Part shown: in pieces, positions 1 through 64,000 of the stretch
How positions within the stretch are numbered: position 1 is the first letter of the stretch
Layout: each line of letters begins with the position of its first letter
IMG/VR virus record: IMGVR_UViG_3300046522_000748
DNA length: 64,000 bases
Strand: one strand, 5' to 3'
Source of the DNA: a virus
Taxonomy: Duplodnaviria > Heunggongvirae > Uroviricota > Caudoviricetes
The notes under the pieces: model-generated
Seen by the model: the letters and a program-made list of their open reading frames with translations, nothing else
Databases searched by the model: none
What the model was told of the DNA's origin: nothing
Made by a program: the position numbers and the translations under genes

Positions 1-112
1 CGTGTCGATGAGCAACAAAATAGTCGTTTGTGACAAACTGGTGGAGCTGCGTTCCGAGATCTGTTTTCACTTTTTTCCATTCATTTTCGGTAAACACAAT
101 CGCTCGAAACAT
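1..112 (-). CDS. hypothetical protein, runs off the window edge (MFRAIVFTENEWKKVKTDLG...)
   Basis: ATG at 112 with TAAGG upstream, downstream of a consensus promoter; open to window start. Confidence 0.55.
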   Translation of the reverse strand, partial: MFRAIVFTENEWKKVKTDLGTQLHQFVTNDYFVAHRH

Positions 113-163
113 ACAATTCGCCTTAATACAGGTGTGGTCGCCAACAATGGCTATTAATTAATA

Positions 164-191
164 ATTATAGAAATGCAATTTAAATTGTCAA
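164..191 (-). promoter_or_regulatory. sigma70 promoter TTGACA-16-TATAAT
   Basis: both hexamers are consensus. Confidence 0.75.
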
Positions 192-219
192 TAGCAAAAA
201 CCGCGTCAACCAAAAGAAA

Positions 220-242
220 AAACGAGACCCAGGGTCTCGTTT
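220..242 (-). terminator. intrinsic terminator hairpin
   Basis: AAACGAGACCC-A-GGGTCTCGTTT with T-tract on minus strand, downstream of 331..753. Confidence 0.6.
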
Positions 243-330
243 AGTGTCAGCTGATGCCTGACTGAATGATACTTGGTGCTTAAAACCAGACCTCATTCGG
301 CGGTGCTCGCTCAGACCCGTAAGCTTGCGC

Positions 331-753
331 TTACTCCATATTTTGCGACACCGGGGCATTGGCGGCGTCGTGTTGCTCGCTTAGTGTACCTTGAGCTGTT
401 ACAAAGCGATTCTTTTTGTAATCAAACCCAATGTACCTGTAGAAATCGAACGGCGATGCATGAGATATGGTGCCCAGTGACTCATGTGGATCAAGTCCAA
501 TTGTCCTCCATATCTCAGCCTCTCTATTGTAGCTCTCCATGATTCGAACATCGAAATGCATCGGCATGGGCGTGTAATAGCCATGTTTGTCTTGGTAGGC
601 GCCGAACCGCTTCAATGCGCGCTGTTTGAAAGCATTCATGGATTTGTGTTGAATGTAAAATCCAGATTCTCTGGGTGCAGGGAGATGGACATGATGAAGG
701 GCAAACTCTTTGCCGTTTCGCTCTTCAATCACCATCATGTCAAATCGTCCCAT
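331..753 (-). CDS. hypothetical protein
   Basis: 140 aa ORF 2 nt downstream of HAD gene, GGAG RBS. Confidence 0.7.
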   Translation of the reverse strand: MGRFDMMVIEERNGKEFALHHVHLPAPRESGFYIQHKSMNAFKQRALKRFGAYQDKHGYYTPMPMHFDVRIMESYNREAEIWRTIGLDPHESLGTISHASPFDFYRYIGFDYKKNRFVTAQGTLSEQHDAANAPVSQNME

Positions 754-755
754 GG

Positions 756-1337
756 TTACTCCGCACTGGCCGCATTTTTTTCGATTACGTCCCTGCCAGC
801 AATTTCAGCCTCCACCGCAGCCACCTTCTCTTTGAGTCGATTGGCGGCAAAATCTCGCCACCCCTCGTACTCTCTGGTCTTCAGATCTCCGGTGACATAG
901 CGCAAATAGATGAGCTGATCCGTCATGATGCCATCGTAATTGGCTTTGACGTGGTGAACACCGTTGATGTTCACTGGGTCATCATCGACCGCAAGATAAT
1001 CAGTGTCTGGGTCAAGTCCGCCTTGTTGATCAATCCACTCCTGAATCTCTTCCTGGCGGGTGTTGCACGAATAACCGGTGCGCCATCGCTCATGAAAGTG
1101 AGGGATTTCCAGGTGGTACTTGCGCTTGAGTCGTGCGGCCATCGCAACAGGCTCAGTCGCCAATTTGCGCTCTACCGATGAGATGACCGCAAATGTGTTT
1201 GGTGTCTTCAGGAATTCATTCACGGCCCGCACCGACACTGGGTCATACTTGATGCCAGCCAAGGTCGAGCGCATCGTTACGAACGGGCCGTCGATGTCGA
1301 GGAAAACGATCCTTCGCTTGGCAGGTGTGTGGTACAT
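756..1337 (-). CDS. HAD-superfamily phosphatase, HAD_SAK_2 (RNA-repair associated) type
   Basis: motif I IVFLDIDG, VISS, RQEEIQEWI, motif IV YLAVDDD. Confidence 0.8.
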   Translation of the reverse strand: MYHTPAKRRIVFLDIDGPFVTMRSTLAGIKYDPVSVRAVNEFLKTPNTFAVISSVERKLATEPVAMAARLKRKYHLEIPHFHERWRTGYSCNTRQEEIQEWIDQQGGLDPDTDYLAVDDDPVNINGVHHVKANYDGIMTDQLIYLRYVTGDLKTREYEGWRDFAANRLKEKVAAVEAEIAGRDVIEKNAASAE

Positions 1338-1363
1338 GAAGTCATCCTGTTTAATTTAACAAA

Positions 1364-1403
1364 ATTATATAGAACCAGCACACCAGTGTCAACTCAAATG
1401 ACA
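1364..1403 (-). promoter_or_regulatory. sigma70 promoter TTGACA-17-TATAAT with TGTCA-N7-TGACA operator (1387-1403)
   Basis: exact palindrome with arms extended to CCAGTGTCA/TGACACTGG. Confidence 0.85.
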
Positions 1404-1424
1404 CTGGCGCCCGTTGTCGATGGA

Positions 1425-1943
1425 TTATTCACCAGGAAATGGCTGAGGGGATTTTTGATGCTCCCATGCATTTTTCGCGTCATCCAGCCGAGTCTCGCCT
1501 CGCAGGTAGTCGAGGTAAATCAAGTGCTCACTGGACAGGCCATCGCGGTCTGTTTTGATGGCAATCACTCCTTCAATGTTCACGGTCTCAGGGCAGATCA
1601 CAAGATGCTCTGTACCCTCCTCCAGCCCATTACGCTGAATCCAGGCGTTTATGCCTTCCTGATATGTTTTGCCGCCGATAAAAGCGCTGTGGTCTTGATG
1701 GAGTTCGGCCCCAACAATGTTCCGGCGCTCAAAAACAGTCCCATCGCCACGATCAAGTTTGGCATAAATGTGTTCGGCGCAAACGATAACAACCTGAGAG
1801 TTGACCTGATTGATGTATCGGTTGATTGCGGTTGAGCCTACTGGATCAGAAGCAAATCCACTGATTCTCGACCTGAGCGTGTCTAGTGAGCCATCAATGC
1901 TCAAAAACAAAATTCGTTTACTGGCTGGGGTCTTCAGCTTCAT
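1425..1943 (-). CDS. degenerate paralog of the HAD_SAK_2 phosphatase
   Basis: aligns with 756..1337 (TPAxKR..FLxIDG, DPV, EGINAWI, HLIYLDY) but has FLSIDG and lacks the DD motif. Confidence 0.75.
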   Translation of the reverse strand: MKLKTPASKRILFLSIDGSLDTLRSRISGFASDPVGSTAINRYINQVNSQVVIVCAEHIYAKLDRGDGTVFERRNIVGAELHQDHSAFIGGKTYQEGINAWIQRNGLEEGTEHLVICPETVNIEGVIAIKTDRDGLSSEHLIYLDYLRGETRLDDAKNAWEHQKSPQPFPGE

Positions 1944-2042
1944 TTTGAGTGTCCGTCTTGGTTGTCGGAAATAAGTCTCGAATAGCGAGGCATTTTGATC
2001 GTAACAGCCCAGGCAGCAAGCTGTCTGAATTATCCAGCCGGG

Positions 2043-2402
2043 TCAGTCTTGCTTAGCCATCCACCCGAAGGCCTTCTTACCGGCAAGTTTTCGTTCGTAT
2101 TGCGCGATTGCTCTGTCCAGGTCATTGATCTGGATCTTGCGCAGCTTGAGCAGCAGCCAACCGCTGCCCAGCAGAAGCAATGCCAAGACAATAAAAAATG
2201 GCATCATTTTTGAGCTAATGTTGAACAGTGTCAGCACGGTGGTACAGCCCGTACAAAACGCGAACATAGCCATGGTGTGCATGACATCCAGTCGGTCAAT
2301 CTGCTCGGCGCGATTAGCATCAATGGCTGCGGGCTCGGTGGCATTGACCATGGTCAGCAGAGCAACGAATTCATCCCCGGTGGGAATCATGCGCCAGTTC
2401 AT
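2043..2402 (-). CDS. small two-TM membrane protein
   Basis: two hydrophobic segments; abuts upstream gene. Confidence 0.65.
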   Translation of the reverse strand: MNWRMIPTGDEFVALLTMVNATEPAAIDANRAEQIDRLDVMHTMAMFAFCTGCTTVLTLFNISSKMMPFFIVLALLLLGSGWLLLKLRKIQINDLDRAIAQYERKLAGKKAFGWMAKQD

Positions 2403-2780
2403 TTAGCCTCCCGTCTGTGGGCTGGTTTTGAGGTGGTCGATCAATTCGGCAATGATAACTTTGTATTCCTTATCTGTCTTGATCAGATCCATCGCCAAGG
2501 CGGCAACGGCCAAAGCGTCAGCCGTTGCTGCGTTAGCATTCTTCAGCAACTCAAAATCAGGCACCGAGTAATCTTTCACCGCATCAAAGCAGTTGTAGCT
2601 GATGTTGATCGCCCGCCCCTCATGTTCGAAGGTACGATACTGCGGACTCAAGGTGTCACCCACCGTGATGTTCATGCTCATGTGAGGCTCTTTATAGCCT
2701 TTGACCGCGTAACTGACCTTCAAATACGGGCACTGGCGCCGTATTTTGTCACGATTAATGACTCGCTTGAATGTGCCCAT
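2403..2780 (-). CDS. hypothetical protein
   Basis: operon-style packing. Confidence 0.65.
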   Translation of the reverse strand: MGTFKRVINRDKIRRQCPYLKVSYAVKGYKEPHMSMNITVGDTLSPQYRTFEHEGRAINISYNCFDAVKDYSVPDFELLKNANAATADALAVAALAMDLIKTDKEYKVIIAELIDHLKTSPQTGG

Positions 2781-2783
2781 GGC

Positions 2784-3131
2784 TTATTCACTCACCGGAA
2801 AGACCAATGCCTCAAGGGCGTCCATTTGCTCGTGACCCATGTGCTTCGGACGCGAGTGCAGCCTGTCTATTTTCAGGCGAAGATCTTGCCAGCGGGTAGT
2901 GATTGCGCGCTCCGCATCAAACACTTCCTTGCTCGGGTACAGGCGACCTGCGGTGTACTCGGTTTTCTCGGCGCCAGTTTCGAGGTAGAACGTCGCGCCT
3001 GTGGTGTGCAGCAATACGCGACCTACCTTGGTGACTTCCACGGCATGGTTGCGATTGTTGTTGTTCACGTAGTAGGCGGTGTCGCCCTTTTTCAGGCTTT
3101 TGATCCAGTCGATGTGTGTCGAGGTTGTCAT
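2784..3131 (-). CDS. hypothetical phage-type protein
   Basis: first gene after promoter, AGGA RBS. Confidence 0.7.
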   Translation of the reverse strand: MTTSTHIDWIKSLKKGDTAYYVNNNNRNHAVEVTKVGRVLLHTTGATFYLETGAEKTEYTAGRLYPSKEVFDAERAITTRWQDLRLKIDRLHSRPKHMGHEQMDALEALVFPVSE

Positions 3132-3151
3132 GGTTGCGATTCCTGATTTAA

Positions 3152-3259
3152 TGTCAACATGATAAACATATTTTCATATTTTGTCAATGTTTTGTTGAGG
3201 ATCTTGCCGCCTCCGCCAGTGAAAATACCATTGACATTAGTACGTAATGCGCATATAAT
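3152..3259. promoter_or_regulatory. divergent sigma70 promoters; variant operator TGTCA-N7-AAACA at 3152-3168
   Basis: plus TTGACA-17-TATAAT at 3231-3259; minus TTGACA-17-TATCAT. Confidence 0.75.
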
Positions 3260-3288
3260 AACCGCAATTATCCATATGAGCGAGTCTA

Positions 3289-3813
3289 ATGAACGACCAT
3301 ATCGCCGCAACCCTTGATGGCATCCCTTTTGACACCAAACAGGCGGCATACGTCCGTAAGGTTGGGGGTGAGTATTCGAATGAAATCCGAGTTTACGACG
3401 GGTTTAATGTTGCGAGAGGCGCCGTTCGCAGTGGTCTGGCGAGCGTCATCGAAAGCAAGTGGCTCGATTACCGGGGTAATAGTGCTCTTGCCCTTGAGCA
3501 TTACGGATTGCCTGATATTTTGAAGGAAACGACATATCAAGATTGCACCACTTGCAAGCTCGATGTGCGAGATCTCACCTTGATGGTGGTGTTGTACAAC
3601 GGAGACATGTTGCATGGTCAAAAGCAAGACAAGCGCTGCCAGTGGAAAATCCAGCTAAACGCCGCTATCGTCGAAGAAAACTTCATTAAAAGCCTGGATT
3701 ATGAGCTAATAGATCATCTTGAGAATGATTTTGAGGATGAAGAGAAGCGGAAGAAAGCGGCTCGCATGCGCGAAATCTTTCTAGAGCAATACGTCACCTC
3801 CGCTGACGTGTAA
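3289..3813 (+). CDS. hypothetical protein (paralog of 3869..4423)
   Basis: directly after promoter; shared C-terminal pattern LDV...WxI...SL...L...EE.R.K..R. Confidence 0.7.
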   Translation: MNDHIAATLDGIPFDTKQAAYVRKVGGEYSNEIRVYDGFNVARGAVRSGLASVIESKWLDYRGNSALALEHYGLPDILKETTYQDCTTCKLDVRDLTLMVVLYNGDMLHGQKQDKRCQWKIQLNAAIVEENFIKSLDYELIDHLENDFEDEEKRKKAARMREIFLEQYVTSADV

Positions 3814-3868
3814 TTCTCTACAGCCCGACCAATTCGTCGGGCTCACCCCTTTCGCGTGAGATCCTTTT

Positions 3869-4423
3869 ATGAACATTGATTACATTAAACAAACCCAGCG
3901 GGCGATCAAGCAATTTGTGGTGGCTCAGCCTTACGTTGATAAACGCTCTGCTCTGCTCAATCACGGCCATGTCACCGTGCCGGGTATCTCCAATGACAAA
4001 ACAGAGCGCGACATTATTCTGGCCATCAAGGGGGCCGAGACGGTTTCGGTGCAGGTGGGCAGCAAAGTTCAGATTGAATCCACGCTGGCGCGACTTCTGT
4101 ATGATTATTCCGGCTGCTTGGACTTTAAGACTGCCTACGACATTCAGCGTTCCGTCTTGCGCCTGGACGTGTGTATGAAAACGCTGAACAGCCCCCGTAA
4201 AATGTCGCCAGCTCAAGCAATTTTCCTTGTTAACTCATCATGGGAAATCACTTTCCCGACAGCCGAGTTTGAGCGTCTGAGCGAAGATAGCCTCAATATC
4301 GCGCTGACTGAGTTCCTGATCAACAAGGACATTGAAGAGCAGCAGCGCATCAAGCATGAGCGCATCCAGGCGCTGTATGGCACGCTAATCAGTAGTACTT
4401 CGACCACAAGCGCTCAGCAGTGA
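3869..4423 (+). CDS. hypothetical protein (paralog of 3289..3813)
   Basis: 184 aa; C-terminal similarity as above. Confidence 0.7.
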   Translation: MNIDYIKQTQRAIKQFVVAQPYVDKRSALLNHGHVTVPGISNDKTERDIILAIKGAETVSVQVGSKVQIESTLARLLYDYSGCLDFKTAYDIQRSVLRLDVCMKTLNSPRKMSPAQAIFLVNSSWEITFPTAEFERLSEDSLNIALTEFLINKDIEEQQRIKHERIQALYGTLISSTSTTSAQQ

Positions 4424-4424
4424 G

Positions 4425-4778
4425 CTAGCCAATAAGGCTGGGTGGCAGCACCTCGATCACCGCAAACACCTTTGTTCTCGGATGCGTATTTGCTTTATCG
4501 AAACGCCGCCCACACCGAACTGTAAACCAGTGATCTCTGACACAGATGATGTATGTCTTCCCTTCATCAAGGGTCGGCAGAAACTGTTTCACGGTCACTG
4601 CGTTTTCTGGCTTTAGCATTGAAGTAATTTGAAAGCCCATGTCGCGCAGCAAGCACCATCCGGCAACGCTGTTCCACCCCTTCTCGCTGTCCCAGCCTCT
4701 CTGCGCAGCAAGAGACATGATGACCGATAGGTCTTCTCCGGTTGCAATATGAATGGCGTATGGAACGCAGTCGCTCAT
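4425..4778 (-). CDS. putative papain-like/C39-like Cys-His-Asp protein
   Basis: DCVPYAIHIATG...HWFTV...FD; same pattern in 37030..37512; start adjusted to MSDCVP. Confidence 0.55.
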   Translation of the reverse strand: MSDCVPYAIHIATGEDLSVIMSLAAQRGWDSEKGWNSVAGWCLLRDMGFQITSMLKPENAVTVKQFLPTLDEGKTYIICVRDHWFTVRCGRRFDKANTHPRTKVFAVIEVLPPSLIG

Positions 4779-4824
4779 GAGGCTTTCCAGTAATTCAATG
4801 TGTTTGGGGTGCCGTATCCCTAAT

Positions 4825-5301
4825 TTATTCGCCGAATATATGAGGGTACATAAGTTTAGCAGCCTCAAGCCTACCTGAAGCCGAAGCGATTGGCAGTACA
4901 CGCTGTTGCTGTCCCGCCGTTATATCTCGCATCAACTCAGCAAGCTCCGCCTCGCTCGAAACCACGCGCCCTTCAAGAGACTTTAGCAAAGCCCCAGAGG
5001 CGCTATCCTTCACCACAATTCGGCGAGGCCAGCGAGCGGGTGGCGTATCGAACACCTGACCGTCATGCGAATACCACTTCCACTCATCAAGGCTGAATTG
5101 ATCCCAATGTCCCTGGATCACCGGCTCTGCCTCAAGGATGATCAGTCCAGAGACTGGCCCGTCACCCCCTCCCCATGCAGTAGGTCCAAAGTGATGAGTC
5201 GGATGGGGCGCGGTGGTATCACAGACAATCGACAGTCGCTCCCAGTCATCGTCGTTGTCGTAGAGAAACCAGCCTGCGCCAAGATCAATAAAGTGTTTCA
5301 T
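4825..5301 (-). CDS. hypothetical protein
   Basis: AAGGA RBS before MKHFIDLG. Confidence 0.65.
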   Translation of the reverse strand: MKHFIDLGAGWFLYDNDDDWERLSIVCDTTAPHPTHHFGPTAWGGGDGPVSGLIILEAEPVIQGHWDQFSLDEWKWYSHDGQVFDTPPARWPRRIVVKDSASGALLKSLEGRVVSSEAELAELMRDITAGQQQRVLPIASASGRLEAAKLMYPHIFGE

Positions 5302-5430
5302 GCATCGTTTCCTTTGATTATTTTTTGCGTTAATAACCGCCTCTTGTACCGACAAAGCCCGCGACAGTGGCGGGCTTCATTTAGGATTATCAGATTTTCA
5401 GGACTCAACGCCTTCGAAGAGCCATATTCC

Positions 5431-5961
5431 TTAAACCAAGCGCAGATGAGGGGCGGTATCAACCTGAATCGTCACTATGTCGTGAAGGGGCATCATGAGC
5501 ATCAGTTCGAAGCCCATGGTCTCAAACCAGTCGCAATTCAAGCGCCTACCGTCGTCGGCAGGCAAACTCAGAAATTCGTTTTGGTCTGACCAGAATGCGC
5601 GACTGACCGGATGGGCAAAGTCGATTTCGCACACACCATTGGGATAATGGCAAACAATCAGATCCCAGGAGGCGTCTGGCGGGGTTGGCCATTGGTAATC
5701 GGCAGCGGCGTAACGATCTTGCTGCCGCCCTCCAGAGAGGCCATGACAGCCATATACAAAGGCCCGAATCTGCCACATCCTGATCGGCAGGCCTTTTTCT
5801 TTCAGGCCAAAGCACAGGTGCTTGAATGCCTGCCTGACAAGGTGCCTGGGCAGTCTCCAGGCGTAGCAATTCAGGCCCTGCTGATAAAAAAGCTCAAACG
5901 CCCTGTTCGGGTAGCCATTTCCGTCTTCTGAATGCGTGAGAAGCACTTGTTTAATGGACAT
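5431..5961 (-). CDS. hypothetical protein
   Basis: start MSIKQVLL adjacent to upstream stop; hairpin at 5356-5378 downstream. Confidence 0.7.
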   Translation of the reverse strand: MSIKQVLLTHSEDGNGYPNRAFELFYQQGLNCYAWRLPRHLVRQAFKHLCFGLKEKGLPIRMWQIRAFVYGCHGLSGGRQQDRYAAADYQWPTPPDASWDLIVCHYPNGVCEIDFAHPVSRAFWSDQNEFLSLPADDGRRLNCDWFETMGFELMLMMPLHDIVTIQVDTAPHLRLV

Positions 5962-5962
5962 A

Positions 5963-6421
5963 TCAAGCCCAGACCGGCGTGTCATCTGCCACATCGCGAG
6001 TGATGGGCGGCGTAAAGGAGTCGGCAATTTCTGTAGGGATCTCGCCACCGAAGGCACGGCGAAAATCCCCCACGGTGAAGCCAATAACTCCGGCGCTCGG
6101 CGCCACAATGAGGTCAATGGCCGCACGCACGCAGCAGGCCACCCGATTACCCAGCTCGCCCACCGTTTGGCCTTTGCGCTCCATGAGCAGACGATTGTCC
6201 CAAAGGTAATCGTCAATGATGCTGGACACATGATAGCCATCAAGCTTGCTGTCCCAGTCGGCCAGCTTGCCGTCAGAGCTGTAGCAGCCCAGGCGATCCA
6301 TGGCGCCGTCCACATGCATCACCAATTTCTCTCGACGGCGCTCCGTCATGGGCGAGTCCCAGGACTTTGCCAGCCCAACCGCCAACTGAGTGGTGCGTTC
6401 CAGTTGTGTCATCGTAGTCAT
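5963..6421 (-). CDS. hypothetical protein
   Basis: operon packing. Confidence 0.65.
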   Translation of the reverse strand: MTTMTQLERTTQLAVGLAKSWDSPMTERRREKLVMHVDGAMDRLGCYSSDGKLADWDSKLDGYHVSSIIDDYLWDNRLLMERKGQTVGELGNRVACCVRAAIDLIVAPSAGVIGFTVGDFRRAFGGEIPTEIADSFTPPITRDVADDTPVWA

Positions 6422-6428
6422 GCGATTC

Positions 6429-7322
6429 TCACTCATCGGTTGGGAATGGTGGCGCAGGCTGCCACTGGCCGTTGTCACGAAACGGGCTTAGGACTTTGAT
6501 TTCTTCGCCACAGTGTTGGCAAAATTCGCTTGGTCTGTCCCGGCTGTCTTCAAAATGGATTCTGCTGCCGCTGCACTGAACCTCATAGCGGTGACCGTTC
6601 TCTTCCTCGCGCCAATAGCAATATTTCGGCTCGACAGTTTCCGTGACCAGGAACGGCACATACACGTAGCCATCATGGATCGCTTGATCCTTGTGCTTCT
6701 TGGTCGGCTGTTGGCTGGAGTGACCCATTACAAAGCCATCTTTCTGCCGCACAAGGTTCCAGCCGCGTGACAGGCCGGTAGGACGCGGTACGGTGGCACT
6801 CGGTGCTGGGTACTCAAATTGCGCACGCTCAGCGGCTTCCAGCAGCCGTTCAGCACTGATCAGATCCACACTCAGTGCCTTGGGTTTCTCTGGACTGTAT
6901 TTGGCGTCAAACTGCAATTGGCGCACTTGGGCGCGGAATTGGTTAATCGTGCCTTGAGTTGCCGGATCTGCTTGACCTTCGGAGATCGCCAACTCTTTGC
7001 CGATCAAGTCAATGAGTGCAGCGCCCACATCGGTGGCGTTACCCAGATGGTCGTAATATTCACGACCTTTCCATGTTTCGGCGAATTGAAGGGCCACACT
7101 GAGTCGAGCTTTGGCTTCATGAACAGCCATGGCTGAGGCACTGCGCGAGAGCATCCCCGGCACCAGAAATTCATCTTCATGCAGTACATTGGGTTCTGCC
7201 GCTCGCGACATACGTGCCAATTCACGAGCCAGACTCTGCGGAGCCATGTCCACAATCGTTGGCAGCAGTCGCTCCATCCACTTACGGAAATACTGGTCAT
7301 CCAGTCCGAACTGATTATCCAT
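6429..7322 (-). CDS. hypothetical protein with C-terminal Cys/zinc-ribbon motif
   Basis: 297 aa, GGAG RBS, C..W...C...FCQHCG. Confidence 0.7.
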   Translation of the reverse strand: MDNQFGLDDQYFRKWMERLLPTIVDMAPQSLARELARMSRAAEPNVLHEDEFLVPGMLSRSASAMAVHEAKARLSVALQFAETWKGREYYDHLGNATDVGAALIDLIGKELAISEGQADPATQGTINQFRAQVRQLQFDAKYSPEKPKALSVDLISAERLLEAAERAQFEYPAPSATVPRPTGLSRGWNLVRQKDGFVMGHSSQQPTKKHKDQAIHDGYVYVPFLVTETVEPKYCYWREEENGHRYEVQCSGSRIHFEDSRDRPSEFCQHCGEEIKVLSPFRDNGQWQPAPPFPTDE

Positions 7323-7422
7323 TTACCAAATCTCCAAACATTTGTGGTTGGGCATGCTTTACACCAATAGCCGATTATCATCGGAAATGGCCCAGCGGGT
7401 TCTTTGTCTTGCTCACCTGAAT

Positions 7423-8073
7423 TTACGCTTTCGGGTACGGATACGGCTCTGGTGGATTCATCAGGCCGGTATTATCGTATACGCGTGGCGATTGGTGTTT
7501 GAGGGTGTAGAGCCAATAGGCGCTCTCTTCAGGTGTGGCATCTCGAACAGTGATTTCAAAAGCGTCGTTGTGTTTTTTGTTAAAGGCAATGGTGTCTTCT
7601 TTGCCCTGAAACACGGTGCCCTCGACCACTACGAAGTCACCCCCCAGGTTGGCGACGACGATGTTTCGCTTGCGTGGCCGCTCAACCTGCTTGAAGGTGT
7701 CCGTACCGGCGTGCAGGCGAAGCATTTCGGCTTTGACATCAACTGCCGACTTGCCTTCTTTCAGCATGGCCTTGGCTTTTTCACAGAGATCAACGGCGTC
7801 CTGCATAGCTGCAATCGCTGTTTTTGTAGCTTCAAGCTGATCGGCAAACCAATTGCTGTCATCCGTCCTGCGTTTATGGGCGAGGAAAAACAATGGATCT
7901 TCCGTGCCTGCCTCTATTTCTGCGGCATCCACAACAATCGTGGCGGTGAAGATCAGCGCGCCATCTGGCTGATCCGGGAAATATTTCAGCTCAAAGTTTT
8001 CGCTTGCATTGGCGTCATCAGAAGACTGGATGAGTTCAATGGTGCGCTTAAAAGGCTGTTTGCAGTCTGACAT
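7423..8073 (-). CDS. hypothetical protein
   Basis: 216 aa ORF. Confidence 0.7.
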   Translation of the reverse strand: MSDCKQPFKRTIELIQSSDDANASENFELKYFPDQPDGALIFTATIVVDAAEIEAGTEDPLFFLAHKRRTDDSNWFADQLEATKTAIAAMQDAVDLCEKAKAMLKEGKSAVDVKAEMLRLHAGTDTFKQVERPRKRNIVVANLGGDFVVVEGTVFQGKEDTIAFNKKHNDAFEITVRDATPEESAYWLYTLKHQSPRVYDNTGLMNPPEPYPYPKA

Positions 8074-8134
8074 GTCAAGATCCGGTATAAAGTGGTTGTC
8101 CCGCAGGCAATTTGCGCTGCCTGCGATCTAGGGG

Positions 8135-8527
8135 TTATTCCGTGATGCGGTTCAACACCTTGTCGGCGAGTGAATACAGCACCGGGTCGCCGCCCGCTTC
8201 ACCTTCGATCACCGCCATCTCACCTTTGAGTCGAGCAAGCGCCAGAATCACCCCTTGTACCTCGTGAACGGAGAGACGCTCGCCGTTGATGTCGATCACC
8301 ACATCTTCAATTCGGCGAACCGGCAATTCTTCGAGGGCAACCACCACTTGGTAGGTCATGTCCTCATTGCCTTGTGCCTTGCACACTTCCAGCGCCTTGC
8401 GCAGCAGGGCGTGCGTGATAACGCCATCGCTTGCGGCCTTGTTGAACTCGTAGGAGTGCGCGGCGAAGCCTGCGGTAGCGGCCATCGCGGACATGCGGGT
8501 TAGCAGGTTCTGCTGATGTGGTTTCAT
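8135..8527 (-). CDS. hypothetical protein
   Basis: operon packing. Confidence 0.65.
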   Translation of the reverse strand: MKPHQQNLLTRMSAMAATAGFAAHSYEFNKAASDGVITHALLRKALEVCKAQGNEDMTYQVVVALEELPVRRIEDVVIDINGERLSVHEVQGVILALARLKGEMAVIEGEAGGDPVLYSLADKVLNRITE

Positions 8528-8531
8528 GGTA

Positions 8532-8786
8532 TCAGCCCGCCATCACGAGGGTTTGGATGGTCTTGCGAAAGGCGGCAACGTCGTTGAGAACGAGGTAATC
8601 GCCAGCAGGCTCGGTGAGTTCAAAGCGCACATCGTCGATAACGACGTAATGCTCATCAAGGATGTTTACTTCAACATCATGCTTGTCGTTGCAGGTCACA
8701 ACGCCGGTTGCGGTGTCGATCAAGCACTTGCTTTCCAGATCGATGCCGTTGTCCCACGATGAGATGTATGTGCCGAGAAGAATCAT
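8532..8786 (-). CDS. hypothetical phage-type protein
   Basis: first ORF after promoter. Confidence 0.7.
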   Translation of the reverse strand: MILLGTYISSWDNGIDLESKCLIDTATGVVTCNDKHDVEVNILDEHYVVIDDVRFELTEPAGDYLVLNDVAAFRKTIQTLVMAG

Positions 8787-8815
8787 GTTGAAGTCTCTGT
8801 CAAATTTGTCTGCCC

Positions 8816-8894
8816 ATTATACGCAAAGCCTAGCTGCCTGTCAATGCCATTGACCAACAATGATCATTGACAGAACCAATACTGAAAATATAAT
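8816..8894. promoter_or_regulatory. divergent sigma70 promoters; operator TGTCA-N7-TGACC at 8839-8855
   Basis: minus TTGACA-17-TATAAT; plus TTGACA-16-TATAAT at 8867-8894. Confidence 0.8.
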
Positions 8895-8931
8895 ATCAGC
8901 CTAACTATAGACTCATAAAGGCCAAGCACTC

Positions 8932-9489
8932 ATGACCACGGCAGCATTCAGACCTCATCTACGCCTCAAGAAATCCTGCCTCCCGGCATTCGAGCGGTCG
9001 CTGATCCAGGTTTGGATCAGGGATATTTTTTCCAGAGGCATCGACCAGCAATATCGAATCGAGGCTAATATTCTGGCACACCTGAAAGACTGTCCAGATG
9101 AGATTGAGGCTTACAAAACCACCAGCCAGCGTTGCATCAAGCGCCTTCAACAGGCCGAAAAATCACTGGTGGTCGCCGAAGAACAGGATTTCTGGCTAAT
9201 GTCGTTTGATTTCAAAAATGATAACGATCTGTTTGAACAGGAGCACCCTGAATATCGCATTCGCTCGTGGCTGATCAATGAGATCGACGTGACCATTCTT
9301 CAGCGACTCAACACCAGTGTCACCATGCTCATGATGCAGCACATGGCGGGCACTGAACACGCCATCAGATACCCTGAAATGAGCAACCAGTTGGCTGGAT
9401 TTATCCAGGCACTGGAGGAGGTCTCGTTGTCTTGCCTGAAGCTCGCTCCTGGCGAATACAGCCCAATGTTCTTTATTGAGGGCGCGTAA
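8932..9489 (+). CDS. hypothetical protein
   Basis: first gene of plus-strand operon. Confidence 0.7.
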   Translation: MTTAAFRPHLRLKKSCLPAFERSLIQVWIRDIFSRGIDQQYRIEANILAHLKDCPDEIEAYKTTSQRCIKRLQQAEKSLVVAEEQDFWLMSFDFKNDNDLFEQEHPEYRIRSWLINEIDVTILQRLNTSVTMLMMQHMAGTEHAIRYPEMSNQLAGFIQALEEVSLSCLKLAPGEYSPMFFIEGA

Positions 9490-9890
9490 TGGGGCAGGCC
9501 AACCTTCACCGGCTAACACCGGTTGCCAGGGTGTGCGGCACTCAATGGACAGAGCGTACCCAGCAGTCAGAATTGCCGTTCTGTGCAAGTATCAGGTCAA
9601 GCATCGATCATGCCTATTTCGATAATGCTTTGGGTGTAATGGATCATCATTTTGCAAGGCAGAAAGCCGTGCATGACCTTATCTATCATCAACTCACCTA
9701 CCCATTAAATCGAGGTGGCTCTTTTTATCCTCACTACATTGCCTTTCAGGATGACAACCAATTCATCTGGAATGAAAATGGCGCTGAAAAAGAACAATGG
9801 GCGACGTGTTTTGCAAATGCAGGCAATGGCAAGAGCCGCACAACTTTGGCCTTTGTTTTTAATCAGGTGTACGCAGGGAGGCGTGTATGA
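9489..9890 (+). CDS. hypothetical protein
   Basis: TAATG overlap with upstream gene. Confidence 0.65.
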   Translation: MGQANLHRLTPVARVCGTQWTERTQQSELPFCASIRSSIDHAYFDNALGVMDHHFARQKAVHDLIYHQLTYPLNRGGSFYPHYIAFQDDNQFIWNENGAEKEQWATCFANAGNGKSRTTLAFVFNQVYAGRRV

Positions 9891-10327
9891 GTTTTTGTGA
9901 TGACGGGTATGGTGGGTACGGCTCTTACGATAACGATGATGACTACCATCCGGCCTTCTGTGAGATTTGTAATGCGGACGACTTCAGCGCCATTCATAAC
10001 CTGTCTGAGGAGCAATTTAACAGGTCGAAGGATGGTCAGCGTTGTCTGAAGCATAAGGACAAACTAACTTCGGCTGAAATGGTATACGCGCTGGATAAAT
10101 TGCAGAGCGCTAGTTTTGGCATTGGTTTTAGTTTGATAACATTTTCCGTGGGTATCGCCATTCTTTTGGCTTGCTTGAAGTTTGATTTTGGTGAAGGTAC
10201 TACAATTTTAATGTCCATCGCGAGCATCGTGTTGATTATTTTTGGTGGTGTAGGCACTCTAAATTGCAAATGCACAAAGAGCCACATCAAGCGGATCGTT
10301 GTAACATCTGATGCCATTGCCCGATAG
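9887..10327 (+). CDS. two-TM protein with acidic N-terminus
   Basis: ATGA overlap, GGAGG RBS, two hydrophobic helices. Confidence 0.7.
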   Translation: MSFCDDGYGGYGSYDNDDDYHPAFCEICNADDFSAIHNLSEEQFNRSKDGQRCLKHKDKLTSAEMVYALDKLQSASFGIGFSLITFSVGIAILLACLKFDFGEGTTILMSIASIVLIIFGGVGTLNCKCTKSHIKRIVVTSDAIAR

Positions 10328-10350
10328 TTATTACGCAGAGAGTCAACAAT

Positions 10351-10752
10351 ATGATGAGCTATGAGTGGGAATTAAGTGGTAACGATGAGGGTTATAGATA
10401 TGACTCAGGCGGTGATGATGAAGAGTTTGACTCGTATGGATCGTTAGACATTTCAATGGATAACTATTCATCATTCAAACACGTGCCACTAAGGTTCACG
10501 GATCAAATCCAGCAACTCGACAAGTTCAAAATATCTAGTTACGGCATGGCAGTCAGTATCTTTATAACCATGTTTGGGCTGTTGCTAATCGGAAATTCCA
10601 TGCATCACGGAGTTACGGATGCCGCCCATGTGATGGGCCTTATAGGTGGAGTGTTTCTACTAATAGTTGGTGCTGCCGCCAGTCTGGCCTGCTTTATAAT
10701 TAAGAGCCAGGCCAAAGACGCCTTGTCAGTTTATGATCCCCAGAAAAGGTAA
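10351..10752 (+). CDS. two-TM protein with acidic N-terminus (paralog of 9887..10327)
   Basis: LDKFKISSYG vs LDKLQSASFG; same architecture. Confidence 0.7.
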   Translation: MMSYEWELSGNDEGYRYDSGGDDEEFDSYGSLDISMDNYSSFKHVPLRFTDQIQQLDKFKISSYGMAVSIFITMFGLLLIGNSMHHGVTDAAHVMGLIGGVFLLIVGAAASLACFIIKSQAKDALSVYDPQKR

Positions 10753-10757
10753 TTTAA

Positions 10758-11072
10758 ATGTCAGTGAGTGATCAGCAATTGCGTCGCCTACTGCCTGTGA
10801 TACGTGATCGCATTGCAGATGGCAATTTGTTTCAAAATGGGATGTATTCCAGGGCGGAACTGGCTGAAATCATCAATGCGGCCATCAGTGCGACTGATCA
10901 ATTGCGTCGCGCCACTTTGGTAAGGCCTAAGTCAGCGTGGAGCCCTTCAGACGGCCCAGTGCTCTGGTGGCAGCTTCCCGTTACCGAGGCGCCGTATCTT
11001 GGCACACCCAATGACCACCTGTGGGACAACGTTTATACGCACTGGACGCCATTGCCCATTCCGACAATCTAG
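10758..11072 (+). CDS. hypothetical phage-type protein
   Basis: C-terminal DGPVLWW...PYLGTP...YTHWTPLP. Confidence 0.7.
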   Translation: MSVSDQQLRRLLPVIRDRIADGNLFQNGMYSRAELAEIINAAISATDQLRRATLVRPKSAWSPSDGPVLWWQLPVTEAPYLGTPNDHLWDNVYTHWTPLPIPTI

Positions 11073-11077
11073 GATTA

Positions 11078-11359
11078 ATGATGAAAGATGCTCAATTATT
11101 GGATCAAATGATGCGCTGTAATCATGCTTTGGTAACCGGCGCTTTCGGTATCACCAGCGGTCTCCTAACTTTATGGAATCATTTCCAGCATACAGTAGAT
11201 GAGCAAGCCCTATCGCAGGGTTTGCTCATTGGTATTTTTTCTTTGTCCATAGGCGCTTTTGCTTTTGGTTTGGCGCACTACACGAAATTAAAAGCGCAGA
11301 AACAACTCGAAATACCATACCACGACAAAAGATGGACAGGTGTAAGAAATGAGTATTGA
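11078..11359 (+). CDS. small two-TM protein
   Basis: AGGA RBS, two hydrophobic helices. Confidence 0.65.
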   Translation: MMKDAQLLDQMMRCNHALVTGAFGITSGLLTLWNHFQHTVDEQALSQGLLIGIFSLSIGAFAFGLAHYTKLKAQKQLEIPYHDKRWTGVRNEY

Positions 11360-11624
11360 TGAAGAGCTTGGCTTGTTGAACCGAATGAAGGAAATGGGGC
11401 GCTGGATGGTATTTAGCGCTGTCGGGGTATTTGCAAGCTGCCTATCTTTCTTGGTTGCCTACGTGCTGGCGCCGCCGCATGATTTTGGCAGCGGATCACC
11501 TCCTGTGGGCGTGGTACTTGGCTTGATGAGTATCTTATGTTCTGTCTTCGGTCTTTATATTAATAATGTCATCAAACGAAAGTTGCGCAACCAGCTTCCG
11601 CAAGATAACCCAATCCATCTCTAA
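11349..11624 (+). CDS. small two-TM protein
   Basis: overlaps upstream gene; two hydrophobic helices. Confidence 0.65.
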   Translation: MSIDEELGLLNRMKEMGRWMVFSAVGVFASCLSFLVAYVLAPPHDFGSGSPPVGVVLGLMSILCSVFGLYINNVIKRKLRNQLPQDNPIHL

Positions 11625-11646
11625 TCTTAATGAGTTTAATATCTCC

Positions 11647-12000
11647 ATGATTGCTGCCTATTGTGTTGTTTCGAAGACCCCCTCTGTAGCAGACTCCAAT
11701 ATTTTTGAGGTCGCATATGCCGACGCTGAAACTCAACGCACGGGGGTGTTTAAGATCAGCCTTCCGAAAGGTCGTATAGTTACAGATAGAGCTGTTGAGG
11801 TTGTTATGCAATTTCGCAACCATCATACAACACTTTTTGACACCGCATTACTTGGAAGGCTGATGGAGGCGTCGAGAATTAAGCTAGACCTACGCAGGCC
11901 CCACTGGCCCCATTCAGACTTGCTTGCAAGGCTGGAAAAATTGCTAGCTCAGAGTTTCGAAAGCCGAGTGGCACTCACCGATCATGAATGCAGCAGGTGA
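11647..12000 (+). CDS. hypothetical protein
   Basis: ORF fills the gap; start uncertain. Confidence 0.45.
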   Translation: MIAAYCVVSKTPSVADSNIFEVAYADAETQRTGVFKISLPKGRIVTDRAVEVVMQFRNHHTTLFDTALLGRLMEASRIKLDLRRPHWPHSDLLARLEKLLAQSFESRVALTDHECSR

Positions 12001-13424
12001 TGAATCGTGTCGTATCCATCGCCTGTTTGATGAGCAATTGCCTCTACCATATAGCTGACCCATTCCCGGCCATAAGCTTCGATCATCAAATGAGCCGTCA
12101 TCTGTAGTACTGGCAGTGTTGAAGAATCAAACGCCCAGCGTCCCAGCATTTCAGGCGTAACTTCGGTGGTCGTCCCCCGAACAAACCCTGGACTGGCGAT
12201 TTTGTGGCAAAGGTAATTGGCGGCAAAATAATGCATCACCGACTCACTGCAAAATTCCACCTCTCCTGAGGCGTTGGTTTGCATCAGTTGCGGCGAATGA
12301 AGTACCTCTTTCAAAAAGAGCTTGGCGTTTTCCTTGTCAGCTTCGTCCAGCATCGACTCAGCCATGATCGCTTCACAACGCTTCACGGTGTTTGGTTCTC
12401 GGGTACTGACGCCAGCATCAGCATACCACCCAAAAGTTCGATACGCTTCAGCTCTGTCCAGAAGCAGGTTAAATGCCATTGCGCTCAGCGCGCCTAGACT
12501 CTGGCTGTACGAAAGCTTTAGTCGCTTTTGAACAGCATGGTTTCGCTTACCCAGCAGCTCCTCCATAAAGCGTTTGAGCAGCAGGCCCTTTGAATTACAG
12601 ACTGGGATATTTTTCAAAGTGAGGTTCAGGATGATGTTGATCCAGAACGGCTGGCTCGCCAGCATTTTGAGCTTCTTGTCGTCAGCAATGAGCCCTATCA
12701 GATGGCGGTATCGATCATTGGTCGCAGGTTGGCCTTTGTCGAAATCACTGATAAACAGCGACAAATGCTGAAGCTCAAAAGGCAGAAGGTATTTGACCTT
12801 AAATCCTTCAAAGCCCGCACCTATAGCTAGGCGCGAAGTGGCCAGCGTTTGGTGGTTGCCTGGCCAGCTTTTCACGACTTCTCTCTGCTCGCGATTCAGC
12901 GCATCGATACCATCAAGGATTAGCAGGATGTCCCCTCTTTGCACCCAAGCCACTACCGCTGCAATGGTTTCAGACACAATGGTTGCAGGCGCGTTTTTTC
13001 TGTTTGCGAGCAACTGATGGGCTGTATGCACGACGGCGCTCATCAGATCCTTCGACGGCTCAAAGCACTCGATAGGCAACTGACTGAGATCCAGGTAAAT
13101 CGGCAGGCGGTTTTCCAGGTGTTCTGGCAAGGCAGCAGTGAGGCCGGAGGAAAGTCGATGTGCCAGCCCTTTGGCTTGCATCGTTTTTCCTGATTCTTTA
13201 TCGCCCACAAGGAGGATCTGACGACTTGCGCCTAGCGCTGGGATCAGACCAATACCTTTTGTCGAGTTGTATTCGTCACCGACAACAGGGTGTACCCACG
13301 TCGTGCTCAGTTGACTCAAGCTCAATGAGGTGTTTTTCTCGCAAAACTCCCGTTGGGCAGCAAGGAACGCTCGTAGCGCATGATCATCCCAAAGGGAGTG
13401 CTGGCGAGGCGAAGAGTCAGTCAC
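11982..13424 (-). CDS. NACHT (STAND) NTPase-domain protein without effector or sensor domains
   Basis: Walker A GDKESGKT, LPIYLDL, Walker B LLILDGIDA, LATSR, LLPF, LASQPF, WHD-like EF...HYFAANYL. Confidence 0.8.
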   Translation of the reverse strand: MTDSSPRQHSLWDDHALRAFLAAQREFCEKNTSLSLSQLSTTWVHPVVGDEYNSTKGIGLIPALGASRQILLVGDKESGKTMQAKGLAHRLSSGLTAALPEHLENRLPIYLDLSQLPIECFEPSKDLMSAVVHTAHQLLANRKNAPATIVSETIAAVVAWVQRGDILLILDGIDALNREQREVVKSWPGNHQTLATSRLAIGAGFEGFKVKYLLPFELQHLSLFISDFDKGQPATNDRYRHLIGLIADDKKLKMLASQPFWINIILNLTLKNIPVCNSKGLLLKRFMEELLGKRNHAVQKRLKLSYSQSLGALSAMAFNLLLDRAEAYRTFGWYADAGVSTREPNTVKRCEAIMAESMLDEADKENAKLFLKEVLHSPQLMQTNASGEVEFCSESVMHYFAANYLCHKIASPGFVRGTTTEVTPEMLGRWAFDSSTLPVLQMTAHLMIEAYGREWVSYMVEAIAHQTGDGYDTIHHLLHS

Positions 13425-14143
13425 GGGCGAAACTCCGTCATCAGATGCAGTTTGTGGGAGTCGATGAAAATCGCGAACTTGTAGGGCATGCGAACGAACA
13501 CGGGATCGCCGAGCCAGTTGATCATCTGTCCAGCGATGTACGCCCGGCGACTGTACAGCGAGTCGAAATCCGCTTCCTTGAATTCGTAATGCTCATTATC
13601 GATGTAGCCCAGGCTCTTCAGGTGAGCAATAAACAAGGAGCTATCGAATTTGACCCCTTTGTTCTCTTGCGCAGTGACCACATCGCGCAGCGTTTCAAAC
13701 ACAGCAAGGGCCAGTTGACCAGTTGGTTGTGGGGTTTTGCCGTCGAACTGTTCTACCAGTGCTTGCAGGGCCTGCATCGAGCTGTCGCACAGCTCTTGGT
13801 TGTAGGTAGTCAACCGCTGGCGCTCAAGCTCAGCCTCCACGCTATCAGGGTGTGCCTTGCGCTCTTGATTACGCAGCTCGGAGAGGCGGAAGTATTCCTC
13901 AATAACCTCTTCGGTTTTCGAGGTGTCGGTCATGTCCAGAGGAATGCCATTGAAATACAGCGTGGCTTTGGAATTCGACGAGAGCTTGATTCCCGGCACC
14001 GTGGCGGAGCCAAGGGCTTTGAGAGCCTGACGCATGTTCAGATTTTCGATGATCTCACTAACAGCCAGTTCAATCTTGGCGCCGTGCTGAGGCTCATATT
14101 GCAGAGTGTGCTGATCGCTGGACTTCAGAGTTACATTGCTCAT
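13421..14143 (-). CDS. hypothetical protein, coupled to the NACHT gene
   Basis: GGAGG RBS; GTGA overlap with NACHT start. Confidence 0.7.
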   Translation of the reverse strand: MSNVTLKSSDQHTLQYEPQHGAKIELAVSEIIENLNMRQALKALGSATVPGIKLSSNSKATLYFNGIPLDMTDTSKTEEVIEEYFRLSELRNQERKAHPDSVEAELERQRLTTYNQELCDSSMQALQALVEQFDGKTPQPTGQLALAVFETLRDVVTAQENKGVKFDSSLFIAHLKSLGYIDNEHYEFKEADFDSLYSRRAYIAGQMINWLGDPVFVRMPYKFAIFIDSHKLHLMTEFRP

Positions 14144-14205
14144 CGAAATTCCTCCCTGCAATGGGTCGGCATTCATCTTGGCTGCCGGTCGTATTTAGTG
14201 AGGTA

Positions 14206-14245
14206 ATTATACGATAATACACATTTATTGTCAATGTCAAAAACA
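14206..14245 (-). promoter_or_regulatory. sigma70 promoter TTGACA-17-TATAAT with variant operator TGTCA-N7-AAACA
   Basis: consensus hexamers. Confidence 0.8.
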
Positions 14246-14306
14246 CAAAAGGAGCCAATCAAGGCTCCTTCGTCGTAGTGCTCAGTGGTTTCGAAAAGGC
14301 CGTGGA

Positions 14307-14543
14307 TTATTTCCAGGCCGGTACGTCCATCCAGCACGAAGGGTAAACTCTGGAAATGCTCATGCGATCTTCAGCGCACGTTGGAATATCTTCATTCATG
14401 CTGCACAAATACCAGCCAGCGGTCACTGGTGAACCCCAGTTGCGTGGGTCTACGTGGCAAACTGTACCCTGGTCGGTCAAAATCACGCGATTTTTAGGCG
14501 CGTTGTCCATTGATTGGTAAGGTGGTTTGAAGGTGATCGCCAT
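14307..14543 (-). CDS. DUF551-like small phage protein
   Basis: QSMDNAPK...ILT...CWMDVP pattern. Confidence 0.55.
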   Translation of the reverse strand: MAITFKPPYQSMDNAPKNRVILTDQGTVCHVDPRNWGSPVTAGWYLCSMNEDIPTCAEDRMSISRVYPSCWMDVPAWK

Positions 14544-14575
14544 GACTGAGCCGCTCTTATCGAAACAATGGTTGA

Positions 14576-14615
14576 ATTATACCATTGCCTTCCATCAATG
14601 TCAATAACACTGACA
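14576..14615 (-). promoter_or_regulatory. sigma70 promoter with exact operator (14599-14615)
   Basis: TTGACA-17-TATAAT; TGTCA-ATAACAC-TGACA. Confidence 0.85.
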
Positions 14616-14635
14616 ATTATGGCGTCCCCGTAAAT

Positions 14636-14676
14636 CCCTTAACACATCCTTAGCATTGCTAAGGATGTGTTAAGGG
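14636..14676. repeat. perfect 41-bp palindrome (20-bp arms, 1-nt centre)
   Basis: CCCTTAACACATCCTTAGCA-T-TGCTAAGGATGTGTTAAGGG. Confidence 0.9.
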
Positions 14677-14712
14677 GTAGGAGTGACATCGGATCTTTAT
14701 CGCCGTCATAGA

Positions 14713-15429
14713 TTAATCGAAATCAACATTCCCAGCGAGATTGCTCACACTTCTGTTCTTCGGATCGCCGCTGATCGTAATATCGCCCGTACCCAATTGA
14801 TTCACTTTCACGGAATGTGAGGCTCTGGCGCTGATGTCGCCTGCACCCATGAGGGTGACCTTCAAGTCTTTGGTTTTGAGTCTGGAGGCATCGACATCAC
14901 CTGTACCCGTCACATCAATATCGGAGGCATCGACCTCTCCTGAAACGCGAATATCACCCGATCCAGTCAGGGACAAATTGAAGCGCTCACCACTGATGTT
15001 TTTGCCGTCAAATCCACCTGCTCCTGCCACCGTAACACCACCCAGGGATGGGCAGCTCAGCACAATCTTGATTGGTGTGCTCAGTATTTGATTGCCGGTA
15101 AGCGCCAGCACAAGGGTGTCGCCAGCAACCTCGCTGGAGAGGTGATGGATGATGTTTTCACCTGCGGTGATGCTGATGCTCGATTCAGCGCTTTTCTGCC
15201 ACTCAACGTCCATCGCGCCTTGAATAATCAGGCTTTTGAAAGGAGTGAGCTGGCGGGTTTCTGTCTTGACCTTACCTTCGTCAATCGGCTTAGTACCTGC
15301 CGAGGCAATACGGCCATCGACAATCACGGTATTTCCGTTGCCTTTGACGACGACAAAACTGTTGGCCATGGAAAGCGGAGCAACAAGGCTTAGTGACAAT
15401 GCCAATGTAGTGAGCAGTTTGATCTTCAT
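14713..15429 (-). CDS. secreted GIN-domain (DUF2807) beta-helix protein
   Basis: signal peptide; FKSLIIQG, ITAGENII, repeated GSGDI/GTGDV/GAGDI. Confidence 0.85.
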   Translation of the reverse strand: MKIKLLTTLALSLSLVAPLSMANSFVVVKGNGNTVIVDGRIASAGTKPIDEGKVKTETRQLTPFKSLIIQGAMDVEWQKSAESSISITAGENIIHHLSSEVAGDTLVLALTGNQILSTPIKIVLSCPSLGGVTVAGAGGFDGKNISGERFNLSLTGSGDIRVSGEVDASDIDVTGTGDVDASRLKTKDLKVTLMGAGDISARASHSVKVNQLGTGDITISGDPKNRSVSNLAGNVDFD

Positions 15430-15646
15430 GAATAACCCATAATGGTAAGCATTTTGCAGTTATTATATGTAGTCTCCAGCAATAGTCAATCATTGCTGCT
15501 TGCTGTCAAATTGCGCATGTATTTCGGGAGCATTCTTTTGTAAATATATTTTTACTTTCGGTATGTTTGCACCAAAAATATGCAGAGTTGCATGATAGTA
15601 TATTAATTGTCAAATACAATCATATACAAAAAGGGACTTTGCATAC

Positions 15647-16306
15647 ATGCTTAAAAGAATTTTAGCAGGATCTATATTGATTGCCCTGGCTTCGCAAGCA
15701 ATGGCTGGTACAGCCATCAATGACTGGGTGAGTTACGAAACAAAATACGGCGAATGGCTAATTGCAAGTGCTACACCCGATAGCCCAAAGGGCATCTATG
15801 GTTGCAGCAACTGGTCGCCAAAAGTAGTGTCTCCGCCAACGAAAGTCGCAGCTCCTGGCACTGTAGTTGTTGATTCTACAAAAATAATTTCACAGAACGC
15901 CACTGACTGTAAAATTGACCAATTCCGGGTAGTACAGCTACAAAAAAGAAACAGGACAACAAGGGAAATTCGACCTGACGGGCCGACATTTACCGAAAAA
16001 ATGACACTGGTTAATCAGTATTCCTCTAGGGATTATAAGGTTGAGATAACCCCATGGACTACCGCCAGTAAGACCTACGGTTGCTTGTCCTGGACTCCGC
16101 CTGTTGACTACATGCCTGCCGGAAAAACATTCACTCAAACGGCGACAGGTTGCAAACTGGATCAGGCACGCACTCGCACTGAATCCATTGTTAGCTCCAA
16201 CATTAAAAACTTCAAACCCGTAATTGTTAAATCAGTTATCGAAAAACAAACGCTGGGTCAGCAAACCGAAACGAGAATAGCGGTTGGCACCAAAAAGGTT
16301 CAATAA
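15647..16306 (+). CDS. secreted Trp/Cys-repeat protein
   Basis: signal peptide; two W..YGC..W.P...TQ..C..DQ.R repeats; paralog of 29371..30537. Confidence 0.75.
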   Translation: MLKRILAGSILIALASQAMAGTAINDWVSYETKYGEWLIASATPDSPKGIYGCSNWSPKVVSPPTKVAAPGTVVVDSTKIISQNATDCKIDQFRVVQLQKRNRTTREIRPDGPTFTEKMTLVNQYSSRDYKVEITPWTTASKTYGCLSWTPPVDYMPAGKTFTQTATGCKLDQARTRTESIVSSNIKNFKPVIVKSVIEKQTLGQQTETRIAVGTKKVQ

Positions 16307-16377
16307 TTGTTACGATAGTTTTTTAACACAGAGCCCTGGCATAAGCTGGGGTTTTTATTTTAGTGTTTGAGGTTTAA

Positions 16378-16695
16378 TTAAAACGGATGCTTCTTCGACA
16401 CTGTTCTGAGCCTCACTCGCTGATTGACCTCAGATCCAGTCGAATTCAACATTGGATCGATGTTCAGGATTTGATGCAAAAGACCGAGTTGCCATAGGGC
16501 TTGAATGACGGTGCCAACCTCGACGGTTCGTGCCCCGGCTTCCAAATTGCTCACGGTTTTAACTGACACTCCGAGCGTAGTCGCAAGGTCTTTCTGTCTG
16601 AGATGGGCTTTCTGTCGGGCATCTTTGATCAATCGCCCGATAGAACCTATGGTTTCGCCGCAAGCGAGTGGAAAATAATCATTCATAAGGCGCAT
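16378..16695 (-). CDS. XRE-family helix-turn-helix protein
   Basis: IKDARQKAHLRQKDLATTLGVSVKTVSNLEAG. Confidence 0.85.
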   Translation of the reverse strand: MRLMNDYFPLACGETIGSIGRLIKDARQKAHLRQKDLATTLGVSVKTVSNLEAGARTVEVGTVIQALWQLGLLHQILNIDPMLNSTGSEVNQRVRLRTVSKKHPF

Positions 16696-16714
16696 TATAA
16701 CGCGCTTTAAGTGG

Positions 16715-16742
16715 GATAAGCAGCGTTTTAATGCTGCTTATC
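16715..16742. promoter_or_regulatory. inverted repeat upstream of XRE gene (possible operator or terminator)
   Basis: GATAAGCAGC-N8-GCTGCTTATC. Confidence 0.5.
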
Positions 16743-16775
16743 TCGCCATGGTGGGTGTGTTTAACGCCGTTAAAT

Positions 16776-17081
16776 CTAGTCGCGCTGAACCAGAGGTATG
16801 CGGGTTTTAGCAACGGTGTTTGCATAGGCCTGGGCTAGTTCCTGGTCATCCCAGCGCTGATTGCTGGCGTCGATGCGCACCAGTTCACCCTCGGCGGCTT
16901 CATCGAGGCAGGTGACCTTAAAGGCTGTTGGCTCAACCAGTGGCTGGCGGCTTTGAGCGACTGTATTCGCGTAAGCCTGCGCTTGGCCTTCATTGTTCCA
17001 GCGCTGGTGGCTGGCATCGATACGCACCATCACGCCTTCAGCAGCTTCATCGAGGCAGGTAACCTTGAACGTTTGAATCAT
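16776..17081 (-). CDS. small protein made of two tandem 49-aa repeats
   Basis: FKVTCLDEAAEG..VRIDAS.QRW...AQAYANTVA twice; 147-bp DNA period. Confidence 0.75.
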   Translation of the reverse strand: MIQTFKVTCLDEAAEGVMVRIDASHQRWNNEGQAQAYANTVAQSRQPLVEPTAFKVTCLDEAAEGELVRIDASNQRWDDQELAQAYANTVAKTRIPLVQRD

Positions 17082-17109
17082 TTTTGGCTCCATCGTGTGG
17101 GTCGAAGGA

Positions 17110-17469
17110 TTACTCAATCGTGTCTTTGAGCGTACCTTCATAGTCCATATCAGCGGCAATATTGCCTGATTCGTAAAATGACTCATCTTCAAAAATCCGT
17201 GATCCGATGATTACACGCCCATCAGGGAGCTTTTCATAGTTTATTTCGCGAATGCTGTAGATACCGTTGTCAGAGTATTGCGAGCAAACAGACTTGCTTT
17301 CATGAAAACCAATGGCGCGCTCAAGAGCTTCATCCAGGCTGTGCTGGATGCCACACACAAAATTTTCGTTTCGGCAGCAAGAGCAACCGGTGGAGACATG
17401 AATGAAAAAGCCCGTGTGTTTACTGATGGCAAATGGAATTTGATCTTCCGTGATATTGACGTCAGGCAT
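17110..17469 (-). CDS. hypothetical protein with GCSCC motif
   Basis: GGAG RBS after promoter. Confidence 0.7.
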   Translation of the reverse strand: MPDVNITEDQIPFAISKHTGFFIHVSTGCSCCRNENFVCGIQHSLDEALERAIGFHESKSVCSQYSDNGIYSIREINYEKLPDGRVIIGSRIFEDESFYESGNIAADMDYEGTLKDTIE

Positions 17470-17511
17470 GATGGCTCCACAATATATCGAAGTTGAACAC
17501 TTTATGCTTCG

Positions 17512-17550
17512 ATTATACTCACTCACAAGAAATTGTCAACATGAATGACA
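17512..17550 (-). promoter_or_regulatory. sigma70 promoter with exact operator (17534-17550)
   Basis: TTGACA-16-TATAAT; TGTCA-ACATGAA-TGACA. Confidence 0.85.
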
Positions 17551-17585
17551 TTTTCTGCATCAATAACGCAGTGCTGCTGGTGATT

Positions 17586-18131
17586 TCAGCGCCTTCTGAA
17601 TTGACGATCCATGCGTTTCATGTCTTGTTCAGCTTTTCTGATTTGCCCATCTCTGGAGAACAACTCATCATCAAATCGGCGTGAATTCTCGCTGATTTTC
17701 TTTTCGAGTTCCGCGATCCTCGTGCCAGATTCAATAATCTGGTCAATATTTTCAGGGTAGAGATTAAGGAGCGCCCAGGTTTCCCAGATCTTGGATCTAT
17801 TGATGTCGATCAGCTGACTGCTTTTACAGTCGTCCTGCCTGCCAGCGTAGCGGCTCAAAATCCCATCAAGGTCAAAAACATACTTCACCTTCCCGGTTAT
17901 TCTGAATTGGCCGCACGGGAGCTGTATTGCAATAGGTGCGCTGCAAGCTTTGGAGATTTTTGAGCCAAGCGCCAGCAATCGGCCTTGTTTTCGTCCGTTG
18001 TCCTCGAAAAACGTCCAATAGCTTTTTCCAGCCTCAAGTCTTTCGACCTGTTCCGGCAGGTCGATTCTGTGCGATCTGAGGCTCATATACATCGCTGGCG
18101 ACGTTCTCCAGAAGGGATGGATGCCGGTCAT
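17586..18131 (-). CDS. hypothetical protein, C-terminal coiled coil
   Basis: ATGA overlap. Confidence 0.65.
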   Translation of the reverse strand: MTGIHPFWRTSPAMYMSLRSHRIDLPEQVERLEAGKSYWTFFEDNGRKQGRLLALGSKISKACSAPIAIQLPCGQFRITGKVKYVFDLDGILSRYAGRQDDCKSSQLIDINRSKIWETWALLNLYPENIDQIIESGTRIAELEKKISENSRRFDDELFSRDGQIRKAEQDMKRMDRQFRRR

Positions 18132-18565
18132 CGCTTAATCCCCAGGCCATCTGCGCGTGCGTGAAAAATGCCATCTTCTTCCAGGGCTACAAAATCGTAG
18201 TCCTGATATGCGGTCTCAATCAGTTGTCCAATTTTGACAATGAGGTCTCGACGCATTGCCGGGTCACGCATGAGGCATGGCACATTCACAGAAACGTACA
18301 CTTCCTCCCCATGGCCAGATTTTACGCGCAGACGAGCCAGCATGATCCCAATGTGTGGCGGATGGAAATCCATCTTTCGAACAATGTCGTTTGCTTGCTC
18401 GTTCAAATCCTGCGCGACCTCTTCCATCTTATCGCTTGCTGATGGAAACATGTGAAGGCTATCGGTTTTGAATTGACCGCACTCCTCCATCGCCTTGGTC
18501 AAATTCAGGAGTTTCCGGTAGTCAGAAACCAGGAATGATTTATCAAGAGACAGTTTGGAGGACAT
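18128..18565 (-). CDS. hypothetical protein
   Basis: AAGGA RBS. Confidence 0.65.
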   Translation of the reverse strand: MSSKLSLDKSFLVSDYRKLLNLTKAMEECGQFKTDSLHMFPSASDKMEEVAQDLNEQANDIVRKMDFHPPHIGIMLARLRVKSGHGEEVYVSVNVPCLMRDPAMRRDLIVKIGQLIETAYQDYDFVALEEDGIFHARADGLGIKR

Positions 18566-18595
18566 GAGGTGATCCTTTTCGTGGATTAATGGTGA

Positions 18596-18814
18596 TCAGC
18601 GGACAAAAACTACATCAGTTCCATGGCTGTCGTTAATATAACGGATTGACATTTCATTCCGCATCTTCCAGGCGGTCTCTTGATCGTATTCCATCAAAGA
18701 AATGATCAACTGACAGTCCTTTGGGCTAAGCGAAATCCCCTCGGCCATTACTTCTTTGTAAAGGGGATAGAGCTTCTCAATGTCTTCGTCTGCATACGAT
18801 ATTTTAGCTGCCAT
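18596..18814 (-). CDS. hypothetical protein
   Basis: 72 aa ORF. Confidence 0.6.
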   Translation of the reverse strand: MAAKISYADEDIEKLYPLYKEVMAEGISLSPKDCQLIISLMEYDQETAWKMRNEMSIRYINDSHGTDVVFVR

Positions 18815-18942
18815 ATAAAAATCTCTTGTGCTGATGCTTTGATGCTCAATGAATTATGATCGAACGTTGCGTTAGTGTCGGTTTTAAAACCCACGTAAAA
18901 CAGGTCAGCATTGCTGACCTGTCAATTTGATAGTTATTGAGT

Positions 18943-19176
18943 TTACTGCCCGATTTGCGCAACCTTCGTCATCGCTGCCGAATGTACAAGGCCTTGAGCA
19001 ACCGCCAGAGCGGTGCGCTCGCCAGCGTACACGGCACAGAGACCTTGGAGTTCGCGCATCTTGCCATCTTCCAGCGTGGCGGTTTTCTCCCAAGCCAGCA
19101 CTTCGCGGCTCAGCTCAACGATATGATCATTGGCGAACTGCTCGGCGATTTTGGCGTTTTCTTGAAGAGTGGACAT
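18943..19176 (-). CDS. hypothetical protein
   Basis: AAGGA RBS. Confidence 0.6.
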   Translation of the reverse strand: MSTLQENAKIAEQFANDHIVELSREVLAWEKTATLEDGKMRELQGLCAVYAGERTALAVAQGLVHSAAMTKVAQIGQ

Positions 19177-19230
19177 GGCGGTAAATCCTTCTGCAAATGG
19201 GTGTGGGTGGGTTAAACGCGATTTATCGCG

Positions 19231-19425
19231 TCAGTCTTGGCTGATGAAGCCTGCCTTTTGCAGTTCCGCGTACAGCGCTATGTTGTCTTCGCTGAGTTTG
19301 CCTCTGCTCTGATTGATCACCAGTGACTCAACGACATTGAGGGCACGGTCCTCGGTAACCAATCCGCCTTCTTTGAGGTGGTTGGAAACAATTCGCCGAA
19401 GTTCCAAACGTGGCTGAGAAGACAT
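19231..19425 (-). CDS. hypothetical protein
   Basis: GGAG RBS; promoter TTGACA-17-CATACT at about 19461-19489. Confidence 0.6.
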   Translation of the reverse strand: MSSQPRLELRRIVSNHLKEGGLVTEDRALNVVESLVINQSRGKLSEDNIALYAELQKAGFISQD

Positions 19426-19501
19426 TTTGTGCTCCAGTAGATCCAATGGTTGATGCACACAGTATGACATGACAATTGATTTTTGTCAATGTCATTTTCA
19501 A

Positions 19502-19795
19502 TCACTGCTCGTTGTAAACGTTCAGCGGCTGCTCGACCAGCGAGCCGTGCTTTTCTTTGTAGGTTTTCAGGGCATCAAACATCGTGTTGCCAGAGCAGGC
19601 GCCGTTTTCCCACTGCATAATCACAATCATTGGCTCAGTAATGCGCGGTGACTTGTGATTGAGTAGGCGTACCTCAATGCCCTCACAGAGCTTGTAGAGG
19701 TCGTTGATCGTCTCGGCCACCACACTTATCGAGTCCAGTTGGCTTAGCTCTTCAGCGCCATCTACGTTCCCGTATGCGGTCAGTGTCAAATTCAT
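19502..19795 (-). CDS. hypothetical protein
   Basis: AAGGA RBS before MNLTLT. Confidence 0.6.
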   Translation of the reverse strand: MNLTLTAYGNVDGAEELSQLDSISVVAETINDLYKLCEGIEVRLLNHKSPRITEPMIVIMQWENGACSGNTMFDALKTYKEKHGSLVEQPLNVYNEQ

Positions 19796-19821
19796 TGTTA
19801 ATTCCTTCATATGTAATGTTC

Positions 19822-20082
19822 TTAGTACTGGGATACGTCTATCGCATCGCCCTCTTCTGTCAGTTCCATGCTTTCGGTGAAGACAAAACCATCGGGCATT
19901 GGGTCTTCGACGGTTTGAAAGCAAAGTCCCTGCTTGATCAGTTTTTTGAAAACCGACATGCCCGGCGTTATAAACCCCAGGGCGTCCTTCTCTGTTTTTT
20001 CAGGAATTCGGCTGACCAGAATGGAAATGTCACGCTTCAGCCATTTGATGGCTTCAACCTCTGTCGCTGTGAATTTCATCAT
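19822..20082 (-). CDS. hypothetical protein, possibly winged-helix-like
   Basis: first ORF after promoter; FKKLIKQGL...ELTEEG. Confidence 0.6.
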   Translation of the reverse strand: MMKFTATEVEAIKWLKRDISILVSRIPEKTEKDALGFITPGMSVFKKLIKQGLCFQTVEDPMPDGFVFTESMELTEEGDAIDVSQY

Positions 20083-20115
20083 TTTATCTGGCGCCGCTGA
20101 TCATTGGTGCGGGCT

Positions 20116-20155
20116 ATTCTACGCAAGTCCGAGCTTAATGTCAATATGAATGACA
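20116..20155 (-). promoter_or_regulatory. sigma70 promoter with exact operator (20139-20155)
   Basis: TTGACA-17-TAGAAT; TGTCA-ATATGAA-TGACA. Confidence 0.85.
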
Positions 20156-20158
20156 TGC

Positions 20159-20731
20159 TTACTCGATGATGAAATGTGCGCGCTCTACTTCGCCTAGAGA
20201 TTTGCACATAGCATTGAATACTGCGCTCTCACTGTCATCCCAAATTTCTTTTGTGTCGGCCACAACTTCGAAACCGAAACGCCACAACTCATTGCCACAC
20301 TGATCTATATAGGCCACACGCTTGTTGTGTTTGGCGCGGCGGATGTTTGAGCCGAATTCGTTGTACTTCCAACCTTTGGGAAGTTTCGGCAATTCAAATT
20401 CAATTTCCTGCGCGTCCAGCTCGGTTTCAATTTTGACGTAACCGTACCATCCCCATCTGCCATGGCGGCAACCGGTAGACCATGCCGACTTGCAAATGTT
20501 TGCAGTTGGCGTGTACGCAAGGCGGAGACGCTCCTCCGGGTTTGGATTCTGGTCGATTTCGTACGCTTTGCGAATCGCTGCGTCGAGTGAATCACCACGC
20601 GCTTCAATTCGTCCGCTATCAGTGTTCCATGAAACGATGTGGCATTGGGCACTACCGTTTTTGGAGGTATGGATATCAGCCAGCACGTTTCGTTCTGGAT
20701 TGATTAGCCAGTTGTACAGTTTTGCACTCAT
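20159..20731 (-). CDS. hypothetical protein
   Basis: 190 aa, operon packing. Confidence 0.65.
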   Translation of the reverse strand: MSAKLYNWLINPERNVLADIHTSKNGSAQCHIVSWNTDSGRIEARGDSLDAAIRKAYEIDQNPNPEERLRLAYTPTANICKSAWSTGCRHGRWGWYGYVKIETELDAQEIEFELPKLPKGWKYNEFGSNIRRAKHNKRVAYIDQCGNELWRFGFEVVADTKEIWDDSESAVFNAMCKSLGEVERAHFIIE

Positions 20732-20733
20732 GG

Positions 20734-20961
20734 TTAATTCACCGGGCCTGGAAAATATTCAGTGCCTTTGATCGTGGTGGTCATTGCGCTTTTAACAGCA
20801 CCCAGCAACGTCGGTGCTACCGTTTCACAACGACCGAAGCCGTCAACTTGCCATGTCAATCGAAAGTTGTGGAAGTCGCTGGACGCATTTGCGACGTTTT
20901 CATGATCCGCCAGCCACGCCCAGCAGATTTGTTCTTCGGTCAATTCATTTTTGTCGAACAT
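20734..20961 (-). CDS. hypothetical protein
   Basis: AAGGTG RBS. Confidence 0.6.
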   Translation of the reverse strand: MFDKNELTEEQICWAWLADHENVANASSDFHNFRLTWQVDGFGRCETVAPTLLGAVKSAMTTTIKGTEYFPGPVN

Positions 20962-21051
20962 GCGTCACCTTTACGCTTACTGGATGGCCGTGCAACTTTA
21001 CTAACTGAATGCTTAACTCAGCACGCAGGCGTGCAATTGTTCAGCACATGA

Positions 21052-21091
21052 ATTCTAAAGGCCCTGAGACCCAATGTCAATACTAATGACA
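21052..21091 (-). promoter_or_regulatory. sigma70 promoter with exact operator (21075-21091)
   Basis: TTGACA-17-TAGAAT; TGTCA-ATACTAA-TGACA. Confidence 0.85.
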
Positions 21092-21109
21092 AGATGCCGA
21101 AATCTTGAA

Positions 21110-21475
21110 TTAGTACCAATCCCACATGCGAGCGGCCTCGTTGACATAAGGTTCTAGCACCACATCAAAGTCGCCTGAGCGCATCGCCTGAAACAGCGCG
21201 GCTTTATGTTGGCGTTTCTGACGTAGAGTATCGACCCTATGGCAAAAACCAGGACATTTCCTCTTCGGTCTGTAATCCATGTGGTATTGCCGGATTTTTA
21301 TTTCGGCGTATTGATCGTAGTTAACCTGATCTTCAGCACTTTCTAACCATATGTAGCTGGACATGTATCGCGTCCATCTGCTTATCCACATTCCGTTTTC
21401 GTGATGGATGATGCCCAGGCTGATGTACTTTCGATAGTTGCGACATGGTTTGCCGCGACGAATTGTGTTCGACAT
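21110..21475 (-). CDS. basic Arg/aromatic-rich hypothetical protein
   Basis: GGAG RBS; MSNTIRR... Confidence 0.7.
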   Translation of the reverse strand: MSNTIRRGKPCRNYRKYISLGIIHHENGMWISRWTRYMSSYIWLESAEDQVNYDQYAEIKIRQYHMDYRPKRKCPGFCHRVDTLRQKRQHKAALFQAMRSGDFDVVLEPYVNEAARMWDWY

Positions 21476-21509
21476 TATCTTCTCCGACAGAGAAGCCCAT
21501 TATTGGGCT

Positions 21510-21551
21510 TCAATGTCGTGAAAATTTGTCTCGAATGTATTTAACCATCAT
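21510..21551 (-). CDS. putative 13-aa leader peptide MMVKYIRDKFSRH
   Basis: AAGGA RBS; stop codon lies in a hairpin that reaches the downstream RBS. Confidence 0.5.
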   Translation of the reverse strand: MMVKYIRDKFSRH

Positions 21552-21615
21552 TTTAACTATTCCTTATTCGTATATATAAACATTCTATTCTGATTAAATC
21601 ACTACATCAACGCTA

Positions 21616-21924
21616 TTAATCAAACTCTGCGCGTTTGTTCATGGTTTCAATGGCCATATCGTAGCGAAGCTGAAGAAAATCGTAATCTTCCTCGTTGATC
21701 GGTGAAACAATAATATCTTCAGCCATTCTGGCCTCATGACAGTAGTCGCCGATTTGATTAATGAACTCAACGCTGTAGTCGAAGTTCGATCCAGGGACAA
21801 ACAGATATTCTGATCGATGATCGTTTCTGATCAGGCCGCAGGCATAAAACTCCAGTCCGTAACCGTAATTTAGGTTCTTATCGATAAATTTCAGCAGTGA
21901 TTTAGGTGTTGGTTCATCACTCAT
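21616..21924 (-). CDS. hypothetical protein
   Basis: GGAG RBS before MSDEPT. Confidence 0.6.
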   Translation of the reverse strand: MSDEPTPKSLLKFIDKNLNYGYGLEFYACGLIRNDHRSEYLFVPGSNFDYSVEFINQIGDYCHEARMAEDIIVSPINEEDYDFLQLRYDMAIETMNKRAEFD

Positions 21925-22188
21925 AAATAACTTTAGCTCCATAGTGTTCTGCACGGGCAATAGCACAAGCGCGCCATCCGCCCCATCTCATTTGTACGCC
22001 CGGCGTGTATGATCCATTGCTGTTGCGTGCCAGATTGCATTGTTCCTGGGCTTCAAACCGCTCGCGCTCGCAGGTTTCGACAAAATCATGGGTCTCGATA
22101 AAAGCAGAATGCTTCACGTAGCCACCTGTTTCTTCAAGGACAATTCTTGAGCCCTGCCACTCCCATCATAACGATCAACCTTGCTCAT
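21917..22188 (-). pseudogene. probably frameshifted small phage-type gene
   Basis: AAGGAG-ATG at 22188 gives 24 aa; a 1-nt shift near GATGGGAG joins it to ...EETGGYVKHSAF (21917..22117). Confidence 0.4.
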
Positions 22189-22214
22189 CTCTCACTCCTT
22201 TTGATCATCCGACG

Positions 22215-22970
22215 TTAATCAGTAACTGCTTCCAGTGCAAGGTTTTCCTGAGGACTGAGGCCACGAGGACGAATTGAATTATAGCCAGCGCCCACAGCAT
22301 CGAGTTCTTCAATCCAGTGTCGCTCACGCTCGGTGATGTAGGCCAATTTATTTTTGCAATCAGCGGGCCATTCAACGACTTCTATGACGCTGAAGCTCCA
22401 GTCCGTAATGTCAGTGGACTTCATGGCCGCATGAAACTTGCAATCGCTTGGCTGAGTCAAGTGTTGCCACCAACGCAAGGTGAAGGGCTGGGTCGTTTGG
22501 CCTACATATACACGGCCTGTCGAAAGCTGTTGAACCTTATAAATAACAGCAGGTACTTTACCAGCGGAGGCGTGTTCAAACTCGCGAACTTCGCGTGCCC
22601 TTCCGGCTATACTGCATTTCCTTGAGCAGTATTCCGCGCCACTGTAATCAGCATGAGGGTCGTTGTATTTATCTATCGGTTTGAAGACATCGCCGCACTC
22701 TTTGCACGGTGTATCCCGGAAACGGCGCATGATGTAATCATCACCCGGATTAACGAGGGTGATGTGCAGCAGATAAGCATGTTCGTCCAGATCTTTTCTC
22801 AGTACTCTGAGTGGGAATTTCCGGTCGTACTCCTCTTCGATCAGCACCTTGGCGGCTTTTTTGTCCGGCGCTGTAACAAGTCCACTGAAAATCGGTGGCC
22901 ACGCCCAGCTCTCCAGTCCATTATCAACCGAGCCTTTTCGTCCCTTAATCTGATATTGAAAGTCTGGCAT
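22215..22970 (-). CDS. GIY-YIG endonuclease with upstream Cys4 zinc motif
   Basis: CKECG...YCSRKC; VIYKV..LSTGRVYVGQT...RWWQH...ERERHWI...GYN. Confidence 0.85.
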   Translation of the reverse strand: MPDFQYQIKGRKGSVDNGLESWAWPPIFSGLVTAPDKKAAKVLIEEEYDRKFPLRVLRKDLDEHAYLLHITLVNPGDDYIMRRFRDTPCKECGDVFKPIDKYNDPHADYSGAEYCSRKCSIAGRAREVREFEHASAGKVPAVIYKVQQLSTGRVYVGQTTQPFTLRWWQHLTQPSDCKFHAAMKSTDITDWSFSVIEVVEWPADCKNKLAYITERERHWIEELDAVGAGYNSIRPRGLSPQENLALEAVTD

Positions 22971-22975
22971 GTCGA

Positions 22976-23212
22976 TTATTCCGCAGGCGGCGCTTTTGGA
23001 ATCAAATGATCCAGTGAAAACAGCACATGTCGAACCTTACTTTCTACCTTTTCCAACTGCTGAGACAATGCTTGATACTGCTTGAAGTCCTGTTTGTGAT
23101 CAGGATCATCGGTCTCTGCGTAACGAGTGGCACTGTGCTGAGCCATCATTTCCACAGTTTTGCGCTCAGCAGTCATCCACGCAGTGAGTTCTTCGATCAG
23201 TTGGTGGCTCAT
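22976..23212 (-). CDS. hypothetical protein
   Basis: AAGGA RBS. Confidence 0.6.
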   Translation of the reverse strand: MSHQLIEELTAWMTAERKTVEMMAQHSATRYAETDDPDHKQDFKQYQALSQQLEKVESKVRHVLFSLDHLIPKAPPAE

Positions 23213-23223
23213 TTCAATTCCTT

Positions 23224-23430
23224 TTAATTTAGGTTAAAGACGCCAGCAGGTTTTTCCTGCACGCCCTTTGCGACTGGCACCCAGTGTTCACGCAAACCGT
23301 GGCTGCCTCTGAGCAGACGACCCCAAGGATCGCGCTTAAACTCACGGACATGTTCAACGCCACGTATTACCTTTTTGTCACCCACCTTGGCTTTCGGTGC
23401 AGCAGGGCTTTTCACAATATGAATACGCAT
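23224..23430 (-). CDS. hypothetical basic protein
   Basis: start adjusted to MRIHIV. Confidence 0.55.
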   Translation of the reverse strand: MRIHIVKSPAAPKAKVGDKKVIRGVEHVREFKRDPWGRLLRGSHGLREHWVPVAKGVQEKPAGVFNLN

Positions 23431-23443
23431 GGTCTGAAAACCC

Positions 23444-24232
23444 TTATTCGTCGGCGCTACGTGGAAACTCGCCTTTGCGATCAATCCACTGGCGGTAGAA
23501 ATAATTCCCCTGGCCTTGTCTGCCGACCTTGGAGTAAAAGTTGTCATGCTCAAGGCTGTAATAGATCCCGGAAGGAATCTCATCACGAACGGCATTGCGC
23601 AGGAAAAAGTGACCGAGTTCTGTGACGCCATAGCGCCCAGCACCTCGATTGATCAGCATGCCTTTATGCACCAGCAAATTCAGATCTTCCTCGGTTGAGG
23701 TGCGGCCACAGCGAGTCTGGAGAGAGGCCCATACTTCTTGCAACTGACGCAGCTCGACGTTGCTGATTTCAAATGGAAGCACGTATTCAGGCGTTTTGTA
23801 ATTCGCCAGAATGCGTTTGTGTTGAGCCACAGTCATCAGATCATCCACAACCGCTCTTTCCCAGGTGTTTGTGGCAGCCCAAAGCACGCTTTCGCGGATG
23901 CTTTCGGCAGAATCTTCACGGTTTTCATTCGCTCGGATAGGGGGAGCCGCATCCATGATGGCGCGTGACGGCTTATTCATGGCCTTATCGGTGTGATCAC
24001 GAAAGCCAGCTGTCAGATAGGCGACAACTTCGATTCTCTCACTACCTTGGAGCTGTTGTTGATGATCTGCATCGTGCATCTGGTAGCCGCACCATGCCGC
24101 TTCCAAGTACATATTTGAATAGGAGCCATCAGCTTTGTGAGTGAGGTTTTCGTGACCTTGCTCACGCGCACGGCGTTCGAAGGTTTCACGCAGGCGCGGG
24201 TTTGCCAGTGGTTTGTCTTTGAGTTGATTCAC
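23444..24232 (-). CDS. hypothetical phage-type mosaic protein
   Basis: GAGGA RBS, GTG start; RETFE...YSN...AAWCGY. Confidence 0.65.
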   Translation of the reverse strand: MNQLKDKPLANPRLRETFERRAREQGHENLTHKADGSYSNMYLEAAWCGYQMHDADHQQQLQGSERIEVVAYLTAGFRDHTDKAMNKPSRAIMDAAPPIRANENREDSAESIRESVLWAATNTWERAVVDDLMTVAQHKRILANYKTPEYVLPFEISNVELRQLQEVWASLQTRCGRTSTEEDLNLLVHKGMLINRGAGRYGVTELGHFFLRNAVRDEIPSGIYYSLEHDNFYSKVGRQGQGNYFYRQWIDRKGEFPRSADE

Positions 24233-24235
24233 AGC

Positions 24236-24589
24236 TTATTCCTCGGCCCCAGGGGTGAAGTGGTCGCGCAGTGCCGCAAAGGCTTCTTCGCGTGTCATCA
24301 GTTTTCCAACGATACTGCTCGCTTCGCGAACAAACTCAACCAGCGTGGTGCTGTGGTCGCGGATTACCTCCAAATCTTGCAGCGTTTCAACTTCCAGCTT
24401 GTTTTGCGTCGCGTTCGGGTAAACCCTGATATCCAAATGCGCTGGTTTGTCGCTCGTTGGAGGGACAAAATTCATCGCGATGGAACAGCCGAATACTCGC
24501 TTCGACTTTGGATCAATGCCAAAGTGAATCGTGCTCGTACCAACACCCATGTAGGTGATGAGAATCAGGTCTTGATTGATGCCGGTCAT
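24236..24589 (-). CDS. hypothetical protein
   Basis: ATGA overlap. Confidence 0.65.
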   Translation of the reverse strand: MTGINQDLILITYMGVGTSTIHFGIDPKSKRVFGCSIAMNFVPPTSDKPAHLDIRVYPNATQNKLEVETLQDLEVIRDHSTTLVEFVREASSIVGKLMTREEAFAALRDHFTPGAEE

Positions 24590-25143
24590 TGCTCGGTGTC
24601 CTTAGGGCCAAACATAGCCTCGATTTCTTCATCAACCATGGCTTGCAAGCGCTGATTGATGCCCATAACGAGTTCGTCCAGGCGGAAATAGTGATCAGCC
24701 TCATCTTCGGGTTCAATCCTGACGATGTTGTTCATCTGACGGCTCAGGCCGTAGAGCAATGGCTTGAAGACCTTTTCCATCACTGAACGATACCCCCAGT
24801 TATGTTTGCCGTTCAGCGGCAGGTTGTAGGCGATGTCATCGTTTTTGAAGGCAAACGACAGCTCCACGATGCCGGGCTCTGGTGTTCGAACCACCGTCAG
24901 CGTTTGCTGAAAGTACTCGAAGACCACAATGTCAGCTTCTTTGGCGCTGGCAAAGGCCTCGGAGATGGCTGTGCGGTGCTTGAGCGTGTTCTCAATCTCT
25001 TCGCGCTCGTGCTTGATGATCGGTGCCAGCACCTCGCCAGCGAGCCACTGAAAGCGTTTGGCATCGCTCAGGCCGAACAGGTGCGGAGCGTAAAACCGGA
25101 AGGTAATTCGAAAATCCGGTTTTACGGCTGGCTGCATGCTCAT
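24586..25143 (-). CDS. hypothetical protein
   Basis: GGAGG RBS, ATGA overlap. Confidence 0.7.
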   Translation of the reverse strand: MSMQPAVKPDFRITFRFYAPHLFGLSDAKRFQWLAGEVLAPIIKHEREEIENTLKHRTAISEAFASAKEADIVVFEYFQQTLTVVRTPEPGIVELSFAFKNDDIAYNLPLNGKHNWGYRSVMEKVFKPLLYGLSRQMNNIVRIEPEDEADHYFRLDELVMGINQRLQAMVDEEIEAMFGPKDTEQ

Positions 25144-25736
25144 TGCGCGCCTCCCAGGAAAGCGAACATGCGCTCTTGGTCGGTCTTTTCAGGCGGGACG
25201 GCGTAGCAGTATTCGTTGGTTCGTTCGTGGTAGAACAGGCATGCGTCATCACGCTCAGTGAGATCCAGCTCGTTGTTGAATGCGACCAACAATTCGCGGT
25301 CGGCCTCGGTGGCCGGTTTGATGCAGCCGCGCAGGGCAACGCGAACGTGGGCACAAACGCGAAGTTCGGACACCAGCAGTTCATCGAGCTGGGCAGCAAT
25401 GGCATGAATGGAGGGGTTGGAAAAGTCGATGTGCTCGGCCTTAACCAACAGCTCAAGCTTATAGCGATCAGCTTCGTCGCAGGCAACCAGTGAGGCGGTT
25501 TCGAGTGCGTAGCGAATGACTTCAGCATCTCGCATCAGGTTGTTCTGATACGACAGATCAGAGGCATTGACCTCGGCATCTTGAGCTTTCACTTCGCCCA
25601 GGATTTTTTCGCAGGCATCGAGCGAGACTTGAATCAGCTCACGCTTGATCCATTCCAGGCGGCTGGCAATGGAATCGAAATGCGCCATTTCTGGAAGATT
25701 CATGAAGATGCCGATTTTGCAGTCGCGCTGAGTCAT
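25140..25736 (-). CDS. hypothetical protein
   Basis: first ORF after promoter. Confidence 0.7.
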   Translation of the reverse strand: MTQRDCKIGIFMNLPEMAHFDSIASRLEWIKRELIQVSLDACEKILGEVKAQDAEVNASDLSYQNNLMRDAEVIRYALETASLVACDEADRYKLELLVKAEHIDFSNPSIHAIAAQLDELLVSELRVCAHVRVALRGCIKPATEADRELLVAFNNELDLTERDDACLFYHERTNEYCYAVPPEKTDQERMFAFLGGAQ

Positions 25737-25766
25737 GCTTGAGCCATCCTGTTCTGATATGGGCTT

Positions 25767-25806
25767 ATTATACCCACGGCCAGAGCAATTGTCAATGTGA
25801 ATTACA
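25767..25806 (-). promoter_or_regulatory. sigma70 promoter with 1-mismatch operator TGTCA-N7-TTACA
   Basis: TTGACA-17-TATAAT. Confidence 0.8.
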
Positions 25807-25861
25807 GGGCGATAGCAGTCTTGCGGTGGGCAATAATCTCACCGCAAGACTGTGCTGAGGA

Positions 25862-26872
25862 TTATTTCGGGGTGTATTCGATTGTGATGTGATCGTATAC
25901 GGTTGTAATGAATCCATCTTCGATGTTGCTGCCGAATGCGCCATGAACCATCAGGAAGTGCTGACCTGTTGAGACGTTTTGATAGGGGAATTTTGAAACG
26001 GAGTCGTGGAAGGAGCGAATCAAGCTACCACGCTTGACGTTATGATAGAGGTCGCAAATCCAGCCATTGATCTCCAGGTCACCACCAGAGCCTCTGTTTT
26101 GCTGTGTGAAGATGTCGAGCCAGAACTCAGTTTGGTCTTGATCATACGACAGCAGAATGCCTGCCACTACGCCCCGAGCCTCAGACAGGTATCCTGCCAA
26201 TGGCGCAATGGCCTGCTTGGAGGCGCCAGAGCCGCGCACGGTTGTGGTGATGTTGTCGATTGCAGACAGCATTGAGGCCCAGTCATCGCGAGTGCCGCGC
26301 AGGTCAATTGCTGGGATACCGCAGCAGAACATCCCGTAATTGTAGTAATGCTTCGCCATGTCCAGGACGGAGGCGCACATTGCCAAACGGGCTTCGGGGG
26401 TTGTGTTCGAAAACTCGGGGAGGAACACTGAAAGATCAACCGGCGCGTTGGCTTTCAGCAGAGAAATCAGGCCATCAATGTTGATGTCGGTCTCATGATT
26501 TTGCAAGACAAGCAGTGTTTCTTTTTTGTCCGAAACGGTAAAAATCGATTTGAATTGATCGGGGTTCTGTTTGATCAAGGCGACGATGTTGGTCAGGATG
26601 ACAAACCAAATATCATGGGGATTGACAACGAGGCCGATGTGACGCGAATACGCCTCGGCAAGGACATTCACGAAGCCGGTCTGAGTTTGCTGATGATCGC
26701 GCAAACCACGAACGACAGTACCGTCTGTGTGGGACAGGCCATCCAAGCTGCGGCTCCAGGCAAAGCTTTCGGAAAATTCTTTGTGCCCATTCTCGCGCTG
26801 TTCCTGCCGTTTCTTCTCGTAATACTCGTGAAGTGGCTGGAGCTGGAGTTCATCGTTGAGGGAAATAAGCAT
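25862..26872 (-). CDS. DUF4419 family protein
   Basis: GFV..LAEAYSRH..LVVNPHDIW, FSNTT, YYNY..CGIPAIDLRGTRDDW, INGWI. Confidence 0.8.
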   Translation of the reverse strand: MLISLNDELQLQPLHEYYEKKRQEQRENGHKEFSESFAWSRSLDGLSHTDGTVVRGLRDHQQTQTGFVNVLAEAYSRHIGLVVNPHDIWFVILTNIVALIKQNPDQFKSIFTVSDKKETLLVLQNHETDINIDGLISLLKANAPVDLSVFLPEFSNTTPEARLAMCASVLDMAKHYYNYGMFCCGIPAIDLRGTRDDWASMLSAIDNITTTVRGSGASKQAIAPLAGYLSEARGVVAGILLSYDQDQTEFWLDIFTQQNRGSGGDLEINGWICDLYHNVKRGSLIRSFHDSVSKFPYQNVSTGQHFLMVHGAFGSNIEDGFITTVYDHITIEYTPK

Positions 26873-27170
26873 TAACTGGCTTCCTTTGCGCTTGGGCAAT
26901 CAGGTTGAGGGGTCTGGCAATGCCTCCAGATGAGGCTTTGCGGGCAAATAGGGGGTTCCATGACTTGTTCAGCGTCATTCCGGAAGTGGAACCCATACAC
27001 GACCGGACACACAGGCACTGCGCAAGCTCGACTGGCTGTATTTAGGCACAAATGCCATGAATGAACTCGCAAATCGACAACATATAATATCAGACAAATA
27101 ATAATTGTCAATGCTGGCATGCAAGTCATTCACGTGGTTACTTTTCTGCTGGCTCGCTGCGGATGCTCGA

Positions 27171-27851
27171 TCAGCCGCGCTCACCCTTCTGAATCACGCA
27201 GGCTTTACCCAGCGTATTGAGGAAGGTATCAGCCGGGTCTTTGCGTACCGCGAACTGAGTCAGGGGAAAATGCTTTTTGTAGTATGCCATGGCGTCATCG
27301 AGTGATGCCCAAATCTCACCGAGTACAAGGTGGAAGCCATTGCCAAGGTCTTTTGCCGTCAACGTCTGGTTGTCATAATTCTTCGCCAGCGTTTTCTGGT
27401 GCTCGAAATCATAGCCACCCAAGCGCTTGTAGATGTTTGAGAAGCCGTGGTTGTAGTTTCCTATTTCCAGGCACATGTCCTCCACCAGCTGACCTATCTC
27501 AGCTGCGCATCGCTGTGATTCTATCATCAGTAGGGTCGATGGAACATCCAGAGCAGGGGAACTGCCATATGCGACTCGATCATACGAATCACGATGAATT
27601 TGGCTGATTCGCTGACACACATGCCAGCCGTTAATCAGCGGGTCTGAGGGCGCAGGTTGAAAAATGCCACGATCTTCTGTATCGAAAGATTTGTACTTCA
27701 CAGCAATGATCGTCAGGCGTGTCACAGCTTTCCATAGGTGATCCCCAGGCGCTGCATAGTCGATATTTTTGGTGCGAATGTCCACGCTGATCATTTTCTT
27801 TGATTCGCGAAAATCCCGGTTGAAGCTGAGGTCAAATTTATCGAAATCCAT
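27171..27851 (-). CDS. hypothetical protein (family with 27881..28522)
   Basis: LGNGFHLVLGEIWASLDDAMAYYKKHF. Confidence 0.7.
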   Translation of the reverse strand: MDFDKFDLSFNRDFRESKKMISVDIRTKNIDYAAPGDHLWKAVTRLTIIAVKYKSFDTEDRGIFQPAPSDPLINGWHVCQRISQIHRDSYDRVAYGSSPALDVPSTLLMIESQRCAAEIGQLVEDMCLEIGNYNHGFSNIYKRLGGYDFEHQKTLAKNYDNQTLTAKDLGNGFHLVLGEIWASLDDAMAYYKKHFPLTQFAVRKDPADTFLNTLGKACVIQKGERG

Positions 27852-27880
27852 GGATCACCTGTTTGCATGAAAAGGGGTGG

Positions 27881-28522
27881 TTAAACCGCGAGGCGCTGGC
27901 CTTTACGAACGAGATGGCGCCCTTCTGCGCGCAGGTCTTCTACCGAGTATCGGCCACTGCCGCTGTCGGGAACGTTGAACGTAATCGTCGGGAAGCGGCT
28001 CCGGTAGTAGGCTTGCAGTTCATCAAGCGATTCCCAGATTTCTGCAAAGCAAAAATAGTAGCCATTACCGAGTGGCTCAGCATTCAGCCGGATGATACCC
28101 AGATCCTGCTTCATGGCTATGTCGTGCTCGTATTGGTGACCACCGATGGCGTCATACACGTCCACGAGTTTCACATTGTCTTGCAGCAATTTGACCATGT
28201 ACTCGGCTGTTTCAAGTGCCAGTTGATAGGCGCCAGCGAGAACCTTGGTCTGAGTGATGTTCAGGTCGCGAGGCTCACCCCACAGGTTTTCAATGCGAAC
28301 AAGGTAGGCCCGCTCGCCAATGATTATGGCCCCTTCTTGCTCGATTGCTGCACGATGTTCGTCATCACGGAGTTTGAATTCAATCATGCTGACACTCATG
28401 TGCCCTTTCCAGGCAGGCTTTGGGTCGGAGTAATTGACGTTCGGATAAATGATCATGGTGATGTCATTCAAGCCGTGGACAAAACTGCGACGAAACGCAA
28501 AAGTGAAATCATTCGATGACAT
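27881..28522 (-). CDS. hypothetical protein (family with 27171..27851)
   Basis: LGNGYYFCFAEIWESLDELQAYYRSRF. Confidence 0.7.
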   Translation of the reverse strand: MSSNDFTFAFRRSFVHGLNDITMIIYPNVNYSDPKPAWKGHMSVSMIEFKLRDDEHRAAIEQEGAIIIGERAYLVRIENLWGEPRDLNITQTKVLAGAYQLALETAEYMVKLLQDNVKLVDVYDAIGGHQYEHDIAMKQDLGIIRLNAEPLGNGYYFCFAEIWESLDELQAYYRSRFPTITFNVPDSGSGRYSVEDLRAEGRHLVRKGQRLAV

Positions 28523-28534
28523 GCTGTGCCCTGC

Positions 28535-28984
28535 TCAATGAGTGTAATTGTATTGGATGTTCTCTGAGACGATCACGGGCGTCAACACGACATCGGTGAT
28601 GCGCTCTTCGTGATAGCTGATCGGGCTCGACAACTGAATGATCGTCCCGTCATCGTCGCCAAACTGAAAGCTGGTAGCCTCTTTGTCGCGCTCGATGCTC
28701 GCGGCGGCAGAGCGAGCCATTTGCTCGTTGCGAAAGACCCAGATAATTTCACCGTTGCCGGTGGCGCAGCCGAACGAGTCGGCCTCGTTGTAAACGATGT
28801 GCAGCACCCACACACGATCACCGTAGGCAACTGGCCCGGCAATGTTGAGGGTTTCGTATTCCACAAGCGGGCGCTTGAGGGAAACGGCCTCGATGTTGAA
28901 TTTGTACACCGCGCCCCAGTCATATCCTTGAGGGCTGCTCCACGATTTTTCGGTAATTTTTTTGAATTTTACGTGAATTTTCAT
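28535..28984 (-). CDS. hypothetical phage-type protein
   Basis: AGGA RBS; VWVLHIVYNEADSFG. Confidence 0.7.
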   Translation of the reverse strand: MKIHVKFKKITEKSWSSPQGYDWGAVYKFNIEAVSLKRPLVEYETLNIAGPVAYGDRVWVLHIVYNEADSFGCATGNGEIIWVFRNEQMARSAAASIERDKEATSFQFGDDDGTIIQLSSPISYHEERITDVVLTPVIVSENIQYNYTH

Positions 28985-29370
28985 CGTGCGTCCTGGGCTC
29001 AATCCGGTTCGGCAGGCGATTGCCTCCGCTTTCCCTCTAGGCCATTCAGTCGGTATCTCTTAGCGCGGATTTTCGCCTAAGCCATTTTTTTGATGTTGTC
29101 ACTATACTCCCCTCTGTCACGATTGTCAATGCAAAAAACTGTCATTCTGTCTGACTAGACATTGGTTTTCAAATTTCAACAAACGAAATTGTGTCGCATG
29201 CGACATGCGTTTTTTGACCTTTGACTATTCCATTTAGAAAACTATTGCGGTGATTAAGGCTGCATTATTATAGTCGAAATATAATTATTGTTCTGCCTAA
29301 TTTACAAATGATAATTTCGTGTAGAATACAATTATTCGTTAATAACAATAAAAATAAAACGAGACAATCG

Positions 29371-30537
29371 ATGAAGAAATTACACATCGCAATTCTTGCG
29401 GGGTTGGCTGCATTTTCTCAGCTTTCCAGTGCGCAACAAAATCACAGGATTTACTTTCCACTCAGTGAAACAGTACCCGCTAAGAGTAATCCTGGTGAGA
29501 TTGACCCAGGAGAAACCATTCCTGATGAAAATTATGATCCTGAGGTTTGGCGACAGATTGATCCGGTTTATGGTGAATGGGCAAACATTACTACACCAAA
29601 TTGCTCTTATTGGTATCCATTGACTTCCGATGTGGCAAAAGGCGCAGCATTCAATCAGGTTTCCTACGATTGCGCCGTTCAACAGAGTCGCACTGTTCAG
29701 CGCCGTATATTGAATAACAACACAGCTGAAGTAAAAAACATTGGCGCCGTATTTAAAGAAACCCAAGCCGCAATTGTATTTGATAGCAGGCCATCAGTTG
29801 GCACCGGGGAAGAGTGGTTGCCGTTTGACCCGCTTTATTCCAGCTGGGCCGCGACCTCGGAGCCTTACGGTTGTGCTTCATGGAGTCCATCCGCCACAAG
29901 TGTAACGGTTGCATCGACCTTTACACAAAATTCTGACTCTTGCCTTATCTCGCAGCAGCGCACTAAAACCAATCAGGAGCAGGAGAGATTTTCTCTAGCT
30001 ATTCGTACCGCTGGGGCTCCCATTAATGAATCGCAGGTGCTGAACAATCAGTCATCGACCAGGAGTTATACAGTTAAAGTATCTGATTGGGCTGACAATG
30101 GCCAATATTCAGACTGCACTGGGTGGTTGCCGCTGACCTCGACTCAAGCGACTGGAACTTTTTTTACGCAAACTCAAACTTGTACTGCCACGCAGGCCAG
30201 AACAATTAACGGCTTTATTGGATCGACCCCAGACCCTGAATATAAAACGGTGACGCAAACCCAATCGGTTCCAAATAAAACAAGAGCGCAGCAGGCTGTA
30301 GGCACAATGGCAGAAAAGGTCTGTAAGGGAGACGCTTCCAACTATATGCAGGCGCTCAACACTTGGAACGGAAAAGTCGGATACACCATCGCTTGGAATG
30401 GTGTAAACATTCTTTACACCGAGACTTCAACGCCTACGACTTATACAAAAGATGGGTATACCTACACCAGAGATTATGCTTTCTACCGTGACTCTACGGT
30501 ATCGAAATATGTAATATGTCGAGAGGCAGCCCAGTAA
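29371..30537 (+). CDS. secreted Trp/Cys-repeat protein
   Basis: signal peptide MKKLHIAILAG; three W..C..W.P...FTQ..C..Q.RT repeats; distinct C-terminal domain. Confidence 0.8.
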   Translation: MKKLHIAILAGLAAFSQLSSAQQNHRIYFPLSETVPAKSNPGEIDPGETIPDENYDPEVWRQIDPVYGEWANITTPNCSYWYPLTSDVAKGAAFNQVSYDCAVQQSRTVQRRILNNNTAEVKNIGAVFKETQAAIVFDSRPSVGTGEEWLPFDPLYSSWAATSEPYGCASWSPSATSVTVASTFTQNSDSCLISQQRTKTNQEQERFSLAIRTAGAPINESQVLNNQSSTRSYTVKVSDWADNGQYSDCTGWLPLTSTQATGTFFTQTQTCTATQARTINGFIGSTPDPEYKTVTQTQSVPNKTRAQQAVGTMAEKVCKGDASNYMQALNTWNGKVGYTIAWNGVNILYTETSTPTTYTKDGYTYTRDYAFYRDSTVSKYVICREAAQ

Positions 30538-30541
30538 CAAG

Positions 30542-30581
30542 TGTTTTTTACATTGACAGTATGTCGATTCTGCGCTATTAT
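30542..30581 (+). promoter_or_regulatory. sigma70 promoter TTGACA-17-TATTAT with variant operator TGTTT-N7-TGACA
   Basis: same variant as TGTCA-N7-AAACA read on the other strand. Confidence 0.75.
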
Positions 30582-30608
30582 ATCACTTCACTACGGAGAT
30601 CTTTCATC

Positions 30609-30695
30609 ATGAAAATTGGTAGCCAAGAAGACAAAGTACCGGGCATCGGTGCGGAAGAAATTGGTTCGCAGGAAAGCGGCGTCGGCGAGGGCTAA
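30609..30695 (+). CDS. 28-aa peptide MKIGSQEDKVPGIGAEEIGSQESGVGEG
   Basis: GGAG RBS right after promoter; internal IGSQE repeat with synonymous codon changes. Confidence 0.55.
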   Translation: MKIGSQEDKVPGIGAEEIGSQESGVGEG

Positions 30696-30739
30696 AATCC
30701 GCCTGCTTCTCATCAATTCTACTGAACAAGGAGCCTGCC

Positions 30740-30766
30740 ATGAGCGTTGGATTCGGCGACAGCTAA
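30740..30766 (+). CDS. 8-aa minigene MSVGFGDS
   Basis: AAGGAG RBS 6 nt upstream; followed by terminator. Confidence 0.45.
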   Translation: MSVGFGDS

Positions 30767-30796
30767 AAACAGGGGGCAGTGCCCCCTGTTTCTTTT
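30767..30796. terminator. bidirectional intrinsic terminator
   Basis: AAACAGGGGGCA-G-TGCCCCCTGTTT. Confidence 0.75.
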
Positions 30797-30798
30797 AC

Positions 30799-31344
30799 TC
30801 ACTCAGCAGAATGGTCGAGTGCCAGCGCGTAATCTGTCATGTCGTGCGCTGAGATCGAATAGCCCCCTGATGTCAGATAGTCTCCTGCCACAGCAATCAT
30901 TGGCTCAGGACTCCAGCTTACGGCGATGTGCAGTTCATCTCCTTCAATTTCCAGAAGCCTCATCAATTCCTTTGTTAGCATGAGTGCCTGGACGGTTGCC
31001 TGCTTTTTGAAGGCTTTGAAATCGGTGGTCAGCGCTTCGTATGCGTCCAGTCCGTAGTTATTGATGATGGTGCCCGGTTCAATCGCCCATTCGTTGTACA
31101 CAGTTTCGCCTTGGCGAGTCTTGCCGATGGCCACCGCATTCCTGGCAATCACGTGCGATTCCAGTATCGTTATGGACGACTCCTTTCGTATGCCCCTTCC
31201 CTCCTTCACAAATGTTGTTAGTTCATTGTTAATTTCGGATGTGTTAGGTAATCGCAACAATGTTTCGGCTGTTTTCTGATAATGGGGAGCCCTTTCCAGC
31301 ATCGCTTTGATTGCTGGACGGCCTAAATAATTAATGCAGTTCAC
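30799..31344 (-). CDS. hypothetical protein, PGDYG-like C-terminus
   Basis: AAGGTG RBS; SW..PMIAVAGDYL..GYSI. Confidence 0.65.
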   Translation of the reverse strand: MNCINYLGRPAIKAMLERAPHYQKTAETLLRLPNTSEINNELTTFVKEGRGIRKESSITILESHVIARNAVAIGKTRQGETVYNEWAIEPGTIINNYGLDAYEALTTDFKAFKKQATVQALMLTKELMRLLEIEGDELHIAVSWSPEPMIAVAGDYLTSGGYSISAHDMTDYALALDHSAE

Positions 31345-31374
31345 GGATCACCTTTTTATTTTTATTATATAACG

Positions 31375-31405
31375 AAAAATCCCCGCTCGTGGGCGGGGAT
31401 TTTTC
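31375..31405 (-). terminator. intrinsic terminator
   Basis: AAAAATCCCCGC..GCGGGGATTTTT. Confidence 0.7.
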
Positions 31406-31481
31406 TGTATCTGATGATGTTACCTCTACCGCAGGAATACAAAAGAATTATCGGCGGCGATCACATTTAGTTTGTTGCAAA

Positions 31482-31853
31482 TTAATAGTTCTGGGGAAAG
31501 ATGATAAATTGCACATGTTCAATCAGGTTGCTATCAAGCCCGTGTCGTTTCAGTACATCAATAATTTCCTCTCGGTCTTTCTGGTAAGTCTCATTGAGCT
31601 TTAGCTGTTTTGCAATCAGATCTGCCGTCGTAATCAGCTTTCCAAACACCCCGGCTTCTCCTAGATCTCGAAAGATCACGGTGCCCCATTCCTTACCTTC
31701 GTTATCTTCAGTGAACGAAACAAACTCGATTCCGGCAGACCCGCAATCGGTTTCTTCTTGGTGCCTGATTACCTGCTCGTATTGTTCATCGGTTAAAAGA
31801 TCGCCATGAAATCCATATCCGAAACGGTTGTAAGATTGCATCTGTGCCCCCAT
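31482..31853 (-). CDS. hypothetical protein
   Basis: ORF; start uncertain. Confidence 0.6.
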   Translation of the reverse strand: MGAQMQSYNRFGYGFHGDLLTDEQYEQVIRHQEETDCGSAGIEFVSFTEDNEGKEWGTVIFRDLGEAGVFGKLITTADLIAKQLKLNETYQKDREEIIDVLKRHGLDSNLIEHVQFIIFPQNY

Positions 31854-31934
31854 TTGTTGTTGAGAGGGATATATTATCACAGATTCGATGAGCGTTAAAC
31901 GCTCAGCCCGGCGTTGGCCGGGCTGATTTTTCTT

Positions 31935-32459
31935 TCAGTAAATATTGGCAGGATCGTTGAGCTGGTACACCTTTTCGATCAGGTGGCTAGACTCTTGAAC
32001 GATCCGAAATTCGATTGGCCAATCACCATCTTCAAGCAGCTTTTGCTTGGCAAAGTGCTTCAGATTATTCAGTGTGAAATATTCACAATTCGGAAAGGTC
32101 ATCAAGTCCTTATAAACACCCGAAAAAAAGCTTTCATCGTCACGGGTCGCGAAATTCAGCGTTTTTCCGAATGCAGTAACCACCTGAATATAGAAGTACT
32201 CACGGTGGCCTTCAAACAGGCTTGGCTCTGAGGCGATCAGGCCGTTGACTCGACCCAGCATGGCTTCCTCGGTCAAAGCGTCCAGGCGGTCTACCATCTC
32301 ATAAGCCAGCAGTCGATTGATGCGCCAATCGCTTACGCCCGGCGTGTTCTCGTTGTGGTGCTCTTCGGTGATGAGACCAACAGCTTTGCCTTTTTCATCG
32401 ACCACATGAAAAACTCGAACGGCAGGATTGCGGGAGCGAAGGCGTTTGATTTCTAGCAT
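31935..32459 (-). CDS. hypothetical protein
   Basis: first ORF after promoter. Confidence 0.7.
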   Translation of the reverse strand: MLEIKRLRSRNPAVRVFHVVDEKGKAVGLITEEHHNENTPGVSDWRINRLLAYEMVDRLDALTEEAMLGRVNGLIASEPSLFEGHREYFYIQVVTAFGKTLNFATRDDESFFSGVYKDLMTFPNCEYFTLNNLKHFAKQKLLEDGDWPIEFRIVQESSHLIEKVYQLNDPANIY

Positions 32460-32488
32460 GAGTCAGATCCGGATGGGTTTGTGTAGTA

Positions 32489-32528
32489 ATTATGCCAAAC
32501 CCCTGATGAAATGTCAATGCCACTGACA
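32489..32528 (-). promoter_or_regulatory. sigma70 promoter with exact operator (32512-32528)
   Basis: TTGACA-17-CATAAT; TGTCA-ATGCCAC-TGACA. Confidence 0.85.
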
Positions 32529-32552
32529 ATCGGCGGCATTGAATTATTTTGC

Positions 32553-33149
32553 TCATGCCGCAGACGTTTGTTCAGCGTCGTGATTCTCTTTCGTTGCAAG
32601 CCTGATTTTAATGCAGCGCGATTCAATACATCCCGCTGAGATGAGTTGTATGAGAACCCCAACGCCAAATACGAAAAACATCGGATTTTTATCCGCAACA
32701 TACGCATACATATCTACACTCATGAACAATACTGCCTGAGCGAAAAAAAGCCAAAATGTTACACGCTCTAGCTTCTGCGAAACATCAAATTTCTGGCCAG
32801 CGTTGATCAACTTTACTCCTACACAACTGGCCCACAATCCAAGAAGCAATAGAGCTGGCTGAACAAACAGGTGAATACTGACGCCAAAATCCAGCGCTAC
32901 AGTAATCGCAACACCAATAGCCTTGTATAGGGCTAGGGCAGTGTCACTCGCAAAGACAATTTTGAGAACAGCGCCTATCGCTGGAAAAATCGTATCAAAA
33001 ACAGCCCCGGCGAAACTCATCAGCGGCCCAATAAAACTGTATAGTCCGTATACTGCCAGTGCGCATAGTGCAACGGCTGCAAGACATTTGATGCTTTCCC
33101 TTGTGAGATCAATTTCATTTTTGGGTTCAATCTGTTCAACTGATGTCAT
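32553..33149 (-). CDS. multi-pass membrane protein
   Basis: 5-6 hydrophobic helices. Confidence 0.7.
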   Translation of the reverse strand: MTSVEQIEPKNEIDLTRESIKCLAAVALCALAVYGLYSFIGPLMSFAGAVFDTIFPAIGAVLKIVFASDTALALYKAIGVAITVALDFGVSIHLFVQPALLLLGLWASCVGVKLINAGQKFDVSQKLERVTFWLFFAQAVLFMSVDMYAYVADKNPMFFVFGVGVLIQLISAGCIESRCIKIRLATKENHDAEQTSAA

Positions 33150-33344
33150 GGGTCTCTTCCTAAGTGAGTCAGTTTATTGGTTATGTACTGTGGGCTACGG
33201 CATTGATTAATCCGATAATATATGTAGCTTTTGGAATTTGTCAATTTTGATTGACGTCAGTTCGGCCTTCTACTTGGCGAGCTTTCCCTGTTGACCATGC
33301 TTTGCATGAACAGCCCAGGCGGTTGGGCTCGGCCTCCCTTTTAT

Positions 33345-33383
33345 TGACAATCATGTTGACATTTGTCGTGATGGGCGTATAAT
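33345..33383 (+). promoter_or_regulatory. sigma70 promoter with 1-mismatch operator TGACA-N7-TGACA
   Basis: TTGACA-16-TATAAT. Confidence 0.8.
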
Positions 33384-33410
33384 GGCTGAATCAAATCCTC
33401 GGGCGCTCAC

Positions 33411-34433
33411 ATGCAAATCATCGACAGCCTCACCCAGCAAATCATTGAAACGGGCGAAGACATTCTGATCATGGTAATGGTCAATGCGCGCTCCGAAAAC
33501 AACAGTGTTGGCTTGGTCACTCGGCAGGCAGAGCAGTACCTCCTCGCGAGTTTGCCGATCAGGGCGCGCTGGTCTGAGTATGCCTTTGAGGTCGAAGATG
33601 ATCATCAATTCGCAGTCACCTCGTTTCTGAAGTCCATTGGCAAAGAAGATCAGTCCTTCTCCGAGGTACTTGAAGCGCTGTGGGCCAACGGGTCGAAAAT
33701 CGTCGAGCAGGCGCCGTGGAATTATTGCTCCAATATGACGGAATATTCTATTTTTGCCGTCAAATACGGAACGCTCGATAAGCTGGCGAACACAACTGCC
33801 GTCCGTGAAAACGTGCCTTTTGACTTTGAGGACGAACACGCCGAACTGGCTGCCCAATTTATCGCGCCATATCTTGAGGTCGTTGCGGCCATGGAAAACA
33901 TCCACGACCTGGAAGGTGAGGAGCGTCGCGCTCGTTTTGATGCCATGGAGAAATACCATCGGGTGATCAAGCTGCGCCACGACCAGAGCTATCAGGAAGA
34001 TTACGCAGGCCTCAAGATGCCTTATGCAGTGAGTGCGTTGCGGTCGCGGGATGACTCTCTGTTCTCCCATAAGCTGCTCAAAGTGCTGTCTCTCATGGAG
34101 TTTGGGGCCGACGTTGGTGCTTTTGATGTGGCGGGTTATGCTGACTTCTACAAGTCGGTTCACTTTGCCTGTGCCATCAAGCACGCAATGTCCCACCTTG
34201 ATTTGCCTTTTGCGCCGACCTACTGCGCGCAATCGAAATTTCGTGAGCAATCCAAGATCGAGTTTTTGTCCAAAGTATTGGTTGAGGAGTTGCTCGGCTA
34301 TTGCGAAGAAATCGGCGCCTACAACACTGATCCGGTGGCCGATATCGACAAGCTGGCAGCACCGTTGAAAGGTGCGGTGGCAGATCTGGCTAAAGTGCGG
34401 CGTGATCTGGAATTTCGTCAAAAACAACGCTGA
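33411..34433 (+). CDS. hypothetical protein
   Basis: 340 aa directly after promoter. Confidence 0.75.
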   Translation: MQIIDSLTQQIIETGEDILIMVMVNARSENNSVGLVTRQAEQYLLASLPIRARWSEYAFEVEDDHQFAVTSFLKSIGKEDQSFSEVLEALWANGSKIVEQAPWNYCSNMTEYSIFAVKYGTLDKLANTTAVRENVPFDFEDEHAELAAQFIAPYLEVVAAMENIHDLEGEERRARFDAMEKYHRVIKLRHDQSYQEDYAGLKMPYAVSALRSRDDSLFSHKLLKVLSLMEFGADVGAFDVAGYADFYKSVHFACAIKHAMSHLDLPFAPTYCAQSKFREQSKIEFLSKVLVEELLGYCEEIGAYNTDPVADIDKLAAPLKGAVADLAKVRRDLEFRQKQR

Positions 34434-34450
34434 TGACTGGGCGCAGCAGA

Positions 34451-34490
34451 TGTCATTTGTATTGACATCTGCTCTATTGACGGCTATAAT
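34451..34490 (+). promoter_or_regulatory. sigma70 promoter with exact operator (34451-34467)
   Basis: GCAGATGTCA-TTTGTAT-TGACATCTGC; TTGACA-17-TATAAT. Confidence 0.85.
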
Positions 34491-34523
34491 TTAGCTTATA
34501 CATAACAGATAATTGGTGCCCCA

Positions 34524-35180
34524 ATGTCATACGTACCGAACCCTGCTATTGAGGCGGCTGCAAAGCTCCTGGATATGAAGCAGCATCCGCTGTTCTTGCG
34601 TCGTATCAGCTATGGCATGTCACTCAATGACAAAAAGTCCTCTTCAGTCTCTATCGATTATGACCTTCGGGATGTGGCGGCTCGGTTCAACGATGGCGAC
34701 ACCATGACGCTGATCTACAACAGCGTCAAACAGCAAGACCCTGATTGCGACCTGAAAGTGGGTGACGATCATGTCTATTTTGACTGTGAGCTGAATTCCG
34801 GCCTTAATCATCGCCATATGCGCCACACCAAGGCTTGCAAGGCCTATCTGGCGTACATGAACGACATGGTGGATACACGGGCCGTGGTCGAAGGTTTGGT
34901 GCGTGATCAGGTGTCGATTAAGGACATCACAGCCCTGCTGACGCAGATCGGCAGTCGTACCTATGAGCTGGGTTTGACCGTTCCTGATAAGCCGGTGCTT
35001 TTGGTGATTGGTGAGCACTTCGTTGCCCTGGGCAAGCTCTGGGATCGCCGCCAAAGCGCGCTGAACGCCCTGAAAGAGGTGTTCGACGGCCAGATCACAA
35101 TCGTCAATGGTAACGAGCAAGACAAAATCTACTGGTGGTTTGCTTATCACCATCTCGGCATCAAGTGCCTCGCCAACTGA
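34524..35180 (+). CDS. hypothetical protein (distant member of the 27171/27881 family)
   Basis: IGEHFVALGKLW...ALKEVF. Confidence 0.7.
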   Translation: MSYVPNPAIEAAAKLLDMKQHPLFLRRISYGMSLNDKKSSSVSIDYDLRDVAARFNDGDTMTLIYNSVKQQDPDCDLKVGDDHVYFDCELNSGLNHRHMRHTKACKAYLAYMNDMVDTRAVVEGLVRDQVSIKDITALLTQIGSRTYELGLTVPDKPVLLVIGEHFVALGKLWDRRQSALNALKEVFDGQITIVNGNEQDKIYWWFAYHHLGIKCLAN

Positions 35181-35198
35181 TATTTACGGTGACGATGT

Positions 35199-35570
35199 AT
35201 GAGTTTTGAACTGACTCGCATAACCCACTGGAAAGATCGCGGGTACGGTTATGGCGGCGTAATCAAATGTATCGGACTTACCGTTCCTGAAGCGCTCGAC
35301 ATGGAATTGCCGATACTGCCTGACGGTTGGGAGTGGGGCCAGTTCATGCGAATGCGAGACGCGAAACAAGGCCCGGCGCGCAAAGTGATTTTCTGGCGCA
35401 GTGACGAAGTAATTCATTTTGATTGCCACTGTTCAAAAGACGTGTGGGAAATACGTGAAGAAAATTGCCCGATCAAAATCATCAAAGCAGCAGCCGAAGA
35501 GCATGCAAGGAATGGCAGGCTCAAAGGTAAAAACTGGCTGGAGCAATGGATCAATTTGCACGACCGTTAG
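35199..35570 (+). CDS. hypothetical protein
   Basis: ELPILPDGWEW resembles ELPKLPKGWKY in 20159..20731. Confidence 0.6.
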   Translation: MSFELTRITHWKDRGYGYGGVIKCIGLTVPEALDMELPILPDGWEWGQFMRMRDAKQGPARKVIFWRSDEVIHFDCHCSKDVWEIREENCPIKIIKAAAEEHARNGRLKGKNWLEQWINLHDR

Positions 35571-35643
35571 GGGAGACGACGCAGGCCGAGGCAGCAAATC
35601 CTTTGCGGCTACCTTTTAGCACGTAAAGCGTTTACAGCGCCGG

Positions 35644-35673
35644 TCATGTGTTATACTTTTGTAAAACACATGA
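35644..35673 (+). promoter_or_regulatory. toxin-antitoxin promoter/operator
   Basis: TCATGTGTT-N12-AACACATGA overlapping TG-n-TATACT. Confidence 0.65.
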
Positions 35674-35685
35674 TTGGAGATGGTC

Positions 35686-36018
35686 ATGAGCAAAGTATCC
35701 CTTAGGCGATCAGGTGGCTCCTTGATTATCACGGTTCCAGCCGCGTTCGCCGTGCAAAACAATCTTGAAGCAGGTAGCGAAATGTCGTGTCTAATTGAAG
35801 GGGACGCCCTCGTGCTTAAGCCACTTCGTAAAAAATTTACCCTTGAGCAGTTGCTGGCAGAAACGCCTGAGCACTCACTTCTTGAAGAGTGGGAAAACAT
35901 GCCTGCCGTGGGTGCCGAGTTTGGCGCAGATGTACCCGCGCCAACCCCGCTTGTTTCGGACGAACTGACAGCGGTCGTGCTCGCACAGGAAAACCAAATG
36001 CTGAAGGTAGATCGCTGA
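35686..36018 (+). CDS. mazE: AbrB/MazE (PemI/ChpS-like) antitoxin
   Basis: LRRSGGSLIITVP...KFTLEQLLA...WENMPAVGAE. Confidence 0.9.
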   Translation: MSKVSLRRSGGSLIITVPAAFAVQNNLEAGSEMSCLIEGDALVLKPLRKKFTLEQLLAETPEHSLLEEWENMPAVGAEFGADVPAPTPLVSDELTAVVLAQENQMLKVDR

Positions 36019-36368
36019 TGTCAAGGATTCCTGATCGCGGTGAAATTTGGCACATCACATTTGACCCAGCAAGCGGCACGGAAATGAAGGAGAAGCACTT
36101 TTGTCTGGTGCTCTCGAAAAAGGGCTTCAACGACAAATTTGGTCTGACCATGGTTTGTCCTATCTCAGGTGGCAACTCTGCAATAGCCAGGAGTCAAGGC
36201 TTTCTCGTGACTCTGATGGGGCTAGGAACCACAACGAGTGGCAACATCCATTGCCATCAAGTAAAAATGCTCGATCTCCGCTCTAGAGGCGGAAAATACA
36301 TTGAGACCATTGATAATCCGGATGTCATTCAAGACATTTTGGATCGCGTTGGTGTAATCCTTCAATAA
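36018..36368 (+). CDS. mazF: MazF/PemK (ChpB-like) endoribonuclease toxin
   Basis: PDRGEIWHITFDPASGTEM..LVLS..FN..MVCPI...QVKMLDLRSR; TGATG coupling to antitoxin. Confidence 0.9.
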   Translation: MSRIPDRGEIWHITFDPASGTEMKEKHFCLVLSKKGFNDKFGLTMVCPISGGNSAIARSQGFLVTLMGLGTTTSGNIHCHQVKMLDLRSRGGKYIETIDNPDVIQDILDRVGVILQ

Positions 36369-36412
36369 ATAACCCTGGCGCAGCCCGGCATCCACTCATA
36401 CAGAGAACTACT

Positions 36413-36988
36413 ATGGACAGAATTGACCCTGACGCCGAGCCCTTTCGTTTCGAGCCCGCAAAGCCCGTGGCGCGCTTGCACATCACCTTCCAGGACAGCT
36501 GGCCTGATGTGCGGGTAGAGGTGCTGGATGGTGAGTCTCTTCAAAGACCCGTAGTGGATGTCTTTACTCACTCGGAATCGGAGGAAATCCAGCGACTGCG
36601 GGACGAACTGAAGAAAATCACGGCGAACCGCGACAGTCTTTGTGCTGCCAACCATCGTCAGGCACTTCATGAGGCCGAGGTTGACGCAGAAAACGAACGA
36701 CTCAAAGTTCAGTTGGCCCAGCGAGACTCGTTGCTTACCAAATGGATGGGGTTGACCACGGTCGGCTTGATTCCGACCCTGAGTTCTGAGGGTGTCTCCG
36801 ACTTCTCCAAGGTCGCATTGGGCGAGGTCAAAATGCTGTACCGCGACAGTGAGCAGCTTCTTCACCCAACGCTTCCGAGCAGAGATTTGAGCCTGTATTC
36901 GGCACCCACGGCGGCACGCCGCCCTGTGCGCCCATGCCAGCAGCCTCAGGCCCATCCGGCACGCTGTGGGTGTGAAGAGCAGGAATAG
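36413..36988 (+). CDS. hypothetical phage-type coiled-coil protein
   Basis: 191 aa ORF. Confidence 0.6.
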   Translation: MDRIDPDAEPFRFEPAKPVARLHITFQDSWPDVRVEVLDGESLQRPVVDVFTHSESEEIQRLRDELKKITANRDSLCAANHRQALHEAEVDAENERLKVQLAQRDSLLTKWMGLTTVGLIPTLSSEGVSDFSKVALGEVKMLYRDSEQLLHPTLPSRDLSLYSAPTAARRPVRPCQQPQAHPARCGCEEQE

Positions 36989-37029
36989 AGGCGCCAGATG
37001 CTGTCTGCGCCACGTGTGAGGCATAGACC

Positions 37030-37512
37030 ATGATTAAACCGAATCAGCGTTTGCCATTTGTCTTCAACGACGGAGGTCGAGCAGCAGCTGGATTTCGTGG
37101 CAAGGCCGATGACTGTGTTGCGCGTGCAATATCCATAGCAGCCAATCTGCCTTATGCCGATGTGTATTCTGCTCTCGCAAAGGGGGTCGGCGCCGAGCGC
37201 GGCAGTAAAGGCGCAACAGCGCGAAACGGGGTGCATACCCGGCGCAAATGGTTCCGGGATTACATGAGCAGCCTTGGCTTTTCCTGGGTGCCGACGATGC
37301 GCATTGGCTCTGGCTGCACCACTCACCTGTCACAAGGCGAGTTGCCTATGGGGCGGTTGGTCGTCAGCCTCAGCAAGCACGCCGCCGCTGTGCTCGACGG
37401 GGTGATCCATGACACGTTTGACCCATCACGGGAGACGCAGGTCGTTGACCCTGATGGGCGCGTTCGAGTCGCGCACCGCTGTGTTTATGGCTACTGGATG
37501 CTGTCGGACTGA
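37030..37512 (+). CDS. putative papain-like/C39-like Cys-His-Asp protein
   Basis: DDCVARAISIA...KHAAAVLDGVIHDTFD...CVYGYW. Confidence 0.65.
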   Translation: MIKPNQRLPFVFNDGGRAAAGFRGKADDCVARAISIAANLPYADVYSALAKGVGAERGSKGATARNGVHTRRKWFRDYMSSLGFSWVPTMRIGSGCTTHLSQGELPMGRLVVSLSKHAAAVLDGVIHDTFDPSRETQVVDPDGRVRVAHRCVYGYWMLSD

Positions 37513-37518
37513 TCGGCA

Positions 37519-37878
37519 TCAGTCATCGACGTAACTCAACGTCCCAAATTTCACCTTGATGAAGTCGGCGCCGAACTTCTCTTGCATTAAGGCCAGCATT
37601 TCTACGACCAATGAGTCTCTGAGTAGGGCTTGTTTCCCTGTTGAGAAGACGGCTGCATCCAGGTCGATTTCACTGCTGATGTCTGAAGTAGACCGATAGC
37701 AGTTAGACAGATCCTTGCCATCCGCTCCAATAATCGGGTAATTCAGAAGCCACTTCTGTGGACTGTAAGGCATGGAGTAGAAGGCATCGCTAAGATGCTC
37801 AGGCAGACAATCCTCTGCATCGACCGGCATATTAAGCTCAAAATAATAGCCCGTGTAGTTCTGATAGCGGGAAAACAT
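37519..37878 (-). CDS. hypothetical protein
   Basis: AGGA RBS. Confidence 0.65.
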   Translation of the reverse strand: MFSRYQNYTGYYFELNMPVDAEDCLPEHLSDAFYSMPYSPQKWLLNYPIIGADGKDLSNCYRSTSDISSEIDLDAAVFSTGKQALLRDSLVVEMLALMQEKFGADFIKVKFGTLSYVDD

Positions 37879-37951
37879 GGGTAAGTCCTAATTCGTTTTT
37901 TCTTGTCCCATTGTACACCGACTGACAGTTTATTTGGCAACTCTGCAACGA

Positions 37952-37990
37952 AGTCATTGTGATTGACTTTTTCCAGTGTTTTGCTATAAT
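37952..37990 (+). promoter_or_regulatory. sigma70 promoter with symmetric variant operator AGTCA-N7-TGACT
   Basis: TTGACT-16-TATAAT; both half-sites changed symmetrically. Confidence 0.8.
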
Positions 37991-38022
37991 AAATCTTAAC
38001 AACTTACCCAACGGGGCATCCT

Positions 38023-38484
38023 ATGAGTCAAGTAGCATCTGAATTTGTTGGCAAATTGGCTGACCTGTCCGGCTTCACGCTGGAGAAGCTTCAAGCCATC
38101 GGTTTTCAGGAACAGGCAGACGAATTGATCCAGCGCGGGGTGACGCCGGAGACCTGTGCCCAGTGGCTCGAAGCAGTGCAGATCATCGTTGTCGAGATCG
38201 AGCAGGAAAAAAGCGTAAACATGTTTACCGAGGGTTTCGATCTTAAGATCTATTCGGGGCAGGATGGCGTCTTTCTGCGTAAAGAGCAGGAAGCTCTGCG
38301 GATGCCCTACATGACCGAGCATATCGTGGATGAAGAGAATGTCCGCGCCGAATCGAAAGTCATGGTCGAGATCTACCCGGATCGTCGAGTGGTGACTAAC
38401 GTTGAGGACGATGAGTACCTCGAAGAGCAGCTCGACTTTCTTTCGGATGAAGGTTGGGCGCTGCTGAAAGACGCCATGTGTTAA
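38023..38484 (+). CDS. acidic hypothetical protein (paralog of 47358..47861)
   Basis: FVGKLADLSGFTLEKLQAIGF vs FIQRLSVLSDLSVERLNAIGY. Confidence 0.7.
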   Translation: MSQVASEFVGKLADLSGFTLEKLQAIGFQEQADELIQRGVTPETCAQWLEAVQIIVVEIEQEKSVNMFTEGFDLKIYSGQDGVFLRKEQEALRMPYMTEHIVDEENVRAESKVMVEIYPDRRVVTNVEDDEYLEEQLDFLSDEGWALLKDAMC

Positions 38485-38617
38485 TGCTTTAGAACTCATT
38501 ATTGCCTGGGGAGTGTCCGGGTAAATGAAGATGGAGGCCGGTTGCAGTTAATTCTGCACCGGCCTTTTCTATTTCCCGAACAATGTTCCATAACAACCCA
38601 ATAAAATGATTTTACCA

Positions 38618-38646
38618 TTGACATTTAGTGGATAGTTCGTTATTAT
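38618..38646 (+). promoter_or_regulatory. sigma70 promoter TTGACA-17-TATTAT
   Basis: upstream of the RNA ligase leader. Confidence 0.75.
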
Positions 38647-38651
38647 CTTAT

Positions 38652-38735
38652 CCATCGCTTCATCCGCGATTGGCGGCTAGACGGGGACTCGAAAACCCTC
38701 TAACCCACCGGGGCTCATAACCCCGAGGAAAAGCC
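38652..38735 (+). ncRNA. structured 5' leader containing an initiator-tRNA anticodon stem-loop mimic
   Basis: CGGGG-CTCATAA-CCCCG (38709-38725) abutting AGGA RBS; upstream hairpin with CTCGAAA loop. Confidence 0.5.
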
Positions 38736-39347
38736 ATGAAAAAGATGAAAACTGTGTTTGTTATTGACCGTGAAAACGGTAGTGTTGCCACCCCTGAAGT
38801 CGTTTCTGACTCCGCGTGGGTGTTGAATGGTGAAGGTGTCGCGACCATCAAACGCGACGGTACTTCGAGCCGTGTGAAAGACGGCAAGCTGTTCAAACGG
38901 ATGGATCGCAAACTGACCAAGACCTTCGGGTTCGAGTTCAGGCGTAACCCAGGGTTGGTGCTTGAGGACTATATGTTCAAAGGTGCGCATGAGGACTGGG
39001 AAGCGTGCGAGCCTGCCCCGGACAAAAAGACCGGCCATTGGCCGGGCTGGTTGCCGGTTGATCCAAGTGATCCAGCTAATGAGTGGCACGTCGAGGCCTT
39101 CTCGGCAGCAGGATCTCTGGAAGACGGCACCTACGAGTTGGTAGGCCCGAAAATTCAGAACAACAAATATGGCCTTGATCGCCATGTGCTGATGAAGCAT
39201 GGCGAAGAGGTGGTGGATGTTGATCGTAGTTTTGAAGGTCTTAAGGCATGGCTTGAGGCCAACGAGGTCGAAGGTCTTGTGTTCCATCATCCCGATGGTC
39301 GCATGGCTAAGCTTCGTCGTAAGGACTTCGGTATTGCCTGGGCATGA
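38736..39347 (+). CDS. RNA ligase-like nucleotidyltransferase (DUF5565/Rnl-type)
   Basis: motif I ATIKRDGT, GTYELVGPKIQNN, motif IV EGLVFH, motif V RMAKLR. Confidence 0.75.
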   Translation: MKKMKTVFVIDRENGSVATPEVVSDSAWVLNGEGVATIKRDGTSSRVKDGKLFKRMDRKLTKTFGFEFRRNPGLVLEDYMFKGAHEDWEACEPAPDKKTGHWPGWLPVDPSDPANEWHVEAFSAAGSLEDGTYELVGPKIQNNKYGLDRHVLMKHGEEVVDVDRSFEGLKAWLEANEVEGLVFHHPDGRMAKLRRKDFGIAWA

Positions 39348-39353
39348 AGCAAA

Positions 39354-39390
39354 CAAAATCCGGACGGGGTGACCTGTCCGGATTTTTGTC
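39354..39390 (+). terminator. intrinsic terminator
   Basis: AAAATCCGGAC..GTCCGGATTTTT. Confidence 0.75.
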
Positions 39391-39448
39391 TTTTGATGGC
39401 AATTAATTGGTATTATGTCGGTAGACCTTACTCTGCCGGAGCTATCTC

Positions 39449-39895
39449 ATGAAAGTTGCCTCTCTTCTGCTGCTGATTGCAGCCACCTGTTATCAGTCCA
39501 TTTCCATGGCTGACTGCTCAGCATCCTCACCCCAGCAGGTAACGAAACAATTCTATGGCTGGTACTTCAAAAGCTATAGCGAGGGCGTGTTCCCACTGGA
39601 AGATAATTCGCCAGAATTAAAGCGCTATGTGTCAGGACGCCTAATAAAAAGTCTTCATGAGACGTTCATCAGGCCTGATGTGATGCCGGATGATTACTTC
39701 TTCAAGGCTCAGGATTACTTTAAAGAATGGCTGACCAATATGAGTGTCAGTGATCTTGAGGTGAGCGACACTGCTGCAAGAGAGCATGTGGAGCTGGCCA
39801 AGGGCACAGAGGCCGCGCAGGAGGTGTTTGTAAAACTGGCCAAGGAAAAGGGTTGCTGGAAGGTAATTGAGGTCGAGGGAGCGCCTATGGCTTGA
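39449..39895 (+). CDS. exported DUF3828 (YbjP/YqhG-like) protein
   Basis: signal peptide; PQQVTKQFYGWY, LKRYVS, DDYFFKAQDY..EW, WKVIEV. Confidence 0.8.
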   Translation: MKVASLLLLIAATCYQSISMADCSASSPQQVTKQFYGWYFKSYSEGVFPLEDNSPELKRYVSGRLIKSLHETFIRPDVMPDDYFFKAQDYFKEWLTNMSVSDLEVSDTAAREHVELAKGTEAAQEVFVKLAKEKGCWKVIEVEGAPMA

Positions 39896-39930
39896 TCCTG
39901 GCGCCCTCCTCCAATGCAGCTAAACGCCTG

Positions 39931-40134
39931 TTAGTAGTTTCTGGAGCATTTGCAGTTTTGTTCATAAAACACAGCAGCGACCGCATCCGGTACGGATTCA
40001 GGTTGGACTTGCAGAGATCCACCATTGCTGCTCAGGCATAGGCAGCCTGTTTCAAAATACTCCCTTACAAATTTTACACGCTCAGCTTCTTTTTCTACTT
40101 GGGCCTGGGTGAGGTTGGTTACTGTGTCAGTCAT
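39931..40134 (-). CDS. small Cys-containing hypothetical protein
   Basis: TAAGGA RBS. Confidence 0.6.
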   Translation of the reverse strand: MTDTVTNLTQAQVEKEAERVKFVREYFETGCLCLSSNGGSLQVQPESVPDAVAAVFYEQNCKCSRNY

Positions 40135-40302
40135 GATAAGTCCTTATTAATTAATAATGCATAATTGCTACTGCCTTGGTTAATGAGACGAACAGTTGAT
40201 ATCTGTTTAAATGACAAAACCCGGCGATGTAGTGATCATACTACATTGCCGGGTTGATTGAACCATTGACCGTTCCTTCGGAACAAAGATTCCAGCAGGT
40301 GG

Positions 40303-40971
40303 TTATGCGTGTAGCACCTCGGGTAGATCGACCAGCTTGCATTCTTCGCCGTCGAAATGCCAGCGCCACTGAACCTTTTCACCTTCGCACAGCACCAGAA
40401 CGGAGCTGTCGTTGTCTTCAATCAGCTCGCCCAGCATGTCGGCATATTCGATGATGCTGCCGGGTGGGTACGGTCGGATGATGTTGGCAAGCATGGCTGC
40501 TTTAGCCTGCGCAGCTTCGGCTTCCAGGCGCTCAAGCTTGTACAGCGGGTTCTTGATTTCCACCAGGAACTGGCACAGTTCACCCAGGGTGTCTGATTTG
40601 CGCAATGGCAGGCGAAATTCTTCGATCTTGCACAGGTGCTGACGCAGCACCTGATATTGAGGCGTCTCTGCCACAAAAAGGTCACTGACCGTCACGCTCT
40701 CGTGCAGGCCGTGAAGCTTGCGCAGCTGCTCAATGGCGCCCTCTACAGCGGCCAGTTCCTTGTGCGGAGTCATGACTCCGTTGAACACGTAGACGTGGTA
40801 AGGATCTGGACGGCCTTCGCCATTCTCACTGCGAAAAGCGGCGTTCTTTTGGGCGCAGGCTTCTTGCGCCGCCAACGCGTCGGCGTACAACACGTGATCC
40901 GTGAAGCTTTTAGCGAACGGGTTTGTGGCGACAAAGCAAAGGGAAAGCCAGCTGTGCTTGATGGCGCTCAT
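40303..40971 (-). CDS. hypothetical protein
   Basis: AGGA RBS, directly after promoter. Confidence 0.7.
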   Translation of the reverse strand: MSAIKHSWLSLCFVATNPFAKSFTDHVLYADALAAQEACAQKNAAFRSENGEGRPDPYHVYVFNGVMTPHKELAAVEGAIEQLRKLHGLHESVTVSDLFVAETPQYQVLRQHLCKIEEFRLPLRKSDTLGELCQFLVEIKNPLYKLERLEAEAAQAKAAMLANIIRPYPPGSIIEYADMLGELIEDNDSSVLVLCEGEKVQWRWHFDGEECKLVDLPEVLHA

Positions 40972-41004
40972 TTCGCGAATTCCTGTGACTGAGAATATAG
41001 GCCC

Positions 41005-41044
41005 ATTATAAACAACAGCGCCACCAATGTCAATATGAATGACA
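41005..41044 (-). promoter_or_regulatory. sigma70 promoter with exact operator (41028-41044) inside a long hairpin
   Basis: TTGACA-17-TATAAT; flanking arms CAGCGCCACCA/TGGTGGCGCTG. Confidence 0.85.
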
Positions 41045-41081
41045 ATGGTGGCGCTGGTTAATATCCTGCCCTTGCTAGTGA

Positions 41082-41885
41082 TCAGGCCAGCTTTTTGTTG
41101 ATCCTTGCCAGTTCCTGTTCCAGTTGCAGGCGTTTGGCTTCCAACGCTTCGCGCTCCACGCCGCTCAGAAAGTTTTCATGCACGCAGTTGAGCAGCGCTG
41201 GGCCTAGTTCGCTAGGCAGAATCGTTTGTGTGCGGCCTTCACAGTTCAGGCTCAGATCCTTCACATCACGTCCATTCAAGACCACTTGGGTATCTTCGAT
41301 AAACATCATCTCGGCGTGGCGTTTGCGCAGATACTTCGCGTTGGCTTTGAACTCTTCAGCGATTTCTTCCAGGCGGGCTGCCGCTTCTGCCGCTGTGTCG
41401 AAAGACTTCTTATCGAACAGGTATCCAAGGCCAAGACGAACAGTGGAAACGCCATTGATACCGACCTTCTCCGGGTCGATGAACAGGATCGCATCGGCGT
41501 CCGACACTTCGACATCGTAGCCGCTATTTTGAAGGCTGAACTTCGAGTCTGTGACGCGGAACGTTGGCATACCTTTGAATGCAACGACATAACCGAAGAT
41601 TGCCGGATCACCGGGGTGCTTTTTGAGCAATACCGGCTCATCGTTGTACGTCGCTGGCGCGTTCACATCGATTTGAACCGGCTCGCCACCGAAGAAGCTT
41701 GCGAAGCGTTTGCGCGTGTCGTAGCGCTGCTGCGAGATCTTCAACGACGGCTCGGCGGTGGTGTGTCCGCTGAACACGGCCTTGTAACCACCGTCAGGCT
41801 GCGTCGAGCAATTGAAATTCAGCAGTGCCACTGGCCCCAGTGTGGGCGACAGTACCAGACCGAACATTTGTTTCAAGTCTTCCAT
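41082..41885 (-). CDS. hypothetical protein, family A copy 1
   Basis: GLVLSPTLGPVALL, VSDADAILFID, C-terminal coiled coil. Confidence 0.75.
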   Translation of the reverse strand: MEDLKQMFGLVLSPTLGPVALLNFNCSTQPDGGYKAVFSGHTTAEPSLKISQQRYDTRKRFASFFGGEPVQIDVNAPATYNDEPVLLKKHPGDPAIFGYVVAFKGMPTFRVTDSKFSLQNSGYDVEVSDADAILFIDPEKVGINGVSTVRLGLGYLFDKKSFDTAAEAAARLEEIAEEFKANAKYLRKRHAEMMFIEDTQVVLNGRDVKDLSLNCEGRTQTILPSELGPALLNCVHENFLSGVEREALEAKRLQLEQELARINKKLA

Positions 41886-41943
41886 GTGCAGTACCTCCAA
41901 ATCGTGTTGTAGTTACACATTGAGCCGGTGTCAGCGAGGCTGA

Positions 41944-42570
41944 TTAGCAGTGACCATCGATGTGCAATTTGATGGTGATGTCATCCATGCTGATCAGGAC
42001 ATCTTCCTGACCCTCTTCGAGTTTCCAGAGGCGCCGCTCGCCATATGTGTGTTGAATATCCAGGCGCTTGCGATCTATTTGATTCAAGCGGCGAATACCA
42101 ATTTCTCGGCCTTGGTAAATTGCCTTGCTGTTGATGACGGTATCGGCGTTATGGTGGAAAACCACGTCTTCGCCAATTTCATCTTCATCGGACAGAAACG
42201 TCGGCTCTTTCTTGTTGATCGTGCGAAACAGATCGATGAAGTCACTGAAGGCTTTGTGGGCTTCTGCGTCAACAAAGGAAAAGCCTGGATAGCTGCTGCG
42301 GCCACTCATCTGGATGGCCACAAGTACGAGCTTGCCATCCAGGAAGTACGCAACACGACCGCAATGGGTGTCAGAGTCCTCCCACTTGTTCAGCCAGTAG
42401 CCCTTCAGGCGCGTACGGAAGTGTTCGGCGTTCGATTGCCACCAGTCCCAACTCTGTTCCAGATCATCGATATCGAACTGATCAGCTATGGTCTCTTCGA
42501 AGTTAGGCACGCAACCTTCGTTTTCTTTGGTGCGAGTGACGCGCTGGGCGGCTTCGAGCAGCTTCAACAT
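41944..42570 (-). CDS. hypothetical phage-type protein
   Basis: AAGGA RBS; YWLNKW...DTHCG..AYFLD. Confidence 0.7.
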   Translation of the reverse strand: MLKLLEAAQRVTRTKENEGCVPNFEETIADQFDIDDLEQSWDWWQSNAEHFRTRLKGYWLNKWEDSDTHCGRVAYFLDGKLVLVAIQMSGRSSYPGFSFVDAEAHKAFSDFIDLFRTINKKEPTFLSDEDEIGEDVVFHHNADTVINSKAIYQGREIGIRRLNQIDRKRLDIQHTYGERRLWKLEEGQEDVLISMDDITIKLHIDGHC

Positions 42571-42640
42571 GATTCTGTCCTTCTGGTGCGCGAGGGGTTT
42601 GTCAAACGCATCCAGAAGATGCTGACTGTTTGTGTCGATC

Positions 42641-42680
42641 ATTATATTCAAATAATGGCCAAATGTCAATCATGTTGACA
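42641..42680 (-). promoter_or_regulatory. sigma70 promoter with exact operator (42664-42680)
   Basis: TTGACA-17-TATAAT; TGTCA-ATCATGT-TGACA. Confidence 0.85.
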
Positions 42681-42731
42681 ACAAAAAGCCAGCCATTTGA
42701 AGTGGCTGGCTATCGGGTGCTGCGCAGGTCG

Positions 42732-43232
42732 TCACTTTACATTGATGGTTTCGATGTAATTGACGGCCATGCGGCGAAACTCGCTGGTTTCGTGATATTC
42801 GAAACTGATGCTCTCTTCAGCGCACACTTCGGCCACGACGCCCATTACGAAGTCCTTGAAGGTTTGCATGTCTTCGCGTTGGAACGGCCCGCCTTCCAGG
42901 CTCATGGTGATGTCGAACAGTTCGATGTCGCTATGCGTTTCCTCTGAAGGGCCTGCATAACCACTGAAGTTATACGGCGTGAACCAGTTGTCGCCTTTGG
43001 TTTCGCCGTCAGGGTACACTTTCATGAACGGCAGGCTGTCAATGCCACGCTCCATGCACAAGGCATTGATTTTCATCGCGACGGGTTCCGCACGCATGTA
43101 GGCGTTCCCAGCCTCATCAGCCTTCAAAAGTTCTTCAAAATATTCTTCCTTGTTCAGAAAGAAGAAAACCGTCAGTTCCGCATAGGTGCAAAAACGGTTG
43201 GTCTCGCGGATCGCCGAAGGCTCAGTGCTCAT
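42732..43232 (-). CDS. acidic hypothetical protein
   Basis: start adjusted to MSTEPS. Confidence 0.65.
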   Translation of the reverse strand: MSTEPSAIRETNRFCTYAELTVFFFLNKEEYFEELLKADEAGNAYMRAEPVAMKINALCMERGIDSLPFMKVYPDGETKGDNWFTPYNFSGYAGPSEETHSDIELFDITMSLEGGPFQREDMQTFKDFVMGVVAEVCAEESISFEYHETSEFRRMAVNYIETINVK

Positions 43233-43317
43233 GTTTATTCCCTGATCTTTTAATGTTGAATGGAGCGTATCGAAAACGGCCCCCGGCGTCATCTTGAGCC
43301 AGGGGCGTTTGCGGTGT

Positions 43318-44127
43318 TTAGCCGAGCTTGGCCAGCTCTTGAGATGTTTTTTCCAGCTGCTCCGCCAATGTTTTTTGCTGTTTCGTCAGCTCTTCCTTGC
43401 GTTGAGCGGTGCTGATGTTTTTCATCAACTGCTCACGAAGCAACTTGAGGACGAAAGCAGGTTCTGCCTTTTGGGTTCTGCCGGTAATGGACAGACGCCC
43501 AACGAAGCAGTCATCGATGTTCACGTTCAAATCGACTGGCGGGTCTGCCAAAAACCCAGCGGCGGCACACTTCGCATCAAAGTCATCGGCAGTTTTGAGC
43601 AGGTTCTGTGCGGCCTCACGCAACGCATTTGAGGCTTCATTCGAGGTTTTAAACAGAACGGCGCCGTCTTGTGCTGCTGTGAACAGGTTGAAATCTGCGC
43701 GAACTGTCGATTCGCCAGAAAAGGTTTGCTCGCCGATGTCCAAGAACATCATGGCAGCCGCATCACTAACGGTCAGCAGCGGTCGATTGGGATTGTTGCG
43801 GTGCATGTGATCACTATCACCCACAGTGAATGGTGGGATACCACTCATATCGACCACGTGGCCAGTCAGGGTAAGAGGCTTGCCGTCGTTGTTTACAACC
43901 ACCGGCTGACCATTGAAAAGGCCATCGTGTCCTGGTCTGTGGATTCGGTAATCCGTGAAGTAGCTGCGCATGACGGCTTCGTAATTACCGGCCTTGCGAT
44001 CCAGTTCATTGCCGTAGTACTTCACGCTCCACTCGTGGGGGGTTTTTGCACGCAAGCTCTCGAAGCACACCAAGCCGCAAATCGACATGGATGGGGACAG
44101 TACCAGACCGTAGATTTTCTGTTTCAT
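43318..44127 (-). CDS. hypothetical protein, family A copy 2
   Basis: GLVLSPSMSICGLV, VSDAAAMMFLD, ELAKLG. Confidence 0.75.
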   Translation of the reverse strand: MKQKIYGLVLSPSMSICGLVCFESLRAKTPHEWSVKYYGNELDRKAGNYEAVMRSYFTDYRIHRPGHDGLFNGQPVVVNNDGKPLTLTGHVVDMSGIPPFTVGDSDHMHRNNPNRPLLTVSDAAAMMFLDIGEQTFSGESTVRADFNLFTAAQDGAVLFKTSNEASNALREAAQNLLKTADDFDAKCAAAGFLADPPVDLNVNIDDCFVGRLSITGRTQKAEPAFVLKLLREQLMKNISTAQRKEELTKQQKTLAEQLEKTSQELAKLG

Positions 44128-44159
44128 GAGCGAATCTCGCGTGTTTGAATATGGAGAGA

Positions 44160-44199
44160 ATTATAACGCCACCTCCATGCAATGTCAATGTAATTGACA
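44160..44199 (-). promoter_or_regulatory. sigma70 promoter with exact operator (44183-44199)
   Basis: TTGACA-17-TATAAT; TGTCA-ATGTAAT-TGACA. Confidence 0.85.
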
Positions 44200-44272
44200 T
44201 CAAGTGCCGGGCTTGCTCCCGAATAAATAAAGCCCGACAGAGCCGGGCTTATAATCAATCGATTTTTGTTGG

Positions 44273-45058
44273 CTACAGCTTGGCCAGCTCGTTGAGGGCG
44301 TCTTCACGTTCTTGATCAAGCCGTGCCAGTTTGGCGTTCAGGCGCTGTTTTTGATCGTACTTCACATGGAACTGGGCCAGGGCGGAGGACAGGATGCGCC
44401 GCACTTCGTCAGGCTTGGCTGATTTGGTGGCGCCTACTGCGCTGAGCGTCGCTGTACCGTCGCCGTCCTTGATCAGTCGCGCTTTCACATGGTTCTGGTC
44501 GATGAAGTTGGCACTCTCTACTTCTTCATGAAAGTGATCACGCTTTCGGGTCATTTCTTCCATCATCTTGGACAGTGCGCTCGAAACACTCTCACTACCA
44601 ATGCCCTCAAACTCATCATAGGCAGGCAGCTTCACTTGAACATGAGCATGGCCACCCATTTGCGGCTGCGCCATGTCCAGGATCATGATGGCGTCAGCGT
44701 CCGTGACGGTCATCTTAAAATCATGAGAAGGCGCTCGATGCTCCAACTCGAATTCCGAGAAGTGCATTGGAAAAACAAAGCCGTTTACATTTTCGGGGCC
44801 GTGGTCGCGAACGATATTTACTTGCTTCCCGTTGTGCAGGTACGAACCACTGCCGTTTTCCAGATTGAAAACATGCTTGCCCAGTACTGTGGAAAAGAAC
44901 CGTTGGATGCCGGGGGATTTATCGTACATACCGAGACTGTTGAACACAAAGCCATCGCGGAATTTCACCATGCTCAGCAGCATGACTGGGCCAAGCGATG
45001 CGGACAGCACAAGCGCAAGGCGGAAATTGGTTGGAGAGCTGGACATTGGAATAGCCAT
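44273..45058 (-). CDS. hypothetical protein, family A copy 3
   Basis: ALVLSASLGPVMLL, VTDADAIMILD, ELAKL. Confidence 0.75.
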   Translation of the reverse strand: MAIPMSSSPTNFRLALVLSASLGPVMLLSMVKFRDGFVFNSLGMYDKSPGIQRFFSTVLGKHVFNLENGSGSYLHNGKQVNIVRDHGPENVNGFVFPMHFSEFELEHRAPSHDFKMTVTDADAIMILDMAQPQMGGHAHVQVKLPAYDEFEGIGSESVSSALSKMMEEMTRKRDHFHEEVESANFIDQNHVKARLIKDGDGTATLSAVGATKSAKPDEVRRILSSALAQFHVKYDQKQRLNAKLARLDQEREDALNELAKL

Positions 45059-45143
45059 GGGTGAATTCCTTTAATCTCGATATTATTTGATTTGGGCAGG
45101 CAGCGTTTACAGCGGCCTGCTTACGCAGAATGGCCCAGCGGGG

Positions 45144-45527
45144 TTAGGCTTCCTGGGTTTCCTTCGCTGCGGGCGCCTTGCCTGCCTTGTGTGCTTGATA
45201 GGCGGCAAACTGCTCATCGCACCACTGATCAAGCGTTTTTTCGCCTTGTTTGAGCTGGTGATAGCCGTTTTGAACGCCTTTCCAGAAGTTATGATCAAAA
45301 ATGGTCGCTTCATTGTTGAAACGCGAATTAGGATCAACAATCACATCATGCGACATTTTGCTGCCCCAGACTTCAAAGGCTTCCTCGATGAGCACGTAAT
45401 TGGCGATCTTTTCCCAGGCATCAGTCAGGCTTTTGCCGACCACTATGTAATCGAGCAGCTTTACGGCATGCAGCTCATTCGGGCCTTTGTTGACCGGACT
45501 AACAGCGATGATGTGGTAGATGCTCAT
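45144..45527 (-). CDS. hypothetical protein
   Basis: after TTGCCT-17-TATACT promoter with variant operator at 45557-45573. Confidence 0.65.
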   Translation of the reverse strand: MSIYHIIAVSPVNKGPNELHAVKLLDYIVVGKSLTDAWEKIANYVLIEEAFEVWGSKMSHDVIVDPNSRFNNEATIFDHNFWKGVQNGYHQLKQGEKTLDQWCDEQFAAYQAHKAGKAPAAKETQEA

Positions 45528-45608
45528 GTTCAGGAAACCTGCCTTTGAGTAGGTAATGTCAATAGTATAAACATACATACTGAAAAAGGCAAGCTTTCCC
45601 TGCTCGAA

Positions 45609-45953
45609 TTAGCGCTTTTTGGTGCGGAACAACTGGCTCAGTCGGCGCCGAAGTTTGGACTCTGGTTCAGCGCTCGGCATCGGCATCCAGCAAACAGGCG
45701 TAATGAAAAGAGGCTTCCAGCGCACTGGCAGCGGGCAGTCGCCCCCTTCCCCGCTGTACCGTGAGGGTGCTATGCCTATCCAGCTGAGGGTGCCATTCTC
45801 GACCTGTCCTGGCGAGCCGCCAATATAGTTCATGTAGCAAGCTGGCATTACGTTCCAATGCTCGCCATTAGGTGTCTCGGTCACCAAGATTACTGTGCCA
45901 TCCATGGGGGCGCTGGTCATTGGCAGCCAGCCATCGCACCCGGTGCGAGGCAT
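45609..45953 (-). CDS. DUF551-like protein
   Basis: WLPMTSAPMDGTVILV...PVCWMPMP. Confidence 0.65.
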   Translation of the reverse strand: MPRTGCDGWLPMTSAPMDGTVILVTETPNGEHWNVMPACYMNYIGGSPGQVENGTLSWIGIAPSRYSGEGGDCPLPVRWKPLFITPVCWMPMPSAEPESKLRRRLSQLFRTKKR

Positions 45954-45957
45954 CTTT

Positions 45958-46371
45958 TTAGCGTTGGCCACGGTCTGTCTCCGTATTGAGTTGGCGCAAC
46001 TGTTTAAGAACGGCAAGGCTGTGTGCCCTGTCTGCAATGTCCGGCAGTCGCGTCATCAGCACCTCGTAATCAACGTCGGCGCTGGCCCGGCAATCGAGAT
46101 ACTCGGACAAAGGAACGGCAAACGGGCGATCCCCCACAAATCGAATATACTGGCCGGGTGTTTTTGCGCCCAGCACTTCAACGCCGTATTTCTGCACATA
46201 GGCGTAGTAATCAGACTTGCTCTTCACGATGTCCCAGGCTTCAGACAGGCTCCATGGATTACCATCCGTAGCGCTGCCGATATTTTTGAGCAGCACCTGA
46301 GGCTGGGCGTTGAAGTCTTCTTCATCGTCGAACGACGCCAGTACCAATACAATGTGAAAAAAGAGAGACAT
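45958..46371 (-). CDS. hypothetical protein
   Basis: operon packing. Confidence 0.6.
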   Translation of the reverse strand: MSLFFHIVLVLASFDDEEDFNAQPQVLLKNIGSATDGNPWSLSEAWDIVKSKSDYYAYVQKYGVEVLGAKTPGQYIRFVGDRPFAVPLSEYLDCRASADVDYEVLMTRLPDIADRAHSLAVLKQLRQLNTETDRGQR

Positions 46372-46426
46372 AGTGATCACTCAATGGAGAGGTGGTTATT
46401 AGACTCGATGTACAGGCCAGCAGCAA

Positions 46427-46573
46427 TCAATCGCGCAATCGATCCAGTGCATCCTCGATGGCCGCAACTCGCTGGCGGTATTTTTCGTAATACTCGACCG
46501 AGTTGCCCATGTCACTCAGCAACTCCTCGTATTCGGCTTTCAATTTCTCAAGTCGCTTGATCGCTTCGTCCAT
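46427..46573 (-). CDS. 48-aa coiled-coil peptide (MDEAIKRLEKLKAEYEELL...)
   Basis: GGGAG RBS; below the ORF-track size cutoff. Confidence 0.55.
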   Translation of the reverse strand: MDEAIKRLEKLKAEYEELLSDMGNSVEYYEKYRQRVAAIEDALDRLRD

Positions 46574-46633
46574 CGGGCATCTCCCAGAGAATCAAACACA
46601 GCCCACCGCTGGCCAACTTAGGCTGAAAGCCTG

Positions 46634-46903
46634 TTAGCCTTTGGCGATCATCAATACGGGCGCGGCGTCGGTCACGCGAGCCGTTTTGGCTTCAGCACGT
46701 TGCTGGTGCTGATCCAGAAGTTCGGTAAAGCCCTTGATCAGGTGTTCGGCAGACTGGGTATCGACGCCTGCCAGCCGAAGCTCTGTGAGGGCTTTCTCGG
46801 TCATCGCCTGCGCATCGCTACGCAGATGCTTCAGTGTGACCAACGAGCCCTTCAGGCTCGCTTCAGCGCTCTTGCAGACACTTGTTTCATGATTTGAGCA
46901 CAT
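46634..46903 (-). CDS. hypothetical helical protein
   Basis: TAAGGA RBS. Confidence 0.6.
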   Translation of the reverse strand: MCSNHETSVCKSAEASLKGSLVTLKHLRSDAQAMTEKALTELRLAGVDTQSAEHLIKGFTELLDQHQQRAEAKTARVTDAAPVLMIAKG

Positions 46904-46913
46904 TCTCTGATCC

Positions 46914-47210
46914 TTAATTCATTGATCGAAGGGTGTAGCAGTACACCCACTTTGGAAAGCCCATCGAGGCGTCGCCTGGAGGCAGCCCTGTCGCGTGTCG
47001 GGCTAGGTAGCCATCGTTGTACAGTGCGGTGAGATCGCGTCCGAGGTAGGCGCAGCGGGCGGCACCAAACTTCGGTTGAGTGAACGGCAGCTCAAAGGCA
47101 TTGACGTACGCCGCCACGAACTCGGCGTCTAGAATATCGACTGGGCCGGTGTGGTTGATCAGCCAATCCTTAATCCATTCCTGACGAACTTCTGGTTTCG
47201 ATGCCGTCAT
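46914..47210 (-). CDS. hypothetical protein
   Basis: VDILDAEFV...FPKWVYCY; after promoter. Confidence 0.65.
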   Translation of the reverse strand: MTASKPEVRQEWIKDWLINHTGPVDILDAEFVAAYVNAFELPFTQPKFGAARCAYLGRDLTALYNDGYLARHATGLPPGDASMGFPKWVYCYTLRSMN

Positions 47211-47244
47211 CGCTGCTGAATTCCGTATTCGACTTTGAGTGCTC

Positions 47245-47284
47245 AGTATACCCAATCACTGGGCGCTTGTCAATTGTGCTGACA
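47245..47284 (-). promoter_or_regulatory. sigma70 promoter with exact operator (47268-47284)
   Basis: TTGACA-17-TATACT; TGTCA-ATTGTGC-TGACA. Confidence 0.85.
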
Positions 47285-47357
47285 TAATCACGAGCGCGAT
47301 CATCCTGCTTGAAGCAACCATATGAGGTATAATTTAGTTTTATTATATGAGAGTGCT

Positions 47358-47861
47358 ATGAGTTCTGAGCAGGAGATTGGTGTGGGTGCTGTCAGCGTCG
47401 AGCAGTTCATTCAACGGCTGTCAGTTCTAAGTGATCTTTCAGTGGAGCGATTGAATGCAATCGGCTACCGAGGATACGCCTTGAGCTTGCTGAATGAGGG
47501 GCTTTCCCCTGATGCTGATGAGGCGGCGCTGTATCTGGAAGCCGTTGAGAGGCTGAGAACGATGATTCTTGAGGAGATAGGCATCGACCTAATTCAGCAT
47601 GGATTTAAGTTTTCAGTAGGAGGATCTGGGCCGGAGGTTAAGGTGTCCAGGGTATCTACGGTGGGTGGGCTGCCTGGAGTATTGGAATTTTTTCCAGGAG
47701 AGACCTTTGATATGTCCGCTGAATTGCATATTGAGTTTGAGGCTGACAGTGATCTTTTTGAGGTGGTCATTATTGATAAGGCCCCATATTTCTTGGATTA
47801 CACGCCAGCATTAGAGGCTGAGGGTCGTCATCGTCTTGAACGCATACTGGGACTGATATAA
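47358..47861 (+). CDS. acidic hypothetical protein (paralog of 38023..38484)
   Basis: see 38023. Confidence 0.7.
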   Translation: MSSEQEIGVGAVSVEQFIQRLSVLSDLSVERLNAIGYRGYALSLLNEGLSPDADEAALYLEAVERLRTMILEEIGIDLIQHGFKFSVGGSGPEVKVSRVSTVGGLPGVLEFFPGETFDMSAELHIEFEADSDLFEVVIIDKAPYFLDYTPALEAEGRHRLERILGLI

Positions 47862-47867
47862 TTCAAA

Positions 47868-47900
47868 TGAGCACTATAGTGCGTGACACTATAGTGCTCA
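47868..47900. repeat. nested palindrome
   Basis: TGAGCACTATAGTG-CGTGA-CACTATAGTGCTCA; each arm contains the self-palindromic CACTATAGTG. Confidence 0.85.
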
Positions 47901-48057
47901 AACTATGCCCAATAGGGCATGCGTATATTTCCATAGCGGCGCACCATAGTACGCTATAAGTAAAAAAGCTCTCACCAGCAAGGCGCTACGGTTTGCCAGC
48001 CAGCAAAAAGGTGTGCTAGTTTTGTTTCACTCCTACAGTCACCAGAGAATTTCGACA

Positions 48058-49131
48058 ATGCACTGCACCGCCATCTCGATCAACGAGGTAATGGAGTGGG
48101 TCGATATATTCACCTTCGCAACCGGCATCCATCCCTCGCATTCTGCACGGATCTTCGCTGAACTCAGTGATCTGTCGCTGCCCGAGCTTTTTGTGCTTGT
48201 TTCTGAAAGGGAGATGCGGCTTGATCGATTGGAGTTTTCTCCCGAACATAGTGTGTATGAGTCCATTCTTGCAGAAATGGAAAGAGACAGCGACGAAGTA
48301 CTAGAAGATATGGATGAGGATCGCCACGATGAGCGGTTCGAACACTATTCCAATGTATTAGAGTTTCATGGATTTAGTAGCGAACTTATCGATTTCTTTT
48401 TCGAAAATATTAGTCCAACTTCTCAGTATAGATTTTCTCCTGGTAATTATGGTCTAGATAGACTTAGGGAGATCAGAGAGCAGGCATTTAATGAGGATGG
48501 TTTTAATCCTGAAGCATATGATCCTGATTATTGCGAAGATGATGATGATGACATTGAAATCATCAACCATGTTGAGAATGAGCTTCAGCAAATGTTCGAA
48601 GTTGCACAATTGGTACAGCCAGTTGATCCTACAGGTTGGATGGCTGTTGTAAAATTCCTGGGCTTGTCGCTCGCAACAGGCGTGGAAGTGATTAAAACGG
48701 ATATCGGTTTAAGCATGTTCCATCTCTCTGCCAAAGAAGGACAGCCAATTCCGGTCTTTATTCTCAACGTTGGTCATAGGCCTTTTGATGAGGATAGCCA
48801 AGTACTTGCCTTTGCAAAACAAACCATTGAAAACAAAGCAGTGGAGCTTGGTAATCCACGGGCCATCGTATTTTTCCGATGTCCCGGAAAGGTTAAAGAT
48901 TTGCGGCGTGGGGATAGCTTGACGTTTTGGGGCCAAACACTCGTGAATGGCGGCTGGAGTGAGATGGTGCTCCACGGTCAATCACGAAGTGTGGAGCGAA
49001 TCATTCAGGATGCCAAATTTATTTCTCGTGATCCCCATGGCTTCAATTGGGGTGATTACTGCGATCTGAATGATGTCGTCTTCAATGAGTTTGCAAAATT
49101 TAATGAGGGCGAATGGGATGTTCCGCGATAG
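48058..49131 (+). CDS. acidic hypothetical protein
   Basis: 357 aa, Asp/Glu-rich, followed by terminator. Confidence 0.7.
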   Translation: MHCTAISINEVMEWVDIFTFATGIHPSHSARIFAELSDLSLPELFVLVSEREMRLDRLEFSPEHSVYESILAEMERDSDEVLEDMDEDRHDERFEHYSNVLEFHGFSSELIDFFFENISPTSQYRFSPGNYGLDRLREIREQAFNEDGFNPEAYDPDYCEDDDDDIEIINHVENELQQMFEVAQLVQPVDPTGWMAVVKFLGLSLATGVEVIKTDIGLSMFHLSAKEGQPIPVFILNVGHRPFDEDSQVLAFAKQTIENKAVELGNPRAIVFFRCPGKVKDLRRGDSLTFWGQTLVNGGWSEMVLHGQSRSVERIIQDAKFISRDPHGFNWGDYCDLNDVVFNEFAKFNEGEWDVPR

Positions 49132-49132
49132 A

Positions 49133-49159
49133 AAAAGCCCGCTCTAAGCGGGCTTTTTT
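49133..49159. terminator. bidirectional terminator
   Basis: AAAAGCCCGC-TCTAA-GCGGGCTTTT between convergent genes. Confidence 0.8.
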
Positions 49160-49172
49160 AATACATCTGAGT

Positions 49173-49430
49173 TTATGCCTTTGCCATCCAGGCTTTCAGT
49201 GTTTCGTCGTCGAACTCGGTAGGTACACCGAGCTTGTCAAATTCGTCGCTCAGGGCCTTGAGTCTGTCCAGGTGATCCTCAGGATCAAGCACTGTCCCAG
49301 GTGCCAGAAAGGATGGGAAGATGTCCATCGCCACCCCAATCATGTTCTCGGCTTTCTCAGGGTACTTGAGACCCAAAGCATTGAAGCGTTTGCCGAGTTT
49401 TTCCATGCCTTCTTGAACGCGAGTATCCAT
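49173..49430 (-). CDS. hypothetical protein
   Basis: GGAG RBS. Confidence 0.65.
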   Translation of the reverse strand: MDTRVQEGMEKLGKRFNALGLKYPEKAENMIGVAMDIFPSFLAPGTVLDPEDHLDRLKALSDEFDKLGVPTEFDDETLKAWMAKA

Positions 49431-49496
49431 TGTCTTCTCCGTAATGTTGTTTTTACCAAAAACCCCGGAAGGCCGGGGTTTGGAAGGCTGAATTGC

Positions 49497-50081
49497 TCAG
49501 GGCATCATGCCGATGATGATTGCCCAATAGATGCCGAGCATAATGATCGTAGTGATGCTCCAGCCGATTGCTGAGGCATCCATCTGCCCCCAGTTCGCGT
49601 AACGAACCACCTCTTTTTTGGTGGGTCGTCTCAGAAAGCCGATGCCTTCAATAACCTCGACGCGATCAAACCAAAATCGGCGGTTGAGCTTTATGACGGC
49701 GTAGGTCAGAAGGATGCCTACACCGGCCCCCAAGATGCTTTTACCCAGTACCATCCAGATCAGGGTTACTGCCGTCAATATGCCCGCAGGACTCGCCAGA
49801 AACTCATTAACGCTGCTGCCGACTTCGTTGGCGGCGATGCCAAGCGCCTTGGCGAACTCCTGAGAGATCTTTGCCCACTCGGAGACATCATCGCGAGTGA
49901 TTTGTGGAACAGCGGCAATCACAGGTGCGGGAGGCTGAGTTTTTAGATCGAGCTTCATCTGTTCGCACTTGACCTTCAGTTCTTGAACCATCGCTTCTGG
50001 TAGGTCGCTGCGAACAATATCGCACGCGAATGTGGGCATCGACATGACTGTCAAAATCAACGCAAACAGGTACTTTCTCAC
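49497..50081 (-). CDS. membrane protein with signal peptide (phage-type)
   Basis: AAGGA RBS, GTG start; W..I..FAKALGIAANEVG.SVNEFL.SPAG. Confidence 0.7.
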   Translation of the reverse strand: MRKYLFALILTVMSMPTFACDIVRSDLPEAMVQELKVKCEQMKLDLKTQPPAPVIAAVPQITRDDVSEWAKISQEFAKALGIAANEVGSSVNEFLASPAGILTAVTLIWMVLGKSILGAGVGILLTYAVIKLNRRFWFDRVEVIEGIGFLRRPTKKEVVRYANWGQMDASAIGWSITTIIMLGIYWAIIIGMMP

Positions 50082-50220
50082 TGAAATATCCTTCGGGCGA
50101 TTTGGCCAAATAACCAGAGTAATACTCTCTATCAGCCACATTGTTTGATGCTTATTATATTTGCAATCAATAATTTGTCAAACGAATAAACAGCCTTTCA
50201 AGGGTTTCACCCTGTGACAT

Positions 50221-50337
50221 TTACAGAGTTTTTTGAAACTCAAAAGCAGCAAATGCCAACAGTGAGAAGAGCCCCATCCAGCCGATGGTTTGGAAGAGTT
50301 TTCCATATTCAGTTTCGTGTTGTTTGGGTTTGGTCAT
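50221..50337 (-). CDS. 38-aa single-TM peptide
   Basis: ATGA overlap with 50334..51062; MTKPKQHETEYGKLFQTIGWMGLFSLLAFAAF... Confidence 0.45.
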   Translation of the reverse strand: MTKPKQHETEYGKLFQTIGWMGLFSLLAFAAFEFQKTL

Positions 50338-51062
50338 GGCTTGGTCTCGCTTTGCGATTGACGCTGGCGTGCGATGGGCACACGGACTCTGCTCATGGGG
50401 TCTGGAAAGCGCCTCTCATCACCAAACACCCACTCGGGGTAGAACCGGCTGGCCAGCGTGGTGGTGAGCTTGAACACTTTTCCTACGGGGATTGTGATGT
50501 CGCCTGTATGCTCATCCCCAAATGAGCGATACGGAACGTCTGGGTTGCCGATAAACATGATTCGACGCTGAATAAAGTCATTGGCGTCAAACATGGCGAG
50601 CATCTGTTCTTGTTTGGTGTTTCGGGCCTTTAGATGCGGGTGTTCGTTTGTAATCCAGCCGCAGTTGGGGATTTTTGGGTATTGTTCAGCGCTGACAATC
50701 GTGATCTGATCGCCCTCTTTGAGGCCCTGGAAATCCTGCTCATGTCCGGGTTTTTGTTCGTCGTACCAGCTTTCCTTTACCACCTGCCAAACATCACCAG
50801 CCTGAAACAGGTTGCTGAACATTTGATGGCGTTTTGCGCAGACCTTGCCCTTGAGCACTCCTATAATGAAATCCCGGAGTTCACGTTGTGCATGATGATG
50901 GCAAGCAAGTTCTTGCTCCTGCGCGCTGATCACAAATTCCGGCACGCCTGGAAACTTGATTTGCACGTTGCCGTTGGCATCTGGGGTGGCGTATGTGAAG
51001 CCATTAGGCTCACAATCGACCGTAATGCGTATGCCATCAACGGTGGTGAATATGGTTGGCAA
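50334..51062 (-). CDS. hypothetical protein
   Basis: GGAG RBS, TTG start. Confidence 0.65.
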   Translation of the reverse strand: MPTIFTTVDGIRITVDCEPNGFTYATPDANGNVQIKFPGVPEFVISAQEQELACHHHAQRELRDFIIGVLKGKVCAKRHQMFSNLFQAGDVWQVVKESWYDEQKPGHEQDFQGLKEGDQITIVSAEQYPKIPNCGWITNEHPHLKARNTKQEQMLAMFDANDFIQRRIMFIGNPDVPYRSFGDEHTGDITIPVGKVFKLTTTLASRFYPEWVFGDERRFPDPMSRVRVPIARQRQSQSETKP

Positions 51063-51127
51063 GACTAAAGGCTCCAGTTAAAGAGTGGCGTGTCGCATAA
51101 TATTGATTTTACTAACCCTACAATGGG

Positions 51128-51250
51128 GGTGAGTTCCAAACTTGTCCAGCGTCGTTCCTAAAGCAGAACTCACATGCTTTCTGACGCTTCGGCGCTGGAC
51201 AAGCTCACCTGAAGTATCTCAGGCAATATCCCGTGAAAAGTTTCACGCAT
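51128..51250 (-). ncRNA. candidate structured leader or small RNA
   Basis: three stems incl. 11-bp CTTGTCCAGCG/CGCTGGACAAG; promoter TTGACT-17-TATTAT at 51258-51286. Confidence 0.5.
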
Positions 51251-51300
51251 TACAGATATAATAATGATCAAACTTTTTACAGTCAAGTCACATGCTGACT

Positions 51301-51765
51301 TCAGCAGAGCTTACTCAGGACTGAACACAAATAATTTGGTCGAATGTAATGCAGGTGGTCATCCTCGACGTTGTGGACGACGGGTAGGCCGCTAGAGTTG
51401 TCCATCATGTAACTGTGATCGTCGCGGATTAGCCAGAGGAAGGTGGTGAGCTGTGTCAGCCCAGCAATCGTACTGAGGTCGGTCAGCCCACCAAACACAT
51501 TGGCAAACATCTGATGGAAAATGACGGGCTCATCGTGCGAGAGAATCAATAGCTTGATGACGGCCTTGTCGTAGTTGCTGTAATCAATGTTGACTGCGCC
51601 CTTGAGCACTTCGCCCATCACCGCCTCGCGCAGCTGCTGGAGGCTGGAGGCAATCGCCGTCATGTTTTCCTGATACTCACCCTGTCGATACAGCTCGGGA
51701 TCAAGCTGACAGTCGGTGCTGAGCTGTTCAATAATCTGAAGGGCGCGGGATTTTTGATCGCTCAT
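51301..51765 (-). CDS. hypothetical protein
   Basis: after promoter. Confidence 0.7.
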   Translation of the reverse strand: MSDQKSRALQIIEQLSTDCQLDPELYRQGEYQENMTAIASSLQQLREAVMGEVLKGAVNIDYSNYDKAVIKLLILSHDEPVIFHQMFANVFGGLTDLSTIAGLTQLTTFLWLIRDDHSYMMDNSSGLPVVHNVEDDHLHYIRPNYLCSVLSKLC

Positions 51766-51791
51766 GATGCGTACTCTTGTTTAATGACACG

Positions 51792-51831
51792 ATCATACCG
51801 CGCCCAGGACAAATTGTCAATGTCAGTGACG
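51792..51831 (-). promoter_or_regulatory. sigma70 promoter with 1-mismatch operator TGTCA-N7-TGACG
   Basis: TTGACA-17-TATGAT. Confidence 0.8.
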
Positions 51832-52047
51832 CTCTGGCAATTGACCAATCTCATCGATGATCTGTTGCGTCAGTACGTCATTGAAAGGTGCGTTATAGCC
51901 GTTGGCCTGCACGCTCCGCAAAAGCTTGGCCAGCCGAGTTGATCGGCCTTGTTCTTGCTGGAGCAGCCACAGCGCCCTCTCCAGCTTGGTTTCGGCGCTT
52001 TCCTCTTGGGCATCTGGCGCCTGTGATTTCATGGATGGAGTGGGCAT
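51823..52047 (-). CDS. hypothetical protein
   Basis: TAAGGAG RBS. Confidence 0.6.
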   Translation of the reverse strand: MPTPSMKSQAPDAQEESAETKLERALWLLQQEQGRSTRLAKLLRSVQANGYNAPFNDVLTQQIIDEIGQLPERH

Positions 52048-52057
52048 TAGATGCTCC

Positions 52058-52618
52058 TTATTCGATGTAGAAGGGGAGCAGAGATTCAAGTTGTGAGAAC
52101 TGCTCCAGGGCCGTAAAGCTCTGCATCTGAGTGACGCCCTTGATCAGGTTTTGAAGTTCCTGGCGCCATGGAGTGTCGTGCCTCAACTGCCACACTTCCC
52201 ACATGGTATTGATCACTGGCAGAAATTTTACGGCGAGAAAGCGCGTATTTTCTCTGACTTCATGTCGTGCAAGGTACACGTCTTGTTTAAGTTTAATAAC
52301 CGGATCAGTGGACTCCAGCACTATCTCTTCACACAAGGTTACGTGGGTTACATTTGGGTTGGCTTGCACTGGTCTGGGGCGCATCAGCATTTCCAGATTG
52401 ACCGTGCGCATGGCGATAAGCTTCTGGTCATCGGGTTTTATCATTTTAAACCCGCCATCACGTTGGCTGTCGATGAGAAAGTCCAGCATCCACGACATGA
52501 AACGTTTTTGATGTTCAGCTGCTGTTCTCACCAGAGCAAGATCGGCTTCCAATTGCTGGATTATCATCGGTGACGGTGAATGTTTATCAGCGTCGATGGG
52601 GGCTAGGTATCCAGTCAT
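52058..52618 (-). CDS. hypothetical protein
   Basis: TAATG overlap. Confidence 0.65.
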   Translation of the reverse strand: MTGYLAPIDADKHSPSPMIIQQLEADLALVRTAAEHQKRFMSWMLDFLIDSQRDGGFKMIKPDDQKLIAMRTVNLEMLMRPRPVQANPNVTHVTLCEEIVLESTDPVIKLKQDVYLARHEVRENTRFLAVKFLPVINTMWEVWQLRHDTPWRQELQNLIKGVTQMQSFTALEQFSQLESLLPFYIE

Positions 52619-53097
52619 TAGGACACCAGACCTGCCAATGCTTCCACTTCAAGGAAGATGGAATACGGAATCGATTCGGCATCTTCGTCGTCAGTGCGCG
52701 CCAGTGTAATCAGGCATTCTTCGCGCCGAACAATTTCAAAGGCCACACCGTCACTCAGATCTTCCACAAGGCCCAACATCACACTCAGTTCAAGGTAAGA
52801 ACCGGGTTTGTAATCAAAATGACCCATGCCCTCTACCAATACCGCGTACCAATCTGGCGCACCGTTACTGAGGCACAGCAGTTCGACTAGCATTTCCGAG
52901 CAATATTGCCAATCTTCTGGCGAATTTTTGATATCGCGCTCAATTACGCCGCGCATACGCGCAGTCAGAGATGGGATTTGTTCCAGGCCGATCAGATCCT
53001 TATCCAGCATGGCCTGATCCAACAGCGCTTTTTCTCTTTTCTCAAGAATACGCAGCGCTTCGTATTTGCGGTTTTCAGATTTCCGTGATGTCATCAT
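52618..53097 (-). CDS. hypothetical protein (tandem paralog of 53108..53482)
   Basis: REKALLDQA..IPSL..RMRGVIE..LVELLC..PDWY. Confidence 0.7.
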   Translation of the reverse strand: MMTSRKSENRKYEALRILEKREKALLDQAMLDKDLIGLEQIPSLTARMRGVIERDIKNSPEDWQYCSEMLVELLCLSNGAPDWYAVLVEGMGHFDYKPGSYLELSVMLGLVEDLSDGVAFEIVRREECLITLARTDDEDAESIPYSIFLEVEALAGLVS

Positions 53098-53107
53098 CGT
53101 ATCCAGG

Positions 53108-53482
53108 TCAGTGCAATTTTTTGAGTTGTTGCTGGCGAATCTGGAGTTCCTGCATACTGATATCCTGGACATAATCCAGAATCAGCTCAAGACCAGCATA
53201 AGTCTCTGGCCCGTAATAATCATCCACACATTTTTGCATCAACAGCTTGTACATGTCGGGGTAATCAGCGCCCGTGCAGAGCAGTTCAATCAAAAAATCG
53301 GAGCCAAATAGACCTTCATTACCGTGTTCCAGAACTGAACGCATGCGCTGTATTAGCTCAGGAATGGCCTTTATGGCTGGCTGATCACCTTCTTGCTCGG
53401 CAGCTTCCAACAACACTTTTTCCCGCTGATTAAGAAAGTTGTGGGCAATCTCTTTTCGTCTTTCTCGCAAGGTCTGCGTCAT
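53108..53482 (-). CDS. hypothetical protein (tandem paralog of 52618..53097)
   Basis: REKVLLEAA..IPEL..RMRSVLE..LIELLC..PDMY. Confidence 0.7.
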   Translation of the reverse strand: MTQTLRERRKEIAHNFLNQREKVLLEAAEQEGDQPAIKAIPELIQRMRSVLEHGNEGLFGSDFLIELLCTGADYPDMYKLLMQKCVDDYYGPETYAGLELILDYVQDISMQELQIRQQQLKKLH

Positions 53483-53550
53483 TACGGCTCCCTAATTCAA
53501 GATCAGCCATTTTCGTTCGAATATTTGTTAAACGCAACTCGCTCTGTGAT

Positions 53551-53988
53551 CTACTTCGCTATGTGCTGAAAAAAAAGATTGGCGGCTCGGGTGATATAAA
53601 GCCACTCCGTTTCACTGGCGCCTTTGATCAGCACCTCTCGGACTGTCATTTCCCTGCCGTCACCAACAATCTCATCCAACAAGAACAGCAGGACATTGAA
53701 GTCGCCTTCTTTTCCGTCAAAGAGCTGGATGAATTCTGCCAGTCGATCAAGTGGCTTGCCATGATGAAACTGGCAGCCGGGAATCAGCTCAGAGCCGTCT
53801 GCATTGGTGTAGGAAAGCAGCTCTTTGCGAGCAACACGTTCGCTTACGTCTGCTGAAGTTATCGACAACAACGCAGCGGCCTGCGTAAACGTCAGCAGTC
53901 CATGGTTCATTTGAATATAGGCATCAAGATTGAGCTTTGCTTGAGCGCGCTTCAGCAGTTTGTCTTCTGTACGGCTTTCTATGGACAT
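53551..53988 (-). CDS. putative HTH DNA-binding or antitoxin-like protein
   Basis: GLLTFTQAAALLSITSADVSERV..LL....PGCQF. Confidence 0.6.
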   Translation of the reverse strand: MSIESRTEDKLLKRAQAKLNLDAYIQMNHGLLTFTQAAALLSITSADVSERVARKELLSYTNADGSELIPGCQFHHGKPLDRLAEFIQLFDGKEGDFNVLLFLLDEIVGDGREMTVREVLIKGASETEWLYITRAANLFFQHIAK

Positions 53989-54032
53989 GATGTGCTCTTA
54001 ATAATTGGAAAACTACGTTTAGATATTTAAAC

Positions 54033-54070
54033 AAACCCCGATTACTGCATGATTACCGTAATCGGGGTTT
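54033..54070. repeat. 13-bp inverted repeat (terminator or operator)
   Basis: AAACCCCGATTAC-N12-GTAATCGGGGTTT. Confidence 0.7.
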
Positions 54071-54150
54071 GGGGTGTTTCTAATCCATCATCGGGGCCTT
54101 TAAGAAAAACAACTTTACCGTTTCACGAAGAGGCCCAGCGGGTGGCTGGG

Positions 54151-55104
54151 TTAGGAGAACCGCCCAAGGCTGTCATCGGTCGCGATATTGGCGATTTCGA
54201 CTGCCGCAACGCCACCCAGGACTGCTGCGCCTGCCATTGAGGCCGCAGAGGCGAGCGAGGCGCTGCCGCTGTTGTCAGATGGGCTCTGGAAGGAATCGCT
54301 GTCTTGAGACGTGCTGTAGTCGCTGGAGGCACCACCGCCGCCGAAGCCGCCACCTTGGCCACGGAAAACCTCGGTTTCGGTTTCAACCTGACGCGCAGGT
54401 TCGGTTACCACGTCAATCAGCAGCGTGCGCATGGAGGTCGGAATACCGGTCACCATGTACAGCAGCAAGTCATCATCGCTGGTACGACCGGTGGCGTAGT
54501 TCGACGAGCTTGAGCTGAAGGAACTGACGTGCGCAGACGGACGTTTGTGAGCCGGAACGTGGCCAGCGCGCACCGTCTTGTTGATCTGAGTGATTTGCTC
54601 ACGCAGCTGTACCGGAATGGGCGCAGTGCTCTTGCGAGCTTGCTGCATCAGCTTCAGCAGTTCGCGGGTTTCGCTGCTTTGCTTGTTTAGCGAGGTCTTC
54701 TGCGCTGCCAACTGCGACAGATCTACGTCCATCGCACGCAATTGGCCGTATTTAGCCTGATCCAGATAGCTGGCAAGGCGTGTTTGCAGCAGTGCCAGTT
54801 TCTGGCGGTAGGCTTTACCGGCGAAAAGGCCGAAGATTTTTTCGTTGTCAGCAAAACCTTCCTTAACCGCCGAGGTTACGAACGCAGGAACCTCTTCGCG
54901 CAGCAGCTTCAACACCGAACCAGAAACTGCTGGAAGCAAGCGCTCCACCGTTTCGGTCAGGTATGTTTTGCGCTGACGGGTCACATCCTTGATCGTTTCG
55001 TCCGTGGCGTCGATGCGGCGCTCAATTGCTTCGGCTGCCCGCGACAGAGCCGATACGGCTTCGTCCAGATCTTTGTTGTTTGTGTCTACCATGAGGGACT
55101 CCAT
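54151..55104 (-). CDS. coiled-coil protein with Gly/Ser-rich tail
   Basis: TAATG coupling to upstream gene; GQGGGFGGGGAS. Confidence 0.7.
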   Translation of the reverse strand: MESLMVDTNNKDLDEAVSALSRAAEAIERRIDATDETIKDVTRQRKTYLTETVERLLPAVSGSVLKLLREEVPAFVTSAVKEGFADNEKIFGLFAGKAYRQKLALLQTRLASYLDQAKYGQLRAMDVDLSQLAAQKTSLNKQSSETRELLKLMQQARKSTAPIPVQLREQITQINKTVRAGHVPAHKRPSAHVSSFSSSSSNYATGRTSDDDLLLYMVTGIPTSMRTLLIDVVTEPARQVETETEVFRGQGGGFGGGGASSDYSTSQDSDSFQSPSDNSGSASLASAASMAGAAVLGGVAAVEIANIATDDSLGRFS

Positions 55105-56030
55105 TAGTCGGTCAATGCGTCGTCTTCACGGCGACTGGCAAAGTAGTTGATGAAATATTGTTTGAGACTTGGTTTTTCCATGCTCAGCGACCATTCGATA
55201 GGAGAGCCTGGAGCGATGTACAAATCTGTCCACGGATCAAAACCCAGATCGGTGATTTCGTGCATGCGCAGGAAGTAACGACGGTTTACCGCGTCACCGT
55301 GCCACAGGTGGCGAATCTGGCCTGGAACCACGCCGAGACTGCCTTGAACGAGTTCGTAGAAACGGTTGCCCCATTCTTTCAGGTGGTCGATCTGGCGCTG
55401 GTCGTGCTTGAGCGCATTCACGATACAGAAGTTGTAGTCGCCGTAGATCGCGTGGGCCATGAAATGGTCAGCGCTGCCCGAAACGGCGCACTCGTACAGG
55501 CCCACTTCATCGAAGATTTCGCGACGCATTGCCCAACCGTAACCGGTGTGGCCATGTACGTCATAACGACCGGCATTGAGTTGTTCGGGTTCGCGGTTCA
55601 TGACCGAAGCGAAGGACTCGGAAATGTCGGGGGTTTCGCCCACAACATTGCCTTTTTCCAGTCGTAGTGCGGTTTCAAAGACTTGCGCCACTTTGTGCGT
55701 ACGCAGGGTACTGACCAAATCTTTGACCCAATTCTGGTTGTCGAACAGGATGTCGCAATCCAGCCATGCCACGTACTTGCAGCTGCTTGGTAGCCAGGAC
55801 GCCGCCAGATTCAGCAGGCGCTCTTTTTGCCACAGCAGGGTATTGGAGCGCACGCGGATAACGTCGAGGGATTCCTGAAGCTCAAATGGCTCATTATCAA
55901 AAGCACATTCGACAGTGATGCACATCACACCTGCTTTGCGCATGTCGTCCATGAACAAGTCATAGTTTTGGCGTCGAGACGCCCAGCGGCATGGGTTGAA
56001 GTAGGTGGTAATGACAACGAGTTCGTTCAT
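55104..56030 (-). CDS. GT-A fold glycosyltransferase-like protein
   Basis: LVVITTYFNP, WQKERLLN, YVAWLDCDI (DxD), GSAD, IRHLWHG. Confidence 0.7.
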   Translation of the reverse strand: MNELVVITTYFNPCRWASRRQNYDLFMDDMRKAGVMCITVECAFDNEPFELQESLDVIRVRSNTLLWQKERLLNLAASWLPSSCKYVAWLDCDILFDNQNWVKDLVSTLRTHKVAQVFETALRLEKGNVVGETPDISESFASVMNREPEQLNAGRYDVHGHTGYGWAMRREIFDEVGLYECAVSGSADHFMAHAIYGDYNFCIVNALKHDQRQIDHLKEWGNRFYELVQGSLGVVPGQIRHLWHGDAVNRRYFLRMHEITDLGFDPWTDLYIAPGSPIEWSLSMEKPSLKQYFINYFASRREDDALTD

Positions 56031-56126
56031 TGAATTGACCTTGTTGGTGCAATCGGTGTGAATGACCGTAAAAACGGAGTTTCTTTGATATTACCTATTC
56101 AGGCCAACATCTCAGGTTATGGCGAT

Positions 56127-56166
56127 ATTATACATATCGACACACGCCATGTCAACCTGAATGACT
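56127..56166 (-). promoter_or_regulatory. sigma70 promoter with 1-mismatch operator TGTCA-N7-TGACT
   Basis: TTGACA-17-TATAAT. Confidence 0.8.
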
Positions 56167-56185
56167 CAGCGCTGGCTGAGCAAAA

Positions 56186-56647
56186 TCAGCAATAGCCGTC
56201 ACCCGTGTATTCCATCAGCAGGGTGTTGTCACTGAAGTCAAATCCGATGGCCCTTGCATAGGGGTTGCGAATTTCCGGCCTGCCTTGTAGGCCAGAGGCG
56301 TTCCAGGCATTGTTAAACTTCTCACCGTAGGCCTTAGCCCATCGATGCGCCATCGTCCAGTTGCAACCTGCGGATATATTATTCACACAACCGCTTTGAA
56401 CCATCAGGCAGGTGGGCTGTGAATGCTCGCCTCGTGCCTGGGCCTCATTAGTGCCGCGCAGGTGGTAGTTGTAAGCGTCCTCCAGAATTTGGCTCAACTG
56501 CTCAAATCCTGGGCGCTTGCAGGTCATTTTTACCTGATGAATATTGTAGATCGAGTCACCGATGATCCTTGCGGTAGACCCAGAGGCCAGCTCTTTCAGC
56601 GCGCCATTTTTGTGTGCTGCACGCATTTCTTCAAGGGAATAGAGCAT
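56186..56647 (-). CDS. hypothetical protein
   Basis: after promoter. Confidence 0.7.
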   Translation of the reverse strand: MLYSLEEMRAAHKNGALKELASGSTARIIGDSIYNIHQVKMTCKRPGFEQLSQILEDAYNYHLRGTNEAQARGEHSQPTCLMVQSGCVNNISAGCNWTMAHRWAKAYGEKFNNAWNASGLQGRPEIRNPYARAIGFDFSDNTLLMEYTGDGYC

Positions 56648-56674
56648 GGGATTTCTCTGTGTTAATTTCAGTCT

Positions 56675-56746
56675 ATGATACCTGATTGCTGAATTTTTGT
56701 CAATCTGTTTGACATCGATTGACGTGAGCGCAACCCTTGGTATAAT
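56675..56746. promoter_or_regulatory. divergent promoters sharing an exact operator (56698-56714)
   Basis: minus TTGACA-17-TATCAT; plus TTGACG-16-TATAAT. Confidence 0.85.
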
Positions 56747-56772
56747 TGAGTATTAATCAGGCGGGAGCCGAT

Positions 56773-57234
56773 ATGTACCTTCAACGAACGCACTCCGATT
56801 CCTATGTGGATGATGTCTCCCTTTTTATCAAATTGAGCATCAATAAAAGGGAAATGTTGCAGGCCGGTCGCCACTCAGACGAGGATGCCGATAAGGTTCG
56901 GGAACAGGCATACGCGCTGGGAGAGTCGATCAACGTCATATTTTCTGACAACATTGAAGTGATGTTTGGCAAAAACTCGGTGGACATGCCGAATTTCAGT
57001 GTGGTGGATTTTGATCGGGCCAATGAAGATGCCGACACTCAATTCTATGAATTTGTCTTCATTGTTCAAGGTTCTCATGGGCTGAATTTCACCCAAATTC
57101 GCGAAGTGCATGATTTGATCATGGCTATTGCTAAGAAGGCGACCGAAGGAACAACCAATATCGTTCACTTCAGTCAGATTAAGAGCGTTCAGCAGATCCG
57201 ATCTTCAGAAACAGAGATCTACGCGGCAAGCTGA
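56773..57234 (+). CDS. hypothetical protein
   Basis: GGGAG RBS. Confidence 0.7.
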   Translation: MYLQRTHSDSYVDDVSLFIKLSINKREMLQAGRHSDEDADKVREQAYALGESINVIFSDNIEVMFGKNSVDMPNFSVVDFDRANEDADTQFYEFVFIVQGSHGLNFTQIREVHDLIMAIAKKATEGTTNIVHFSQIKSVQQIRSSETEIYAAS

Positions 57235-57236
57235 CA

Positions 57237-57270
57237 AAAAGAAAGGCCGGTAATCACCGGCCTTTCTTTT
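57237..57270. terminator. bidirectional terminator
   Basis: AAAAGAAAGGCCGG..CCGGCCTTTCTTTT. Confidence 0.8.
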
Positions 57271-57284
57271 GTGGATGAGCCTGC

Positions 57285-57719
57285 CTATAGCGACAGTCTG
57301 TGCTTGATACCTAGCAGCTCCTCTCGAAGCCCCAGGCACCCTTCCCCACGTTCAATTTCCAGCTGGTATTCGAACCCGCGCAGTGACACCATGCAGAAGA
57401 GATACATTTCGGTCTTATCGACTGTACAGTTTTCAACTAGTTGTCGATTAGCCAAAACGTAGGCCTTATTTCGCGCTAGCGTTTTTTCACTCATGTCCCC
57501 TGAATAAAAAACAAAGACAAAGAGTGCTGTCGCGCCCAGTGCAAACCATACAAAGAACTGTTGGCCCAACAGTCCTTCCATGTACATAAATATCAGAGTT
57601 TCAACAATTAGCAAGATAGCACCACCGATAATGAGTGGCACTTTGAGTGACGGCCATCGCGGGATAGCGGGTAGCGGTGGTGGAGCAAAATTACTACTCA
57701 ACAGTGTCTCCTTAATCAA
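57285..57719 (-). CDS. two-TM protein (tandem paralog of 57716..58132)
   Basis: YVLANRQLVENC...CLGLREELLGIK. Confidence 0.7.
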   Translation of the reverse strand: MIKETLLSSNFAPPPLPAIPRWPSLKVPLIIGGAILLIVETLIFMYMEGLLGQQFFVWFALGATALFVFVFYSGDMSEKTLARNKAYVLANRQLVENCTVDKTEMYLFCMVSLRGFEYQLEIERGEGCLGLREELLGIKHRLSL

Positions 57720-58132
57720 TCATTAGCTGCGGGCGGGCTTCGTTTGATCCCTAGAAAATCTTCTCGCAAATTCAGGCATATCGGTCCGGCTGCAACTTCA
57801 ATCCACTCTCTGATATTCTTGAGTTTCACATGGCAGGTCATTCCGCCCGCGCTATCGACTCTGACTTCGCAGTCAGTGATTTGTTCGCGATTGGCGAGGG
57901 CGTACTCTTTCGCAGCGCGCTCTTTGTTGTTACTGTTTTCACCCCAGTAAAGAACCGCTGTGAACAGAATGATTGCAAGCGCAAATGTCGCAAGTCCTTC
58001 ACCATTCAGGTCAGTGAACAACCAAAAAATACCGACAATGATGCCGACAATGATTACAGCGAGCGCAAATGATTTTTTTACAACCGACAGAACGGAAGGC
58101 GTGCGGATGACTTGATTGATACTTTTCATCAT
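57716..58132 (-). CDS. two-TM protein (tandem paralog of 57285..57719)
   Basis: YALANREQITDC...CLNLREDFLGIK. Confidence 0.7.
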   Translation of the reverse strand: MMKSINQVIRTPSVLSVVKKSFALAVIIVGIIVGIFWLFTDLNGEGLATFALAIILFTAVLYWGENSNNKERAAKEYALANREQITDCEVRVDSAGGMTCHVKLKNIREWIEVAAGPICLNLREDFLGIKRSPPAAND

Positions 58133-58608
58133 GTTGATTCTCCGGTACTCAGCAGTCTGCGAAGTTCTTCCAGACGCTCTTTAGTTGAGCCTCGGTAGTC
58201 GTACTTACCGTCTTCAAATATTTTCCAGCAATGGGTTTCAACGCGCTGCCAATGTTCCTGGGTAATCTTTTTGGCAAGCGCGGTTTCCAGCAGCTTCATG
58301 CGCTGTTGGGCGTAGAGCATCTCATGGCTGTTGACCAGAAAGCCATCTTTGAAGCTTTCAAGGGCCACGGCATACGCATCCCCTTCTGGAAGCTTGCCAG
58401 CGCGCAGTAGAGTGCGCTCTTCAAACTTTGCCTTCAGGGCTGCGTCGTTGTAATCAAAGACATCGCCTAGTGTCGTGTTAAGCAGGCTGATCAGGTCGTC
58501 GAGGCTCCAGCTGGAAAACATGAATCCTCCAGTCTCGGCAGGTTGTGTGCTGGTGAATTCGACCACGTTGGACGATGCAATCGACCATGCTACCGGGATA
58601 TTACTCAT
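58129..58608 (-). CDS. hypothetical protein
   Basis: ATGA overlap. Confidence 0.65.
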   Translation of the reverse strand: MSNIPVAWSIASSNVVEFTSTQPAETGGFMFSSWSLDDLISLLNTTLGDVFDYNDAALKAKFEERTLLRAGKLPEGDAYAVALESFKDGFLVNSHEMLYAQQRMKLLETALAKKITQEHWQRVETHCWKIFEDGKYDYRGSTKERLEELRRLLSTGEST

Positions 58609-58780
58609 TGGAATTGTCCTTTTCGATTAGATACTTCTGGCAGCGCTTGCACGACACATGGCGTGCATTCTTGGTGCCGATCCATTTGGTAGGCGAATCG
58701 CGATCCAGGCCGCACGCAGAGGCTGCATAGTACACGCCATTGGTTTTACCTGCGGAGACAAGAAGGTGCATTTTGGACAT
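58601..58780 (-). CDS. 59-aa zinc-finger-like protein
   Basis: AAGGAG RBS; MH...SACG...VSCKRC; below ORF-track cutoff. Confidence 0.6.
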   Translation of the reverse strand: MSKMHLLVSAGKTNGVYYAASACGLDRDSPTKWIGTKNARHVSCKRCQKYLIEKDNSNE

Positions 58781-58812
58781 GCGGATTTACTCCTTGCCAT
58801 GATCGCGACAGG

Positions 58813-59157
58813 TCATGCCGCAAGCTCAGATGCAGTGCATTCGTAGTTGAATAGCTCATGATGGGCTTTCCAGAAACCGTCGCTTTCGCGGATCAGGCTC
58901 CAGATTTCACTATCAACGCCGGGGGTCGAGTCAACGACACCAATGGCGCGGAAGCCTTTATGGAAGTTGTAACCATGCCATTCACTGGCATTGACTGGGA
59001 ATTTCGTGCAGATGCTGGACTTTTCAGGGGTGCTGCATTCGAACCACTCAACGATTTCGTCTGCATACTTGTCCAGCAGCGCCAGGAGCTGTTTGTCTTC
59101 AGTGCTGGAGGCTCTTTCTCGGAAAGTGCTCATAAACTGTTCGAGTGTCACGCTCAT
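58813..59157 (-). CDS. hypothetical protein
   Basis: after promoter. Confidence 0.65.
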   Translation of the reverse strand: MSVTLEQFMSTFRERASSTEDKQLLALLDKYADEIVEWFECSTPEKSSICTKFPVNASEWHGYNFHKGFRAIGVVDSTPGVDSEIWSLIRESDGFWKAHHELFNYECTASELAA

Positions 59158-59194
59158 CTCTGGCCACCTAGAAACTTCAATTAATCACCCACCC

Positions 59195-59234
59195 ATAATA
59201 AGCTGTTTATGTGATTTTGTCAATGAAAATGACA
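59195..59234 (-). promoter_or_regulatory. sigma70 promoter with exact operator (59218-59234)
   Basis: TTGACA-17-TATTAT; TGTCA-ATGAAAA-TGACA. Confidence 0.85.
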
Positions 59235-59249
59235 GTTTGACAGCCTGTT

Positions 59250-59663
59250 TCAAGGTAGCCAGCAATGCGCGAAGTTCCTCTCACTCGCCCAGCCTGCATG
59301 ATGCCGGTTAAGATACTCGGTAATGCAGTCGCGACTGTCCTGATCCAGCTCCGATGTTCTTAGGTTGGCAATGATGACCTCCTTTGGTACGGTCTGGAGA
59401 TAATCACCATAGCCCTTTCTGGCCCGGCTCAAGAAAGCTCGATGACTGATGATAAATATCAGCAGCGGGATTATCGATGCGAATGTCAGCAACTGCATGA
59501 TTTGAGGGAAAGTGCTTTCATTGTTAATTATTCCAGCAACTACCAGCAAGGCAGTAAAGGGCATCGGTGCTGCCATCATCAATGCGATAAAGAAAAGGCT
59601 TTTTATCGGCACTTCGGTATGCCCAAAATCGGAAACGAGCTTCATCTGAGTTATCCAGTGCAA
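59250..59663 (-). CDS. two-TM membrane protein
   Basis: two hydrophobic helices. Confidence 0.6.
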   Translation of the reverse strand: MHWITQMKLVSDFGHTEVPIKSLFFIALMMAAPMPFTALLVVAGIINNESTFPQIMQLLTFASIIPLLIFIISHRAFLSRARKGYGDYLQTVPKEVIIANLRTSELDQDSRDCITEYLNRHHAGWASERNFAHCWLP

Positions 59664-59669
59664 AGTTTT

Positions 59670-60275
59670 TTAATGAACAGAAGTCTGCGAGTTAGCGGAT
59701 CTTTCAATGCCGTCATTCATTGCGCCGAAGAACGATTCTCGCGCCATCTTAAAGGTCACATGCATCGGTGGGACAGCCGCTGCGACAAACGAAAACACCA
59801 GTTCTTCACCCAAATAGGCATTAAGGCAATCTTCGTTCATGTCGATCTTGAAGGCGTCTTTATCATAGCCACGGAGCTTGGCAATATGATGAGCATGGCG
59901 CGTCATGGTGATGGAGGGATCTTCATGCGCGAACAAAAAACCTGATTGATGATTGAGTCCATCCGCATTCATGATCAGGCCTGTAATCACATATGCTTCC
60001 GTTTCATTGAATATTTCATGCGCCGCCTTAATTGCCTCCAAAGTGGAATCGAGGTCTGTCTTGATGTGATCGGCGTAAATCTTGAGATCTTTCTTGGTTG
60101 CCGGTTTAATTGTTCGGATGGCGTGATGAACTGGTCTCAGCATTTCATTCAGCTCCTCCTTCAAATCAATCAGTTCTGCTGGTGGAAATTGCACCAATAC
60201 CTTCTGCCCCGAGGCATTTTGTCCGATCTTCTTGAGTTCATCATGACCAACGAGTGTAACGAGAAAAGATTGCAT
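59670..60275 (-). CDS. hypothetical protein
   Basis: GGAG RBS; TTGCCA-16-CATAAT promoter upstream. Confidence 0.7.
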   Translation of the reverse strand: MQSFLVTLVGHDELKKIGQNASGQKVLVQFPPAELIDLKEELNEMLRPVHHAIRTIKPATKKDLKIYADHIKTDLDSTLEAIKAAHEIFNETEAYVITGLIMNADGLNHQSGFLFAHEDPSITMTRHAHHIAKLRGYDKDAFKIDMNEDCLNAYLGEELVFSFVAAAVPPMHVTFKMARESFFGAMNDGIERSANSQTSVH

Positions 60276-60385
60276 AGTTAGCTCCGCCTATAATTATTTG
60301 AATATTATGCCTTGTTTTTTAACAATGGCAAATAAAAAGGGGTGACACCTAAGTGCCACCCCTCCGTTGGGCATGAGCCTGTTAA

Positions 60386-60796
60386 TCAGTGGCTCTTCAG
60401 CATCCAGCTAATGTCGTTTTCATTTTCACGAACAATCTGATTAGGTGCAGCTTGAGCCGCTGCATTGAGCTGATTGGCTCGTTCGGCAACCACCGCAGCT
60501 CTGGCTCGGAAAGCATCCACCACCAGCTTGCAGCCCTCCTCCATGTCTTCTTCGGTACATTGAAGCATGTACTCTGGCAGCAGGTCATTGCCGCTCAGCA
60601 CCGGCTTTAGCAGCGTATCGAATTTCACCCGGCGCCCACTCGGTTTTTCGTAGTAGCTGGAGGCCTTTTTCACCTTCAGGGGCGTGACCATGACTTGCAG
60701 GCAGGCGGTATTGCTCTCGCGATCCGTCTCCAGGCCAGCGCGAATGTGCAAGAGTGTGTGGCTGTAGTCTTCGGGCTTTTTGCTGTGCGAAGCCAT
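60386..60796 (-). CDS. hypothetical protein
   Basis: 136 aa ORF. Confidence 0.65.
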   Translation of the reverse strand: MASHSKKPEDYSHTLLHIRAGLETDRESNTACLQVMVTPLKVKKASSYYEKPSGRRVKFDTLLKPVLSGNDLLPEYMLQCTEEDMEEGCKLVVDAFRARAAVVAERANQLNAAAQAAPNQIVRENENDISWMLKSH

Positions 60797-60869
60797 TATC
60801 GTGATATCCAGAAAAAATCAGTGGCTGGAGCCTCAATAGAGGCTCCGCTTGCGAGTGTTCGTTCGATTG

Positions 60870-61370
60870 TCAGATCATTGTGACGCGAATGAGACTGTCG
60901 TAGGGATTTTTTGGGATCACGTTTTCGAACTCGACGATCAGATTTCCTTTGCGAGCCGCGTTGGACCAATGGTACAGCACTTCCGGCAGGATCAAATCCC
61001 TGTACTTGCCTGTGCTGATTTCCCGCTCTGCGGCTACGCCCCAATGCCGGTGGGTCATGTCGTCATGCGGGAATTTTTCCTTGAGGATATCCACACTCGT
61101 GTTGCCTACAAATTCGTCTTGGGTGTCGTATACCCAGGGCATGTCGAATGCCTTGAATTCACCGGTTTTCGGATCTTCGCTCCCGAAACAGAAAACGGCC
61201 AATCGGCCTTTTCTTGCCAGTTCCAACCAATGAGCAGCAACATCTTCACTGCTTGTGTGGCTGAAGAGCGGCTGATCACGGGCTTTTTCACAGAATTGTT
61301 CGGCGGTGTAGCCTTTCGGGTCAATCAAAGGCATCAATTGTGCAATGGATTCGCTTACTGGGGTTTTCAT
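60870..61370 (-). CDS. hypothetical protein
   Basis: start adjusted to MKTPVS. Confidence 0.65.
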   Translation of the reverse strand: MKTPVSESIAQLMPLIDPKGYTAEQFCEKARDQPLFSHTSSEDVAAHWLELARKGRLAVFCFGSEDPKTGEFKAFDMPWVYDTQDEFVGNTSVDILKEKFPHDDMTHRHWGVAAEREISTGKYRDLILPEVLYHWSNAARKGNLIVEFENVIPKNPYDSLIRVTMI

Positions 61371-61395
61371 TGGCTGAAGGTCTCGAATTGAAGGC

Positions 61396-61791
61396 TCAGT
61401 GTACGTGAGCGAAATCAGGTTGGTAGTGTGGCAGTTGACGCAGCAACAGGTGATCCAGCAGGCGACTGAAGGCCATAAGAGCGCCCAGCAGCGGCAGGAT
61501 ATCAATCATTCGGCCCAAAGCGTTTCCGTTGGGGTTGGCGATGATGAGCGAGATTGTCAGCAGAGCCAGAGGCAAGAAGAGCAGGGCCGCACCCACAGCC
61601 CACCATGCGCTCAGATCGTTGCCCAGTTCGCGGCGCTGATGAGCACGAAAGACCAGCCAGCCCGTGCCGATACACGCCATCCAGGCGAACGTATAGGTGC
61701 CATTCTCGGTTGAGACTTCAAAGAATGCGCACAGCAGGGCGAAAGTCAGCCATGCTGCGAGGTGAATCAAAACTGTCGATGAGGTTTTCAT
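61396..61791 (-). CDS. four-TM membrane protein
   Basis: hydrophobic; after promoter 61820-61858 (variant operator TGTCA-N7-AAACA). Confidence 0.7.
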   Translation of the reverse strand: MKTSSTVLIHLAAWLTFALLCAFFEVSTENGTYTFAWMACIGTGWLVFRAHQRRELGNDLSAWWAVGAALLFLPLALLTISLIIANPNGNALGRMIDILPLLGALMAFSRLLDHLLLRQLPHYQPDFAHVH

Positions 61792-61895
61792 GATTGAATT
61801 CCGATTTATCTGTACCGCAATTATAAGCCCTATTGCAAAATTGTCAATACAAAAAACAAAACCAGCCGAAGCTGGTTGTTGTGGCCGGAATTTGC

Positions 61896-62513
61896 TTACA
61901 AATTGAGTGGCGAATTCATGCCCGATTGCATCGAAGTTTTCTGCACCATGCGATTCATGTCATCGTGTGATAATGAGGTGCCGGTGGCCTGACCAAACTC
62001 TTTGGCCATGACTTGAACCATCGGATTTGAGCTGATGTTCAGAGCGCGCAGCGTTTCTCCAGCCATCACATCGTCCATGCTGTTGGAGGTAATGTTCAGA
62101 TCACTCAGAATCCTGGCAGTACCGATGTCGTTCGAGGTGATGTTCAGCTCTCTGAGGATGTCGCCAGAAGAGAGTGCAGGACTGGCCATTGATTGCAGTC
62201 CAGGAAGGTCAAAAGCATCTTTTTGCGGTTCGTCGGCCTTCTTCCAGAAGCTCAACAGTCCGCCTTTTTTGTTCTCCCGTTCAGGAGACACGACATCAAG
62301 AACCTTGGTCAGAATGGCTGAAAGCGTCCACTTGCTGGCGGTATCGTTTTCCGGTTTTGACGCGTTGTTTCCAAACACAGAACTCAGCATTCTGGCCACG
62401 GTGCCCGTGACACCCTGCATGGAATCCAACTGCTGACCATGGTTACCCATGAAACCGACCACCTTGTCCGAGTTTGCCTGGAGTCTCTCGGTGTAGCCTG
62501 GATTGGTTGACAT
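61896..62513 (-). CDS. low-complexity protein with triple LxxLNI(T/S)SN repeat
   Basis: GGGAG RBS; ILRELNITSN / ILSDLNITSN / TLRALNISSN. Confidence 0.65.
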   Translation of the reverse strand: MSTNPGYTERLQANSDKVVGFMGNHGQQLDSMQGVTGTVARMLSSVFGNNASKPENDTASKWTLSAILTKVLDVVSPERENKKGGLLSFWKKADEPQKDAFDLPGLQSMASPALSSGDILRELNITSNDIGTARILSDLNITSNSMDDVMAGETLRALNISSNPMVQVMAKEFGQATGTSLSHDDMNRMVQKTSMQSGMNSPLNL

Positions 62514-62515
62514 TG

Positions 62516-62755
62516 TTATTCTCCCTTTTTCTTATTAATATATTCTACCACAATTTGGTGGAATTCGATGTAATTGCTGAATGCCTCAGTTTTTACAGCG
62601 GGAGAAACGGGATGTGTTGAATTAACAATGCCTGAAAGAATGGCGCGATGGGTGGCTGCCAGTGAGCTGATATGCGCAGCTGTCACGTCATCGCGATATT
62701 GAGTGACTTGTGGAAGAAAGTCTTCGATCTCTTTGATGAGTGCGGCAAATTCCAT
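62516..62755 (-). CDS. hypothetical protein
   Basis: AAGGA RBS. Confidence 0.65.
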   Translation of the reverse strand: MEFAALIKEIEDFLPQVTQYRDDVTAAHISSLAATHRAILSGIVNSTHPVSPAVKTEAFSNYIEFHQIVVEYINKKKGE

Positions 62756-62840
62756 GATAGTGAGTCCTTTTAGATAATATTCGCAGATAATATCACTAAA
62801 TTATCTTTAGGAAAATGCCGGACGATCATTGGTCGCCTGA

Positions 62841-63092
62841 CTACTCCGTTTCTGTAGTTTTGGCCTGCCGGATGATTTCCGCGACCAGCTCAACCAGCTC
62901 AGAGCGCGTGTCCTGCTCTACCATGTCCAATTCATGGCTAATGCCGCCACGATCACTCAGGTCGGCGAAAATGCCACGAGCTGCGGTGTAAGCCCAGTCT
63001 GGCGAAGTCGCGGGGCCTTCTTCATCATAAGGGTAAACCTTGCCCATGTTGATGGCGTTCAGGGCTAATTGTGCCAGTTCTTCATTGTCCAT
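62841..63092 (-). CDS. hypothetical phage-type protein
   Basis: DWAYTAARGIFADLSDRGGI. Confidence 0.7.
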   Translation of the reverse strand: MDNEELAQLALNAINMGKVYPYDEEGPATSPDWAYTAARGIFADLSDRGGISHELDMVEQDTRSELVELVAEIIRQAKTTETE

Positions 63093-63154
63093 GCGTGTTG
63101 TTCCTGAAATGAAAACACCCAAGCAAAGCCTGGGTGCGGTTTGTTTCAGCGATA

Positions 63155-63586
63155 TTAATCCTTTACTTGTTCGATGTCGAACACAACGTGTACCCGTTCA
63201 TCCCAGATTTCGGCGAACGCATCGTTGAGCTTTGCTCGAAACGCTTCCAGGGCAGGTTTACGCTCTGCGGGCGTCAGGTGTTCGAGATCAAGGATGTAAT
63301 CGCCTGTAGCCTTGATGGTGACTCCCTCCCCGCCGATGCCGACACTTGCATCACCTTTGGTGTACACGAGGGCGGACTTGATCTTCAGGACTGGTGCCTC
63401 AATCCGGCGCCCAAAACGGTTAAAGGTCACACCCGGCTCACGATCAAAATCATGGGACTCTTCTGCCCTGCAACGCAGGCAGGTGGCATTGTAATCACCA
63501 TTGGGTGAGTCATCCATGGCGGTCAACTCAGTGTGGCAACCGATGCAGTCACCGCGAGGTTTTTCTTCTGAATCATCTCGGCTCAT
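63155..63586 (-). CDS. hypothetical protein with N-terminal Cys4 motif
   Basis: CIGC...CLRC; GDASVGIGG. Confidence 0.65.
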   Translation of the reverse strand: MSRDDSEEKPRGDCIGCHTELTAMDDSPNGDYNATCLRCRAEESHDFDREPGVTFNRFGRRIEAPVLKIKSALVYTKGDASVGIGGEGVTIKATGDYILDLEHLTPAERKPALEAFRAKLNDAFAEIWDERVHVVFDIEQVKD

Positions 63587-63649
63587 GTCACGACCCTTTT
63601 GCCATGGTGGATTTGCCTTGAAGGCGCGGATTTGAAGGATGGACGATGA

Positions 63650-64000
63650 TCAGCTGACGCTGGCGCTGGCGCTGGCGCTGAATGCTTCACGCTGCTTGGC
63701 AATCTTTGCCAGCATTTCTGGGCAAACAAGGCGCCATACCGGGGCGACCACGTGCCCAGTTGGAAATTCTTTGTCGGTGACTTCAAAGGCCCCAGTAGAC
63801 AGCGCGCCATCCAGAAACTCTTTAGGCATGTTCCAGGAGGCGACACAGAATTCGTCATCCAAGATATCAACTTGGAGATTGCTGCTCAGGGTGGCGTAAG
63901 GTTCGCCTTGATCGGTCGTGATCTGGATCGCAATGCATCCGTTGGTATAAATCAGGGCTAGGAACACCAGTTTCTCGCCGTCATATTTGAAGCCTGACAT
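63650..64000 (-). CDS. DUF4313-like protein (may extend beyond the window)
   Basis: YTNGCIAIQI..GEPYATLSSNL...TGHVVAPVWRL. Confidence 0.6.
   Translation of the reverse strand: MSGFKYDGEKLVFLALIYTNGCIAIQITTDQGEPYATLSSNLQVDILDDEFCVASWNMPKEFLDGALSTGAFEVTDKEFPTGHVVAPVWRLVCPEMLAKIAKQREAFSASASASVS

Follow-up and report, generated by a model that had tools for sequence, protein, structure and literature searches.

The stretch of DNA analysed here (hereafter the window) is a 64-kb part of a 1,136,521-bp soil plasmid. Its 118 open reading frames (ORFs) gave matches to 16 Pfam families, among which Ard, SSB, PsiB, KlcA and other known anti-restriction families were absent, and a PADLOC search of the window for defence genes returned weak matches only. 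Neither phage structural genes nor a CI/Cro pair were found in the window. It contains several tandem paralog pairs, with paralogs 23–39% identical to one another. The pMPPla107-family Pseudomonas megaplasmids are distant relatives: a 340-aa backbone protein is shared with these (42% identical over its full length) and pMPPla107, like the present element, is a giant replicon whose genes are mostly hypothetical. Plasmids of around 1 Mb, with their hundreds of genes of unknown function, raise the question of how hosts escape being crippled by them, and in the present case the sequence itself reveals the cis-regulatory code.

A palindrome built into the -35 element

The window contains 33 near-consensus sigma70 promoters, 11 of which (about one per 6 kb) have the perfect TTGACA-N17-TATAAT arrangement. 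A 17-bp palindrome, TGTCA-N7-TGACA (equivalent to TGTCAA-N5-TTGACA), is present at 19 of the 33, being exact in 13 cases and near-exact in six (Table 1). The initial annotation had put the number of such promoters at about 25, which is too high, but all 13 of the exact copies it listed were found, against 0.21 expected from shuffled sequences (none of 100 shuffles contained more than two). The fixed spacing it described also held up: N7 accounts for 13 copies, any other TGTCA/TGACA spacing between 0 and 20 gives none or one, and no other pentamer palindrome occurs more than three times at N7 in the window. A position weight matrix census of the window found some 20 sites scoring at least 16 bits, versus none in null sequences.

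Table 1 Promoters carrying the palindrome, and other features of the window discussed in the text
Position	Strand	Feature	Remarks
1364..1403	-	exact palindrome (1387-1403), TTGACA-17-TATAAT	drives HAD_SAK_2 gene 756-1337
8816..8855	-	distal arm GGTCA (1 mismatch), TTGACA-17-TATAAT	back to back with operator-less promoter 8867(+)
14576..14615	-	exact palindrome, perfect -35/-10	exact copy starts at 14599
17512..17550	-	exact palindrome, 16-bp spacer, TATAAT	exact copy starts at 17534
20116..20155	-	exact palindrome, -10 TAGAAT	exact copy starts at 20139
21052..21091	-	exact palindrome, -10 TAGAAT	exact copy starts at 21075
25767..25806	-	distal arm TGTAA (1 mismatch), perfect -35/-10	heads as many as 9 genes in a row
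32489..32528	-	exact palindrome, -10 CATAAT	exact copy starts at 32512
33345..33383	+	distal arm TGACA (1 mismatch), 16-bp spacer	drives 340-aa backbone gene 33411-34433, common to pMPPla107
34451..34490	+	exact palindrome, perfect -35/-10	heads rightward cluster including mazE/mazF (35674-36368)
37952..37990	+	symmetric AGTCA-N7-TGACT, -35 TTGACT	outer bases changed
41005..41044	-	exact palindrome, perfect -35/-10	exact copy starts at 41028
42641..42680	-	exact palindrome, perfect -35/-10	immediately after terminator hairpin
44160..44199	-	exact palindrome, perfect -35/-10	drives 43318-44127
47245..47284	-	exact palindrome, -10 TATACT	exact copy starts at 47268
51792..51831	-	distal arm CGTCA (1 mismatch), -10 TATGAT	near copy at 51815
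56127..56166	-	distal arm AGTCA (1 mismatch), perfect -35/-10	drives glycosyltransferase-like pair 55104-56030 / 54151-55104
56675..56714	-	exact palindrome, -10 TATCAT	overlaps divergent promoter 56719(+)
59195..59234	-	exact palindrome, -10 TATTAT	additional TGTCA 11 bp (start to start) further upstream
29140..29156	.	one-mismatch palindrome, atypical site	~10 bp upstream of -35 of promoter 29129(-), no -35 overlap
3139..3157	-	degenerate copy ATGTTTATCATGTTGACAT	contains -10 (TATCAT) of promoter 3187(-)
45544..45562	-	degenerate copy ATGTTTATACTATTGACAT	contains -10 (TATACT) of weaker promoter TTGCCT-17-TATACT
16378..16695	-	sole recognisable HTH gene in window	Y4mF/HipB antitoxin family

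In every exact copy, one arm lies within a TTGACA hexamer that is followed, after 16–17 nt, by a second hexamer with at most one mismatch to TATAAT, just as had been noted initially. The proximal arm corresponds to bases 2–6 of the -35, placing the distal arm at about -46 to -42 and the centre of the dyad at about -38. One-mismatch copies reported at 8839, 25790, 29140, 33345, 51815 and 56150 are all present and five of these again have an arm within the -35, the exception being the copy at 29140. Six further one-mismatch matches (including those at 2747, 3318, 26611, 32942 and 56934) lie away from promoters, a number that equals the chance expectation. The symmetric copy reported at 37952 is likewise present. 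A recurrent AAACA half-site, on the other hand, turned out to be a mixed group, with the variants at 14229 and 61842 being the T-tracts of terminator hairpins adjoining the -35, and those at 3152 and 45557 being degenerate copies of the palindrome that overlap the -10 and not the -35. The former of these two degenerate copies is possibly an operator over the -10/+1 region.

An alignment of the 33 promoters shows information only in the distal arm, -35 and -10, with close to zero in flanks and spacers and no conservation at the position of a divergent -10. The promoters of the window are not linked by any repeat family above 36 nt, nor by long direct repeats, the sole exception being one 32-nt pair with 72% identity. 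As no long direct repeats join the promoters, the distal arm appears to be kept by selection rather than by recent copying. The 14 promoters that lack the palindrome are equally good, and their TTGACA is likewise perfect and equally far from the -10, indicating that TTGACA is a true -35 and that an activator is unnecessary.

Most 5′UTRs are 20–31 nt long, and the 19 palindrome-bearing promoters head up to about 59 of the 102 predicted genes in the window. Most of their targets are orphan genes; the product of 43318-44127, for example, belongs to an orphan family with three homologs among 5.8 billion proteins. The initial suggestion that this cargo serves host takeover or anti-defence finds no support in the Pfam matches described above, although, given that most of the targets are orphans, a hidden role in establishment is possible.

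The palindrome is rare elsewhere. Both E. coli K-12 (4.64 Mb) and pMPPla107 (NZ_CP031226.1, 972 kb) have three copies and no perfect TTGACA-N17-TATAAT promoter, background levels only were seen in 401 sampled genomes (which do not represent a plausible host group), and no copy was found in the DNA to either side of the shared backbone gene in two relatives from metagenomes. That neither E. coli nor pMPPla107 shows enrichment bears out the view that the motif is not generic, and the promoter style and regulon are not traits of the pMPPla107 family.

A predicted dimeric repressor and its alternatives

Because the dyad near -38 covers a perfect -35, the palindrome can be read as an operator for a dimeric repressor that would block sigma70 region 4. 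The idea that many promoters answer to a single dimeric DNA-binding protein, which goes back to the initial annotation, is consistent with the strict spacing, the -38 position and the lack of similarity outside functional positions, and the symmetric change of outer bases at 37952 fits expectation for a dimer. That this protein is most likely a repressor, a possibility also raised there, is suggested by one half-site being the -35 itself and by perfect -35 and -10 elements needing no activator. Overall, we think it probable that the palindrome is the operator of a single sequence-specific dimeric repressor, the most likely candidate being a small HTH protein whose gene lies outside the window on the 1.14-Mb element. 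Once bound, this dimer would occupy the major groove required by sigma70 region 4, and an occupied operator would shut off promoters that are predicted to be otherwise constitutive and very strong, allowing about 19 promoters to be switched together. By analogy with plasmid R388, entry of the element into a repressor-free cell may then result in a burst of firing followed by silencing, that is, zygotic induction of the operator genes. Strong promoters under tight repression do give rise to a transcriptional burst after conjugation (PMC3937220).

No regulator gene for the palindrome was found in the 64-kb window of the 1.14-Mb element: R388 ArdK and KorA, used as phmmer queries on every stop-to-stop ORF in the window, gave only E > 1, and there was no match to the KORA/TrfB Pfam family. 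The protein encoded by the sole recognisable HTH gene falls in a local antitoxin family. This gene, which is probably transcribed from a weak promoter of its own and has a probable leaderless start at 16686, is a weak candidate for the regulator.

The same negative result in the window would be expected were the operator recognised by a host-encoded regulator, with the promoters of the element plugging into a chromosomal repressor and the cargo being silenced or released by a host signal. We regard this as unlikely, given the background frequency of the palindrome in E. coli K-12, pMPPla107 and the 401 genomes (again, not a plausible host group) and given that KorA, KorB and ArdK, which control the known large plasmid regulons, are all plasmid-encoded (PMC9723621, PMC3937220). 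Somewhat less likely still is that the distal TGT(CA) belongs to the promoter proper, as an upstream element that RNA polymerase itself or an element-encoded sigma factor reads and that tunes or raises promoter strength with no repressor involved. Promoters without the full arm still show enrichment of TG(T) at -46 to -44 (G is found in nine of the 14 operator-less promoters, p = 0.002), A at -36 is common to nearly all promoters with or without an operator, and pMPPla107, the distant relative, has a gene for a sigma70-family factor of its own. However, the -35 core and the distal arm are exact reverse complements, pointing to a two-fold symmetric binder, both outer bases are changed symmetrically in the copy at 37952, and the arm is missing from 14 of 33 equally good promoters. 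Nor does TGTCA resemble known UP elements, which are A/T-rich and read through the minor groove.

Could the dyad instead recruit RNA polymerase? A class II-type activator or sigma-appropriating factor sitting over the -35 is suggested by the overlap of the dyad with the -35 region, as at CRP/FNR class II sites, and by the dyads of some phage activators, which end in TGT...ACA (that of P2 Ogr is TGT-N12-ACA). Activator-dependent promoters have a poor -35, though, whereas those seen here have perfect or nearly perfect -35 and -10 elements, and the proximal arm sits on the very bases contacted by sigma70 region 4. A CRP/FNR class II site in particular, with its 5-N6-5 core, centre at -41.5 and weak -35, can be rejected, as N6 occurs in no copies and N7 in 13, with the centre at about -38. 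Activation is accordingly improbable in our view. Least credible of all is the notion that the motif is a now functionless relic of one ancestral promoter cassette spread by duplication, in the manner of the CUP repeats of pKM101. The tandem paralog pairs would be in keeping with duplication, but at 23–39% identity their neutral promoter-flanking bases would long since have been randomised, whereas the arm is exact in 13 copies and information is close to zero outside the arm, -35 and -10. The long conserved repeats that define CUP-type cassettes have no counterpart here beyond the 32-nt pair noted above. The LexA/SOS box was also considered and rejected on geometry: the gammaproteobacterial LexA box is the 16-bp CTGT-N8-ACAG, incompatible with a TGT-N11-ACA motif having invariant CA/TG inner bases.

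Relation to plasmid and phage regulons

The closest documented system to the proposed repressor and its operator is the ArdK regulon of the IncW plasmid R388 (ArdK is also found on pKM101), in which the -35 TTGACA forms one arm of a two-arm operator. The comparison with ArdK, made in the initial annotation for IncN plasmids, is borne out: the R388 operator has TTGACA arms that include the -35 and is used to repress strong promoters (PMC9723621), and in our own census of R388 its only four near-consensus promoters were ArdK targets with the -35 TTGACA as an operator arm. In both systems the second arm lies about one helical turn upstream of the -35. One small plasmid repressor acts on several operons of small genes in R388, as in our model, and the logic of tight repression with a burst on transfer would likewise be the same. 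The two differ, however, in arm orientation (direct TTGACA-N4-TTGACA in R388, inverted TGTCA-N7-TGACA here), with the direct TTGACA repeats 3–6 bp apart that typify the ArdK clade having no counterpart in the window (no copies of TTGACA-N3..5-TTGACA), and in scale, with 19 promoters in 64 kb here compared with five in R388. ArdK-type establishment targets (ardC, ssb, anti-restriction) were not detected in the cargo of the window. Members of the KorA family recognise repeats that may be direct or inverted and whose spacers vary, those of other branches binding inverted repeats with spacers of 0–6, while R388 ArdK tolerates inverted arms only at spacers of 3–4; its HTH resembles sigma70 region 4 (PMC9723621). 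Most likely, then, the operator arm within the -35 represents a known plasmid strategy, used here on an unusually large scale.

With more than half of the strong promoters coupled to a single operator over the -35, control by one repressor would offer a single handle on the expression of most of the dark-matter genes of the element and, if true, would extend the principle of strong promoter, tight repressor and burst on transfer from 30-kb to megabase plasmids. A bolder reading, which we put forward tentatively and consider doubtful on present evidence, is that one repressor locks hundreds of perfect consensus promoters across the 1.14 Mb, perhaps as an ArdK-type mimic of sigma70 region 4 switched to a symmetric inverted-repeat mode, making the orphan cargo a single switchable unit that costs the resident host little while silent and is expressed all at once, in one burst, when a new cell is entered. 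Such a lock would be by far the largest known single-operator regulon on a mobile element and would explain in general terms how hundreds of strong promoters are affordable for a giant plasmid. The operator sequence itself is a practical tag for related elements and for the regulator's own gene.

Two further systems invite comparison. The KorA, KorB and KorC proteins of IncP-1 plasmids (RK2/RP4) are plasmid-encoded repressors of many strong promoters that act at short palindromic operators. Class I KorB operators have their centre some 39–40 bp ahead of the start site, not far from the -38 seen here. The -35 hexamer is not an arm of the Kor operators, however, and neither OA (GTTTAGCTAAAC) nor OB (TTTAGCSGCTAAA) has a match in the window with up to one mismatch allowed. 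In addition, the dozen or so sites in RK2 serve mostly backbone genes, whereas those described here serve mostly orphan cargo. The lambdoid CI/Cro operators are similar in being 17-bp dyads bound by an HTH dimer (as would be expected here) and in overlapping the core promoter, resulting in occlusion, but these are arranged in clusters of three at two promoters to form a bistable switch, in contrast to the single sites at some 20 dispersed promoters of the present element.

A palindrome built into the -35 box

All 13 exact copies of TGTCA-N7-TGACA counted by eye in the initial annotation were found, each at the position assigned to it there, against 0.21 expected and a maximum of 2 in dinucleotide-preserving shuffles of the 64-kb window. 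The spacing of the arms is strict: N7 accounts for 13 copies, whilst the remaining spacings between 0 and 20 have one copy at most. The everted arrangement of the arms occurs at background level in the window, where other pentamer palindromes with an N7 spacer do not exceed 3 copies. Allowing one mismatch adds 12 sites to the window. Five of the one-mismatch copies proposed earlier (8839, 25790, 33345, 51815 and 56150) do lie at promoters and a sixth, at 29140, is near one; the remaining 6 one-mismatch sites are off promoters, in a number close to that predicted by chance. The symmetric AGTCA...TGACT copy at 37952 was also confirmed. A position weight matrix built from the sites of the 19 operator-bearing promoters (13 exact, six near copies) recovers about 20 separate sites scoring at least 16 bits, against none in Markov-simulated sequence. 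The cis-regulatory regulon is real, and statistically the case for it is overwhelming. Literature searches under several notations of the motif found nothing.

The promoters that carry these sites are themselves unusual. A scan for TTGACA-N16-18-TATAAT that tolerated a single mismatch over both boxes together identified 33 promoters in the window, of which 25 are on the minus strand. A second scan, covering 40001-60000, gave ten promoters matching 11 or 12 of the 12 positions. The perfect form, TTGACA-N17-TATAAT, is present 11 times in the 64-kb window and in none of the shuffles; neither the 4.64-Mb chromosome of E. coli K-12 nor the distantly related megaplasmid pMPPla107 (NZ_CP031226.1, 972 kb) has a copy. 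The promoter style is an outlier in its own right, independent of the operator. Most of the promoters are followed 20-31 nt downstream by a start codon that has a Shine-Dalgarno sequence, a short distance that marks them as real, compact expression signals. Operator-bearing and operator-less promoters differ in spacer length: 17 bp is found in 16/19 of the former versus 6/14 of the latter (Fisher p = 0.024), with 8/14 operator-less promoters having a 16-bp spacer.

When the 33 promoters are aligned on the -35 box, information is confined to 5 to 7 positions between -46 and -40 (T G T C A t T), to the -35 and to the -10, with almost none in the 29 positions further upstream or in the middle three bases of the dyad. 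In promoters with a 17-bp spacer the dyad centre is at -38, between a distal arm at -46 to -42 and a proximal arm, TGACA, at -34 to -30. The distal arm is exact in 13 promoters, has one mismatch in six and two or more in 14. No repeat family joining the promoter regions was found in the window, so the promoters are not recent copies of one another and only the functional bases have been held. The A at -36 and the T at -40 do not amount to a symmetric lengthening of the arms, the A being present in 13/14 operator-less promoters as well and the association of the T with the operator not being significant. Distal TG(T) is also enriched in the operator-less class (G in 9/14, p = 0.002), which suggests that partial distal arms may form a graded series, or that a promoter-intrinsic element may exist. 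Extra GTCA/TGTCA half-sites are seen 9-20 bp upstream of several operators, where they might help a second dimer to bind cooperatively.

The AAACA half-site variant, described in the initial annotation as a recurrent form, does not constitute a single class. At 14229 and 61842, the TGTTT is a terminator T-tract, its hairpin running right up to the -35. At 3152 and 45557, the 19-mers ATGTTTATCATGTTGACAT and ATGTTTATACTATTGACAT contain the -10 hexamer, with the TGACA arm near +1. These 19-mers over the -10 may represent a second, weaker operator placement; at 13-15 bits they may also be products of chance.

The site as a probable repressor operator

What kind of protein would read such a site? 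The -35 and -10 boxes are perfect or nearly so, and equally good promoters lack the operator, implying that no activator is needed. A dimer is indicated by five-base arms in exact two-fold symmetry, by a spacer fixed at 7 bp and, in one copy, by a symmetric double change. Any protein that recognises the TGACA at -34 to -30 through the major groove would have to compete with region 4 of sigma70. The site is therefore probably an operator at which a dimeric repressor works by occlusion of the -35.

Several other readings of the site fare less well. Class II sites for CRP/FNR proteins are 5-N6-5 elements centred at -41.5 and accompanied by a weak -35, a geometry that fails here, and that of a LexA box likewise does not match. 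The distal arm could be taken for an UP element, but UP elements are A/T-rich, or for the -35 of a divergent promoter, but there is no conservation where the divergent -10 would fall.

The only recognisable helix-turn-helix gene in the window is a poor candidate for a global regulator. Its product, an HTH_3 protein, belongs to the Y4mF/HipB family of antitoxins (TIGR03070, 7.5e-14), and the gene seems to have a weak promoter of its own, with TATAAT located seven bases before the ATG used by gene callers (102-aa form). This proximity suggests a leaderless mRNA, as is made from lambda cI when transcribed from PRM.

The closest documented system is that of the IncW plasmid R388, whose ArdK repressor, a 102-aa KorA-family protein, controls five establishment promoters (PMC9723621). 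The ArdK motif adjoins the -35 box, with TTGACA repeated; in the crystallised operator, GTATTGACACCTATTGACA, one of the repeats is the -35, and the recognition helix of ArdK is similar to that of sigma70 region 4 (PMC9723621). Within the family, repeats of either direct or inverted orientation are bound, with spacers ranging from 0 to 6 (PMC9723621). The R388 network combines strong promoters with tight negative feedback and overshoots after conjugation (PMC3937220). Our own census of R388 found only four near-consensus promoters, all of the form TTGACA-N4-TTGACA-N17-(C/G)ATAAT.

The window shares with R388 the logic of strong promoters whose operator makes use of the -35, but the two differ in five respects. 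The arms are direct in R388 and inverted here; ArdK of R388 accepted spacers of 3-4, a range that excludes the window site (equivalent to TGTCAA-N5-TTGACA); and the five establishment promoters of R388 contrast with 19 promoters in 64 kb, serving orphan cargo genes. No KorA/ArdK homologue was detected in the window (phmmer E above 1), and the IncP-1 Kor operators OA and OB are absent from it. The regulon is best explained by a repressor operator that shares its bases with the -35 of consensus promoters, a kind of system already known from small conjugative plasmids. In the window its geometry is new, its scale unusually large and its setting a giant element whose relatives lack such a regulon.

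The element, its relatives and its cargo

Neither near nor distant searches of PLSDB and INPHARED yielded DNA matches. The gene-called form of the HTH protein is found on a JGI contig of 1,136,521 bp; the window makes up 6% of the element. Closer relatives of the element do exist: homologues of this protein have 78 and 75% identity, the latter on a 96.7-kb JGI/ENA contig. Across its full length, a backbone protein shares 42% identity with a hypothetical protein of pMPPla107, the 972-kb megaplasmid (MPF_I type) of Pseudomonas amygdali pv. lachrymans, and it shares 42-43% with the products of genes on two JGI contigs, one of 942 kb. In these distant relatives, neither the palindrome nor consensus promoters are found around the shared gene, and the whole of pMPPla107 contains 3 palindromes, so promoter style and regulon alike belong to the element's own lineage.

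Searches for related loci found none for orphan family A2 in metagenome or viral contigs, and none in viral contigs for P0006, which is encoded on the 96.7-kb contig. The composite pattern of operator plus promoter produced scattered single matches in viral contigs, a background from ordinary consensus promoters, and scattered single matches among the matches listed for genome contigs. The 401-genome sample, made up of genomes of around 1 Mb from an unrelated group that are not plausible hosts, gives a rough background only; it includes one unpublished genome, on which no specific statement here relies.

The gene for a sigma70-family sigma factor in pMPPla107 has a near-consensus promoter in which TTGACA is followed by a tight palindrome, TGACAATTGTCA, in the spacer. 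As only one exact copy is present in the plasmid, this is not a parallel regulon but rather a local operator built from -35-like arms.

Features of the window and of pMPPla107
Feature	Coordinates	Strand	Remarks
HAD_SAK_2 phosphatase	756-1337		Pfam
Near-identical 19-mers (ATGTTTATnnTnTTGACAT)	3139-3157 and 45544-45562	-	Around -10 of own promoters
GTCA/TGTCA half-sites upstream of operators	8839-8880, 51815-51850, 56698-56730, 59218-59245		
HTH_3 protein	16378-16695	-	Pfam
TATAAT and ATG of HTH gene	16686-16700	-	
Two-repeat ORF	16776-17192		Duplication at 16784-17069
Backbone protein	33411-34433		
MazE/MazF-like pair	35674-36368	+	Pfam
~270-aa paralogues	41082-41900, 43318-44127, 44273-45058		Within 41082-45058
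DUF4419, DUF2807			Window cargo; Pfam
RNA ligase, ProQ-C-like protein, GIY-YIG nuclease			Window cargo; Pfam
NACHT ATPase, GT2-like protein			Window cargo; Pfam
Sigma-gene promoter with TGACAATTGTCA	L206 (pMPPla107 locus) 3683-3725		Record about 700712-700754

The 118 predicted ORFs of the window matched only 16 Pfam families, together with around 30 PHROG families, mostly of unknown function, and PADLOC returned weak matches only. Nothing in these three resources assigns the cargo to anti-defence or host takeover, as had been suggested. Using a simple assignment of the 102 called genes, of which 81 are on the minus strand, up to 59 lie behind operator-bearing promoters and 26 behind the other strong promoters. 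The proteome is acidic, with a median pI of 5.6 and 61% of proteins below 6. The exact-operator promoter at 34462 heads a rightward cluster that includes the MazE/MazF-like pair. Three cargo genes encode a family of ~270-aa paralogues with 23-26% identity, for which only three homologues were found among 5.8 billion proteins, all in Logan assemblies; the identities, given for one cargo protein, are 96, 67 and 62%. Finally, one ORF encodes a small protein with two repeats, the product of a ~139-nt tandem duplication within the ORF (74% identity).

Follow-up and report, generated by a model that had tools for sequence, protein, structure and literature searches.

A short stand-alone transcription unit that appears to encode two conserved acidic, glycine-rich peptides of 28 and 8 residues on a giant uncultured replicon

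Does a transcription unit of about 210 bases, whose two small reading frames are 28 and 8 codons long, act through its RNA or through the peptides that it could specify? The question is raised by positions 30542-30796 of the window (the whole 64,000-nucleotide stretch of viral DNA analysed here), which a first-pass annotation had read as a complete unit with a promoter, a GGAG element, ORF1, an AAGGAG element, ORF2 and a terminator, and every one of these elements proved to be present where it had been placed. The unit stands alone and lies on the plus strand. Its sigma-70 promoter, TTGACA-17 nt-TATTAT (30553-30581), matches the consensus at 11 of 12 positions in a consensus scan and, judging from its position, would place the transcription start near 30586-30590. 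ORF1 (30609-30695) translates into the 28-residue peptide MKIGSQEDKVPGIGAEEIGSQESGVGEG and is preceded by SD1, the GGAG at 30595-30598, which lies 10 nt 5′ of the ATG. An inter-cistronic spacer (30696-30727), poorly conserved in the haplotype comparison below, leads to SD2, the AAGGAG at 30728-30733, which is located 6 nt 5′ of the ATG of ORF2 (30740-30766), whose translation is the 8-residue MSVGFGDS and whose ATG and TAA are both kept in relatives. Beginning one base 3′ of the ORF2 stop is a bidirectional intrinsic terminator (30767-30796), composed of a perfect 12-bp stem (30767-30791) and a T tract that runs to 30796, which is common to the unit and to the convergent minus-strand gene at 30799-31344. 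The terminator stem is kept in the relatives, with changes in the loop and one C-G to U-G change.

The promoter had also been described as operator-bearing. The operator-like TGTTT-N7-TGACA (30542-30558) is a two-mismatch variant of the palindrome TGTCA-N7-TGACA, which occurs in 13 exact copies within the window versus 0.21 expected, and the right half of the variant coincides with the -35 box. Replacement of the half-site TGACA/TGTCA by AAACA/TGTTT suggests that there is a second affinity class of sites inside the TGTCA-N7-TGACA regulon. The GTGTTTT and TTGACA parts of the site at 30542-30558 are preserved in the related loci L022, L023 and L026. Elsewhere in the window the AAACA/TGTTT half-site variant is found at five sites besides 30542 (3152, 14229, 45557, 50176 and 61842).

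As read from their sequences, both peptides are acidic, rich in Gly and without a hydrophobic core or signal peptide, ORF1 having a net charge of about -4 and a Gly content of 25%. ORF1 holds an internal tandem duplication of 15 codons (IGSQE...G-I/V-G...), and the observation that its two IGSQE copies are spelled with different codons stands, the Ser and Gln codons being the ones that differ. At the DNA level this repeat, AAATTGGTnnnCAnGAA, is a 17-nt direct repeat with 76% identity between copies whose spacing is 45 nt (15 codons). Another direct repeat, TCGGCGAnnGCTAAAA, is present in two copies 71 nt apart that span the final codons and the stop of both ORFs. Common to the two peptides is a module of the form G-(I/V/F)-G-(A/E/D)-(E/D/G)-(E/G/S), which appears as GIGAEE, GVGEG-stop and GFGDS-stop.

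The first-pass annotation had taken the codon differences as a sign of selection at the peptide level and had called for conservation to be checked in relatives. We fetched relatives as syntenic loci, using the protein encoded at 30799-31344 (P0002) as the anchor. Independent samples of rhizosphere and soil yielded four different haplotypes: the window, whose sequence is identical to L001; L023, identical to L024; L022, identical to L025; and L026. The L023/L024 variant is also present as a contig from run X10, which shares its 1-nt spacer deletion at 30704, and the metagenome runs that contain the window come from rhizosphere and soil. Because the comparison covers four haplotypes in two clades, no more than about 18 variable ORF sites underlie the statistics.

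In all four haplotypes both ORFs remain intact, with invariant ATGs and stop positions, and not one site varies in the -35 box, the -10 box, SD1 or SD2. The sequence between these elements changes freely, as 10 of the 17 positions of the promoter spacer, 13 of the 23 positions of the 5′ UTR outside SD1 and 18 of the 38 positions of the inter-ORF spacer outside SD2 are variable. Taken together, 18 of 114 ORF sites vary (16%) versus 31 of 61 in the 5′ UTR and spacer (51%; Fisher P = 2.4e-6), and by codon position the variable ORF sites are distributed 2, 2 and 14, a third-position excess of 14/18 (P = 1.4e-4). ORF1 is variable at 13 of its 87 sites, mainly at third codon positions, and ORF2 at 5 of 27 (0, 1 and 4 by codon position). 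When the window is compared with L022, six codons of ORF1 differ synonymously, its stop stays in place but is TAG instead of TAA, and D8Q and V10T are its only amino-acid changes; ORF2 reads MNVGFGES in the L022 clade. The dN/dS of ORF1 and ORF2 combined is 0.11 at a dS of 0.66 (NG86), which is similar to the values of the flanking genes (0.12 for P0002 and 0.06 for P0001, NG86).

Insertions and deletions are 1 to 3 nt long and confined to the spacer, whose total length is 44, 43 or 41 nt. The frame relation of ORF1 to ORF2 is thus not fixed, with three different relations among the haplotypes, which leaves no room for a fusion by frameshifting or read-through and means that ORF2 would require initiation of its own. 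It had been granted that the two ORFs would lose their case if the overlapping 78-aa plus-strand frame at 30616-30852 were the translated one, but this frame is interrupted by a stop in L022 and frameshifted in L023, which favours the two small ORFs; an overlapping 44-aa minus-strand frame is truncated in L022. The comparative marks of a smORF are found here: frame, start and stop are kept, third-position bias goes together with a low dN/dS, and a conserved SD stands at the proper distance. As judged from these comparisons, ORF1 and ORF2 are under purifying selection at the amino-acid level, and the original claim of peptide-level selection is upheld by the third-position bias, the dN/dS, the invariant SDs, starts and stops, the confinement of indels to the spacer and the fused ortholog described below. 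In L023 the JGI gene caller annotated a 49-aa ORF that spans the unit (L023:3537-3686, minus strand). We rejected this ORF as an artefact, in which the 1-nt spacer deletion fuses a non-conserved frame with the frame of ORF2.

The anchor of this synteny, P0002, is a convergent 181-aa neighbour on the minus strand (30799-31344) that has homologs and a confidently predicted model (pLDDT 92), for which neither Foldseek nor VIA-align returned a PDB match (best Z 3.2). It carries the conserved motif GDYLTSGGYSIS. In the ESM Atlas its fold recurs as a domain in proteins with TPR-S/MAP3K_TRAF_bd (TM 0.75) and PGDYG (TM 0.64), and proteins of this kind are typical of bacterial conflict systems. An exact copy of P0002 is found on a JGI contig of at least 1.14 Mb from rhizosphere metagenomes, to which the window is assigned, and the related locus L012 sits on a 942-kb contig. 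Nearly all surrounding genes are without a Pfam or PHROG match, and no tRNA gene lies within the window. Most loci of the P0002 family are without such a peptide gene, no Gly-rich acidic small ORF being found near P0002 homologs in L003, L004, L007, L011-L013 and L017-L019. A complex prediction for a P0002-family neighbour and the 55-aa peptide introduced below, run without controls, gave a score of 0.00, which speaks neither for nor against an interaction.

A more distant locus, L002, on a contig of 19.9 kb, is a compacted relative of the window that is collinear with it from 43 kb down to 27 kb, and its P0002 homolog is 51% identical. Orthologs of the window genes at approximately 42.7-43.2, 40.3-41.0, 38.7-39.3, 30.8-31.3, 28.5-29.0 and 27.2-28.5 kb are packed within 6 kb of L002, and numerous genes must therefore have been inserted in the window lineage, among them one for a secreted 409-aa protein (29308-30537). 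The gene at 38.7-39.3 kb encodes an RLIG1 RNA ligase, to which the L002 ortholog is 82% identical.

In the interval and orientation that correspond to the unit, L002 has a single 55-aa ORF, MNPKEWSKNLGGHVIVFEDTGVGAGSPAIGVGEGVSVDDLKPFVGFGESVGFGEG; a 93% identical copy in L010 is likewise convergent with a P0002 homolog. A peptide gene is found next to the P0002 ortholog in two clades that are ~50% diverged. In the collinear DNA alignment the tail of ORF1, GVGEG-stop, falls on an internal GVGEG-V of the L002 ORF, and SVGFGDS-stop of ORF2 on the C-terminal SVGFGEG-stop of the 55-aa ORF of L002 and L010. A single chain or a pair of peptides would therefore carry the same module, and its copy number differs between the split and the fused form (three versus four). 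Over the C-terminal VGFGESVGFGEG region, from codon 44 onward, L002 and L010 differ by three nucleotide changes, all of them synonymous. In a BLASTP comparison ORF1 matches the 55-aa protein weakly (E = 0.05), and the probable homology of the 28 + 8-aa form with the 55-aa form is drawn from its position, the collinear DNA and the short motifs that they share.

Upstream of the 55-aa ortholog (L002:4310-4445, minus strand) there is a tandem array of three minigenes of 6 codons (MSEETI, MSKETI and (V)SVETI), each with an SD-like site of its own and with synonymous differences at the Ser, Thr and Ile positions. L010 (24-92) retains MSIETI, and MTKKSF stands where another minigene was; the unit in the window has no equivalent. 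These minigenes could serve multi-leader translational control or yield hexapeptide products.

Searches for further relatives of the peptides covered several collections. The DNA of the unit was not found in E. coli genomes, plasmids or phages, scans of IMG/VR for close relatives with two flanking proteins found none, and a back-translated ORF1 pattern gave 0 matches in IMG/VR. The large protein sets were searched with the 55-aa ortholog, and among 5.8 billion and 1.8 billion proteins its only true relative is the 93% identical copy. Two large proteins, of 3539 and 1432 aa, matched its N-terminal half weakly (residues 7-25 and 1-29), and both lack the G-x-G-acidic module altogether. A feature-based search of the ESM Atlas with the 55-aa ortholog returned no usable match, tblastn of the same protein against phages returned noise only, and neither it nor ORF1 has a meaningful match in Pfam or NCBIfam or any match among PDB sequences. 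In PHROGs, where ORF1 was searched as well, there is one weak match, to phrog_6828 (E = 9e-4), itself without known function. By these searches the unit is a new small-protein family, the smORF catalogues (PMC11364881, PMC11188072) having been compared by type of evidence only. Those catalogues of conserved intergenic smORFs identify genes by the same class of evidence as used here, conservation and a coding signature, and they set lower length limits (15 codons in PMC11188072), because of which an 8-codon cistron would escape them.

We consider it probable that the unit is a protein-coding micro-operon whose module-bearing, disordered peptides act in trans on a protein partner. According to this model, a strong sigma-70 promoter that would belong to a replicon-wide TGTCA-N7-TGACA operator regulon drives a transcript of ~210 nt that would end at the intrinsic terminator (30767-30796), and from which two separately initiated cistrons would yield a 28-aa peptide (ORF1) and an 8-aa peptide (ORF2). 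The selected product would be the peptides and not the RNA. Both peptides are likely to be intrinsically disordered and to act in trans, the G-(I/V/F)-G-acidic module presumably serving as a short linear motif that a protein partner recognises, so that the peptides might work as competitive mimics or inhibitors encoded in the accessory gene region of a giant element. Inhibitor, mimic, signal and modification substrate, the roles put forward by the first-pass annotation, are all candidates. A more specific version, in which the module is a new short linear motif by which a giant extrachromosomal element titrates or mimics a host protein, for example as a decoy in defence or translation, is speculative and has in our estimate a modest chance of being right. 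Phage modulator peptides that bind a host protein, such as Stp of T4 (26 aa) and CIII of lambda (54 aa), offer a parallel. Like them, the unit has a very small product, encoded by a mobile element in an accessory region, and a strong promoter, although in its case binding is a proposal only and its peptides have no sequence similarity to Stp or CIII.

The main rival to this model, which we consider unlikely, is that the act of translating the unit outweighs the peptides that result. A ribosome ending ORF2 would mask the terminator hairpin and cause read-through antisense to 30799-31344, and the unit would act in cis as a translation sensor that couples translation capacity to expression of the neighbour. 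The geometry is compatible with such a mechanism, as in every haplotype the TAA (30764-30766) directly abuts the terminator stem, whose 5′ arm is 30767-30778; furthermore, Lys, Gln or Glu make up 9 of the 28 ORF1 codons, relatives have an RNA-repair ligase gene near the locus, and a contig from an RNA library (run X20), which covers only 30708-31325 of the stretch, bridges the terminator. However, neither strand nor origin is readable from this contig, which may represent read-through or contaminating DNA and is no proof of transcription of the unit. Conservation at the amino-acid level (dN/dS 0.11) also takes in codons for Gly, Ile, Ser and Val, for which a sensor of ribosome occupancy alone would have no need. 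This breadth of selection over all residue types weakens the sensor explanation, as does the L002-type locus, which lacks the required geometry: in L002 and L010 there is no terminator beside the stop of the 55-aa ORF, and another gene intervenes. A related reading, that of a leader-peptide attenuator, finds no same-strand gene after the terminator, the next gene (30799-31344) being convergent on the minus strand.

If the peptides are indeed the product, they could still be substrates and not effectors, handled in the manner of a RiPP or of a C-terminal Gly tag by an enzyme encoded elsewhere on the replicon, which would recognise the repeated G-x-G-acidic module as its site of modification, ligation or conjugation. 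We regard this as rather improbable. The module is short, repeated and conserved in its C-terminal position, its copy number varies from 3 to 4, and Gly is the last residue of both ORF1 and the 55-aa ortholog; the last residue of ORF2, however, is Ser, and the peptides contain no Cys, few Ser or Thr and no leader/core architecture. Nor was a modifying enzyme, transporter or protease recognised among the neighbours with Pfam and PHROGs. A comparison in size is offered by MccA, the heptapeptide precursor gene of microcin C, which ends in Asn and adjoins the MccB adenylyltransferase and export genes. ORF2 (8 codons) resembles MccA (7 codons) in being extremely short and, as it appears, independently initiated, but it ends in Ser, and ten neighbouring proteins are without an MccB-type Pfam match.

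A further possibility is that the transcript also acts as a base-pairing small RNA, as in SgrS/SgrT or SR1/SR1P, the small ORFs being its second function, which we judge to be very unlikely. In its length of ~210 nt, its own promoter and its Rho-independent terminator, the transcript resembles a typical small RNA. In such a model a seed would sit in the non-coding parts, yet these are the least conserved, with 51% of positions variable and indels in addition. At the level of structure, the unit is no more stable than its shuffled versions (z = -0.72), and in a consensus fold of three sequences covariation contributes -0.42 kcal/mol, with a single compensatory pair, so that no supported RNA structure was found in the unit besides the terminator. 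Rfam gave no match at the gathering score and, at E up to 10, only terminator-like matches, with the CsrB/RsmY/RsmZ group absent. Stand-alone smORF genes whose transcripts are about as long as small RNAs are known from SR1/SR1P of Bacillus (PMC3526287) and Pos19 of Rhodobacter (PMC5036791). The unit shares with these its length of ~200 nt, its own promoter and terminator, an SD and a small ORF conserved at the amino-acid level, but differs from them in having two cistrons (28 + 8 codons) and no base-pairing region seen to be conserved. Its peptide sequences are also unrelated to theirs, and its context is the accessory region of a giant uncultured replicon.

The existence of the fused form raises the question of whether the window carries a decaying remnant, in which a stop and a frameshift have disrupted a gene of the 55-aa type and abolished its function. 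The ortholog is one ORF in both L002 and L010, and the window form is interrupted exactly between module copies. Against decay, lineages that separated after the split have kept the split form under purifying selection (dS 0.66, dN/dS 0.11), the SD and ATG of ORF2 are perfect and invariant amid a fast-evolving spacer, and promoter and terminator are intact, which together leave this explanation most improbable.

The proposal that the RNA is a sponge sequestering CsrA/RsmA through five GGA motifs within ~210 nt of a transcript that looks like a small RNA deserves next to no credence, since the motifs first reported are all present but their number is that expected by chance (5 observed versus 4.3 expected, P = 0.44; 10% of 210-nt segments have at least five), one of them is lost in relatives, Rfam gives no match at the gathering score, of the CsrB/RsmY/RsmZ type or otherwise, and nothing in the fold (z = -0.72) or the covariation (-0.42 kcal/mol) supports their presentation in hairpin loops. 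Of the five, two coincide with the SD sites and two fall within conserved Glu codons; the fifth, the one that is lost, is a Gly codon for which relatives have GGT or GGC. The unit is thus like CsrB, RsmY and RsmZ in transcript size, terminator and the presence of GGA motifs, but unlike them in that its GGAs are neither enriched nor conserved as such and come without supported loops or a covariance-model match.

For the trans-acting peptides that we favour, it matters that ORFs this short escape gene callers. The comparative evidence is unusually clean for a gene of 28 codons, and more strikingly so for one of 8 codons with an SD of its own; to our knowledge, very few ORFs as short as 8 codons have been recognised as real genes. 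The occurrence of split (28 + 8 aa) and fused (55 aa) forms points to the short repeated module as the functional unit, so that function is directly testable with synthetic peptides or pull-downs. If the module is indeed a new short linear motif aimed at a host protein, an 8-residue peptide, ribosomally made and unmodified, would be a functional gene product by itself. The unit would also give a replicon of >1 Mb, nearly all the rest of which lacks annotation, a well-delimited micro-gene under regulon control.
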